A DNA stretch of 64,000 nucleotides, from assembly GCA_965112155.1 (NCBI GenBank), contig OZ218098.1; one strand, written 5' to 3'. The translations under genes were made by a program, and so were the position numbers. The stretch comes from Podarcis liolepis. Its lineage: Eukaryota. Each line of letters begins with the position of its first letter. The stretch's first letter is position 1. Below are positions 1-64,000 of this stretch, piece by piece. The notes under the pieces are model-generated. The model was not told where the DNA came from. It ran no database searches and was given only the letters and a program-made list of their open reading frames with translations.

Positions 1-158
1 TTCGGCAGTCGCACATGCACAGAAGCACTAAATCGCACTTTGCGCATGTGCAGAAGCACCGAATCGCAACCCGCTGATGCGCAGACATGGGTTGCAAATG
101 CTGTGGGTTGCAAATGTGCATCCTGCACGGATCATGTTCACAACCCGAGCGTCCACTG
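1..158. mobile_element. Tc1/mariner(pogo)-type MITE, cut by window edge
   Basis: Ends aacccgagcgtccactg|TA; the full copy is at 60860-61111. Confidence 0.8.
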
Positions 159-164
159 TACTGG

Positions 165-709
165 GGAGAGGTTCTCAAAGAACTCAATGTGAGATAAGGC
201 AACTCATCTCTTGGATCAGCCTCCATACCTATGGAGTGGAGAGTTTCCAAGGTAACACCATTTTTTAAAGGGATTGGTGGGAGGGGGGATCCTGAAAATT
301 ATAGGCTGGTTAGCTGGTGGAAAGTATTGTTAAAGATAAAATAATGAAGCATATAGAAGAACAAGCGTCACTGAAGCAGAGCCAGCATGGCTTCTGCAAG
401 GACAAGTCCTGTTTCCTGTTTTTGAGAGTGTTAACAAGCATATAGAGAAGTGATTCAATTGACTTAGTGTGTGTGGACTTTCAAAAAGCTTTTGCCAAAG
501 TATCTCACGAAAGACTCCTGAGAAACCTTAGTAGTCAGAGAATAAGAAGAGAGGTCCTCTTGTGGATCAGGAATTGTTTAAGTTGCAGGAAGCAAAGAGT
601 AGGAATAAATGGACAATTCTCTAAATGGAGAGAAGTAGAAAGTGGAGTTCCCCAAGGATCAGTATTGGGACCTGTGTTTTTAAACATGTTCATAAGTTAT
701 CTAGAGTTA
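165..709 (+). mobile_element. Degraded CR1 LINE reverse transcriptase fragment
   Basis: Broken frames give GDPENYRLVS, SQHGFCKDKSC, VDFQKAFAKVSHERLL and ESGVPQGSVLGPVFLNMFI. Confidence 0.9.
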
Positions 710-825
710 GCCGTGATTCAGTCTGAACAGCGTCTCCTGATTTAGATAACAATTGAGACCAATGATCCTGTTCACCAAATCCCCATATAACTTCACCCAG
801 CATCTGAATATAATACCATAAAGAA

Positions 826-1489
826 TGTGAGCTCTGAACGGGGGACGGATGCAATACAGAGAGAAGAGAGGCAGGGATCTATTAAAAAGTCTATTGGAGC
901 TGCAGCAGAGATGGCCAAGGAGGAAACAAGGGCAGCTGAGGAAAAGTGCAAGCAGAGTGGCAAAGCCAAGTGTGAAGAGAAAGGAGGAGCAGTCAAGGGG
1001 AGCAGCCCCCAGCCCCAGTGAGGAACAGTGAATCTCAGCAGCAGAAGCCACTGACAGCCTGAGAAACCGTGGAAGTGACACTGCGATTCATAATTAACTG
1101 TGGTTAGTTGTGCTTGGCTTGCATAGTTACATTTGCTATTTAGAATTAATGTTGGTGTTCATTGAGTATGTGTGTGTGTTGGTCAGTGGGGTGGGGCTGT
1201 GGCATGCGCCTGACCTCCCATTGCCCAGATCACTGCTGCTTACTAGGAAGGGAGAGGAGGAGGGGAGTCAGTCGTGTGGTCAGTGCTGTACAAATGCATC
1301 AGAGGAGCCAATCAGCTGAGTGTTGCCATCTTGCTGACTATAACCAATACTTAGTTGACTTCAGAGTGGATGCTAGAAGTCAGTGCATTATGAGCGGAGG
1401 CTCCTCAGAGGTCCATATGCCAACTGGCCCTGTAGACCTGGAGCAGCTGTGGTGAGGGGCTTAGAATAACTATTACACTGAGCCTCACA
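826..1489 (+). mobile_element. Candidate old Gypsy-type solo LTR
   Basis: TGTGAG...CTCACA termini, charged ORF from nt 2 (827-1021), CCAAT box; flanks aagaa/tccag are not a TSD. Confidence 0.35.
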
Positions 1490-2401
1490 TCCAGCAAAAT
1501 GAGAGAAGCAAAAGATATTCCATCCAAGAGGAGGAGGAGAAGATAGGTGAACAAGTTGGCTAAACAGGCAAAATCTAGGGCAAGTCAGATCTCACATAGG
1601 CTCCTTCAATATTGCAAGGTTTTACAAGTTGCTTGGAGACAACCAGCAAAGGAAAGACAAGATGTTATAAACTGTGAAGTGTAATGTGGTTGCTGTAATA
1701 TTTTTTTTTTTTATCTGTTAGCAGGAGTCTCTCACTGTGTCTCAGTTGGAGTGACTGCAATTCCCTGGTTGGCCTCTGAAGTTGCCTGAGTTGTAGTTCC
1801 ATAAGTGACTTGGATCCCTCTGTAAGGATCATAGTTCAGACTCTGTGATGTCTGAAAAGTACAGTGGTTGTTTTCCCTTTATAAACCTAGTAAATCTGGG
1901 GCATTGTCTAGTTATCAAAAGGATTTTAAAAAGAAATAAAAAAGGGGACATTTCTCTAATCTGCCATAGCACAGTCAGGAAAGCTATGTGTTTTGTTTTT
2001 TTAATAATTAAAAAACACTTTACAGTCAAACATTCTCAAACCTTATTGATAATGTGCTCTCTTACTAAACATGGCATCGTTGTTTCAATGAGCCTTTCTC
2101 CAAATCTAACAAGTAAACAGAATTTATAGCGCTATTTATAAAATTGCTTTCTGGGCTGACTTCCAGTATTTTAACTGATTGGAAGATAGTTTCTGCCACT
2201 ATTGGATTCTCCTCCATGTCATGCAGCAAAATACTGCATCCATTTGTCTCCATTATTTCCAGCAGGTCTGAATGTTATCCACTGCAGGAGGAATGCAGCA
2301 ACTGGTATTGCCTTCTCTAATGTGTATGTATTTTCCACCCATGTGGCTAACAGTAACTGCAGGGGTGGGGCTTGATTTAGATTGCAGAAATGGCATGGGG
2401 A

Positions 2402-2870
2402 TGTCAGAATTGGGCCATTGGTAGATCATCCAGGTCCGGGAAACCAGAAGCTATGGGACAAGCGGGCAGTCAGGAGTTAGGACTGAAGATCAAGTCAGAA
2501 CTGAAGAACAAGTCGTGAAGTAGGATCAAGAACAAGCCAGAAGTCAGGACTAAGAGCTAGTCCATACATAAGGATATGCAAGGAGGCAGGCTCAAGGAGC
2601 AAGCTAGAAAACTGAACCAAAGAGCATGCTAAAATGGGAGAATTAGGCAGAAGGTAGGACCAAGGATACAGCAACACACCAAAATTCAGGAACACCAGGT
2701 TCCTCAGGCAAGGCTCACCTGTAACAAGATACTTTTATACACTTTTCCCAGAATGATCCAATGATCAGCCTGGGTAGTTGGAGTCAGTTCAGGGTCTGAA
2801 GCTACTTCACTAGGAAGTTCAGTAGTTCTCCAAATAGAGGACCTTTACACTGATCCAGCAGCTTCTAACA
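2402..2870 (-). mobile_element. Candidate old solo LTR, reverse orientation
   Basis: TGTCAGAA...TTCTAACA termini, purine-rich CAGGA-type repeats then cttttata (TATAAAAG on minus strand); TSD not preserved. Confidence 0.4.
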
Positions 2871-3574
2871 GTAGGCAAGGATAAAACATCCCCCTTTTTT
2901 TAGGTTAAACATCATCACATGTGGATATTTCAAGGCAATCTCAAACAACAGTACTTAGATGTATGCTGACAGTATATGAAGAGACAATCTTGCCAGTTTG
3001 TGGGGAGCTTTTGGCACCTGCTAAGTATGACCATAATACATTTATTCATGGTGTTTATAATAAATCGTGCATTGCATGCATGCATCTAATTTAAGTATAA
3101 GCCTCAGTGGTCTTTCCCACATTCACATATTACCCAGCCAATTTCTCCTGGCTATTACCAGCTCTTGTAAGATTTCTAAATTGGACACCATTTTAAAGCT
3201 GTAGTGTCATCTTTTTTGCTGCTCCAGTTGATACAGCAACGAGAATATTCATGAAAAGATGGAATAACTCATCATTACCCAGGCGCAACATGGATGACAT
3301 GTTTTATTCGGGTCTGTATAGAAAAGAGGTATTGCTGTTACAAAGCACCATGATCAAGAATTTCTTTCTGCTTTGTTGGCTTACTTTTTAGCCCATTCCA
3401 TCCAGGGGGATGACAGAGGCTAATGGTATTTAAGATCAATAGAAGGTCTACAACACAACATAAAATCATTACATTCTGAATAGGAAACCATACTGAACCT
3501 ACTTCATTCTGACTATTACAAGATTGCAGAGCAGCTCCTAGAGCTTTGCTACTGGGGGCCCCAACTCACAGGAT

Positions 3575-3745
3575 CATAAGAAGCTGCCTTCTACCAAGTC
3601 AGATAATTGATTCATCTACTGACTACACAGACAAGCAGCAGCATCCCAGGGTTTTAGACAGCACTATTTCTCAGCCCTACCTGAAGATACCAGGGATTGA
3701 ATTGGTGGCCTTCAGCATGCAAACACCAGGCTGCACCCAGTGGGT
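3575..3745 (-). mobile_element. Degraded tRNA-derived SINE (Squam2-like)
   Basis: aagctgcctt...gtcaga tail and gggattgaa B-box complement; similar to 44910-45065. Confidence 0.55.
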
Positions 3746-4807
3746 TGCCTTGCTGCCCATCAGGCCCTCTGCACCAAGATCACCAGAATAATAAACAAAA
3801 CAGCATCCAAGATTAATATGGCCCCTGGCAGCTTGCCAGGCCTTTGTAGTACATGCCCACTTTCATTCTGATTGGACGGCAGCAGGCTTTGGGTTGGCTG
3901 TATGGAAGGGGGAAGAACAGGTGGTGGCTGGACTTTGTGTGTATGTAGGGAAAGGTAGGAAGCATAGAGTCAGCAGGGGCAGAAAATGGGTGAAAGGGGT
4001 CAGAGATGTGAAAAGAAAGCATATGGGAGGGAGGGCAGGAAAGGGAAAGCTGGAGCTAGAGGGGATGGCAGGAATGGGGTTGATGGGGCTATATAAGGCA
4101 GGAGGGAGGGAGGAGTAAATTTTAGTTCTCCATGTTTAAACCTTGCTTCTTTGCCTGGAAGGCTAAACATTAGGGAGTCTAGAATTCTCTTCAAAAAATT
4201 GAAACATTTATTTTTTGTTTGTTTACAAAAGGCATAGGAATATCCCTTTTTACCCACAGGTAGAGATTGAAGTGGTCTCCAGCCCACTTACAGCTTCACA
4301 CCTCTTCTAACAATGTTCTCTTGCTCTAGGTGATTTAGCTCACTTGTATCCTTGTCCTTTTTGGAGCTCTAACCCTGGTTTCGGATCTGTCACTTTGCAT
4401 TGGCCTCTCTAGACAAGAAGGCAGCTTGTCTGAGGAAAGGAACAATAATTTGTGTCAGTTCATTAAGTCAGCAGGCTGCTGATTCAGGCGCTGAGCTCTG
4501 AAGAAGCACTTTGTTCCAGCTCTTTAAATGCCTCTCCTCTTTATCCTCTGGGGGGCACTTGGGACGAGAGCCCGTAGAGAAAGGTCAGAAAATTGAAGAA
4601 AGCTGGTGGGTGCCAGTTTGAATGAAAATTAAACTGGGCAACAAGTGACATAAATAGCCTTCTGATTTGAACTACAAGTGTGAGAGGACAAAAATAATGA
4701 GAACTAACCCTAATATCTTGCATAATCATCAGCTTATCCATTTGAGCAAAGCTGCATCCCAATAATTTATGGATGCCCTGTAATGGGAGACTGTAAGGGG
4801 ATATGGA

Positions 4808-5043
4808 AAGAGTTTGATATCCCGCCTTTCACTCCCTTTAAGGAGTCTCAAAGCGGCTAACATTCTCCTTTCCCTTCCTCCCCCACAACAAACACTCTGT
4901 GAGGTGGGTGGGGCTGAGAGACTTCAAAGAAGTGTGAATGGCCCAAGGTCACCCAGCAGCTGCATGTGGAGGAGCGGAGACGCGAACCCGGTTCCCCAGA
5001 TTACGAGACTACCGCTCCTAACCACTACACCGCACTGGCTCTC
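4808..5043 (-). mobile_element. Squam3-like SINE
   Basis: Minus strand starts gagagccagtgcggtgtagtggttagg (A box) with gggttcgcgtctcc (B box) and ends gcgggatatcaaactctt. Confidence 0.85.
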
Positions 5044-5192
5044 AAGAGCTTGGCCAACTGTGGCCATAAGAGGAAATCTCTTGGTCTTGTCTCCTGTTTG
5101 TGGACTTTCAATTGGCATCTGGTTGACCACTGTGGAAAACAGCACACTGGACTAGAGAGGCCTTTTGTCTGATCCAGTAGGCCTCTTATTTT
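5044..5192 (+). mobile_element. Old CR1 3' UTR fragment
   Basis: ggcatctggttgaccactgtg...ctggactaga...tgatccag motif, the same as the 3' UTR attached to the CR1 ORF2 end at 15110-15662. Confidence 0.6.
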
Positions 5193-6611
5193 CCTGTGAT
5201 CCCATATGCCACTTCTCCCCACTCCAAAAGTGGATTTTCTTCCTCAAAAGCACCACTGAGTTATGTTTATACAAGTTTGCCCATATTGCCTAGAGAATGG
5301 CTAAAGGCACATGGTGCCGTTCTGTTACTGACTTGCAAGCACAACCTTAAAAAAAAAAAATGAAAATGAAAACATTTCCTTCAGCGACAGCATACAGGGT
5401 GCAATATAGCCAAAGATTTTGTTGGTCCAGTGGCTAGGTAAAATTGTAGTTGTCCTTCAGAATCTGCAATTCCTTGAACGACGAGAGTGAGTGAGAGAGA
5501 GGTTTTAATTTCTTACTTATTTTGATTTTTATATCTCCATGAAAGCAAACAGTTAATGGCTGATGGGTAAGGCAGACGCAGCTCAAAAATGGAGAGAGAG
5601 ACTTTAATCTTCAGCAGTGTTGAAATGGTGTGAAGAATCAAAATTGACTCAACCAGAGAGTGCTGAGGGTCACTATGAAAGCTATGGTCCTATTATCCAT
5701 ATACTGAACACCACTCTAGGCTGGCAAGAGCTCTTGCCTAATGTAATTCTAATAGCCGTGCGCTTGCTTAATAGGAGTGTTCAATTCTGATATCCACTTC
5801 TCCTCAGAAAGAGGAATGCTGGGCAGAGGCAGGACCATTAGCTCTTGACAGATGGGGAAGAAAGTGCAAGACTGCCATCCAATGACCACTGTAATGACTT
5901 TGCCACCTCATTTGCAGGCAAAATGATTTATATTCACTTATCTTGGGTGGTGGTGGGTACAAATTTAAATACAGTGTCGGGATCAAGTTATATGTTATAA
6001 ATGTTTCCTAATTTCTGTCTCAGGCAAGTGGTCTCGGCAGCATAAAACAATTGAGATGGGTACCCTTGTTTCTCTTGTGTGCAAGAGAAATCCTCTATGT
6101 TTGGCTGTTCTTGACTTACGGCAGGGAGCAAGATAATAAAGCCTACAAGCTCCACCTACTGAAGCCCACCCACCCACATTTTAGCACACACACCCAGTAG
6201 GCTTCTAAAAGCAATAGCTGGGGGAACAGCAACAGATAAAGACGGACATGCCCCTTCTGGCATCCTTGTATTGTAAGCATTGCTGCATGGGGAATAGAGG
6301 TGACCACTAGTGAGTTAAATCCCTGGCTGGGAAAAACCATTCAAGATAAGCAAGGCATTACTGATCTCTTTGGAAACGAAAGATCGCCTCCACCAATGTG
6401 GTGTCCTCCAAGTGTTTTGCATTACAATTCCCACAAACCCCACCCTGGCCAGTGATGGTGGGAACTGCAGTAGCAAACACCTAGAGGTTGGGGAAGGCTG
6501 TGCATTCATTCTGCCCCCCCCTTTTATAAATATAAACCTGATTACTCCACCCACCCACTGTCTGCCTTTCAATCTTGCCTCATTAGTGAAGGATGAGCAG
6601 TTGTCCTATAA

Positions 6612-6741
6612 TAGGAGTTTAGCCTTCCAGATGCTGCTGAACTACAACTCCCATCAACCTCAGCAAGCATGGCCAATGGCCAGGGATGATGAATCCTGTA
6701 AGTTCAGCAACACTGAGAGGGCCAAACGTGCCCCATCCCTG
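6612..6741. mobile_element. Palindromic hAT-type MITE
   Basis: gctgaactacaactcccatc...gatgatgaatcctgtaagttcagc internal inverted repeat; family also at 42695 and 51191. Confidence 0.65.
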
Positions 6742-8872
6742 CTACATGGCTTTGGCAGTTAGGTACCATTATCTGAACCTCTGTCAATATCTGCTTTGCT
6801 TTCCATGTGATATTGACATTGTGTGGCTTTATCAGTGACCTCGATCTATACATTGATGCAGCCATTGTGCTCTCTTGATCCTGTTAGATCTTTATGTTGC
6901 CCTTGATACCAGTAACCACAAGGTAATGCTATCAAGAGACCTGGCAGACATTCACAGGAGTGCTTTTGACCGGCTCCGCTCATTTTGAGTTTAAGATGCA
7001 GATGATGCAGGAAAATTCTTCATCACTGAACCATACTCAGCAAATGGGCTGTTCAGTAGCAGCACAATTTACATCTTGTTTAGAAGATTTGTGGTAGCCT
7101 GAAAAATTGTGACAGATGCATAGAGCTGACCTTGATTTAGAAACAAACAAAACTGAAATTATGCATACCATTTTTTATTTATTTAAAAACCCTGTTCCTG
7201 AAAAAAATAAAAATCTGGAAATGCCTTTCTGATTGAAATCTCAAGCTAAGCCTGGAGCAGAACAGCAGCATGCTGGGGAAACTTTTTTTTAAAAAAAGAA
7301 GAAGCATGGATTATTTTTTTAAAAAAATATGAGCATGAACATGTGCCATTGGCGCTGACACTGTGTGTTAAATGAAGTTCTTAAACCATCTCTCCGTATA
7401 TTAAATAACTGTACTCAAATCCCACTGCTACAATCCTTATTTCTTTGGGTCCAAAATCAAAGGGATTAAAACTTATAATTAAGACACCAGAGGAAGGAAT
7501 GATCGGTCAGGCAAGTGCAAATTAGTTCAGCCACACAGAACTGCCACAGTCCCGTTTCCTGGTTAGGCAACCCTATTTGGCTTAATCTGATTTTCAGGAG
7601 AGAAATCATTTCCCCAAGACAAAGAACTAATACAACTGCAGGATAAGGAGGGGTGAGGAGGAGAAGTCTAATGTTTCTTAGCTGGAAATATCAAATGTAG
7701 CAACAGCAACAAGAAGGACAGAGTGAGAACATATATGCGTGAAGCAAAATATTGGAGATTGTGCTCATATGCAAAACAACAACAACAACAGAAAATGCAG
7801 TCTGTTGTGCAAATTGACAAAATCGATGCCTCTCAGTGCCCTCCACCCCCGAGAAATCAAGGCAGTGCTTTCTTTGCATCCCCATTTGCCACTTGGAGAA
7901 AGGGGAAGGAATATTTTGTATTCCCGGCTTCATTCCTTTCATTTTCCACAAAGGAGAATAATGTCCTAAGCAGGTATTATTGAAGCAGCAGGTTCTCTTT
8001 CAAGACCATCAATAAGTTAGCCAATGCTTTCAGTGGAGTGGTAATTTTGGCTTCGATAGGGAGGGACCTGCTCTTTCAAAGGTGGACAATCACCGCTTTG
8101 AGAACAGATCCCCTTCACAGAATCTGTCTTGTAATAGCCTGAATGAATTTATATGACCCACTTGCATCTTTAAGTATCCAAAATCGAATTTTAAGACAAT
8201 TCTTGCTTCAGTTGTAACAGAACATAAAATTATACTATTGGAACAATACTCAGGGCTTAGGAGGGAAGGAGATCTCTCTGATACATAATGCCTCAGCTGT
8301 AGAGGGCCAAACCAGCACATTTGCATGCCCAAGTGCTATGAGCTGGGCACTATGCAAAGACCACTCATGACAACAAAGTATGGTTCAAATTAGGCCACAA
8401 CTTTATTGATTACAGATATAAGAGGTTTGGCTTAGGCATTGGCTCATAACCGTTATCAACCAACACATCTGCTGGATGATCAACAATTGGGATCTTCTGT
8501 ATGTGCTCCCAATAAACTTACTGTACTTCCTTTTACCCTTATCAGCAGACAGGTTGCACTAACTGAAGCTTTCGGACACTTATCAACAGCAGCTCCATGT
8601 ACAGCCCATTTAAAGATGTGAATGACAGTCCTGAGTTTGAAGTATGGGCTTCTTCAAAAGATGAAGAATTTTGACAAAGGTATTGTGGACATTCACAGTA
8701 CACACAAACTTGAAGTAAATGGCATAAGTGGTCATTTCATGTGGAAAAAGTAAAATTCCAGTCCTCAGTAAAACTGATTGCTCTCTCTGAGAGATATTAG
8801 TCAAATATAGAAATGTGAAGTCATTGTTTTCTTCTTTTTTCTTTTTTGAGTTGGAATAAATCAACAATAAGA

Positions 8873-9224
8873 GGGACACGGGTCGCGCTGTGGTCTAAAC
8901 CACTGAGCCTAGGGCTTGCCAATCAGAAGGTCAATGGTTTGAATCCCCGCGATGGGGTGAGCTCCCGTTGCTCAGTCCCTGCTCCTGCCAACCTAGGAGT
9001 TCAAAAGCACATCAAAGTGCAAGTAGGTAAATAGGTACCGCTCTGGCGGGAAGGTAAACAGCGTTTCCGTGCACTGCTCTGGTTCGCCAGAAGTGGCTTA
9101 GTCATGCTGGCCACATGACCCAGAAGCTGTATGCCGGCTCCCTTGGCCAATGAAGCGAGATGAGCGCCGCAACCCCAGAGTCATTTGTGACTGGACCTAA
9201 CAGTCAGGGGTCCCTTTACCTTTT
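8873..9224 (+). mobile_element. Sauria SINE, full length
   Basis: gggacacgggtcgcgctgtggtctaaacc tRNA-like head; ggggtccctttaccttt tail. Confidence 0.92.
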
Positions 9225-9325
9225 AAAAGGAAAACCAAGGGCTATGAATCTCTGTTAGGGCCAAACATGATAGCATCCTTTTATATATTTGAATATATAT
9301 ATATTACATCCTTTTATATATTTGA

Positions 9326-9663
9326 ACATGATAGCCATGTTCAAATATATAAAAGGATGTCACATAGAGGAGGGAGAAAGGTTGTTTTCTGCTGCTCCAG
9401 AGAAGCGGACACGGAGCAATGGATCCAAACTACAAGAAAGAAGATTCCACCTAAGCATTAGGAAGAACTTCCTGACAGTAAGAGCTGTTCGACAGTGGAA
9501 TTTGCTGCCAAGGAGTGTGGTGGAGTCTCCTTTTTTGGAGGTCTTTAAGCAGAGGCTTGACAACCATATGTCAGGAGTGCTCTGATGGTGTTTCCTGCTT
9601 GGCAGGGGGTTGGACTCGATGGCCCTTGTGGTCTCTTCCAACTCTATGATTCTATGATTCTAT
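9326..9663 (+). mobile_element. Young CR1 LINE 3' end, 5'-truncated
   Basis: ORF2 C-terminus MIAMFKYIKGCH...RKNFLTVRAVRQWNLLPRSVVESPFLEVFKQRLD; (ATTCTATG)n tail. Confidence 0.93.
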
Positions 9664-9729
9664 AAACTTCATCCAGCATCAAATGCATGTGGTCATTTAT
9701 CATGTGCATTTATACTTCTTTAAGAATAA

Positions 9730-9945
9730 GTAATAGGTACTGCTCCGGCAGGAAGGTAAATGGTGTTTCTGTGCACTGCTCTGGTTTCGCCAGAAGCGGC
9801 TTAGTCATGCTGGCCACATGACCCAGAAAAACTGTCTGCAGACAAACGTTGGCTCCCTCGGCCAGTCAAATGAGATGAGTGCCACAACCCCAGAGTTGTT
9901 CATGACTGGACTTAACAGTCAGAGGTCCTTTTACCTTTTTACCCT
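9730..9945 (+). mobile_element. Sauria SINE, 5'-truncated
   Basis: Body from aataggtac...aaggtaaa to ttaccttt tail. Confidence 0.88.
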
Positions 9946-11207
9946 TCTGTTAATATTAGATTATATTATAATTATCAGATTGACTGTCTAGAGTTTTATT
10001 GTGCATTTTGTTATGATTAATGTTACTCCTTTATGATGCTAGGGATTTAATGATTTTCTCTGATATTATGGATGTATAGAAGTATTGTGTTAATAAATGA
10101 AACGCAATACAAAAAACTCCTGATTGCTCAGTAACTATGTACTCACTACATCTGCGATAGTGGTACACTCTGGGCTAGCAAGACTGGGGAATGAAGCCCA
10201 TGAAACAGATTATGTATCTTGACTGTTTCCCATGACCCACAAATGCAGCAAAGGATTAGGATGCATGATTCTTTTGGTGAAAAACAAATAGACTCCCTGC
10301 ATGGTGACACAGTATCTGAGACCAAGCTTCTGAATGGGTTCTTGTTTGGGGCTTATAACAAATGGTATTGAGGTCTATACATCTGTGTGGGGCTGATGGT
10401 GGAAGATGCAATCTGACAGTGTCTTTTAATTATTATCAACTTGGGCCTTTCTTAATACAGTTGCTTTCTTAGCCTCCAGCATTTGGACACTCATTCTAAC
10501 AATTGCTTATATGATGAAATGAGTTATTGGGAATGCTGTGACATTCCTTGAAGTAACACAGTATAAGGGCACACCAGAAGCATTTCTCATTTTTTTCAAG
10601 AAGGGAGAAAGGCAAGTCACATTGCTGACACTTTGCAATCGATCTCAAACATCATCAACAAGCTGAACCAATCCTATCAGAAGTGTTCATACAGCAGTAG
10701 GCATGAAATGCAGGAAGTTCCTGACAGCTATCAGTAAAAGGTATAATACCATATGCCAATTAAATATTAAGGCAATCCAGAACAGTTGCTGTGCCGTTAC
10801 TATCCAGGCATTAGTTTCTTCCAAATAAAGGGAAAGGACGAGGAATGAAAGCTTGCAAATAAAGTTAGTTATGCCCAGGGGCAATGTCATTTCTGACATA
10901 TCTGAAAACACCATCAAGTCTATGCCTTGAAAAATGGAGCCTAGTGCGCACACAGATTTTTGGGTTTGTGTGTGTGTTTACTGCCAAAATGAGATCATTA
11001 AAGTTATTTATTTCAGGACCGGAATCACACTGTGTACCAAAAATGGAATCTTTCCTTGACTATAAAAAACAAAAAGAATCCATAAAGGCAAAAAAAAAAT
11101 GAAGACAAGAAGACCATGTGGCTTGAAAGCACAAAATAACAAAGGCAAAATGGTAATAAATATTCAATCATACCTGGGAGGGAGAGGGAGAGGGGTCACC
11201 AATGTTA

Positions 11208-11398
11208 CTGTATTTATGTGAATCTAATGCGCTATTGAATCTAATGCGCACTTCAATTTTCTAAACCTATTTGCTATGTCAGCAGTGTTTTTCAAGCTTG
11301 CAATCAAATCTAATGCACCATCAAATCCAATGTGCACCCTAATTTTTGCGACGCAGTTTGGCCAAAAAAAGGTGTGCATTACATTCAAGTAAATATGG
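11208..11398. mobile_element. Tc1/mariner(pogo)-type MITE
   Basis: TA|ctgtattt...aaatatgg|TA; four internal AATCTAATGCGC-like repeats. Confidence 0.75.
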
Positions 11399-11535
11399 TA
11401 TATCCATGCAGGAAAGCAAATGTTTGATTTGACCCTGAAAAGCTTGCATGCTGTTGCACTTGCCCCAATCCTCCAAATAACGAGAAGTTTCAAGGGTGTG
11501 GAACTTACCCAGGTTTCCTTTGGAAGGAGGTCACT

Positions 11536-12033
11536 CATAGGTGCCGACTCCATGGGGCCTGAGGGGGCCCGAGCCCCCTCAAAAATTCATTTGGGGGGGC
11601 TCTGCCCCCCCAATAATTTAAGAAAATTATTAGGCACCTTGCCAAAAACCACGCAGGGGACTCCGGCGCGCGCCTCCCAAAGTGACCGGGAGCTCCTGAG
11701 AAGGGGCGGGCAGGTCGGTCAGTCAGAGGAAGACCCCCAGCGGTGGGACTTTAGAAAGGAATGGAGCCGCGGGGCCGAGGAACGGCATATTCGTCGCCGG
11801 CGAGGGACCGGGGTGAGGGGAGAATGGAGGGTACGGGAGTTCCCGCCGCCGGAGCGGGGCTTTTTTTCTGGGTTCGGCTAAGGTGACGTTGGTAGGAGGG
11901 GGTGGCCACCTCCCGGCGCGAAGCCTGGGGAGGGCAGGCCGGTTCTTGCATGCAAAAGCACCACTGCCATCCTGCCGCCAGTATGGACCCCGGTATGGGC
12001 CCCCCCAATATTTTTTATAAGTCGGCGCCCCTG
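11536..12033. mobile_element. Non-autonomous GC-rich hAT element
   Basis: Perfect 8-bp TSD aggtcact (11528-11535, 12034-12041); TIRs CATAGGTGCCGACT / CAGGGGCGCCGACT. Confidence 0.9.
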
Positions 12034-12499
12034 AGGTCACTGGAAGTTTACTGATGTTTTATAATGTTTCCAGGTTGAGCATAGGTGGAGGTGCAGCTTA
12101 AAATACCTCAAAAAAATTCATCTCCAAAAATCAGAACTCTGTGCTCATCTCTCTCTGAGTCAAACTGCAGTCCTATCCATTTGCTTTCTTTTACTCAGAC
12201 ACTTGGCTTACACCTTCCCCTGCAGCTACTGGGGAAAATCAGGATAAGTCATACTTGTTCATCATGTATGTTATCCTGGGCCATCCGATATCCCATTGAG
12301 GCACATTATCTGATTATTACAGGTTATCAACACTCTTTTGTGATGAGGTGTTGCCTCTGGGCAACGCATGCTGATAACTCTACTTACAGAACTCTGATAG
12401 GAAATCCATAACAATATATTGTATGTCCACTCATAAATCCTGTGCTTGGTTAAGGAATGGAAGGTTCCTTTGAGAGTATCTGTTGGTTTTTTTAAAAAA

Positions 12500-12501
<2 letters not shown>

Positions 12502-12530
<29 letters not shown>
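12502..12530. repeat. (CA)n microsatellite
   Basis: Direct reading. Confidence 0.95.
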
Positions 12531-12532
<2 letters not shown>

Positions 12533-13138
12533 AAATATAGTTAATTGTAATGCAGTATGTGACATTCATGCCCTTGTTTTGCCCTAGTTTCCTTTGGGGA
12601 AGAGGAAACATGGTCCCACCTTCATTTTCAGAGGCTCCCCATGGTAAAACTGAACAGGATGTCAGTGTCAATTCATACACACTGCATACAGGCATCTGGT
12701 ACAGGGGCCCCTAGAAGCAAATTTCCAGCCATCCAGTCCATCCATTCACTGGGTGTTTTTGTCAGATTAATCATGGGCAGGTGGTTCACATAGCATGTAT
12801 GCTGACATCATTCACATAAAACCTTCTCCTTTGTTTTGGATGTCCCAGCCAGAGGCTCATATACCATCACATGTTGAGCATGCAAACCAGGAGAAGCTGT
12901 GAACTGGCCATTAAAAACCCCTTGCAAGTATCCTAAATAACTCTAATAATATCGTATTATAGATCTCAGGGAGGCTTGTGCAGGATCAAAATAATAGGAA
13001 ATTTTAATTTCATGACAAGGCAAGATCACATAATCGTAGAGTTTTTTGGTGGTCCAGCTGACATCATTTAGTTACAGACCACCTAAATTTTTGCTTCCAT
13101 ACTACTGCTAAGTAAAGCAGTATGCAAAATAAGGATAC

Positions 13139-13725
13139 TGTTGTTGTTGTTGTTGGCATCCGTCTGTCTCGAGAGACAATGGAGTGCGCCTCTGGGGGTG
13201 AAGTCAAACACCAAAGTGACCTCCTCAGGGCACAAGCCTGGGCAGTGTCCAAATGACAAGACCACCCCCTGGCCTCGCTGATGTGGTCCAAAGGAAAGCA
13301 GAGCAATACATTTGGCACCACTGTGGCCACATGAGTTGCCAGAAGGAGGTATACAAGACACCATCCTACCATCTTAGGGACTTCACTGTGGATTTGTGTA
13401 GGATTTACTCCTTAGCCCTTTTCTTCTCCTGAAGTTATCCTGCAAGACAGCAGAGGTTTAGGATCAGAGTTTTCCTTTTCCTAGATGGGCTAGCTTCCCA
13501 GGTTGATAAGCCCCACCTGCCCCTCAATTCCCTCTACTTCGTGTGCAGAAACTGCCATGTTGACCATTGGACCCACTGTTAATCTTATCTACTCAATCTG
13601 CCAGAGCCTTTCTTCATATGCAGGGGAAGTGCCTAATCAATGCATTGAGGGTTTGAGACCCATCAGCTACCCTCACCTTGTTTAGCCGGCCAGTCACAGC
13701 TGTTTCCTGGGGGTGGCCACTGTCA
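13139..13725 (-). mobile_element. Bipartite non-autonomous RTE-derived retroposon
   Basis: Minus strand: RTE 5'UTR-like motif ggaaaaggaaaactctgatcctaaacc joined to an RTE-type terminus gtctctcgagacagacggatgcc(AAC)n; no ORF remnant. Confidence 0.65.
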
Positions 13726-13801
13726 CTACCTCTCCCCTAACATCTGCAGGGTAACATAGTAGAGAAAACAATTCATATGCAACTCTGGTAGTGCTCTAGG
13801 T

Positions 13802-14687
13802 CAGTGTTTCCCAACCGCTGTTCCGCGGCACACTAGTGTGCCGTGGAACTTTGCCTTGTGTTCCGTGGAGGCGGGCGAGGCGGGCGGTGAGAGGCGGGGC
13901 GGCGGCGGCGAGCACACGCGGGGCGGCGAGCGAGCGAGCTCCCACAGCCCATCGCCGCTTGCTACTGGGCCTGCGCATCCGCTCGCTACTGGGCCTGCCC
14001 CAGGAGGTGGGGTTGCGGGCATCACGCCCTTCCCCACGTGAGCGGGGAATCCCATCCGCCCCCACGTGAGCGGGGAATCCCATCTGAGCCCCCGCGAGAG
14101 CAGGGGAATCCCATCCAGCCATCTCAGCCCCCGCGAGAGCAGGGGAATCCCATCCGGCCACGCCTCCTGGCCAGCCAATCGGCTGGCTGGAGGGGGCGTG
14201 GCTTGCCCTTTTTAGGGCCGGAGCGGAGGGGGCTCGCCATCTCTTCTCCGGCTAGCCCCATCGCCGCTCGCTACTGGGCCTGCGCCTGCTCGACGAGCAC
14301 ACGCGGGGCGGCGAGCGAGCGAGCTCCCCCATCCGAAGGCACCAAGCAGGGGCCCTTGGCCGTGCCGGTGCCCACCGTGCCCGCCTCCGCCCAGGAGGGC
14401 GGCAAGCAGCCACCGCCACCACCACCCCCGCCGCTGCCCGCCGCAACCGCGCCGCCGCCCCCGGCTCCCCGCGGCGGGTGATCGTTCAGGCTTCGACGGG
14501 CGAGCTGCTCCGCTGCCTGGGGGACTTCGTGTGCCGCCGCTGCTACCACATCCCATCGCCGCTCAGCCTGCGCGTGCGCGATCGCTGCGCGCTGACGTCA
14601 CGGGGCGGGGCTTTAATGGTGGTGTGCCGCGAGATTTTTTTTCAGTAAACAGGTGTGCCGTTGCCCAAAAAAGTTTGGGAAACACTG
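13802..14687. mobile_element. Young non-autonomous hAT (Charlie/Buster-type) element with CpG-island-like interior
   Basis: 13-bp perfect TIR CAGTGTTTCCCAA; perfect 8-bp TSD ctctaggt (13794-13801, 14688-14695). Confidence 0.93.
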
Positions 14688-15109
14688 CTCTAGGTTATGT
14701 TAAGGTAGATGGAACTGAGACAGAAGGAAGTGTGTCTACAGCAGCCAAATGGCTAAACAGCTGCCTTGCCAGAATAGTTAAAAGCTTTATTCTTGATCTT
14801 CTGGTTCACAGAAAATAGTCTCAAAGTTCCCTTTTTATTTTTGAGAATGGAGCTACTAGTGTTGGTCTTGAGCTGTGCCCAGCTCATATTTTTGAGCTGC
14901 CCTTATGCTTTAGAAATGCTGGCTCGTAAAAATGCCCCAATTTAACCCACTAGCTTTTCCAAAGCCCATGAACTGTAAGTATCAAGGTCATTGCAAGCAT
15001 AGCCCAGCTGTGTTCATTCTGCCCAGTCCTGCAGTCATCGCAGGTCAGCTTACATTTAGCTCTGAGCTGAGCAGATGCTCACTATATTCATCTCTGCACA
15101 CAGCCATTT

Positions 15110-15662
15110 CCAAAAGGGAAGAGATGTAGCTCAGGGCCAGAGCAGGCCAATCCCCTATAACAAAACGGTTGCAACATTTGAGGCTTTTTCGTACAGTATA
15201 GGGAAAGGGCATGTAAGGGGGAACATGATAGAAGTGCATAAAATTATGCATTGTGTGGAGAATGTGGACGGAGAAAGTTTTCCTCCCTATCTTATAATAA
15301 TAGATCCTGTGGGGAAATCAAATAAAACTGGATGTTGGAAGATTCAGGACAGAAAAAAGAAAGTGTGTGGTTAAAACCTGAAATTTTCTCCCACAAGAGT
15401 GATGGTCACCAACTTGAATAGCTTTGAAAGAGCATTAGGCACATTCTTGGAGGATAAGGCTATCAAAGGCTACTAAACACAATGATTATGTTCTACCTTC
15501 TACTGTTAGAGGCAGAATGTCTCTGACTACCAGTTGCTGAGGATCGCAAAGGGGGAGGGTGTACTCAGGCCCTGCTTGTGGTCCTCACAGAGGCATCTGG
15601 TTGGCCACTGTGAGAATAGGATGCTGGACGATGGATCCAGCAGACAGGCTCATCTTATGTAC
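15110..15662 (+). mobile_element. Old CR1 3' end with 3' UTR
   Basis: RGNMIEVHKIMHCVENVD ORF2 remnant followed by ggcatctggttggccactgtgagaataggatgctggac UTR. Confidence 0.8.
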
Positions 15663-16582
15663 CTTTTTGTGTGTTTGTGGCAACGGACGAACCCAGCTAC
15701 CCCTCTGGAAGATGCAATGACTTTTTCTTGTTGAGTGAAGGCGGTTAGATAAAGTGAGCTCGGGATATTAGTATAAGGGTAGAAAGATAAAAGGTAGACA
15801 GATGAGAAATTTTTATTTATGGACAAAGTTGATGTTGCTGTGCTTCATTTCTCTTCCAACGAGGTATTTCTTCCTGCCCTGCTCTTTTAGGAGCAATTTT
15901 TTCTTCTGCCAGAAAAATCTTCCATCTTGAACTCACCAAATTTGCTGTGAAGCAGCACAGGGGGCTAATTACCAGTTACTGACAACCACAAGAGCTTCAT
16001 TTTTCAAAAGTGTGGGTTTATAAACCGATCTATCTGTTGTTTGTGAGATATGTCAGCCTTTCACAATCTAAGACCCCTCTGAGCTCCTCATTTCAGACAG
16101 GAAAGATAAATTGTTACAGATGTTTCCAACTACAGAGGATGAGAGCTTTACAGGGATGGGAGCACAAATCCTGCTGACAAGCACTCTTCCGTCTTCAGTT
16201 TTTATCAGATGAAAGTTGCTTTAGGAGGGATTGTGGTTACATTCTCTGGTAAATAGGAGAAAGCTAGCTTTTTCTTCCAGCAGTGCAATCTGGCACGTTT
16301 ACTCAGAAATAAGCCCAGTTTTCAGTGGGGCTTAGTCTCAGGTAAGTATGTATTGTGTGGGGCACAGGAGCATTTTCAGTCCACGTGCCACTGGTGGGCA
16401 AAAGTGGGTGGAGCAAGAAATGCAAATTTTACATTTTGTACGAAAGGCTAGCCTCTACAGATATTCACACACTTCCCTGTGTGTGTATCGCCCAGCCAGA
16501 GAAGCAAGAGGCATTATCACAAGTTCAAGGATGCATTCCAACCAGCAAAAACAGTGAGGGAGGATGCAAAGTAGGGCTAGTG

Positions 16583-16800
16583 AGTTCTTCCTTTGGCGAT
16601 CACTCGTAGCCGTGTAAGATTGTCTTCCATGAACACGATCTTAACAGTGAGTCTGTAAGTGACTGTGGAGGCCAATTCTGGATCTACACACCCTTCCACA
16701 GTGGGGACATAGGATTCTGGGCGGGAGTTGATCATGGTAAGGGTTTGTCAACCGTGCCTTCCTCTTAGCTTGTTTCTTCCTTTCGTCCTGAGTTTGAGCG
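16583..16800 (-). mobile_element. RTE LINE 3' end
   Basis: Minus strand encodes KRKARLTNPYHDQLPPRILCPHCGRVCRSRIGLHSHLQTHC* (C-terminal CCHH finger), then a short 3' UTR. Confidence 0.85.
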
Positions 16801-17310
16801 GTGTGGGATCGGTATGGGGAGTTCTAAGGGTCTGGTAATGAGGCCTTAGGGCTGCATTTGGCCCACAGGGTTGAGGCTTTGCACCCCTAACATGTAGGGT
16901 AGGTTTGCAGCCTAAATATCCCAAATAATAGCCTACTTGTAACTGCAGTTCTCTGCTAGGCGCTTTTGCCTCCTGAAGAATTTAAATTAATTAGATTAGA
17001 GGGAGTTTATTCGCTACATATAAATGTTCCATCCATAATGTTTTAGCTATTTAGGAAGGGCTTTTTACCTTAAAGTAATCCCTTGTAATTATATTAAATG
17101 TATTAAAGTGTTCTGGTGCAACAAATCCTTTTCTTAATGGAAGTTTTGCAGTTAGGAAAGTGGCACCTGCAAAGTGTGGGGTAGTGATCAATCGACACAA
17201 ACTCCTACAACCTCTGCCCAAACAAATCAGGATGAGCACTCGTTGTTGTATAACCTCCCTGCAAACACGTCAGAATGAATGTCCAATGAAGACTGGGCAT
17301 TGTATAACCT

Positions 17311-17511
17311 CAGGGCCGTCTTTAGCATATGAACCGCCAGGGTGCAAAGATCCGCCCAGGGCCCCCAAATTTAGTTTAGCCACCCCCAATTGAGAGGGAC
17401 CGGTATACAGTAGGTGTACATTTGACACCCCCCTGAATACATTTGGCATCCCCCAGAATTTGGGGCCCAGGTGCCCCACACGCCTTGCACCCCTGGGTAA
17501 AGACGGCTCTG
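17311..17511. mobile_element. hAT MITE
   Basis: TIR CAGGGCCGTCTTTA (13/14); perfect TSD tataacct (17303-17310, 17512-17519). Confidence 0.9.
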
Positions 17512-19291
17512 TATAACCTCCAGGCAAGCTTTGTACAAGCAAATCAGGATGAACGCTCAAGAAACAAGTCTGGAGAAACTGCAAAAGTGCCTCATTTTCT
17601 TCTTTGGAGACTGCAGCTATCTTGTACAATTGCATTAGACTTTGAAAAGGTCTCCCAAGAAATACTGAAGAAGCCCCACTGAGCAGCTTATTAAAAACTG
17701 CACAGAGCAATAGAAAACCACAACCTTGGGAAGCCATGCTGCCTTGACAAGGTCAAGTCATTAGCCAACATGGATTAGCTAGTTTGAGAGGCGGATTTGA
17801 AGTATAGTCATATTCACTTTATAACATTTTACTGTTTAACATACCAAAAAAAAATTGAAATAGATAAACAAAAAACCCCTTGGCTTCAGCTAGCTGATCA
17901 TTAGTCTAAGCCCATTAGTTTTGTGATAAACAAGATCTTAATTAAATATGCCTTTTTAAAATGGCAAAACACACCAGCAAGCCTATGGAGTCAAAAGGAA
18001 CATGATGTCAAATCACTGGGGGAATTCCCAGAAAGCTATTAGACTCCAACCGAAAGTGGCAGAGCATTTTATCAATTTCGTTCCAGCACAATACCGAACA
18101 TTTTTAATTGTAACCATCCAGTTGGGTCTAATTTATTTTTCATCAGTGAAGGCACCATTCCCCAGCTCATCACTGCATATATTTTCAAGTACAAAGGATA
18201 TGTGGAGAGTCAACAGGATGGAGATTTATGGAGAAGGAGTAGTAAAGCTGGACTGGGATTGAATTTTCAGAACATCTCGATGAGCAGCTTACATGAATTT
18301 TTGTAAAAAAGAAAAAAAAAGATCCTGATTATTCCTTGCTTATGATGAAATGCTAGTTATTTCTTTACTGGTTCCACTAAAAAGATGAACAATTCTAGTA
18401 TATTTTCTCTCTCTCCAGGTTTCCTAAAGCAACCAGCACTTAAACAGCAATGCATATAACTGTGTAAAAATGCTTATGTATTAAATAATGCTTATAAAAT
18501 TACATCATAGAAACATAGTACAGCATGTCGCTTGACAGTTTTATACATATTATACATTACTTCCTTGGGTATGATTTTTCCATAATTTTTTTGCATATAT
18601 TTAGATGAACTTTTTTAAAACACACACACACACAAACTTCCAATGCACAAGCAGCTGGTACATAAGCAGGTGTTCAAAGCAAAAGGTGGTCTGATGTGGG
18701 CAAGGCTAGATTAGGTAAGATGACAGGGATGTAAGAAGGCAGAAATTCTTCTGTTCCAACCTACATTTAATGCTGTTTCCATTCCACTGCAGTTCATTTC
18801 CGGCCAAATACTACATCTTCCTATTTCCTATTTAGCTTATTTATGTACCTTACATAACTTACATTCATTTCAACATGAATGAAACATCAAAACAATATTT
18901 TAAAAAATCATTAATAATATGTTTGTAGACTTAAAACAACAGCGATGTGAACTAATACGGATCATCTTTGCTTGAGCAATGTCCGTCCTGCCCACAGATG
19001 AAAATGCAAACTGCAGCAATTTCCTTTTCCATTTTTGCTGGAATTCTCTGACATCCTTAGTCCAGAAGCACCAAATTCCATGCATAAATACATTTAAAAC
19101 AGATCACCATAGATTAGTAATTCTTTATTCTAATAAGTGTACACTGTTTAATTATTATTTGCTGATCTTTAATTTTACTGTTTACTATTGGATTCTAATG
19201 GATTATTGAATATTGAGGTAAGCTGTTTATTTTAAGGTTATTGTGACTTTTTATATTGGATCAGATTGTTACCATTAAATAAATAAAAAAA

Positions 19292-19292
<1 letters not shown>

Positions 19293-19324
<32 letters not shown>

Positions 19325-19345
19325 CATCATCATCATCATCATCAC
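19293..19345. repeat. Compound (ATT)n(ATC)n microsatellite
   Basis: Direct reading; follows AATAAA, possibly the tail of an old L2-like element. Confidence 0.9.
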
Positions 19346-19830
19346 TATTCATAGTCTAAACAAATGAAATCTAATCAGCACCAAAGACAATGCAATGCAC
19401 ATGCTTCTATCCTGCCCTCACTCCAAAGAAAAACGTGACTTTCCAGATATTGGACTACAATTTCTATCCCCCTTAACTTTTACTAACACTGACTGCGGCT
19501 GATGGGGGTCAGGAAACAAAGAACATATGTTTGGCCTGTGATTCCTTGCTTGTTTTAGAATATGGGAAATCATATAAATTATTATATAAATAGATACATC
19601 TTACATTTAGATAATGCACCTAAATTCTAATAATCGTCATATAAAGCTAGAAGGCCCGAAGATGGCTTCTGTAATACTTTCTCCATTGGGGGTAAGGGAT
19701 TTCAGTGCTACTTTTGAATAATGTTTTCAAATTCTATAAAAGTTGGGGAGGGGTAGTGTTATCCCCAAAACCTGAACATGAAAAAAGAAAGGGAACAATT
19801 AACAAAAGAGCACTGGCCATGTTGCTAATA

Positions 19831-20202
19831 GGGATGCGGGTGGCACTGTGGGTTAAACCACAGAGCCTAGAACTTGCCGATCAGAAGGTCGGCGGTTCGA
19901 ATCCCCGAGATGGGGTGAGCTCCCGTTGCTCGGTCCCTGCTCCTGCCAACCTAGCAGTTTGAAAGTACATCAAAGTGCAAGTAGATGAATAGGTACCACT
20001 CCGGCGGGAAGGTAAATGGCGTTTCCGTGCGCTGCTCTGGTTTGCCAGAAGCGGCTTAGTCATGCTGCTCTGGTTTGCCAGAAGCTGTACACTGGCTCCC
20101 TCGGCCAATAAAGCAAGATGAACGCCGCAACCCCAGAGTCGCCACGACTGGACTTAATGGTCAGGGGTCCCTTTACCTTTACCTTTACCTCTACCTCTAC
20201 CT
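19831..20202 (+). mobile_element. Sauria SINE
   Basis: Typical head and (ACCTTT/ACCTCT)n tail; internal 22-bp duplication of gctgctctggtttgccagaagc. Confidence 0.92.
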
Positions 20203-21790
20203 AGTGAAATAGTTTGCCCAGAGCAGCTGCTTTAGGTGTAATTTGTCCCTGGATATGAGATGAAATATTTGTTTCTTCATTTAAAAATCTATACCTTGTC
20301 TACTTGCCCTCCAGTAGCCTTCAAAACGGCTTACAATATTGCCAATTATAATAATTATTTAAGAACACAGCAGCCATCAACCATGATAAACTGTGTGACC
20401 TGCCCCACCACATTACTGTGAATTATCTTTATTTCTAGGTTCCTGTAACATAAATACCTCATTAACCCCCTATCCTAACCTCCTTTCAGTGTTCCTTGCT
20501 CATGGTTGGGTGAACATATCATGGTGTCTCTCTCTGCAATTATCTCTCCCCTTTCATAAACACAGCTGTTTTCTTTCTGTTAATTTTGTACATGACTACC
20601 TGTTTACACATGGAGCCCTTGCTAATTTCTTTTGGGATTGAGGAGTTTCGCTCTGACCCTGCCCAAGCACTACCCATTTTTATTCCACAACCCCCTTTAG
20701 GGCGCTTTGACTGCTGTTGCTTTTCACCCTAGAGCTTCTTAACATTGCTAACTTTAGTTCGTTTTTATTGAATAGAATTTTTAACCCTGCACTGTGCTGC
20801 CATTCTGTTATATTAGTTCAGGTTGGGGAAATCATACATGGTTCTCAGGGCCTTCCCATTTGGATCAGGGTTTGAATTTCTGGGAATACTTGCCCCACCC
20901 CAGGCATCATACATCTTTAATCCTAGGCATCAGACATAATATTTATTTCTTAAATCTCCCAGATGTTCTTTTGATTGAGCAAGGCATTATGGGCAGCAGC
21001 TGAATCATCCTTAAACTTCATGTTCTCCTTCAAACTTCTACAGATTGAAGAAGAAATTGGGGGGCAGTGGTTCTGAAATCCTTTGTAAACATCCCACGTG
21101 ATGATGTTTACAAAGGGCTGTTTGAAAGCCCCCCAGTTCAATCTGAAGTCCCAAAAACCTGGGCTTCAAAGGGAAGCATCAGCTGACATCACAATGACAG
21201 CAGTGCCCACCAGTCAAGTTTGGTCCACCAGGGCGAGGGGAGATGAAAACAGAAAAAGATTCCCCATTTCTCTTTCAGTCGACTTGTATTTATTTGTGTT
21301 TTGCTTCCTGTTTTTTGTTTTACTCTTTTCTATAACATCCTGGGAATGCCAATCAATCCTGGAAAGATTTTGCGATGTTATTATTCAGATGAATCACTTC
21401 CCATAGAGATTTATAGTACTATAAAAACATACACCGAACAATTGTGCGCACACGTCTATAAAGCAAACAATTTAAAAACACCACATATAAAATCATTTCA
21501 AAGGTGGGGCAGATAGTTTTCATAAATAAATGGATAAATCTTGCAACAAATTAGTATTCCACTTCCACTGGGTTTATGTGGATCCGTAAACGTACCCCAA
21601 TAAAAATTTACGAATTTTGGCTAATATCCTTAAACACTGTCTAGGATCTGTGTGCGCTTGTGGGGCATAGTTGGTAGGATCAGCTGGGGTAGCATGTAAT
21701 TGGCATTGCAATTCTATCCATGTCTACTCAAAAGTAAGCCCCACTGAATTCACAAACTATGTCTAAACTTGTCACCAAATTGCAACTGGT

Positions 21791-21990
21791 NNNNNNNNNN
21801 NNNNNNNNNNNNNNNNNNNNNNNNNNNNNNNNNNNNNNNNNNNNNNNNNNNNNNNNNNNNNNNNNNNNNNNNNNNNNNNNNNNNNNNNNNNNNNNNNNNN
21901 NNNNNNNNNNNNNNNNNNNNNNNNNNNNNNNNNNNNNNNNNNNNNNNNNNNNNNNNNNNNNNNNNNNNNNNNNNNNNNNNNNNNNNNNNN
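21791..21990. other. Assembly gap (200 N)
   Basis: Exactly 200 Ns, consistent with a fixed-size scaffolding spacer. Confidence 0.99.
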
Positions 21991-22095
21991 TGGTTATAGA
22001 GGAAAGTTTTTGCCTGGCGCCTAAAGACTGATAATGATGGCGTCAGGCAAGCCTCCCTGGGGAGAGTGAGCATTCCACATAGAGCTAGGAGCCAC
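21991..22095 (-). mobile_element. L2 LINE ORF2 3' remnant
   Basis: LPREACLTPSLSVFRRQAKTFLYN resembles the L2 C-terminus. Confidence 0.7.
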
Positions 22096-23220
22096 TCATA
22101 GCCTTGTATCCCATGAATTTATCTATTCCTCTTTTAAAGCCATTCAAGTGGTAGCCATCACAGCCTCCTGTGAGAGCAATGCCGCAGTTTAGCTATGCAC
22201 TCATTGAAGTGGTCAAGTGAGTATATATGGAGGCAATCCTTCAAGCATAAATACACAGTGTAAATACATATATGATAACTTTTCACTAAGGTGAGACAGT
22301 CGTTTTAGAAATTAAAAGTCTTTTTTTTTTAGGAAAAAAATTAAGCACAGCGCTATCCAACAGTGAGGAGAAGGGGATGTTGTGATGAACTGTTGGGAGC
22401 CTGCATGACTCCACACAAAAATGTTCTGTTCATTTACCAAGTCATTAAACTGGAGCTGATTTTATGATCATAATTTTTTTCCCCGCTGGCATGTGAGGAA
22501 GCTTTATAGCCTTCAATAAAGCACTCTGACTTCTACGAAACCAGTTTGATTTTTACTACAGCAGCTTCTGGCAAGATTTATGCTCTTGTTTTGCTTAAGA
22601 TTCACATTTTAATGTAGCTATAAAAACAAGTTAGATTTGCTTATTTCAGGGAATCTTATTTAGTTAATTATCAGGCCCCACATGGCAAATCATTTCATTT
22701 GGATTCTATTATAAAACAATCAGTACTTGTATTCTTGGTTGCTTCCCAGTGAGGATTTTTTTAAAAAAGAAAAACAACAACAACAACCATAAACATTGCA
22801 AAAATCCACTTAATAACTAAAGCCCCCCACTTGCATTATTTGGAGGAGAGGCAGTTTGGATTAATAATGTGCCGTCCTGTCCACTCCAAAGCAGCCCATA
22901 ATGCTTGAATGGTAAAACTTTTTAAAATGCACGTCTCTTGTCTTGATGCTGATACCTCCTCTTCAGTCTGAATTTGAATTACTCAGATTATGGAATGCCA
23001 AGAGGTGGGATTTTCTCATAATATGATCTGGAGTGAAGTTTGGCATGAAGCCTACAACTGTTAGTATTTTAAACCCCAACCCCCCAAAAAACATACATAT
23101 ATGCTGTGTAGGCAGAAGGTAGATGTTTATTTAGAAAATCAAGGTTCCTAATTCAGTTTTGACAAAACTATAATAATTTTGAATTCCGAAATCTTCTAGC
23201 CAAATGATATAAAGAAACTC

Positions 23221-23334
23221 AAGCGGAGGCAGCGGAAGGCCCCATTAGCTAAAGTAGTGCTTCAGGTTAAGAACAGTTTCAAGTTAAGAACGGACCTCCG
23301 GAATGAATTAAGTACTTAACCCGAGGTACCACTG
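23221..23334. mobile_element. Tc1/mariner-type MITE, one-ended
   Basis: Ends ttaacccgaggtaccactg|TA; same family as 27005-27245. Confidence 0.85.
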
Positions 23335-23514
23335 TATATCAAATTGCTGGGGCATACAAAATAAATAAATAAATCATTATCCGCCTTCTTATTATCCCAC
23401 CGTGCCTGGTTCCAGGAAAAAGGTTAAGACCTTTTTGGGTGTTTCCTAGTCAGTTATGGTATCCTAAAGGAGAGCTAAAGGTATCATAATTCGCTTTTTT
23501 ATAATTATCCCTAG

Positions 23515-23626
23515 CAGTGTTATTTTTCTAGAAAAAGAGGTGCTTGTTCTCTTATAATGGCAATGGTACCCACCTGAGAGGTGCCGGACCTTGCTCAGAA
23601 CTGCAACAAGACTCTTTAAAGTGCTG
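23515..23626. mobile_element. Degraded hAT-type MITE
   Basis: Inverted homologue of 52466-52602 (tttctagaaaaagaggtg, cttataatggc, cccacctgaga). Confidence 0.6.
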
Positions 23627-23649
23627 GCCCTATCAAGGGAGGGCAGGAT

Positions 23650-24150
23650 ATTAGCACAGCAACATTTGCCTCGCTTGTGCTCCCCAGCAACTGATGTTCC
23701 GGATACTGCCTCTGACACTGGAGGTGGAATATTACCATTGTGGCTAGTAGCCGTTGATAGCCATGAATCTATATAATCCTATTTTAATGCCATCCTGGTT
23801 GGCGGCCATCATTCTGTTTTGTGGAAGCCAACTCCATAGTTTAACTATGTGCTGCGTAAAGAAGTATTTTCCTCGGTCAGTCCTGGATCTTCCCCCATTC
23901 AGCTTCATTGGATGCCCATGAGTTCTAATAGAGAGGGAGGAAAGCTTCTCACTGTCCACTTTCTCCATGCTCTGCATAATTTTATGTCTCTTTCTCTTGC
24001 CCTCCCCACAACTGCTCAGCTTTAGAGAGGGGAAAGCCCCAAATGCTGAAATCTTTCCTCAAAGGGGGGTTGCTCCAACCCCTTCATCACTTCGGTTGCC
24101 CTTTTCTGAACCTCTTCCAACTCTGCAATACGGGTTTTTAAGGTGAGGTA
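23650..24150 (-). mobile_element. Old CR1 3' region
   Basis: AELEEVQKRATEVMKGLE and RTHGHPMKLNGGRSRTDRGKYFFTQHIVKLW. Confidence 0.85.
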
Positions 24151-24299
24151 GCCAGAATTTCTGAAGCAGGGAGCTTCCTGCACTCTTGGAACGAGTTTCA
24201 TTTGCATGACCTGATGGATCTGAATGCTTCTCAGCTTGCTGCTTCACCTCATGGGAGTTCTTCTGTGGAGTGCTGCAGTATTCCAGCTTGTCCCCCATG

Positions 24300-24540
24300 T
24301 TGGTTAATATCTGCCACTGAGAGAAGTACTGTGAGCCTTTGGAATGCACTGTGCTATATTTCTCATTTTCCTCAAACCCTAGTGAGACTGTGGAATCTCT
24401 GACCAGATGTCTAGAGTCAGTAATGAGCTGGATGGGGACCAATAAACTAAAACCCAATCCACATATACTAATGGTAGGGGGAGTTTTAATCAGGAAGTCG
24501 TTGCTTAGCCTCCTCTGGATGCGGTTGTGCTCCTCATGAC
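24300..24540 (+). mobile_element. L2 RT-region fragment
   Basis: LYFSFSSNPSETVESLTRCLESVMSWMGTNKLKPNP resembles the L2 WMxxNKLKLNP region. Confidence 0.7.
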
Positions 24541-25084
24541 AATCATAGATGCAGTTAGGGGCTGCTTCTGCACCCAGCTATGCTTCTGCACCCAGCTAGG
24601 CCTGTTTGCTTGCTTTTACATTTATTTAGTATGTATAATTCCCACTTTGCAACTGCTGTTCAAAATCTCCGAGCCAGATTTCAGAAACAGTTCGTATAGC
24701 TTCAGCCTGAAGACATCCATCTTAACATCTAAGAATGCCTATGAGCATTCAACATTTAAGCTGCTTTTCAAGGACAAAAATCACTGGGTGATTTCAAAAT
24801 ATGGTCCAGGCTATGCCCTCTCTGGGAATTCAAATGTGCCTGCAAAAGTGACCGATAGGGGAGGGGTATTTTTCTTTAAAGAATCCAGTGCGTCCCAAAA
24901 TGTTAACTTCTTTACTTTCCAAAGGGGAGTTATTTAGGAGTCATATGTATATATAGGTCTTGCAATCCTTTGGTACCTGAGATGGTGCCCCAGGGGTCAA
25001 AGGAAGTATTGGATTTCCCTCTCTTAGGACACAGAGAGGGAGGTCTCTATTTCTCTGCCATTGCTCCCAGGGGAAGAGAGACTG

Positions 25085-25250
25085 TTTAAACAACAACAGG
25101 AACAGAGTTGAGTCCTCGCTATTTGCAGTAAAAAGGATGTCAGGTAGCAGGACTGGCAAAAGCTCCTTCTGAGGTCTTGGAGAACCACTGCCAATCATAG
25201 TAAACAATCCTACGCTGGATGGACAGCAAAAAGAGTCTTTGTGTATCAAT
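25085..25250 (+). mobile_element. Degraded Squam2-like SINE
   Basis: ggtagcaggactgg...cttggagaaccactgccaatcatagtaaacaat...gatggac. Confidence 0.5.
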
Positions 25251-27004
25251 TAGCGTCACAGCACCAGCTTTTCTGAGTCTTGGACAGTTCTGAAAACTTC
25301 AGAGGCAGGAAATGTATAGTACACTCAACTACAGTTCCATCCCTTTGGGATATGGCTTCTGGACCTCAGCTGCATATGAAGTTGCTTGATGTATAGAGAT
25401 TGACAGCTCCATCCTATATATAGCAGAATGACCAAATATAAATTCGCGCCATCCAAGTCCGCTCATTTATTGCTGCTCTTTATTCTGTTCCTTTCCTGAA
25501 GGAAAATATATAGCTCACATCCTTCACTTACCACAAGTTTTCAGGGAAGTGCAGAAGGAGGCAACATCTCCTATAAAATATCAGCTCTTGACATATGCTG
25601 GCTCTGCAGCTGCTGTTTGGTATTACTCAGATTAGACTGAGATTTCTCTCGGTATTCCCATACAGCATGTGCAGTTCTATACACAGTACTAATGAAGGGA
25701 ATTGTGTGTGTTTATGAATGTGCTACACCAGCGGGGCTTTTTATGTCAGGCAGGCAGAAAGACCACCTGAAATTCCTTTCCCAAGCCAAATTTGGCTATT
25801 TCTCAGCTCTTTTCTAGCCTACTCATTCATTCGACATGTGGAGTGCCTTTTGTTATAAACAATGAAGGCCAAGCTAGATGAGATTCTGTAAAGCTGCAGG
25901 GTGGTGCAATTTAAAATGTAATGTGAGCAACTTTCCTCCTCCAGTCCATTCTTTTAAAGCCATTTTTCTTCTAGTGCAACTCAGCGTCTGGAAGAAAAGT
26001 GAAATGCAGCTTAAAAAGTGATTTGGGGCAGAAAAATATGAGCAAGAATGGGGGGAAATTAGTCTGGTCTCTTTGTAATGTGGACCTACCTAATTTGTAC
26101 GTCCCCTCCAAAGAAACAGCAACCACCCACTGTTTTTAGCCCCACAATTGAAATCCAGTACTTGTATAGTTTGCTTGGCTTCCCACACAGGTATCTTGTC
26201 GGCCATTTTGAGAGCACAATGCTGCATTAAATGGGCCATTGGCCTGATCCAACAGGCTTGTCTTATGTTCTTTATGCTCTGGGATCAGCTTAGCCATTTG
26301 TACTTTCCAAAGCTGCAGGGTGGTGGACATGAAAATCCCAGCCATCTTTTTAACCTTCAAGTGAACTATGCTCCAATTCCCATTTAAATCTAAGACAAGT
26401 GGTTTTCTTCTGCACTTGTTCATCATCAATCCCTGAAAAGTCAGCAACATTATCTGAGCCAAAGGATGTTTTATTCATTGTGCTGACCCATATTCTTATA
26501 GCTATAGAATAGTTATTTAAGTATTCTGAGGGTAAGCACTTTTGGAATCATTAAGGCCTTGAAGATTCATCAGTTGTGCCAATACTAGGAAAACGACTCA
26601 ATCTATGCAAGACCTTTTAAAGATAGGCGTGGTGCTGATAGGGAATCGTTGTCCTAACCATATAGGCTTTTAATTAATCTCCTTCAAGGCCAGAATCCAT
26701 TGGATCCCTTTATTAAAAGATGGAATTCTGTTTCTATCATAGAAAAGGAAACAGAATTCAAAGAATTGCATTTTGAGTAAGGGGAATGTGCTGAGTTAGG
26801 ATTAAAGAATGTCATATGGTATCAATTATTTACCGTATATGTTTTCCTGAAAGTAGTTGCTTGAATTGTTCTTTTCCATTTTTGTTCCAGAATTGGTCCA
26901 GCCCAGCCCATTCTGGTTTTGTGGGATTCTTTTCTTTTCTTTGCTATGATGGATTGATGGAAACAAAGATTTGGCTTCACAACTGTAGATCAGGTGTACA
27001 AGTA

Positions 27005-27245
27005 TAGTGGTACCTCGGATTACAGACTCTTCAGGTTACAGACGCTTCAGGTTACAGACTCCGCTAACCCAGAATTAGTACCTTGTGTTAAGAACTTTGC
27101 TTCAGGATGAGAATAGAAATCATGCAGCGGCGGCACGGCAGCAGCAGGAGGCCCATTAGCTAAAGTGGTACCTCGGGTTAAGAACAGTTTCAGGTTAAGA
27201 ACGGACCTCTGGAACGAATTAAGTTCTTAACCCGAGGTACCACTG
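27005..27245. mobile_element. Tc1/mariner-type MITE
   Basis: TA|tagtggtacctcgg (first base C>T relative to sister copies)...ccgaggtaccactg|TA. Confidence 0.9.
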
Positions 27246-27915
27246 TAATTTCTTTCCTTTCATCTAATCTAGTGATTTAGCTAATTTGGAGGCTTTAAAG
27301 AAGAAGTGTTTGACAATGCTGGTTTCCAGTTCTCCCAATTAATAACTAAATAAAGGCTCTGGGATGCTGTGGTGATTTTTCTGTGGCCTCAGCACTGCAC
27401 ACTGCTGGCTTTCTGCTTATTAATGCACTGGAAGCATTTTATAGTAATGGAGAAGTGACAGTCAATGTTGTAATGGAAAGCGTGTCAATATTGGCTGCCT
27501 TGTTGAAGGCATTTATTTAAATATTGATAGAGATTATATTAAATATTTAGAGATGACAGTCTTTATTAAGATGGCTTTTCCATTGCCTTTATTAAGTTGC
27601 TCTGGCCATTTATGCCACTTACTCTATATTGCTTTCATGAGGCAGAGAATGCTGATGATAAACAAAAGGGGGAGGTCATAGCAGTCATGCTCTATCTTCT
27701 GAGAGTCTACACCAGTGGTTTCCAAACTTTTTCTTCCACAGACCACTTGGAAATTGGTAAAAGTCTTGGCAGACCATTTAACTATTTTTCTGCCTGTTGT
27801 AGTGATTGCAATGTGCTAGATGCTGTATGATTTTAAAGTGCTTTTTGTTGCTTCTTTTATTTCTTATATATTGTATTTTATTGCATTACCATCTGAATTA
27901 AACAGATTTTGAATA

Positions 27916-28141
27916 CAGTGGTACCTTGGGTTAAGAACTTAATTAGTTCTGGAGGTCCGTTCTTAACCTGAAACTGTTCTTTAACCTGAGGTACCACTTT
28001 AGCTAATGGGGGCTCCTGCTGCCGCCACACCGCGATTTCTGTTCTCATCCTGAAGCAAAGTTCTTAACCCGAGGTACTATTTCTGGGTTAGCAGAGTCTG
28101 TAACCTGAAGTGTCTGTAACCCAAGGTACAGTAAGATACTG
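27916..28141. mobile_element. Tc1/mariner-type MITE (nested)
   Basis: TA|cagtggtaccttgggttaag...; inverted relative to the 27005 copy. Confidence 0.85.
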
Positions 28142-28184
28142 TATAAGAAATAAAAGAAGCAATAAAAATATGATTTAAAATCAC

Positions 28185-28415
28185 TGGGTGGAATTTGACA
28201 TCACATTCTTCCAATCATTCCATCTGCGCAAGCGTTCCAGCTTGCAGGATGGAAGGATCCCCCCTTTCTTCTGTACTGTTCCAGGGATTCTCCTGATCCA
28301 ACTCCACCAATCCAATTTCAGGGGATGCATAGTGGGAAGGGGAAAAGCCCCATTGCACAAGCAAAAGTCCTTGTACATGGTTTCACTGCTGGGGCTGGTT
28401 AGGTGAATCCCACTC
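28185..28415. mobile_element. Harbinger-like MITE (nested)
   Basis: gggtggaatttg...tgaatcccactc termini; homologous to the 50232 and 54632 copies. Confidence 0.55.
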
Positions 28416-30550
28416 ATTTTTAATATTTAATGTGATGGATGTGCCGTCTCTTGTCTTCAACCACAAATCTACAGATGTGTTGTGGACCACTTGAATGAAA
28501 CTCGCAGACTGCAGACCACAGTTTGGGAACCTCTGGTCTAGATGCAAGCAGCTGACCACCATTGGAAAAAGAATGCCAATTCAGCAAAGCAATTTTGATA
28601 TAGGGGGTGGAGTTAGCAGGTCTGGAGAACCTGTGTCCTTCCAGATCCTGTTGGATCCATAGCCATCCATAACCATTGGCCAGCTGGCTGTGGCAGATAG
28701 ACACAAAATCCCTAGCATTGGCTTATAGATAGCCTTGTGGTGAGCATCGAACAAACAAAAAGCAGATTTTGAGCCTGGCGCACTACAATTATGCTGGACT
28801 GTGGTTAGTTTTATTTTTTGATTTGGAGCTTTGTGTTTTTATATTGAGGGTGCTAAAATGTTTTCATAGCAGCTTCCCATGAAGAAGAGCATTATTTACC
28901 AAGAATGTTTTTAGAATAAAATGACAGGTCTGCTTGCAGGTGTTTACTCTAACCCTTTACATATTGGACTTCTGGCCAAATCTCGGGGTGTCCAACGCTC
29001 CATCCTTCAAACTGGTCTCATTCATCCAATGTCATCTCAAAACCCTATTATTTGCCTACATTCTGATACACCAGGGACAGGGCAGCTCCCATTAATTTGT
29101 TCCCCTACAATGCCACCACTGTTAAATGTGCACAATGTCAGCCACTGAATTTTCAGAAGAGAGACTGTTTTTGAGTGTGCATGGGCATGCTATTGTTTTT
29201 GTTAGTAGCATTTACTTACATCCCTTGCTTCCAAGTTCAGGGCCCCCCCAAATTTAGCAACATGCTCAAGAGTGTGAGCACGAAGCGTCAGGTCTAGGCT
29301 GAGGAGTGATAACATAGTATGTCTCCATGGACTAAGAGTTGTTGGTCTAGTTGTAAGTTAGCAATTCCTGATATTCCTTCAATACCAGCAGTTGTGGTTA
29401 TGGTGTGGTTTAGGAGTACAAAGCCTTTAAGTCTTCCCTTGCAGATCTCTGATTCCTTGTTCCCTGTAGCCTCGTTCTGTGTCCCTGACTCTAGTCACTC
29501 CTCCTTGCTCTGTTCTACCTTGTAAAATACCAAGTAATATTGACCTTGAGCTTGCCTCTGGATCAGGTTTGGGCTTATACTGATTTCTTGTGTTTGACCT
29601 TGGTTTGTTTAGACTGTGTGGCACCAGAAATCCTGTCTGTGCTGGTAAGTGCTTTAGAGATAGGATTTTATTTCTCAGGTCTGGGACTCTAGCTCCTGAG
29701 AACACCCATTGGAGTGTGACACCTAGCCTGAAAACCCCTGGAGGTCACCAAAGCCAGAGAAGGCTCATTCAGACTCCAACAAGGGGATTCTGCTAGCTGT
29801 GACTACAACTGTGACTGCAGCAATTTGCCCTGACAACCTGAAAAGGTCCAATAAGTAATATTGGCTTTCTTGAGTTTCACATAGTGAATTGAACCAGCCA
29901 GCCAGTTCTCTGGCTTTGAATCTCTCTTAGACTTTATATCCAGAACTTTAAAAAATAATTGCCAATAGATAGACCCCTGTCTATAGCCCACAGTGTCCTG
30001 CTGAAGTACAGCAATCTGCTTAAATAAGACATTCTGCTGGAATTTTATGCTGCAATTTGCCATTTTATGATCTCATATTTTTTAAATGTATGTTATTTTA
30101 TTTGCAAGCTGCTCAGAGAACATTGTTTGATGGCCTTATATAAATATAGTAAGTAAAAAACTCTCCTTCACAGGAACTTGTTAGTTCCATTGGAGACTTG
30201 ATTAGAAACTCCATAGAGGAATAGCTTTTCAAGCCTCTCCTGTTGTGCATTTACGGTATGTCTCTGTGCTATTTCTCAGAAAGGCAATGCTTCCCTCTAA
30301 CTTAACCGCAACTGTCTTTTTAATCCTGTCATTATAGTGCTGTTCTGGTTGGTGTCATGAATTGTTAACTGAATATTGCATTGATGATTGAAAGTGTCTG
30401 TCCTGCAATCATTTGTGTCGGTGTCTTTTTCATTTTTGTAATGACCTTAATCATTGTGACACACACACATACACAGAGACACACACATGGTGTTGTGAAC
30501 TCATTTTGAATGCAGTAACTACAGAAATAGAGAGGTCTAAGCAAAAGAGT

Positions 30551-31137
30551 GCTCCATGATCACTGCAGATGGTGACAGCAGTCATGAAATTAAAATACAC
30601 CTGCTTCTTGGGAGAAAAGCGATGACAAACCTAGACAGCAGCTTAAAAAGCAGAGACATCACCTTGCCGATAAAGGTCCATATAGTTAAAGCTATGGTTT
30701 TCCCAGTAGTGATGTATGGAAGTGAGAGCTGGACCATAAAAAAGGCTGATCGCCGAAGAATTGATGCTTTTGAATTGTGGTGCTGGAGGAGACTATTGAG
30801 AGTCCCATGGACTGCAAAAAGATCAAACCAATCCATCCTGAAGGAAATCAGCCCTGAGTGCTCACTGGAAGGAAAGATCCTGAAGCTGAGGCTCCAATAC
30901 TTTGGCTACCTCATGAGAAGAGAAGACTCCCTGGAAAAGACCCTGATGTTGGGAAAGATTGCGGACACAAGGAGAAGGGGACAACAGAGGACGAGATGGT
31001 TGGACAGTGTTCTCGAAGCTACCAACATGAATTTGACGAAACTCCAGGAGGCAGTGGAAGACAGAAGTCCCTGGCGTGTTCTGGTCCATGGGGTCATGAA
31101 GAGTCAGACAAGACTAAATGACTAAACAACAACAAAA
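30551..31137 (+). mobile_element. Bov-B (RTE clade) LINE 3' end
   Basis: Uninterrupted 189-aa frame MITADGDSSHEIK...KAMVFPVVMYGSESWTIKKADRRRIDAFELWCWRRLLRVPWTA...; (CAA)n tail; probable TSD caaaagag (30542-30549, 31138-31145). Confidence 0.95.
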
Positions 31138-31145
31138 CAAAAGAG

Positions 31146-31310
31146 AGGTCATCTGCAAGAGAAGCTCAAGGAGGCACGATTTGTCAGCAGGTCTTCTCAG
31201 CAATGGTACCCCCTTTATGAACACACACCCCTTGAAGGTTTGGTCAGCTCCAACTCTGTTCAGTTCTAGATGCCTGATGAAAACCTGTCTCTTTCAACAG
31301 GTTTTTGAAC
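31146..31310 (+). mobile_element. Degraded L2 3' remnant (Bov-B insertion target)
   Basis: SAPTLFSSRCLMKTCLFQQVF resembles the L2 C-terminus. Confidence 0.55.
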
Positions 31311-32723
31311 ATAAACTTCATTCCTTGGACTACAGAAATGTGGTACCCTGAGTAGATGTATGTTTTTGCTGAGATTGATTTTAATATCATATTGTTGATT
31401 GTATATTTTATTGTTGTAAATGATCCCAGGGCATTTGGATGAGGTCTGGGTAGAAGTCTTTAAAACAAATAAATAGGTGCCGCCACCCTTCCTCTTCTTT
31501 TTCTTGCTTCCTAGATCATAGGAAAGCAGAGGGAATGGGGTTGACCAGCCACAACCCAGAGACACCCTAGGTAGCATCATCGGTAACAGCAAAAGGGTCA
31601 CAGCATAAGACCTGTAATTAGAAGTCTGCCTTTTTCCTCTCTCCGCCGTCATAAAGTCAGAAAATGATCAAAAATATATTTGGAGAAAAGCATACTGTAT
31701 TCTCCACAGGCTTGACTATTCTTTCTTCATTTATCTTGAACTGCTGATATCTAATATGATCTCTCCAAATTAGATAGGGGTGAATCAATACATGATCTAA
31801 GTCTCATGGACACAGAGGAGAGTTACAGAGAAGGTGAATCTGACCTAGTGCTGCTCATTGTAACTGAGAAGGCAGGCTCCTGGTGTTAGTCTTCTTGCTT
31901 CACTCCTCGAGTTTATAATCCTAGCAGTCCTCAGAGACAATCCTCTGCTGGTGAGAAAAAAAATATTTTGAGAATAGGGGAAATGGTGGGAGGGAGGCAA
32001 TATGGAGGGAAAGCAGAGGTGTCCAATTAAATGTAAGCAGTGTATTATTAATTCATACGTGGTGGCAGTTCTGTTTTACATTGAATGGCAGCCTGCAGCA
32101 TGTTCTTCTATGTTCTCCTTCAGATGGATTTTCCCCATAGTGAAGGATCTGTAGTTGTGGATAGCAGCCATGTCTGATCAGATATTCATAACCAAGCACA
32201 TCATAACCCAACAACAGTGAAACTGCATAATTAACACAAGAGTGGGTGGGTAGAACTTCTGTGTCGACTTTCCCTTGGCTTCACTGCAGAAGCTTTGATT
32301 CTGGGTATGACATTGTCTTCTCTGCTACAAAATGGACCAGAACCAGTAGGATCTATACAAAGAAGCGTAAGATTAAATCTATGGCATGGTTTCTTCTTCC
32401 TCCTGATGCTCATAAACTGCAGGTACACATGAGTGTTTATCATAATCCTAGGGATGGATTCCCCATGCTTGGGGGAATTAAGTTGTAGAATTTAGGGAAG
32501 AAGCAGAGTGGGGATGAGATTCACCTTTCATATAGGCCCCAGAAGCCCCTGCTTCCCTGATTAAACCCCGAGAGTTCATCCTGCTTCTTCTTCTCCAATC
32601 TTCTTATCATCATCCTCAGATTCCAAGCATTCCATCCTAGAAATGCCAGTCAAGCCGCAATACCCTCCCCCGCCACTCAGTCCTGTTGTGCCCAGCACTT
32701 GCAGAATAAGGCATATCCCCTTT

Positions 32724-32729
<6 letters not shown>

Positions 32730-32780
<51 letters not shown>
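32730..32780. repeat. (GT)n microsatellite
   Basis: Direct reading. Confidence 0.97.
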
Positions 32781-32781
<1 letters not shown>

Positions 32782-33669
32782 CCCAGTGGGGTCATAGTTA
32801 TCAAATAAATTCAGTTATTTATTAAATCTATATACTGACCTTCATCATAAGTTCTCGGGGCTGTTCATAGAATAAAATACAAGATAAAAACACAAGTAAA
32901 TAATGAAAACGAAAGAGCGAAACAATTACCCCCCCCCCTTTAGACTGAGCTGCACCTTATTTACAGGCATAGTGATCACAGATCACAACATCTGGGCCCT
33001 TAGCATCCGTCCTGTCCACGGTCCTGCATGTGATGGAGACTCTTTGGACCTGAATGCCCGTCATTATCTGTATTCCCAGCTGAATCCCTGCTCAGGCTTC
33101 CACACGAACCTGGCTGCAATCACTGCCTGGGACAGAATAATAGAGAGTAGAAGTATTATACACATAATCACTCTAATCATTGCACTCACCATTAACTCTG
33201 AATTATACATGTGGATAAGGAATTGTGCAGGCTGCATCCAGCCTGCCAGACTTTTCCTCTGGAAAACATTCCAATCCCCTGTTTTCTAGTGAGCAAAGAA
33301 TAAGAAGAGCAGGCTCACACAACCATTGTTTAATTTAATTCAATCTTTATTCCAAATATTTTTTTTTTAATTGGCTCTCGTGGAGGATACCCATGGGAAG
33401 GCAATTTTTCTGCTCAGATGTCCTTCTGCCAACTTTATTTCCCTGGCATGTTATTGTCGAGGCTGCTAAGACTGCTTAACTCATTTACACAAAAAGCTTT
33501 TATATGACTCTTCTGTAGAAGGCCTTTTGTGGCAAAAATGTGTGAAAGTTGCCTCCCAGTTTGTTCCTCTTACCAGCGAGTATCCACTATTCACAAATCC
33601 TGTGCTGCCAACCAGTTTCCATTGTGTACATCAATACACGGTTGTGCTCCATGTTAAATGTCATGCCAT

Positions 33670-34597
33670 TGTCAGGGTCTGGGCAGAGGAAGAATGGTGG
33701 AGACCGCCCCCCCCCCCAACCTGACCCTTCCAGAGAAGAAGAAGACAGTTCAGAACTACAACAGGGGTTTGAGGGAGATCACAGCTCAGAGGAAGATGAG
33801 GGAGAAAATTGGGAAATAATGACAGAGGAGGAGGAGGCAGAGCCGGAGCAGCTGGCTGACACGTTATCACTAGAAACCATTCCAAACCCACTATCTCCTA
33901 AAACCTGGCAAGCCTTAAAAGTAGGAGAGCAAAGGACTCAGAAGCGAAGGGCCCTCAGTGCCACCCATAGAAGAGGTGACAAATGAGGAAGTGGGAGAGA
34001 AGGGGAGGGGACTGCCTCTCCTGGTATGTCCCACGGAGGACCTTACGGTCTTCAAATAAAAGCATCTTGGAGGTCCCGGGCCACAGGAAGGTTAGGCTGG
34101 CCTCAACCAGAGTGAGGGCTTTTTCAGCTGTGGCCCTGATCTGGTGGAAATCTCTGTCACAAGAGACTAGGGCCCTGAAGGACTTGACATCTTTCCACAG
34201 GTCCTGCAAGACAGAGCTGTTCCACCAGGCCTTTGGCCAAGGCACTGTCTGACCCCCTCCTTTGGTAATCCTCATAGAACTCTAGTCCAATGGTTGCCAT
34301 TAATTTGATTCAGAATTGATTTTAGAATGAATTGATTTTAGAATGTATTTCAATTAATTGATTGTGATTTTATGTAAACTGTGTTATTTACTGTTGATAG
34401 CCGCTCTGAGCCCGGCTTCGGCTGGGGAGGGCGGGATATAAATAAATAAATAAATCATTATTATTATTATTCCAAGAGGCTGCATTCCCAAGCCTCTCTC
34501 TGTAAATATTGAATAAAAGCAGATGGTAAGGACTTTTCCTTGTCTTATCCATTCCTGGAAACCTGCCATGGGTGGCTGGTTCCTCTGCTGCCTGACA
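33670..34597 (+). mobile_element. Gypsy-type solo LTR interrupted by L2
   Basis: TGTCAGG...CCTGACA; perfect 5-bp TSD gccat (33665-33669, 34598-34602); AATAAA near 34512. Confidence 0.88.
34007..34470 (+). mobile_element. Young L2 3' end nested in the LTR
   Basis: DCLSWYVPRRTLRSSNKSILEVP...RAFSAVALIWW...KTELFHQAF; (AATA)n(ATT)n tail. Confidence 0.9.
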
Positions 34598-34874
34598 GCC
34601 ATGCACATATCAGGGTTGTGCTCAGAGGTCTGTTGCCTCATGCATGCACTTATTATTTCCACCACTGAGCATGTGTGGCATTGAGCATGTGAACTGGCTC
34701 TTTCTTTCAAATGCAGTTTAGAACTGAAGTGCAATGACATGCAGAGACATTTTCAACCCGGTTTGATGTGTGCACAAAGTTTTCGTTCTTGTTTTAAACT
34801 GGCTTCAGTGATGAAGTAAAATATTCGCGATGAAAACTAAACCCTTTCTCCCTCTTTGTGTGTACTCGCATCTG

Positions 34875-35032
34875 CAGTGGCGTAGCGTGGGGGGTGCAGG
34901 GGGGGGCGGCCGCACCGGGCGCAACATCTGGGGGGGGGCACGTGGAAGAGACTCGAGTGCTAAAATCCACGGGTTAGGGGGCGCAAATTACTTGCCTTGC
35001 CCCGGGTGCTGACAACCCACGCTACGCCACTG
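34875..35032. mobile_element. Young hAT MITE
   Basis: 17-bp perfect TIR CAGTGGCGTAGCGTGGG; perfect TSD cgcatctg. Confidence 0.93.
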
Positions 35033-35340
35033 CGCATCTGATCTCTTAATGCTTTCTAGATCCTCTTGGCTTACAGGCACATGAAATCAAAAGCAACTTT
35101 GCTTTTATCTTGCTGGTCTTGCTTTGGGTAATACACAAGCAGTAGCAAAGGCCAGTGTCGAGAAGCACCTCTAAAATAAAATTTAAAAACCTAACCAAGT
35201 ACAAGAACACTTTCTACTGCTTCTGAAGTCCGATCCCCTGGTAGCTGAATGCTGCAAGCCGATTGCCTCTCTCTGGCATTTCCTCCTTATCTAATGGAAA
35301 GAACAGGCATCAATAAATAGCTGTGTCAATCAAAATTTTG

Positions 35341-35342
<2 letters not shown>

Positions 35343-35387
<45 letters not shown>
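35343..35387. repeat. (AC)n microsatellite
   Basis: Direct reading. Confidence 0.97.
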
Positions 35388-35390
<3 letters not shown>

Positions 35391-36651
35391 CACTGCGTAA
35401 AAGTGGAAGTAAATATTTTTGAACAATAGAGCTTTCCCCCCCGGATGAACCTAGTTATCTTCCTCAGCTTGGAATGGGAAGTGTTTCTTACCTATTGCCC
35501 TTCAGAAAGATTCTCTTGGACTTTAAGTGCAAGGAGGATTTGTTTTTGTTTGGTTTGGTTTTGATTGGCACCCAAGTGCCTCCGAGCTGCCCCAGTTCTC
35601 TGCAAGCTGTGAAAAGCCGAGGGAAGCCAACTGAATCAGCCTATAACCTTAAGCTGCTGTGGGACACGCTCTCAATGAGCAGGGGTATTCATTGGAATAA
35701 CTCTCCAAGCATTGCAATAATAATCTCACTGAGCCTGGTTGTCCGCTTCTGATGGCTACAAGGTTCACAAAGGCCCCAAGGTTTTGTGATGAGGATAGAG
35801 AGATGGAATCATCTCTGAGTGTATCTCATTGGGGTGAAAAGAAAATATTTTATTTTATTTTAACAGCTCAATTCTCCAAACAGTGCTTTAAAACAAAAAC
35901 AAAAACAAAAAAACAATTTTTTGAAGAGCAATTGAAGAGCAATACATTAGCCAACATAGCCACAACATTTATTTATTTGATTTATTTCATAAAATTTAAA
36001 TACTGCTTGACTGTGAAACACACAAACACACAAACTTCAAAGTGGTTTTACACATTTCACTTGCTTATTTCAGAGTTAACTTTTCAGAGTTACAAAAGAG
36101 CATATTCATTGAAAGTATAGCCCATGCAGCAAACTTGCATCACCTTCACCAACATCTCATAAATGTGGTCAAACATATAATATCACCGTATAAATTGTAT
36201 AAATCAAGTCTAGCAGACATTTACCCTCCTTTTATAGTTATCATGTAACAGATATTGTTAGCAAGAATTAGAAACAACTTGCCTGTTGAAGGCCACAACA
36301 GTGGCCTCCAAGGAGCAGAGGTGAGGTCTGGGCTATGTGGGTGTACTAGTGGAAGTGCCAGACGGGCTGTTCCAGTGTGCCTGTACCGCCTTGGCTTCAC
36401 TGCCATTTTGGCTTTCCCATTCTGGCTATGCAGCAGCAATACTGTTGCCCAGAAGCTATTGTTGGGGCTTACCCACCCCAGTGAGCTATTCTTGGAGTCA
36501 GTCTCACTGTATAAATATAAAACTGAGCCTATCAGGCTTTAAGGACTTCTTTTATAGCCAATATATGGCATAAATAGGAATAATGTCCCCAATAAATCAT
36601 CAAAATTAGGGTCAGAGTGGTCCATATTTGCATAGCCACACTTAAAGCAAA

Positions 36652-37001
36652 GGGACGCGGGTGGCGCTGTGGATTAAACCACAGAGCCTAGGGCTTGCCG
36701 ATCAGAAGGTCGGCGGTTCGATTCCCTGTGACGGGGTGAGCTCCCGTTGCTCAGTCCCTGCTCCTGCCAACCTAACAGTTCAAAAGCACGTCAAAGTGCA
36801 AGTAGATAAATAGGTACCGCTCCGGTGGGAAGGTAAATGGTGTTTCCGTGTGCTGGTCTGGTTCACCAGAAGTGGCTTAGTCATGCTGGCCACATGATCC
36901 GGAAGCTGTATGCCTGCTCCCTCGGCCAATAAAGCAAGATGAGCGCCGCAACCCCAGAGTCGGCCACAACTGGAGCTAATGGTCAGGGGTCTCTTTACCT
37001 T
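36652..37001 (+). mobile_element. Sauria SINE, full length
   Basis: Typical head and tail; 11-bp TSD acttaaagcaa (36640-36650, 37002-37012). Confidence 0.95.
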
Positions 37002-37687
37002 ACTTAAAGCAATATCTGTGCTTTGTGTTAATTCACTCCTGAATAGGTGATACCTGATGACATTTACATCATGAGGCCAGTTGAAATCTGGCTGTTGTTA
37101 ACAAGGGCCTGTTAATCCACATCATGAAGTTGGAATATTCTCTATCTCCAAGTAGCAAAGCAAAACGGCAAGTGGGTTTAAAGGGACTGTATGCCCTATT
37201 TTGGACTTTATATATCTGAAGATCTTTTGCCAGTATTCAGTTGTCTTTGGACATGACCATCATATATGTATGTTTGTTCCTATATTGCCACAGCACTTCC
37301 AACATTTATTGGGATGCTTACTGTTGATATGGTATCATTGCTTTAAAAGTGATTTCCCTGATATTGGTGGGTGTTGAGGAAAGAGACGATGAATTCCATA
37401 TATCTTTGGATTTCTTCCTCTTTCCATTTCATTTCATATGATGGATGAGTATCCCAGTAGCACAAACTCAAAAGTTTTTACAGAAATGAAGCAGCAGCTT
37501 TGAAGTCAGTGTGTCTACAAGCTATTACACTATCAAAACTCATAAGGCTCCTGCAGACCTGGGCAATCATTCCCTTTCCTAGATAATGCACAATAAATAG
37601 TTTATAGAGTGGTTGTGGTATGCAATGACTACAGTGTTTGTACAACAGGATGATGTGTGTTATGACAGCAGAATGCACAGGAAGTTA

Positions 37688-38011
37688 TACCTGAAGGAGC
37701 GTCTCCACCCCCATCGTTCTGCCCGGACACTGAGGTCCAGTGCCGAGGGCCTTCTGGTGGTTCCCTCATTGCGAGAAGCAAAGCTACAGGGAACCAGGCA
37801 GAGGGCCTTCTCCATAGTGGCACCCACCCTGTGGAACGCCCTCCCATCAGATGTCAAAGAGATAAACAACTACCTGACATTCAGAAGACATCTTAAGGCA
37901 GCCCTGTTCAGGGAAGTTTTTAATGCGTGACATCTTAGTTTATTTTTGGTCTTTGTGAAAGCCACCCAGAGTGGCTGGGGAAACCCAGCCAGACGGGCGG
38001 GGTACAAATAA

Positions 38012-38064
<53 letters not shown>
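37688..38064 (+). mobile_element. L2 3' end
   Basis: YLKERLHPHRSARTLRSSAEGLLVVP...RAFSIVAPTLWNALP...FRRHLKAALFREVF; (ATT)n tail. Confidence 0.92.
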
Positions 38065-38065
<1 letters not shown>

Positions 38066-39064
38066 GTACAAATACTGCTCCTGTAGGCATGCATGAGGCT
38101 GTGCGGTTAAGGAATTTAACAGTGTGCGCTTGTGCACATATGTGTGTGCATACAACACATCAGAAAAGGCAAATGGGTCACACATACATCCATGAAAAAA
38201 ATGGATGCGTTAGAAGGGAATAAATGTGAACACTGATAAAAGACTTGTGCTACCTTTGAAGCCTTATATTATCGTTAATTATCTCTGAGATTCACTTGAA
38301 TATCTGGATTGCACCTGACAGGCTGCAAATTTACATCAAAGTTTTTTTGAAGATGAAATGAAGAATCCAGGTCTTTCTGTCCAAGGTGCCATGCCTGCCC
38401 CCAACTTGTCAGGATGAAGAGATATGGTTCACAGTTGAACGGAGACAATTTATATGACAGGAAATCCAAAGTCAAATGTCACTGTCACTCTATATAAATA
38501 TTCAGCAAGTGTGCAGTCCCTCATAGGCAAGCTGTTGTTTTCTATTTTGGGGGCTGGGTTAGCTTCATATCTCTTAATAAAAACAACCTAGAAGGGAAGC
38601 TGGATTAATGTTTCCAAAGGGCTCATTATGACACTTCCACATTATTTCCCCAGGTAGGAATGCAGAAGTGTTGTTGTTTTTTAAATTAAAAAATGATAAA
38701 GTAAGCCATGGATTAAATGGTCATCAGGAGATGTTTTAAATTGCTGTTGTGAAAACTGTCTAGAAGCATGAAATTTCATAATCCTCCTAACTTCCAGTTT
38801 AAGGAGGCTGTTCCCAAAGCCACTGAACCAATGTTCAGTCTTACTTCTGGGTCAAAGGTGATGATGCAAAATGGTGATATTGCAGAAACAGTTACTGGAA
38901 ATTGGTGTGACATGTCATCATACAGAATGATTTCTTTGTCTCAGTCTGCTATTTTAGTTGTGTTTCCTGTATTGCAGGGGGTTGGAGTAGATAACCATTG
39001 TGGTTCCTTCCAACTATACAGTTCTGTGATTTTCACATACATAGAAGGGAGGACAAAGGAAATA

Positions 39065-39289
39065 CAGTGGTCCCTTGGTTTTCGAGCATCTTGGAAGCTG
39101 AACGTTTCGGTTTTCAAACTCTGAAAACCCAGAAGTAAATGTGTCCGTTTTTGAACGCGCCTTAGAAGTCAAGCGGCTTCTGCTGTGTTTACATGATATT
39201 TTGTTCAGTTTTTTGCAGACTGTCCTTTGCGCCTCAGTTTTTGAACAGTCTTTCAGAACAGATTACGTTTGAAAACTGAGGTACCACTG
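39065..39289. mobile_element. Tc1/mariner-type MITE (different interior)
   Basis: TA|cagtggtcccttggttttc...gaaaactgaggtaccactg|TA. Confidence 0.85.
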
Positions 39290-40113
39290 TACTAAGAAGC
39301 AGTAGACATAAGTCTGCAACTGTCCCCCACCCAGTTCATTAAAGCTTCTTATCCCCTGCAGCTGTTCTTCTGAAATTTAACATACTACTTTCCTAGGGGT
39401 CCTTCTTGACGTGTGCCATTTTCATACATAAAAGTAGTTCCCAAAAAACCACCCCAAACTAAATCATGTGGCTGGTATACAAGCTTGCTTAAGAAACATG
39501 CATTACCTCAGTGTGAGCTGTGCAATCTTGCACTATTGCAGAATTTGGGATAGTTTCATCTTATCTCCTCAATCCATACATTGCTGTTGGAGGCGCTATC
39601 AGTTCAGAGAGGCATTAGGCTGAATTTCAACTAGAAGAGACTCTTCAGCACTTGGACAGCTCCCTGTATTTTGCACATCGCTTGCCTCCTTCAAAGCCTC
39701 ACGGCAACGCTGGTTACACTTTGATGTACTGCGTGTGTTAGCATATGTGGAGAACCTTTCCAGCTACAAACAGGGGGCTTTGGGGAGGTGAAAGTTTCGC
39801 TTCTTGCTGCCACTGGTCACTATTATCTCTCTCAAGATGTCAGAGAGGGCCAGAAGCATTGCCTGAACCTCTGATTGGCTTTGTAATTATGCCACACAGC
39901 CAATGATATTTGGGTAACTGATGATGTCAAACACCATAACAGAGTTAGAACAGCATTCCCTACCCTCACTCTGGCATTCTGTGGGCCATAATAGAGACAA
40001 AATGATACCAAGTAGCAGAAGGGAGTGTGCTAACTACCAATTGTGAGTAGGGAAGAACCTTCACCTCCTGTTCACAGCCTTATTAGTTTATTTCAATGAT
40101 TTCTACCCCACGT

Positions 40114-40492
40114 AAAGGTAAAGAGACCCCTGACAGTTAAGTCCAGTTGCAAACCACTCTGGGGTTGTGGCGCTCATCTTGGTTTATAGGCTGAGGGAGC
40201 CAGCGTTTGTCCGCAGACAGTTTTTCCGGGTCATGTGGCCAGCATGACTAAGCTGCTTCTGGCACAAGGGAACACCGACACCAGAGCAGCGCATGAAAAT
40301 GCCGTTTACCTTCCTGCCAGAGTGGTACCTACTAATCTACTTGCACTTTTGGGCGTGCTTTCAAACTGCTAGGTTGGCAGGAGCTGGGACCGAGTAACAG
40401 GAGCTCACCCCGTCACGGGGATTCCAACCGCCGACCTTTTGATCAGCAAGCCCAATCCTCAGTGGTTTAGACCACAGCGCCACCCGCGTCCC
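40114..40492 (-). mobile_element. Sauria SINE
   Basis: Reverse-complement head and tail; TSD tctaccccacgt/tctacctcacat (10/12). Confidence 0.92.
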
Positions 40493-41798
40493 TCTACCTC
40501 ACATACGCACTCCAAAAGGCTCTCAAGCATGGGCGCCTGCAGTGCATTTTCCCAGTATAGTTGCTTTATAATCAGAATAGCATGCTTCAGTTTCCTGACC
40601 CTTTCAAAAACCTTGGCTTAATAGGGTGTTGTTGTTGTTTTAAAAAAATTATTCAAAACAATCCTATATAATCCTTCATTAAAAATTCCAGAACAGTTCA
40701 CTACAATATAAACACTTTCTCAGTAAAATCAGTATGTTAAGATATAGACTACCAATGGCTTCTAATCATGATGGCTACATGAATACCTGTTACTGTGGAC
40801 CATGAGCGGGAGAAGGTTGTTACACTCATGTCATACTTATTACTTCCCCATAGGCATCTCGCTGCCCACTGTGACAGCAGAATGCTGGACTAGGCAGCCT
40901 TTGGTTTGATCCAGCAGGGCTCTTCTTATTTAGAAGTTTCTGAAACACCTTCAGTATTAGCTCCACATAGATGCCATGCAGAATCCCACCCTGGAGTCAC
41001 TTACCACAGCGTGAATAATTGAGTCTAGGTCTAGCTCATCCGATGGTGTTGGTAGACCACTCCCTCCTGGGCTAGAACACTGGATCTAGCACCCATAAGT
41101 TGAAAACCTGCTGTTTTCAGTGGAGTGATACCCCATATAAAATAGGGTATATACAGTATCCCCAATCAAAATAGGTTAAATTTTCCAATCCCAGTATGAA
41201 TATTCATGTCAGTCTTGCCCAGTTCTTCCTTTTAGACATTTTTATGGGCAATGTTAAGGTTGGATACCATATTATCTGTTGGTTTCTAGTTTTTTCTTTT
41301 CTTTTTTAGAACAGTTGGGTTGTTGTTTGAAATAGTATACTTTATTGTACATTTAGCTGTTCAATCAGCAAGAGGTGTTTATCCCCTTCTGAATCTACTT
41401 TTGATTTGGGTTAGATGTGTTTGCTTTTTGCTATAACGTAAGAGGCATCTTTGATAAACCTTCAATTGAAACATGTCTCAGAAGTGAAAATACACATTCT
41501 TTAATGTAGAAGATAAAGGTCAAAAGAGGGGGGGATCCCAATTTCTTAGGTGAATTGCACATCCAAAGGGCAGAGTATAGAGAAATTTAATTTTAAAATG
41601 TTTCAGGATGAAAGCTGGTATTTAAAAACGAATAAATACCCTGCATTTTTATGTCACACAGATGTGGGTACCAGGAAAATCTGTAAAAACAGAGGTATAG
41701 AAATAATGCATTAGACTTTAGCCCTATTGAAGTGTTCTAACTCTTCATGTGATGATGGAGAGTGGGGATGAGCAAGATTCTATATCACACAGTGTACC

Positions 41799-42434
41799 TG
41801 TGATGGCCTGGGATTCAGACTCGAATGCTGAACCTGAGGGATCCCAGCCTGCACAAGATTCCCCGCCTCCCAAACCAGCTGAGCTGGGGTTGGGGCATGA
41901 GCCTGAAGGGTCCTCACCTGTGCTGGATCCTCAGGTGCAGGCATCAGCTGAGTCTGCTCTGGCTCCTGAGGTGATGGAGGACCCATTGCCTGCAGGTGCT
42001 CCACTCTCAGCCCCATCAGGGGAAGCTGAGGTTACCTCTGGGTCCGGTAACCCTCCAGCCTCTCCTGAGCTGCAGAGGTTCAGGGCAGAGAGGTGGAGGG
42101 AACTAAGTTCCCGCAGGAGGAGTGCTGGCCTCCAGGCCAGGAAAGGCGAGTCACCAGAGGATCGGGGCCACCCTATGCCTCGGGCAGATAAAAGCTAGCC
42201 AGCCCCAGTCCCAAGTTGCGGGAGGAACATTGTTGGTGGCTAGTTCCTGCCTGAACTCTTTCCTGCCTGAGCTCTTGACCTGCCCTGGCTCCCTGCTTGC
42301 AAGCCTGTTCCTAACTTCACCCGACTCCCTGCCCTGCACCCAGCTTCAGCTACTACGGACTGCCTCCACGTTGCACCTTTGACCACGGACCGGACTTGGA
42401 CCTTGCCTCTCGGGTAACCCACAGGACCAGCACA
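41799..42434 (+). mobile_element. Gypsy-type solo LTR with intact internal ORF
   Basis: TGTG...CACA; perfect TSD gtacc (41794-41798, 42435-42439); open frame 41800-42198; gataaaagc TATA-like box at the ORF end. Confidence 0.9.
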
Positions 42435-42694
42435 GTACCCACATAAGCTGAAATGTCTCTCTACTGCAGTCCATGGGAACTGGGGAAACAGCTTCAATGG
42501 GGAAACAGAGCTAATGTGTTCCTTGTCACTGTCCCTCATTGAAGGGTGGATTGTGCAGCACTTTATAAGGCTACTGCTCAGTTCTGCTGAGATCTATGCT
42601 GCAATGGCTTCCAGACACAAGATAGAGCAGTTGTGGATGAATCCTGGCCTAGATTCCTCCACTTGACTAGAGTTCCCATGGTATTACCCTAGAA

Positions 42695-42832
42695 CAGGAA
42701 TGGGGAACCTTTTTCTCTCCAGATGTTGCTGAACAACAATGCCCATTATCCTTGGCCATTGGCCATGCTTGCTTGGGCTGATGAGAGTTGTAGTTTAGCA
42801 ACATCTAAGGGCCAAAAGGTTCCTCACACCTG
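42695..42832. mobile_element. Palindromic hAT-type MITE
   Basis: caggaatggggaacc...ggttcctcacacctg; flanks ccctagaa/ccctgaag. Confidence 0.75.
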
Positions 42833-43658
42833 CCCTGAAGTCTTCCCATACATGGGCAAGGCCTTTACTGTATGTAAACTGACATGCTTCAGTCTGAACA
42901 TCACATTGCAGCGTAGCTAGCAAGTTGTGTTGGGGAGAGCAATGTTAGTTTCAGGTTTCTCTACTGAAATGTTTTTGATGCAAGCAGCTTCTGCCCTTTC
43001 TTTGTCACACAAAGAACATGAGAAAAGCTCCTTTAGCCCAGAATCCTGTTCCTGTGGTGCCCAGCCAGATGCCTTAGGGAAGCTCACAAGCAGGTCATGG
43101 AGGCTATCATCCTGCCCTACTCATGACTGCTCCTTAGCAGCTGGTAATTTAGAGGCATGGATCACCTCCAAAGCTGGAAGGAGCATAGAGCTGTCATCAT
43201 GACTAGTATCCATTGATATCTTCTATGAATTTGTCTTATCTCCTTTTACAGCCCTTTAAGCTTGTGGTCACTGCATCTCCTGACAGCAAATTCTGTAAGT
43301 TAATTACAAAAGGACTTGATACAAGTATGATAATTTTATAGCATTTTGTTATTTAGAGAAATTATTTGCCACATTTCCCCTACCAAAGTGGTTTACATAT
43401 AAAACATAGTTCAATGCAATGCAATCAATATTATCCAATTATTAAAACCAGATCAGAATGGGAAGGGGGAAGGAGGGGATACAGAGTCAATACTGGAACA
43501 TCAGAACAGGTCAGGAAATTGCCCGCATAAATGAGAACATTTTTAACTTCTGATGGAAACCATCCAGTGTTGGAGATTGCCTGATCTCTCCCAGAATGTC
43601 ATTCTACTTCATAGCTTCACAGTACCCTTAGGCTGGAGGAGTTGACTTGCCCAAGGCC

Positions 43659-43990
43659 ATAGTGAGAGGGTGGGTGGAGGTATTACTCAGAAGGGTGGTG
43701 GGAATGGGTGATTGGCTGATAGGTGTGGTAAACCTGTTGACGACTGTTAACAACTGCAATTGGTCTTACAGGAAAAAGCAAGGGGTGAGATGGCTATCTC
43801 GGTATATATAAGGGTCTGTTGACTTCTGATTCAGTGTATCTGAAGAAGTGTGCATGCACACAAAAGCTCATACCAAGAACTAACTTAGTTGGTCTCTAAG
43901 GTGCTACTGGAAGGAATTTTTTATATCTTTTATTTTATTTGTTATGTTTTGTTTAGACTACGGCAGACCAACATGGCTACTTACCTGTAA
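43659..43990 (+). mobile_element. Penelope-like element 3' fragment with inverted 5' part
   Basis: 43803-43990 shares the pseudo-LTR tctgaagaagtgtgcatgcacac...aaggtgctactgg and tail with 51655-51777; 43659-43797 appears antisense. Confidence 0.75.
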
Positions 43991-44909
43991 TTCATAGTGA
44001 AGTAGGGATTTGAATCCTGCATCTAAATCTAACAACTCATCCATTGTGCCACAGGCTCAGTAGCTCTGTTTAGTAGTCCTGTTCAATTGTTAGCCCTCCT
44101 GTGGTTCAAATCAGGTGAGGGGAGAGCAGGCCTGTGCTTGTTGGCCCATCACCAAGCCCCACTGTCCTACATAAGTTGGTGCTGGGGCCTGATTTCCAGA
44201 CTCTAATGATTATCTTAGGCATGTTCTGGAGCTATTCACATACAGTACTTTGTCATAAGCTTAACATAAAATCTCGACATTGGTGCATAATGTTAATATT
44301 ATTACTCATTCTTCACTGGTGAGATTCATGAGAAATCTTGTTTTGTGTACTAAATTGATAAAGCAATAAAACGTAGCTCTGTTCTGCACTGTGCTTTCCT
44401 ATAGGATTATGTTCTATTGCACCAGAATATAGCTGATTGATTAAAATAATAAAAAAATTGAGAACAAAATGAACAAAATGGTATAGGAAATCCATATATA
44501 ACAACACGTGGTGTGGCTTTTATGAATGACATTTCCAAAAACTTATTAGTAACCAATATTGACAATGCAGCCATGACAATATGCTTTTTATGATCAAATG
44601 CTCCCAGAATAACATGCAGAGTAGATGTGCTGAGTTGGGTTTCCTTATAGTCCATGGATGAATCTAGTAAAACTTCCAGTCCATCAAGCACAGTTTTTGC
44701 TTAATCTGATTTACTGCAAAATACTGAATATAGGGGCCATCTTACTGCTGGATTCTATGGGGCTGTTCCAGACGCTGAAGGTCCAGTAGGATTGGTAGCA
44801 CTTCATTTAAAGAAGTGTCCTGTGCTAGGCAATGGATCAGAGCTTGCTGCTGAAAAGCCATACAATGCCCCTCACTGAAAGAAATCAAGGCAGGGTAATA
44901 TACTAATAT

Positions 44910-45065
44910 CAGAAGCAGCCTTATGCTGAGTCAGACTATTGGACCATCTAGCTCAGTATTGTCTATGTTAACTGACACTGGCTCTCCAGAATTTCAGGCA
45001 GGGATCTCTCCTCCCTCTGCCTGGAGCTGGATTGAACCTGGGAGCAGCAGCATGCAGTGCAGATC
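44910..45065 (-). mobile_element. Squam2-like SINE
   Basis: gagtcagactattggaccatctagctcagtattgtcta and attgaacctggga (B-box complement). Confidence 0.65.
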
Positions 45066-45336
45066 AATTGGCACCCTACACAGTGGCAACTACCCTTCAC
45101 CCTTTATTGGTTTAACTGTTTGCTTTGTCACCCACTCCCACCACCCACTCCTCACATGGCACAACTAAGCTGATATCAGACCAGCAAAGAGAAAAATGCA
45201 GCAGAAAGAGTCAGTTGGCTCCTCTTCAGAGTATGTGGACTTGATTATGATCGACACAGGTACAATCATTCTTCCCTTTCCTCTGTAGAGACATGTTTCT
45301 CCATTTGGACATTCTGTTTGCTATACATAGTCAATC

Positions 45337-45533
45337 CAGGGCCAGCCCGAGACATTTTGGCACCTGAGGAGAACCACAAAATGGCGCTTCCTCCCTGTTA
45401 GGGTAGAGTGGAGTGGAGTGAATGGAGATCTACATCAGAAACAATTAAATATCTACAGTGGGGCCTGCTGCCCCTGTGGATTTTTCCATCTGAGGCGCTC
45501 ACCTTATCTTGCCTCATGGGTGGGCTGGCCCTG
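45337..45533. mobile_element. hAT MITE
   Basis: 12-bp TIR CAGGGCCAGCCC; TSD agtcaatc/agtcaatg. Confidence 0.85.
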
Positions 45534-48451
45534 AGTCAATGTTTTAGGGGTTCAGCTAATGAAAAACAGTGACAGATGGTGGGTGGTGCATCTATCTAGT
45601 GGACTCTGTGTACAGATCATCTGTTGGCTGTATGCAAAAGCTCAGCATGGTATGTTGGCAACGCACACATTTGCCTTTGAATGATGGTACATTTAGCATG
45701 GAAGCTTGATGCAATCAAGTCAGAGTACTCATCCATGTGAGCCGAGTGAGCATTGTACTGCAGTGATCTTCAGCATCAAATATTGATACTTAGATGTAAC
45801 CCAGCTGCCCTTAAATTATTCAGAACTAACAAGCAGCAAACAGAGAAGGAGAAAAGTCAGACACCTTTCGAAATGCCATTTAAATTTGCTTGTGAGGTAT
45901 AAAAGTTGAGAGAAACACAATACTGACTGCTAACTTTTCTTTATCCCCAAAATGAATCATAGTTAAGTATATACCAGTAAATATAATCATAGTTATTTCT
46001 AAAACTCTTTAAAGCAAGAATTTGCTGAAGTGTCAGTGGGTTCTCTGGGGAAGGAAGGAAGATAGAAAGAGGGAGAGGAAGAGAGATTTTATTGGTTTGG
46101 CTTCTGAAGAACTGCAGGCTTCTTATTTCACACCACTGATTGACATTCCCAGGAAACTGGACAAGTATGTGCAGGGAATTTACTAAATGAATATTACAGA
46201 TTGTCATTTTCATGAAAACTTCACCTGAAATTTGACTTGTATCTAAAATTCATATCACACACCCCTCTAATCTATTGGATTTAGGACCAAACCAGACATG
46301 TCTGCTATGGGATCTGGCACTATGTCGTGGTTTTTCTTTAACAAATAGCAGCCCAGGGGTGGGGGACATGGTATAGGAACAGGGCATAGGTTTTATACCC
46401 ACTGTGGTCCTGATCAGAATCCCTCTTTCATGCCTACTGTTTGTAATTGGGGGAGAGCTGGTAAGAAAACAGTGTGTGGTCATTTTTGCATTCAGCTAGC
46501 AGTACAGGAGTGCCATGTTATTATGGGCAAATTCCAATTTAGAATTGCCCACCTTGCACCATCAGCCAAATGGGGAAGTGACCACATGGTTGGCTAGCTG
46601 CATTATCATATCTGAAGACAAGTTCAGTGTTATACTGTATTACTCCCCACTCTGGCTTGTTCTTCTGGTACTGAATCAAGTATGCCAGGCTACTTTGCTA
46701 GGTGAAATTACTGGGTGGGGGGGGGGAGAAAGCGCCAGGCACAGAGTGCAAAACAGCTTTCATGGCTGGTTTCTGGAGTTACTAGTACTCAGAGATGAAT
46801 AGGATGTTGCATCTCCACAGATGACTAAAGTCCAATCCTAAAACAGGATCAAAATTTGACACTTGATGAGTCACTAAAGACTGTTTCAAATTTGTTTAGG
46901 AGCCCCTAGTTATTCTCTGATCATAATAGTAAGGAATGCCTTCATATCTAGTCTTCAAATCTGAGATTACACAATGTACAAGGATTTACTCTGTATGTGA
47001 AGCAGAAGGAGAATGTTTCCTTGTTGGAATGCAGTTAAATCCATGGCAGTCCAATCAACAGAGATATTGCCATGTTATGTTTCAATGTGTTCTGTACCAA
47101 ATCTGCAAAATGCTGATAGTTTCATTGGAGAAGAGCCTTCCCTTCAAATCACAGCTTCCTTCGGTTCGATAATTTGGAAAAGTTTTATCCTGAGTCTCCA
47201 TAAGAGCCCAAAGCTATTTGAGAAGTTTCTTTTAGCTTTGCCAAGTCTGTGCTCCCGAAAGCCAGGCCATTCATTCCGTGGGATTTGGGGGTTTGGGTTG
47301 GGGGTTTTTGTGTGTGCTGCAAATCACTTCCACAGCTGCACAGCAGGATTGGTTAACCATGACGAAGACAAAGTTCCTTAAGAGGCTTACTGTGACTTGG
47401 GATGGCTTCCTCTAAGTCAATTTATACTGGAAGTCATTGCTGCTTTGGGCCTTGGGAGGAAGAGATATCAAAAAAGTGGGGGGGGGGACCTTAAATCTTA
47501 ATGAGAGAAAGTCATGTCTGAGTCGACACATCTTAAGCTTAGCATATTTCCAAAGATTACATTACCCATTTGTCTCAGAAATACCTTTATTCTCCTTGTT
47601 CTGGATTTTGACTTAATTGGAAAATGAAATGTGCACCTTTATCCCGGCTAAACAATGATAGATTGCAAGGAAGTTTCATGCTGCTCAAGACAGCAAAGGT
47701 TAGCTCGCATCTCCAGACACATTGCTCTATTAACTTGAATTGACAAGCAAACGGTGTTTGGTGCTTTTGCGCAACTTGTTCATGGGGCTGAGCTCGGTCT
47801 CTGTGCTGAAATCCAGTTGCAGAAGAGGGAGGCGATCACAGCAAACAGTGACAAGTGCACAAAAGGTGCTCCTGTAACAACTCATCATGGCCAACTACCC
47901 CATGCAACTTCAAATAAGCAGGCTCCTCTGTGTTTGAATAGCCATAATCAGATGGGGGCGTGGATTAAATCCAGCCCCAGGCTTCCCTTCCTGAAAAACT
48001 AATTGGAGCTCTTTCCAACATTCTGACCACAACTACACATCTGCAGTCTCAGAAGTTGGATTGGGCAAGGAACTGTATATGCATACAATTCTGAATGTGT
48101 TTTTCTTCATTCAGCTAGGGATATGTTTACAGTAGGTTGCGTCTGTACAGATATCTGTTCTGCCTGCCTAACCCAATAGAGGTCAGTTGAGGGTAGCATT
48201 GCCCAGGTTGTGGCCAGGACACATGTGATCACCAGCACACAGATGCACACTATGCACACTATGCCAACTCTGGTTGGAGTGGGGCCAGAAGCCTGTGTCA
48301 TCCAGTGACTCACATTTTGTCTCATGATTCTGAGTGTGAGTTCAGATATGTCTACTTGGATCAGGGTACATGTATCAAATGAGTGATGCCCAGTTGAAAT
48401 ATGTGCTGAACAGTCAAGAAAAAATGTTAACAATTCAGTCAAAACGATGTA

Positions 48452-48679
48452 CAGTGGAACCTCGGGTTCCGATATGTACAGGAGGCATGTTTGCAACCCG
48501 CGGTGCACGCGTGGGTCACGATTCGACGCTTCTGCACATGCACAAAGTGTGATTTAGTGCTTCTGTGCATGTGCGAGTGCCAAAACCTGGAAGTAACCCT
48601 TTCTGGTACTTCTGGGTTTGGCACGGTCCATAACCCGAAAACGCGTAACCTGAAGCCTCTGTAACCTGAGGTACCACTG
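48452..48679. mobile_element. Tc1/mariner-type MITE
   Basis: TA|cagtggaacctcgggtt...aacctgaggtaccactg|TA; interior is the inverse of 60860-61111. Confidence 0.88.
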
Positions 48680-50231
48680 TAATTGCTACCCAATAAGAGG
48701 GCAAGGCTAATGCATGTTTCAACACAAAGCATACTGTTGAGGACCATGCAGTTATTCTACAGATATGGTTATAAGAATAATAGAACAAATTAGAAATCAT
48801 TGTGTATCAAGGTATGGTGACATCCTTGTAACTCCAAGATCATGTAAAATAATAGCAATACAATTCCATAAGGTGATGGATCTAGATGTTTTCCTAACAG
48901 GTGAGTTCACAAAGGGTACTGAGTGATTATTGTTTTTATTTTGCTTGGTACATGCAGTATATATATTATAGTTGCACTGGTTGCTGATATGCCAAATAAT
49001 TTTATTAATTTAAAGTAGAGCTCTAAAACTGTGGAAATTTATTTTTCAACCATTGAGTGGGTGGGTATGAAATGAAATCCTCCCAAAGATAATTGGACAT
49101 CTGAGAAGGAGATAAGTTGCCACTTATCTTATTTACCCTCATCATTTGGCCACAGGCTTTCTCTACAGCTTCCTAATGAATGTTTTTTTCTGGAGTGCCT
49201 TGGGGGCAATGTCACATTCCAAGTCATTCCAGGAAGTGTGGCCAAAGGGAAATGGTGGAAGCCTCCCCCCATAGCTTCCTACCAGTTGTGTCTCCTGACA
49301 ACTCCCAGTAAGGTAAACCCTTCCAGAAAATTTCAGAGAAGTTTCCCCTTCCCCAAGGAAGCAGCAGAAAGTTACATCCCATTTTCATAGGGAAATAATA
49401 TTCTGGGGAAATTTGGGGGCAGGACTTTGGCCCAACTTGGTTTAAAGCAGACCATTATTCTATTAAAGGGTTATATTCTTGCAGAGTCACTTTGTGGAGA
49501 CATGTGTCTCAGAACTACTGTGATTAAAGTGTTTATTATGTCTCTTTGGAAAGAGGCTATCCCAGCCATATGCATGTATGAGGTCAGTACTCTCTAATTA
49601 TTATATTTGGGATATATCATCAGTGAACGAAACTAATTTTTTTCATATTTTCATAGCCTAGCCCCACCCCACTAGATCCCTAAAAATTGATTTGAGTCCC
49701 TCATCCCTCTGAGTTCATCCTTGCAAGGGCCTGCATTACTCTGTGAGAAACAACAAGAAAATTTTATTTCTTGTGGCTTTGTTTGGACACTGCTCCACTG
49801 CAGCTATGTTTGCTTCCACCAAGTGCCAAAAACACACGGTGGTTCCAACTGTGTGGTGGAAGCTTTCCACCTGTCCTGTGAGGCAGCGCAGGTGGAGGTT
49901 GGCTTCTTTGTCCAGTAATTGCCATCAACAGTGCTCAACTGACCTTTGTCACTGCAGCTTACTGGTCTAGGCAAAACTCATTCATGTACTCCATTTTCCA
50001 ATTTTCAAAGCATTCTTAACTATTCAAGGGAGATGAGTAAAAGAAATAAAAAGCAGCCAAAGACAAAATAAATATATTCAGTCTAGGGACTGACAGAGCA
50101 GTCTGTTTCCAGTCTTTCTCAGTTTTGCATATGTTCATTCATTAATCCATGGCCTCCCGTTTCTACATTACTGGATGAAGTTTTAAAATGTACCCCAAAA
50201 AATCATATTTAAAGGTAAATATTGCACCCCA

Positions 50232-50462
50232 GTGGGCTGGATTCAGCTAACCTGTTCCGCTAGTGGAAGTGAGCACAAGGACTCCCACTTGCAAAATGGG
50301 GCTTTCCCCCTCTCCTCCGCCTGCCCCCCACTGTGCCTCCCTAAAATCCACTCTGAAAGGTGGGGAGGGCTGAGAGAACAGCATGCAGGGGGGAGGGGAA
50401 ACCAATCCTTCATGCTTGCATTGATGGAATGATCTCCTTGGTGCTACATTGAATTCCACCCA
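50232..50462. mobile_element. Harbinger-like MITE
   Basis: gggctggattcagc...ttgaattccaccc imperfect GGG..CCC TIRs; three homologous copies in the window. Confidence 0.55.
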
Positions 50463-51190
50463 ATGTACACATTTCTGAACATATGTAAACCCAAAATACA
50501 TTTTTAAACACATCACAGTGTGTGTGCTTTGAGCTGATAACTGTATTGCAAAATCTGGAGAAGTGTGAAATATGACGGATAATTAATGACATTCCAATCT
50601 GTGCATTAGTCCAGGAGGTGCAAATTAGGCCAGTTTGCTTTAAAATGCTGACTGAAATGAAAGTTCGCCTTTGTCCCTCATTCTACTTAACTTTACTCTA
50701 GTACGATTCTAAAGTAGATTCAAGAACTCACAAACAAAGCACCATCTGTTTACAGGCAGGATTGCACAGGGCTCATTTGGTGGTTCAAGAGGGAACAAGT
50801 GAAGACAACAACATATTAAATCCACCCCATTGATGTGCTGTATGCATTCCGGTGGAACATGAGTGGCAATTTAGCAGGTGGTTAGCAGGATTTGGTGTGC
50901 CCATCACATATGCTGCGGTGTCTAGGAGACAGACCAATTGTGGTGCTCATCACTGGTCAGGAAAAGAAGAGGAGGTGAGAAACTCTGGGTGCCATTTTCC
51001 CTCTGTGTTCTTGGGAAAGTGCAGGATCTACGTGGCTTGTTCTCTTCCTTATGATGGAGGAAGGAGTTTTGGTGGGTGGGATAGGAGTTTATCCATAAGA
51101 GATTCATCTTCTTCACAGTCCTACTGTCTTTCTTTTAGTGGGCCTCTGAGCTCCATTCCCCAGGTCATATCCCTGAATCTTCCTTTATAG

Positions 51191-51326
51191 CAGGTGTGAG
51201 GAATGTTTGGCCCTCCTGATGTTGTTGAACTACAACTCCCACCATCCCTGGGTATTGGCCATGCTTGTTAGGGCTAATGGAGCTTGTAGTTCAACAACAT
51301 TGTACCACTAAGGTTCCTCTCACCTG
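51191..51326. mobile_element. Palindromic hAT-type MITE
   Basis: caggtgtgagg...cctctcacctg; TSD ctttatag/ctttatac. Confidence 0.8.
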
Positions 51327-51562
51327 CTTTATACTGTATTATCCAGTCTCCTGTCTCCCTGTATCTAGGTCTCTCATTTTCTCCCTTGGGTCCCTCTGAT
51401 CCTTTTCCTGACCAATCTTATATATCTATCGCTTGGTTTCAGTGGTGAAGAGTGAACTCCTTTATCTGTCTGTCTCAGGACAAACTCATAAACAAAGTGT
51501 ACTGCCCTAGATGGGAATTGTTAAAAAACCCACATACCTTAAGTAATATAAGAACCTTAGAT

Positions 51563-51777
51563 AAAATAAAAAATTCCTTCCAGTAGCACCTTAAAGACCA
51601 ACTAAGTTAGTTCTTGGTATGAGCTTTCATGTGCATGCACACTTCTTCAGGTATCTGAAGAAGTGTGCATGCACACGAAAGCTCATACCAAGAACTAACT
51701 TAGTTGGTCTTTAAGGTGCTACTGGAAGGAATTTTTTATTTTGACTATGGCAGACCAACACGGCTACCTATCTGTAA
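51563..51777 (+). mobile_element. Penelope-like inverted pseudo-LTR pair with 3' tail
   Basis: 88-bp inverted arms (51563-51650, 51655-51742; 1 mismatch), 35-nt unpaired tail, 14-bp TSD cttagataaaataa (51556-51569, 51778-51791). Confidence 0.88.
51650..51689 (+). ncRNA. Minimal type I hammerhead ribozyme motif (Penelope-associated)
   Basis: GGUAU-CUGAAGA-A-GUGUGC(AU)GCACAC-GAAA-GC-UC^AUACC: helix I GGUAU/AUACC, helix II, conserved core, loopless palindromic helix III AGCU. Confidence 0.72.
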
Positions 51778-52465
51778 CTTAGATAAAATAACAACCTTAA
51801 ATAAAAGAGCAACTACCATCACCACTAGTACATCAGCAGCACACTAGTTGGAGTTCTGTAGTTAGTGGTACGGTGTCACAAGCTAAATTTAGTGTGGTAG
51901 AGCATGCACTGCAATGGTTATAAGAATAGGTTCAGGGACTGCTGCTGGCGTGCTGTTCGTTACTTGTTTCCGTACTTGAAGAATGAGGTCCTAGTAAAGA
52001 GAGTTCAAAGGAAAGCCACACAAATCATCCAAAGACTAGAAAATAGGCAATCTGACAGTGATGGGAGCTTGTTGAGAAATATGAAGGGTTAGTGTGAAGT
52101 GCACTGTAGACGAGACACCCAGTGCATGGATTCATGCACATCAAAAGCCATTTCATAAAAGTGTACCTCTCAGAACTAGGGGAATTATCACCTGAACAGG
52201 CTATTTTTTTTCGCTGCTGCTGCTAGTCTGTTAACATTCAATAATCAGGCATTAAGGATTCTGGAACCATGCCTGCATTTGCTATTCAGCTGCTATAAAT
52301 CTAGGGAACCCTCACCCAACTTCATCAGCTAGGCAGCCTTATGTTTTATTGGGATTACCCTCTTCTTGGGTCTCAGCCAATCTGCTAAATGCTTTCCGTA
52401 TTGGAACATGCCTCTGTGAATTTTCAGGAAGAACACTCTAAAGAAAGAACTAGGAATGTGTGCGC

Positions 52466-52602
52466 CAGGGCTTTTTCCCCAGCCTGAACTCATGGGAACT
52501 CAGTTCTGGCACTTCTCAGGTGGGCACCATCGCCATTATAAGAGAACAAGGGAGGTGTTCATCGTGAGTTCTGTCACCTCTTTTTCTAGAAAACTAGAAC
52601 TG
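52466..52602. mobile_element. hAT MITE
   Basis: cagggcttttt...aaaactagaactg; TSD gtgtgcgc/gtgtgtgt. Confidence 0.65.
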
Positions 52603-52699
52603 GTGTGTGTGCAAGTTCAAATAAATACTGAATCAGCCTGCCAAAGGTTTCCACAGGGGAATTCTGTCACCTAGTAGGAGGGGACAAGATGACAAATGT

Positions 52700-53625
52700 A
52701 TCCATAAGGGCATAACAAGAGTCCTGCTGGCTCAGGCCAAACGCCCTTCTAGTGCAGCACAGTGGACAACCAGAAACCAGAAAGTAGGACATGGACACAA
52801 CAGCATCCTCCTCACTTGTGCTTTGCAACAACTGGTATTTGAAGGCATGAAGAAGCCTCTGATCCTGGGGGTAGTACACCACTAGCATGGCTAGTAAGGT
52901 AAGGTAATGCTAAAGGACCCCTGGACTATGGGGTGTGGCGCTTCAGGCCAAGGGAGCTGGCGTTTGTCCATAGGCAGCTTTCTGGGTCACTTCTGGCACA
53001 ACGACACCATGACAGAAGCCAGAGTGCACGGAAATGATATTTACCTTCCTACTGCAGCAGTACCTATTTATCTACTTGCACTGGTATGCTTTTGAACTGC
53101 TAGGTTGGCAGGAGCTGGGACCGAGCAACGAGAGCTCACCCCGTTGCACAGATTCGAACCGCTGACCTTCCAATTGGCAAGCCCGAGAGGCTCAGTGGTT
53201 TAGACCATAACACCTTTCCTCCCTGAGTTTGTCTATACCCTTTTAAAGCCATCCAAGTTGGTGGTGATGGCTACCACTTGTGGGAGCGAATTTCATAGTC
53301 TAATATTATATATGGAATTTTTATCCCACCCTTCCTTCCAAAGGAGCCCCATGCCTCCTTTTTTCTGACCTGAATCTTTCGACATTAAGCTTCACTGGAT
53401 GACCCTAAGTTCAAGTATTATGGGTGGAGAAAAGAGCCGCCCCCCTCTCTCTCTCCTCACAACATGCATACGTTTATAACTACCATATCCCACCCCACTT
53501 TTTTCTAAACTAAAAAGCCCTTATGGCCTTCCCTGATAGGTGAGATGTTCTGCATGTCTGATCATTTGGTTGCCCTCTTCTAAACCTTTCCCAGTGCTGT
53601 GATATACTTTTTGTGGTGCAGTGAG
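52700..53625 (-). mobile_element. Old CR1 3' region split by a Sauria SINE
   Basis: Reverse 3' UTR (cataacaagagtcctgctgg...) continues after the SINE as cttttaaagccatccaagttggtgg...ttgccctcttctaaacctttccc. Confidence 0.7.
52896..53213 (-). mobile_element. Sauria SINE, internally deleted
   Basis: aaggtaaggtaa tail complement; gattcgaaccgctgacc and cagtggtttagacca head complement. Confidence 0.85.
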
Positions 53626-54631
53626 CAGAAAAGCTATGTGACATGATAGCTCAGTGAAACTTCTGTGTCTGGAAGGGAAATACAGCTGAAGATCAGAAGC
53701 TGGTCATCATAAATATATGATAGGGTGGCTATATTTTAACCCTGACACCAAGGAGTGTTCCTTCTCATACCATTTTAATGTTCCTGCACTGAGCTTGACA
53801 GGCACAAGAGTGAATTCGTGGTTTCTCAGCTTTGAGATCGTAAATGCTATGATGTACTACTGCAACACTGAACAAAATACGCACATGCAGGAAGCTATGG
53901 TCTATACTAATCCAATGTGGTGGTATTACTGCACACTGAAAATGCACACATAACATCATCTAGGGCATAGGCTGCATTAAATTATTCCGACAGCAATGAA
54001 CTAGGTATGTACACACAGAAGCAGGTAGGCGTCTCTTCATTCTGTGGATTTCTCATAGAAAAAAGTTGCCGGAAAATGAACCTGTCAGTGGAATTCTATC
54101 AGTAGGTTTGGGCCACCACCTTTTTCTAAAACTGGGTACCTCAAGTCACCTCTGAAAAGTGCCACTTCTCCCTCTAGCATGGAAGAAATAGCTAAGCTTG
54201 TGAAAGATAAGGAGTGACCTATTTGGAAAGGCTACCAGTCCTGGGCAAGAAGGCTCTTCTCCTAGCCCATAATTGCTATGGGTGGGTGGGGGAGAATGCA
54301 ATAATTCCGCCAGGGGCAGATTTAAAGCAGCACGACCGGTTCCCCTACACTGGGTGCTGAGCTGAGAGGGACCACCAGTCGTTGCAACTATGACATAATG
54401 CATGCATAGTACGGAAGGCAAGAGGTGGTGTGGGGTTTTCAGGTCGAATTTAGCCTCGTACAGGGCACCGCTGAAATTTGAAAGACCAATGTCCACCCTG
54501 AATCCCCTCCCCATCACAGTGTTGAGCTAAGAAGTGAGTGTCCCACCCCAGCACTGTGATATGTATGTGTGCAACATGTGTGCACTTTATATAGAGCAGG
54601 GGGTGGGCAAATCGGTCTATTTTGGTTTGTC

Positions 54632-54850
54632 CGGATGGAATTCAACTAACCTGTTTCCCAAGCAGAAGCTGGGGTAAGGTCTTATGGTGCAACAGGGCTG
54701 CACCCCTGATCTTCCCCCATATCCATTATGGAGGGCCAGGAGACACACTAGAGCAGCACACAGGGAGGAGAGGGGAGATAATTCCTTCAGGCAAGCAGAA
54801 ACGCTTGCATTGACAGAACAATCTTTTTAGTGCCATGTTGAACTCCACCC
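54632..54850. mobile_element. Harbinger-like MITE
   Basis: ggatggaattcaac...gttgaactccaccc TIRs. Confidence 0.6.
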
Positions 54851-55029
54851 TCTCTTTCTTTTCCACTCTTAACTTCAGTCCTCCGCATTTCCATCTCTTT
54901 CCCTCCCTCCCTCCCTCCCTCTGTGTGTGTGTGTGTGTAAATTCATCATGAATTTAGTGCCAATTGCATTTTTGCCTCATATACACATTTTTGCAAGCTG
55001 GAATGCTTTTGCAATGCTGGAAACAAGAG

Positions 55030-55160
55030 GCAGGGAGATTGCTCTGGTGCTGGAGTCCTGCTTGCATGTTCCTCACAGGCATCTGGTTGGCCACTGTGAG
55101 AATAGGATATTGGACTAGATGGGCCATTGGCCTGATCCAGCAGGCTCCTCTTACATTATT
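55030..55160 (+). mobile_element. Old CR1 3' UTR fragment
   Basis: ggcatctggttggccactgtgagaataggatattggactagatgggccattggcctgatccagcaggctc. Confidence 0.65.
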
Positions 55161-55243
55161 ATGCTCCATTTCCCCTAATGTAATGAATTTCTCTGTGTTG
55201 TTTTCACTAATATGTGTATATTTATGCACATGTTACTCCAGTA

Positions 55244-55469
55244 CAGTGGTACCTCTGGTTACAAACATAATTCGTTCTGGAGGCCCGTTCTTAACCTGAA
55301 ACGGTTCTTAACCTGAGGTACCACTTTAGCTAATGGGGCCTCCCGCTGCCGCTGCGCCGCCGCCATGCGATTTCTGTTCTCATCCTGAAGCAAAGTTCTT
55401 AACTCAAGGTGATATTTTTGGGTTAGTGGAGTCTGTAACCTGAAGCGTCTGTAACCCGAGGTACCACTG
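55244..55469. mobile_element. Tc1/mariner-type MITE
   Basis: TA|cagtggtacctctggttac...gtaacccgaggtaccactg|TA. Confidence 0.9.
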
Positions 55470-56451
55470 TATATGTATATGTGTACACATTACTTGGCTT
55501 TGCAAAATTTGGAAAAGTGCAAATTTTGAAGGATGGTTGAGTATTGTTTTGGGAAGTCGGAATGAAAAAGGTTTGCCTTTAAAGGCAGACTGACCTAAAT
55601 TTCTCCCACACCCCTAATGGTGAGTGTGTGCATGTGTGTGTGTACATGCATGAATAAGTGTGTGTGACCACTTTAGCTATGCCCACCACTAGCAACCCTT
55701 AGCGTGGCTCTCAGGTTGAACAAGGCTTAGCCATCCCTAGTTTAGAAGACATTGTCTGAATGTTTCTTTCCTCTTAGTGTCTTATTAAACATTTATCACT
55801 TGCCCAACATGAAATAACAGCCAGCTTTAAACCAAAGTACATCAAGCTCCTTGATAGCAAGCCATCAAGGGAAGAAACTTGATTGTCGGCTGGTTAGCTA
55901 GTTATGGGAGAGATCTAGCTGCTTGGGAACTAAACCCAGGAGGAACAAACAGGAAATGGTTCACTTAAATACCTTGGGAGATCTAAGAAAATTGTTATTA
56001 GCAGAGCTCTCCCTACTTTAGGCATGAATAAATAACTTGCTAATAGGATGAAGGCATCCCTGCTAGGTGGTTTTTTAAAAGTGCATTTTCTTATATATTC
56101 TTGTGAGAATTCATTTCCCTTAAGTACATGATTACCGACACAATGGAACAATGTTATGAGAATCATGGTCAGTTACCCCTACTGCTTACAGGAAGAGAGC
56201 ATAGGATTATAATGAAAAAGAATGCCTGAGTCCGATAAGATGAAGCAAATTAGCTTAGCCAGGGACCACTTGGCATAAAGTGAGTCTAATAAACCTATAA
56301 TTTCTAAAATGTTCATATTACACAGAGTACAAATGGATTCCAGAGTGATTCCAAGCTATTGCACCTTAATAGTTGGGCAGAAGTGGCTTTCTTCCTTTTT
56401 TTTTTGGTAAAAACAACCCTGTAACCTTTTGGTGAAGGACAGGCTGTAAAT

Positions 56452-56510
56452 TGAATGAATGAATGAATGAATGAATGAATGAATAAGCAAGCAAGCAAGC
56501 AAGCAAGCAA
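56452..56510. repeat. Compound (TGAA)n(AAGC)n microsatellite
   Basis: Direct reading. Confidence 0.93.
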
Positions 56511-57281
56511 ACAAACAGAAAAGAAGGGATTGTGGATCTTTGCTGTAATCAAACGCCATCCCATAAACCCTTTTTCATAATGTACAATCAAGTACAAATA
56601 TTTCATTTTGTCCCAAATGACATTCCATCCCCACCCCACCCCTTTAAGTAAATGAAGGTGGCTGGACTGGGAAATCAGTTTGGTATTTGCTCCTGTAGCA
56701 ATTTAGTGAGTTTCTTGACTTGAATATTCTGATGGGGGAATGACGATTACCACTTCCAAAAGATTTCCCTGCAGCCTACCACCAAACAATATGCTATTTA
56801 CAATATTGGATTAAAACACAAACTTGCTAGAGTTCCATTCCGTTTTCCTACAACTGAGGGCCACTTAATGTGAACAATTTATTCCTGGGACTGCTAATGG
56901 TGGGGATGAAGACTTCCCATACACCCAGCAGGGCTGAGTATATTATGGCCCATCCATGGAGTACCACCACATGGAAACAGTTCTCAGTAGCATCCATCCC
57001 TAGGTTTCATTTATTTCATTTCATTTATTTTATTCTGATATTCAGAATTTCTAAGTGACATCAGGTTATTCAGAGTTTAAACCAGCAGCAGGCACATGAT
57101 TATCTCCAGTCTTAGCAATGTAGTCCCACAACACTAAGATCAGAAAACAGCACCCTCTTGCTCTTGGAAAGGAAGTAGGCAGAAACTAATCTGTGATCAC
57201 TGCAATGCTTAGTGCTAAGATCAGAGGTGCTGGATCTCCAACCTTAGCACTTACTGCTTAAATCAGAGATTACAGATCTCT

Positions 57282-57848
57282 TGTCAGCGATTGGCTGGAT
57301 GGTGAGGAGTGGTGGGAGGATCCAGCCAGAGAACTCCCCAGGGAAGCTTCAGAGGAGGAAGGATCAGCATCAGGGAGGGGACAGTGAAGACAGGTCAGAG
57401 GATGAAGCAGGGGCAGAACGGTTGGAAGCTGAACAAGCAACAGGCTTTTATGTGAGAGAAAAACCAGAGGCAGAAAACACTGCAGACACAGGACAGGCAG
57501 CTGAGGAGGAGGAAGGGACAGAGGCTGCAACAACTTTACAAGAGCCTGACAGTTCTCCTACATTAAGGTCCCCTCCTCCCTTGTCTCCAAGAGCATGGAG
57601 GGCCCTGAATGAAGCAAAACAAAGAGCACAGAGAACACAGAGTTTAAGGCTGCTTGGAAAAGATCCAGCCAAGGAGGAGATGTAGAGGGAAGTGGGAAGC
57701 ACAGATTGTCAGTTCTGGAAATGGCTTTACTGGGAGCCAGTCTTGCCTGTAGGTTTCTCTGTTTGTATTCTGTTTCCTTGAATAAATAATTAACTTTCTA
57801 CTTGTCTCTGAGATTCTGTGCTGACCTGCAGCTGAACTAGCCCTGACA
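57282..57848 (+). mobile_element. Gypsy-type solo LTR
   Basis: TGTCAG...CTGACA; TSD tctct/tctcg; AATAAA at 57781; acidic frameshifted ORF. Confidence 0.82.
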
Positions 57849-58593
57849 TCTCGGCACCTCACCTCACATGGTATGGCATCAGGTGACTTACAGGTGGGTG
57901 TGGTTTGTCCAAAAGGGCCTGTCAGCGCAAATTCAGAGGCCTGGCAGGTCTAATAATGGCCTCAAGCTGGAAGTTTGTTGCCCTAAAATGAGGATTTGCC
58001 TATTGGCATGTTAATGGCCAATTTTTGAAAAGATATATGTTGCTCCTGACAATTGTTCACTTGTTCTACCAAACAAATGTCACATCCAGCATTTGCACCT
58101 GGAAGCATGAATACATAATCAGGCAAGAAGTCAGCTTCCTGGGGTTGTGTTTTCTTCCTAGATCTGCCGTTGAGATACTGCATGTTGAGTCCCCATCCAG
58201 TTGTAATCTAACTGCAAAGCTCTGATCGATTAATGGATGAGGATTGCACAGTGTGACTCAGGAGGAAATCAATCAGCTCCTTTGGAGCAGTCTCTGTCAC
58301 TCTCTGTACAATGTAACAAATTGTTTATTTAACTTTGTGCCGGTTTTTCTTTTCTTTGATGTCATCAGCAAAGGCTCCTACAAAAAGAGAGTAAACTTGT
58401 TTTTCAGTAATTGGAGATGTTTCTTTAAAACATATAATTTTGCTAGTGTCAAGCTGGCATACCATAGCTATTTACTTATGGACGACTGTTTCTTGAACTG
58501 AATATCTTGACTCGCTCTGCTTTTGATTGCAGTGCAAGCACAGGATTAATTAGCAATGGATCAGCTAATTCCATCTAGACATGAATTTCTGTA

Positions 58594-59122
58594 TTGGAAG
58601 ACACAAGATTTACCCACCCGGGAAAAATGGCAGATGAAGTTGATGGACTATATGGAACTGGCGGAAATGACTGGCAGAATCCGAGACCAGGGAGAAGAGT
58701 CGGTGGAAGAAGACTGGAAAAAGTTTAAAGACTATTTACAGAAATACTGTAAAATTAATGAATGTTAGAAAAATGTTGGAATGAAGTTATATGGCTTTAG
58801 TAGAAATTTTATAAGGAATTAAGTATAAATTAAGTATAGAATGTGTTAAGATAATTATAGGATAGAAAACAGAGGAAGATGGAAAGGAATTGCTGAAACA
58901 ATTAACAGAAGTGGAATACAAAAAGGGAGGTGTGAGGAGGTCGTTGAAATAAGTGAAAGATAAGATATTGAAATTGTTTAATGTGTTTTAAACGGTTTAT
59001 GTTTTGTTTTGTTAGTTTAATGTGTTAGTGTTATGTAGTGTTTTTGTATTGTGTTGTATTGTTCTTTTTTTGTAGGGTTTAAATTGTTGGGAAAGTAATA
59101 AATATTAATTTTTTTTAAAAAA
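58594..59122 (+). mobile_element. L1-clade LINE 3' end
   Basis: WKTQDLPTREKWQMKLMDYMELAEMTGRIRD...EEDWKKFKDYL*; AATAAA plus A tail; perfect 17-bp TSD agacatgaatttctgta (58577-58593, 59123-59139). Confidence 0.92.
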
Positions 59123-60859
59123 AGACATGAATTTCTGTAATTCTGTATCGTTGCAGAATAAAGGGGAGAAATTGTGAATAAATAACACAATGAAGTGTGT
59201 GTGAGCTGATCCAAACAAGAAGAACAAGAAGAGAAAAGCACAAGACACAGTCAGTCAGTGTAGTCAAGATGGACCAATGGTCTGACTTGGTATAAGGTAG
59301 CTTTATTTGAACAAAGAAATACAGACGTTCCAGGGTTTCCATTATTACCTGATGACTTGGGAGAGAGTTAATCCTTTTCTCTAGCCAGCTGGAGTTTCAG
59401 TTGTGGGGCAAGGTGGTGCACAGTACAAGAATAAATACCAACACTGGAAAATCTACTGGTGAAAGATGTGTCTTTAGTACTCAGTGCATGCTTGTTTTTC
59501 TGTAACTTTTTTATCTTTTTTGCCTTGGATTCCAAACTTCTCTTATCCCTTAATCCGTCATTAGGGACTCACATGGCTATGATGCCAGCGAACAGCTTCT
59601 TTCATCTGCACCTTGTGATGCTGTTTTGTCAGAATTCTGTTTCTAAACTGGGTTCAGGCTCGGTTAATACTGTGATTAGAAATCTGCAGGAGAAGCCTGA
59701 AGGGTCATAGGAGACTGCTTGGAGATTTAATCCTCACTGCTTTCCTTCCTCAGCGGCACCAGAGGAATGAGCCAGAATTGAGTTGGGGTGCAGAGTAGTT
59801 CTGGAAGTGCCAAATCTCTTTCATCTGAGACGGGAAATTCAATTCCACAGTTTGGGCCCATTAAAGATCAGAAACTGCACAAGACTCGACACAAAACAGG
59901 TCATAAGGGCTTGAAGTTGCAGAGTGCTCAGAATCTCACTCGGCTTGTTAGATGAGTCTCTTGAGGACATGCTTAACTTTAAACAGCTGAGTTCCATTAA
60001 TGTCAATGGGGTTAGGCTGGTATCCACAGAGGTTTCTGCTTTGCGGGATCAAGCTAGTGTCCTCAGCACTTTCTAAGGAACCAGCCCTGAGTCCTTAAGC
60101 CCCGACATAATTCCAAGCAGCATAGCTATTGTTGGTCTCATCTGAACTTCTTGTTTTTGTTTTGACAGAAAGGTCCTTTTTGGATCTAATTTTTATGCAA
60201 GTCTTCTAGATATCCAACCTGACTCCCTGGTTGCCATCAAAGCAGGCTGACACATTACACACACAGCCACCTTTGTTTTGCAAACATGCCCTCCTCAGTG
60301 ACAATCGGAGGAAATGTGGGTTTCGAACTAATTGTCAAACTGTCATCTTATCTAGATATCACTTGCTCCAGTTGTTTACCAAATGTGTATTGCCAGTCAT
60401 TTGCTTTTTCTCTTATCTGGGTGGCCCATCACTCTGGCTTGAATTGTCAGCTAGACTGCTTGGGTTTCAAAGGAATCCATAGAGGGATCCTTTGTGACTG
60501 CTAAAAGCATATAAAGTAAATTATTGCTTCAGAGGAAGCATTGTCACTGCTTACCTGACCATGGAGTCTCATCTATATTGACTGATCCCAAGAAGTTCAG
60601 CTTTCATGTGAAATGATTGGAAGCACGACTCCAGAAGCTAAACTCTTCCTTCCCCACCATCCAGATTGAAAAGGAGATGCCTTTTGTGCCTGTGAAAAGA
60701 ATCAGAATTTACCCATCGGTCTTTGGTAGCAGCTTACAGAGTAGAGCAAACATCGGCTTTGCTCCCTGCTGTTCACCCCAGTCCCGCTTATGAGCATTTA
60801 AAGAGGGGTGCTCCCCTAAACCTAAGATGTTGTCATATTTTTTTCCTTGTAGGTAAGTA

Positions 60860-61111
60860 CAGTCATACCTCGGGTTACAGCCACTTCAGGTTGCCTTTTT
60901 TTGTATTGTGGACCACTGAAACCCAGAAGTACCAGAACGGGTTACTTCTGGGTTTCGGCAGTCGCACATGCACAGAAGCACTAAATCGCACTTTGCGCAT
61001 GTGCAGAAGCACCGAATCGCAACCCGCTGATGCGCAGACATGGGTTGCAAATGCTGTGGGTTGCAAATGTGCATCCTGCACGGATCATGTTCACAACCCG
61101 AGCGTCCACTG
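60860..61111. mobile_element. Tc1/mariner-type MITE
   Basis: TA|cagtcatacctcgggtt...aacccgagcgtccactg|TA. Confidence 0.85.
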
Positions 61112-64000
61112 TACTGGGGAGAGGTTCTCAAAGAACTCAATGTGAGATAAGGCAACTCATCTCTTGGATCAGCCTCCATACCTATGGAGTGGAGAGTTTC
61201 CAAGGTAACACCATTTTTTAAAGGGATTGGTGGGAGGGGGGATCCTGAAAATTATAGGCTGGTTAGCTGGTGGAAAGTATTGTTAAAGATAAAATAATGA
61301 AGCATATAGAAGAACAAGCGTCACTGAAGCAGAGCCAGCATGGCTTCTGCAAGGACAAGTCCTGTTTCCTGTTTTTGAGAGTGTTAACAAGCATATAGAG
61401 AAGTGATTCAATTGACTTAGTGTGTGTGGACTTTCAAAAAGCTTTTGCCAAAGTATCTCACGAAAGACTCCTGAGAAACCTTAGTAGTCAGAGAATAAGA
61501 AGAGAGGTCCTCTTGTGGATCAGGAATTGTTTAAGTTGCAGGAAGCAAAGAGTAGGAATAAATGGACAATTCTCTAAATGGAGAGAAGTAGAAAGTGGAG
61601 TTCCCCAAGGATCAGTATTGGGACCTGTGTTTTTAAACATGTTCATAAGTTATCTAGAGTTAGCCGTGATTCAGTCTGAACAGCGTCTCCTGATTTAGAT
61701 AACAATTGAGACCAATGATCCTGTTCACCAAATCCCCATATAACTTCACCCAGCATCTGAATATAATACCATAAAGAATGTGAGCTCTGAACGGGGGACG
61801 GATGCAATACAGAGAGAAGAGAGGCAGGGATCTATTAAAAAGTCTATTGGAGCTGCAGCAGAGATGGCCAAGGAGGAAACAAGGGCAGCTGAGGAAAAGT
61901 GCAAGCAGAGTGGCAAAGCCAAGTGTGAAGAGAAAGGAGGAGCAGTCAAGGGGAGCAGCCCCCAGCCCCAGTGAGGAACAGTGAATCTCAGCAGCAGAAG
62001 CCACTGACAGCCTGAGAAACCGTGGAAGTGACACTGCGATTCATAATTAACTGTGGTTAGTTGTGCTTGGCTTGCATAGTTACATTTGCTATTTAGAATT
62101 AATGTTGGTGTTCATTGAGTATGTGTGTGTGTTGGTCAGTGGGGTGGGGCTGTGGCATGCGCCTGACCTCCCATTGCCCAGATCACTGCTGCTTACTAGG
62201 AAGGGAGAGGAGGAGGGGAGTCAGTCGTGTGGTCAGTGCTGTACAAATGCATCAGAGGAGCCAATCAGCTGAGTGTTGCCATCTTGCTGACTATAACCAA
62301 TACTTAGTTGACTTCAGAGTGGATGCTAGAAGTCAGTGCATTATGAGCGGAGGCTCCTCAGAGGTCCATATGCCAACTGGCCCTGTAGACCTGGAGCAGC
62401 TGTGGTGAGGGGCTTAGAATAACTATTACACTGAGCCTCACATCCAGCAAAATGAGAGAAGCAAAAGATATTCCATCCAAGAGGAGGAGGAGAAGATAGG
62501 TGAACAAGTTGGCTAAACAGGCAAAATCTAGGGCAAGTCAGATCTCACATAGGCTCCTTCAATATTGCAAGGTTTTACAAGTTGCTTGGAGACAACCAGC
62601 AAAGGAAAGACAAGATGTTATAAACTGTGAAGTGTAATGTGGTTGCTGTAATATTTTTTTTTTTTATCTGTTAGCAGGAGTCTCTCACTGTGTCTCAGTT
62701 GGAGTGACTGCAATTCCCTGGTTGGCCTCTGAAGTTGCCTGAGTTGTAGTTCCATAAGTGACTTGGATCCCTCTGTAAGGATCATAGTTCAGACTCTGTG
62801 ATGTCTGAAAAGTACAGTGGTTGTTTTCCCTTTATAAACCTAGTAAATCTGGGGCATTGTCTAGTTATCAAAAGGATTTTAAAAAGAAATAAAAAAGGGG
62901 ACATTTCTCTAATCTGCCATAGCACAGTCAGGAAAGCTATGTGTTTTGTTTTTTTAATAATTAAAAAACACTTTACAGTCAAACATTCTCAAACCTTATT
63001 GATAATGTGCTCTCTTACTAAACATGGCATCGTTGTTTCAATGAGCCTTTCTCCAAATCTAACAAGTAAACAGAATTTATAGCGCTATTTATAAAATTGC
63101 TTTCTGGGCTGACTTCCAGTATTTTAACTGATTGGAAGATAGTTTCTGCCACTATTGGATTCTCCTCCATGTCATGCAGCAAAATACTGCATCCATTTGT
63201 CTCCATTATTTCCAGCAGGTCTGAATGTTATCCACTGCAGGAGGAATGCAGCAACTGGTATTGCCTTCTCTAATGTGTATGTATTTTCCACCCATGTGGC
63301 TAACAGTAACTGCAGGGGTGGGGCTTGATTTAGATTGCAGAAATGGCATGGGGATGTCAGAATTGGGCCATTGGTAGATCATCCAGGTCCGGGAAACCAG
63401 AAGCTATGGGACAAGCGGGCAGTCAGGAGTTAGGACTGAAGATCAAGTCAGAACTGAAGAACAAGTCGTGAAGTAGGATCAAGAACAAGCCAGAAGTCAG
63501 GACTAAGAGCTAGTCCATACATAAGGATATGCAAGGAGGCAGGCTCAAGGAGCAAGCTAGAAAACTGAACCAAAGAGCATGCTAAAATGGGAGAATTAGG
63601 CAGAAGGTAGGACCAAGGATACAGCAACACACCAAAATTCAGGAACACCAGGTTCCTCAGGCAAGGCTCACCTGTAACAAGATACTTTTATACACTTTTC
63701 CCAGAATGATCCAATGATCAGCCTGGGTAGTTGGAGTCAGTTCAGGGTCTGAAGCTACTTCACTAGGAAGTTCAGTAGTTCTCCAAATAGAGGACCTTTA
63801 CACTGATCCAGCAGCTTCTAACAGTAGGCAAGGATAAAACATCCCCCTTTTTTTAGGTTAAACATCATCACATGTGGATATTTCAAGGCAATCTCAAACA
63901 ACAGTACTTAGATGTATGCTGACAGTATATGAAGAGACAATCTTGCCAGTTTGTGGGGAGCTTTTGGCACCTGCTAAGTATGACCATAATACATTTATTC
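60954..64000. repeat. Direct duplication, copy B (runs off right edge)
   Basis: Begins ttcggcagtc like position 1 and ends acatttattc like 3038-3047. Confidence 0.97.
61118..61662 (+). mobile_element. CR1 RT fragment (duplicate of 165-709)
   Basis: Same motifs as copy A. Confidence 0.9.

Follow-up and report, generated by a model that had tools for sequence, protein, structure and literature searches.

The closest described relatives of the elements studied here are the Tf1/sushi retrotransposons (V-clade), with which they share the order gag-PR-RT-RH-IN, a C-terminal chromodomain, a self-priming PBS, TGT.A..ACA ends and a 5-bp TSD. They differ from them in carrying, behind the chromodomain, a selected tail of 100-130 aa, first acidic and then basic, whose coding sequence takes up about 90% of U3. 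In plant CRM elements of group A, pol also runs into the 3' LTR, which there encodes an integrase targeting motif (the CR motif), so that the "undescribed system" proposed in a preliminary description of this DNA was an overstatement. In CRM group A, however, the CR motif replaces the chromodomain and priming uses tRNA-Met, whereas the lizard elements keep the chromodomain, add the tail and self-prime. With their canonical chromodomain and self-priming PBS, they are not members of that group. The U3-overlapping retroviral genes nef, sag and bet likewise make U3 dual-coding, but they encode separate spliced accessory proteins, while the lizard tail is an extension of pol.

With HMGN, Dsup and Dot5, as sections of one study describe them (PMC13347269), the tail shares an RRSARL core within a disordered, charge-segregated protein; in the lizard elements the motif sits on an integrase with the acidic tract ahead of it. 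The same sections indicate that the acidic patch is also bound by looser motifs (Dot5 RRSARIAT, Dsup RRSSRLTS). Foamy virus Gag, LANA and IE1 carry an arginine anchor for the acidic patch, according to parts of a further source (PMC9040877). The point in common with the lizard tail is that a short arginine anchor would keep a mobile genome attached to chromatin, but the viral anchors are located in Gag or in herpesviral proteins, not in integrase, and are not LTR-coded. Among the papers listed by the literature searches (20 of 2424 in one of them), none described the vertebrate tail; the entries of GyDB and Repbase and the work of Butler et al. 2001 lay outside their scope.

Solo LTRs of Podarcis liolepis and their parent elements

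The window, i.e., the whole 64,000-nucleotide stretch of Podarcis liolepis contig OZ218098.1 that was analysed, contains three genuine solo LTRs, at 33670, 41799 and 57282 (Table 1; hereafter the 33.7-, 41.8- and 57.3-kb LTRs). They were left behind in this lacertid lizard by Ty3/gypsy elements, namely chromoviruses of the Tf1/sushi type. As first described, all three have TG..CA ends and 5-bp TSDs (4/5 positions matching in the 57.3-kb LTR). They show no significant DNA similarity to each other (best blastn E 0.089). The LINE 3' fragment of the 33.7-kb LTR is missing from its uninterrupted relatives. Genome-wide, candidate matches to the 41.8-kb (VMAW) LTR number more than 2000.

Table 1. Positions in the window of the three solo LTRs and of features within them
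Feature	Position	Strand	Remarks
Solo LTR 1 (VRDW family)	33670..34597	+	928 bp; TG..CA; TSD GCCAT/GCCAT; LINE fragment inside
U3-coded integrase tail, LTR 1	33671..33986	+	broken at C11 run (33707-33717)
SPKTW of LTR 1 tail	33894-33908	+	stop TGA at 33984-33986
Inserted LINE 3' end in LTR 1	about 34012..34462	+	short coding remnant, AATA/ATT repeat tail
Solo LTR 2 (VMAW lineage)	41799..42434	+	TG..CA; TSD GTACC/GTACC
U3-coded integrase tail, LTR 2	41800..42198	+	open; acidic/Pro/Ser tract, SP, basic helix, RRSAGL
SP, basic helix and HMGN-like motif, LTR 2	42061..42132	+	RRSAGL at 42115-42132
End of U3, LTR 2	42188..42227	+	TATA-like ATAAA (LTR nt 390); PBS-pairing site 30 nt on
Solo LTR 3 (VRDW-related family)	57282..57848	+	TG..CA; TSD TCTCT/TCTCG (4/5)
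U3-coded tail, LTR 3	57283..57685	+	broken near 57372-57377
SPRAW of LTR 3 tail	57584-57598	+
SLRL remnant of LTR 3 tail	57635-57652	+

In Pfam, protein P0003 comprises, in order, gag, protease, RVT_1, RNase H, integrase, SH3_Tf2-1 and Chromo, without env, and its frame terminates inside the LTR. The chromodomain (PF00385, E 8e-15, residues 1371-1418, EYEV..DWKGY) lies at the integrase C-terminus and is of group I, with a Y-W-Y cage. A chromodomain is present upstream of LTRs of the 33.7-kb family too. This group I chromodomain directly ahead of the tail had been overlooked in the preliminary description. The tail itself had no Pfam match. Besides, a 10-nt complement to the PBS lies 30 nt past the ATAAA box in 10/12 elements; it is 7 nt long in one and absent in another, whose LTR is partial. 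LTR 2 has the corresponding site, which in full-length relatives pairs with the PBS. A PBS of this kind, complementary to the 5' end of the transcript, is given as a Tf1/sushi feature in parts of two sources (PMC6317226; bioRxiv 2022.12.06.519325). Domain order, C-terminal chromodomain and self-priming PBS place the elements in Tf1/sushi.

Coding and selection in U3

Pol had been proposed to cross the PPT in phase with the second base of the LTR, and this is what we observed in 13 of 15 full-length elements that have paired LTRs and are related to the 41.8-kb LTR. In these, integrase, GPF, chromodomain, PPT and LTR base 2 follow each other in one stop-free frame; the other two have a frameshift between chromodomain and LTR. 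These relatives are 66-71% alike to the 41.8-kb LTR and do not belong to its own subfamily, for which a PPT pattern scan gave no matches and no full-length element; another such scan gave seven matches, all solo LTRs. In the 33.7-kb family, 6/8 distinct junctions are in phase. For the 57.3-kb family, PPT scans (13 and 4 matches, none with an upstream chromodomain) yielded no internal junction or full-length element. The read-through adds 109-117 residues in the 41.8-kb relatives, covering about 90% of U3, and the pol frame stops 9-15 nt ahead of a TATA-like box. The overall tail length of 100-130 aa agrees with the roughly 105-135 aa expected. Proteins P0001 and P0002, in which the frame is fused to gag, were set aside as gene-predictor splices from the 5' LTR, because transcription is inferred to start downstream of U3.

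The frame peptides originally quoted for the three LTRs were recovered as given, with 132 open codons in the 41.8-kb LTR and a single break in each of the others. In all three families the base-2 frame is the sole forward frame without a stop common to more than half of the copies: its majority-shared stops number 0 vs 4 and 6, 0 vs 2 and 7, and 0 vs 3 and 10 in the other forward frames (29 sequences per family, mapped onto a single natural copy). Among the reverse frames, one in the 57.3-kb family is likewise free of shared stops. Under a dinucleotide model, open frames of such length have P values of 0.033, 0.022 and 0.004 in the three families. The valine at the first position was rejected as evidence, as it is dictated by the LTR end, Sushi LTRs beginning with TGTYANR (PMC3601003). 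The idea of one frame shared by the three LTRs applies at the protein level to two of the tails, those of the 33.7- and 57.3-kb LTRs (tblastx E 1e-6; z 3.0-10.0 against shuffles), but the 41.8-kb tail, with no detectable homology to either (z about 0 vs both), has only its layout in common with them. There is no sign of a common descent of all three tails; only two align.

Between subfamilies, net dN/dS in the pol frame of the tail was 0.33-0.56, with the 95% interval below 1 in 7/10 pairs, vs 0.99-3.35 and 1.12-3.93 when the frame was shifted. In 16/16 comparisons the tail frame showed net indels of 0, 18 or 30 nt, and most gaps downstream of it had lengths not divisible by 3. Purifying selection acts on the tail and is confined to the pol frame. 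An artefact of purine-rich composition is ruled out by the frame-specific dN/dS and by the shared-stop and dinucleotide tests. Stops in the consensus, an end of pol before the PPT and a dN/dS of about 1, the outcomes named beforehand as arguments against a coding U3, were not seen. Constraint is weaker than in pol, with dN/dS of 0.31-0.47 in the tail, 0.06-0.08 in RT and 0.07-0.18 in integrase. In a rougher regional estimate, affected by one misgrouped copy, the block from SP to RRSARL (0.37-0.75) was not more constrained than the acidic start (0.21-0.25). Within the solo copies of each family there was no codon-position bias, as expected after insertion, and the solo LTRs of the window would be dead leftovers in neutral decay.

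Acidic tails with a basic segment at the end also occur in proteins of the amphisbaenian Rhineura, ending in KRGRP..SLRPKR, and of the rattlesnake Crotalus, ending in a basic helix without an RRSxRL motif; Naja and Salvator proteins show the start of an acidic tail. A profile search for further tails gave nine matches, none of them new. Read-through by some residues is general among vertebrate relatives, and in the fish and amphibian relatives recovered it reaches just short, non-acidic tails, indicating that the group does not need the long tail. A search of sequencing runs found no match on record as RNA. In a related lizard, raw RNA reads covered the pol end at a mean depth of 1-5 in one of three runs and patchily in the other two; such reads are silent on translation.

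Endings of the tail and their possible function

RRSARL is found in 70/83 LTRs of the 41.8-kb lineage, which are not independent, and the copy in the window reads RRSAGL, without the third arginine. The RRSxRL-like ending ascribed to all three LTRs thus stood for this lineage, in part for the 57.3-kb family, where a degenerate x-x-S-L-R-L remnant is left, and not for the 33.7-kb family, which has no RRSxRL motif. RRSARL marks the 41.8-kb lineage only and, given this distribution and the Rhineura and Crotalus endings, is not a common core of the tails. RRSARLKA/QA is identical to the HMGN consensus RRSARLSA at 7/8 residues, and, in a post hoc test, shuffling the basic end produced RRSx R[LI] in 0.25% of cases. 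If SP regulated binding by phosphorylation (CDK), as first proposed, the full consensus would be S-P-x-K/R; SP is present in all three families, but SPEL/SPDL and SPRT miss this consensus. K+R makes up 0-9% of residues before SP, and in complete frames 8-10 K+R fall in the following 24-32 residues. A single-sequence fold predicts a disordered tail with one confident helix immediately ahead of the motif.

We consider, with a probability of about 0.5, that U3 codes for a selected, predicted-disordered integrase tail that is likely a second chromatin contact, in the 41.8-kb lineage likely through RRSARL on the nucleosome acidic patch. A somewhat unlikely alternative accepts coding and selection and assigns the tail to nuclear import and non-specific DNA binding, through a basic helix/NLS that an acidic spacer carries, with RRSARL as one of several interchangeable endings. 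SP and a basic helix are indeed common to all three families and Rhineura, the endings differ (RRSARL, SLRL, RALSATRRR, KRGRP), and Ty1 integrase has a comparable disordered module at its C-terminus. A plain NLS would, however, have no need of the exact S-A-R-L spacing, which six subfamilies retain at dS values of up to 0.5, nor of the SLRL echoes in the 57.3-kb family, in two further families and at the end of the chromodomain protein P0115.

Selection might also simply keep a tolerated extension open and hydrophilic (e.g., so that the 3' UTR stays short or the end does not misfold), the motifs being U3 promoter DNA. We regard this as improbable, as promoter constraint would not favour the third positions of one frame and the charge pattern reappears from lacertids to snakes with no similarity at the DNA level, although the tail has 4-6 times the dN/dS of RT, tails from different families cannot be aligned, some read-through is general in vertebrate relatives, and the tail dS of the L129/L132 pair (0.14 vs 0.37-0.47 in pol) hints at constraint on the DNA. 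Very improbable, in our view, is a role for the frame, alone or in addition, as a stand-alone HMGN-like acidic/RRSARL protein of 110-130 aa made from host transcripts entering solo LTRs. In the VMAW LTR an ATG occupies nt 5-7, flanked by G at -3 and +4, but its A belongs to the integrase end motif, and neither of the other families has an ATG at that position. RNA reads of the related lizard cross from unrelated flanks into the first LTR base (loose ends at 5669-5670 in 3/3 runs), but on both strands, with antisense exceeding sense. Gene predictors begin proteins at this ATG (P0001, P0026, P0048, P0097) and candidate matches abound genome-wide, but solo copies decay without codon bias.

For the integrase tail as a second chromatin contact, a role that would follow from the chromodomain just upstream, genomic RNA would be translated through U3. 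The acidic linker would provide reach and may mask the basic end, and the basic helix could bind DNA or importin. RRSARL, as an HMGN-type arginine anchor, would dock on H2A-H2B at the acidic patch, in which case the integration complex would grip the methylated H3 tail by the chromodomain and the nucleosome face by the tail. Families without RRSARL would use the basic helix alone. More tentatively, at a little short of even chances, nearly all of U3 in squamate Sushi chromoviruses might be a gene for an HMGN/Dsup-like tether, the first acidic-patch anchor on a retrotransposon integrase, two-handed with the chromodomain, with families swapping basic ends (RRSARL, SLRL, AT-hook-like RGRP) to change their hold on chromatin.

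Gene predictors already begin false proteins at this LTR frame. The route of vertebrate LTR retrotransposons to chromatin, and their choice of it, becomes testable by synthetic peptide via a motif of 6-8 residues with known nucleosome chemistry at an integrase end. If our reading is true, U3 evolves under constraint from the protein as well as from the promoter, with consequences for LTR dating and gene prediction, and chromovirus targeting would be linked to the tethers of foamy viruses and herpesviruses, in parallel to the CR motif of plants.

Solo LTRs and the base-2 frame

Rechecking in the window confirmed that the 33.7-kb, 41.8-kb and 57.3-kb elements (named by position) of the preliminary description are solo LTRs and that their ends, target duplications and peptides are as reported there; no significant DNA similarity was found between any of them, in line with the little likeness claimed. 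In the 1.57-Gb genome that holds the window, a first look gave 2061, 512 and 2359 candidate copies for the 41.8-kb, 57.3-kb and 33.7-kb families, respectively, all of which are large. Per family, 40 candidates were scored and 30 fetched, and a PPT preceded the LTR in none of these 90 copies.

For the 41.8-kb LTR, most of 28 further copies have about 130 open codons when read from LTR nucleotide 2 (the base-2 frame); several 33.7-kb relatives have 97–103 and one 57.3-kb relative has 134. After projection of the copies onto a single natural copy, no forward frame but this one lacks a majority-shared stop in all three families, and a dinucleotide model puts the chance of such an open frame at 0.4–3.3% per family. 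The proposal of a frame common to the three LTRs holds only in part: the translated 33.7-kb and 57.3-kb tails align (E 1e-6; z 3.0–10.0), while no alignment was obtained between either of them and the 41.8-kb tail (z ~0). The opening valine had to be discarded as evidence for a shared frame because Sushi LTRs are reported to begin with TGTYANR (PMC3601003).

The window lies inside a 60,953-bp tandem duplication, which doubles all three LTRs. The duplication shows no mismatches over 3047 bp in the window, none in two 3.6-kb loci and one 1-nt gap in a third, and is either a very recent event or an assembly artefact. An old 33.7-kb-family element occurs about 18 times across 1 Mb in a tandem segmental array, and one VRDW-type LTR (the type of the 33.7-kb family, to which the 57.3-kb family is related) recurs with identical flanks near several contig ends (loci L207, L209–L211, L216–L219), probably in a shared subtelomeric block. 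Contig C20 stands out for how often it carries internal parts of both old and young elements, and is possibly a heterochromatic sex chromosome. The GC-rich island of the window (61% GC, short direct repeats, long stop-free frames) is likely a promoter CpG island, and a 194-aa frame resembles the terminal part of a LINE reverse transcriptase of the RTE/BovB type.

Coordinates of the LTRs and accompanying features
Feature	Sequence	Position
33.7-kb solo LTR	window	33670–34597
41.8-kb solo LTR	window	41799–42434
57.3-kb solo LTR	window	57282–57848
Tandem duplication, matching ends	window	1–3047 and 60954–64000
Tandem duplication, genomic	G000:C1	~49.32–49.42 Mb
33.7-kb-family array (L158–L184)	G000:C7	78.86–79.81 Mb
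GC-rich island	window	13800–14800
194-aa frame	window	30541–31125

Full-length elements and read-through of pol

Podarcis lizards were the source of the closest protein matches, and a Podarcis protein fusing the base-2 frame to a Gag served as the internal-region probe. With 150 matches scored, 16 stretches were fetched, comprising 15 full-length elements with paired LTRs (L129–L143, young relatives of the 41.8-kb LTR) and one disrupted by another insertion. The paired LTRs are 93–100% alike and share 66–69% identity with the 41.8-kb LTR of the window over the first 440 nt, and the domain order is gag, protease, RT, RNase H, integrase, SH3 and chromodomain. The PBS is not tRNA-like; a 10-nt pairing with an LTR site 30 nt past ATAAA was seen in 10 of 12 elements examined, and such a self-priming PBS has been described as a signature of the Tf1/sushi group (PMC6317226, bioRxiv 2022.12.06.519325). 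This site places the end of U3 near nt 390 and, as the frame stops at nt 329–353, about 90% of U3 is covered by it. Two expression strategies coexist in the young family: a single gag-pol frame (10/15), and a 307-aa gag that overlaps pol but is read in a different frame (intact in 3/15, with a broken pol in one more). Public Podarcis-type gene models (P0001, P0026, P0048, P0097) begin at the LTR ATG and splice the base-2 frame onto Gag or unrelated host-like sequence.

The expectation that pol crosses the PPT in phase with LTR nucleotide 2 was borne out in 13 of the 15 elements, in which one frame spans chromodomain, linker and PPT and continues into VMAW; the other two carry a frameshift upstream of the junction. 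It also held for six of eight junctions of the 33.7-kb family, two being out of phase, among chromodomain-bearing loci found with a junction query, with the contig 7 tandem array counted once and nine copies with a deleted junction excluded. Other old families added seven VRD-type junctions, five of them in phase. Genome searches yielded no chromodomain-PPT-LTR junction for the 57.3-kb family or for the exact 41.8-kb subfamily of the window. With LTR borders placed by eye only, older families (L188–L206) have acidic, Trp-rich tracts that begin already upstream of the PPT, and SPR(S/T)RR-type basic ends. In L189–L193, L197, L201 and L206 an acidic E-E-W-W tract precedes the PPT, and in the 33.7-kb and 57.3-kb families it is found just inside the LTR, as if the LTR border had moved relative to the protein.

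Selection on the U3-coded tail

Of 86 LTRs of the VMAW lineage (the 41.8-kb LTR and its relatives), 79 were open as far as the motif; pairwise comparison across six subfamilies, with within-group divergence subtracted, used 61 distinct sequences among them. A dN/dS of about 1, as a purine-rich composition artefact would give, is not what the pol frame shows: net values there are 0.33–0.56 (interval below 1 for 7 of 10 subfamily pairs), versus 0.99–3.93 in shifted frames. Net in-frame indels are 0, 18 or 30 nt in 16 of 16 comparisons, and gaps downstream of the frame are mostly not multiples of three. Counting against selection on the tail, it is far less constrained than RT (0.31–0.47 versus 0.06–0.08), the subfamily pairs are non-independent, and the basic block is no more conserved than the acidic start in a regional split with one copy misgrouped. 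Overall, we put at about 0.95 the probability that U3 is dual-coding and specifies an integrase tail under selection.

Tail anatomy, distribution and candidate chromatin motif

Upstream of SP the tails contain 17–36% D+E and 0–9% K+R, and complete tails carry 8–10 K+R within 24–32 residues downstream of it. A single-sequence model (mean pLDDT 51) predicts disorder except for one helix at DLQRLRAERRRELV. The proposed RRSxRL-like end fits the VMAW lineage, with RRSARL after the helix in 70 of 83 LTRs, but the window copy itself reads RRSAGL. Copies of the 57.3-kb family mostly have x-x-S-L-R-L (x being R, Q, W or stop), and the proposal fails for the 33.7-kb family, which has RALSATRRR and no such motif.

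A search among 1.84 billion representative proteins returned 150 matches, many of them multi-chromodomain proteins; 56 were inspected and 10 named. The full layout is present in Rhineura (GDSVMA, acidic tract, PPSP, RQQKVRQKRGRP) and Crotalus (acidic tract, then basic helix), an acidic start was seen in Naja and Salvator, and in rows of fish and amphibian type GGGG(T/S)V is followed by a short tail that is not acidic. In the ENA protein P0115 a chromodomain is followed by GDTVM and an acidic Ser/Pro tract, and RRSARL stands at the end; among the 44 rows in which a chromodomain was located automatically, no other carries RRSARL behind it.

A 3'-LTR-coded integrase tail used for targeting has been reported in plant CRM group A elements, which share the LTR-coded tail with the present elements and differ in having a CR motif instead of the chromodomain (PMC3059260, PMC3605345). 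A long disordered integrase C-terminus has been described for Ty1 (PMC8487063). Our search of openly accessible papers found neither an acidic tail encoded by U3 nor an HMGN-like motif described for vertebrate chromoviruses. The HMGN consensus is given as RRSARLSA, and the acidic patch is reported to be bound by Dot5 RRSARIAT, which needs all three arginines, and by Dsup RRSSRLTS (PMC13347269). Viral users of the acidic-patch anchor include foamy virus Gag, LANA and IE1 (PMC9040877). For the RRSARL lineage, we give even odds that the tail would serve as a chromatin tether through such an acidic-patch anchor.
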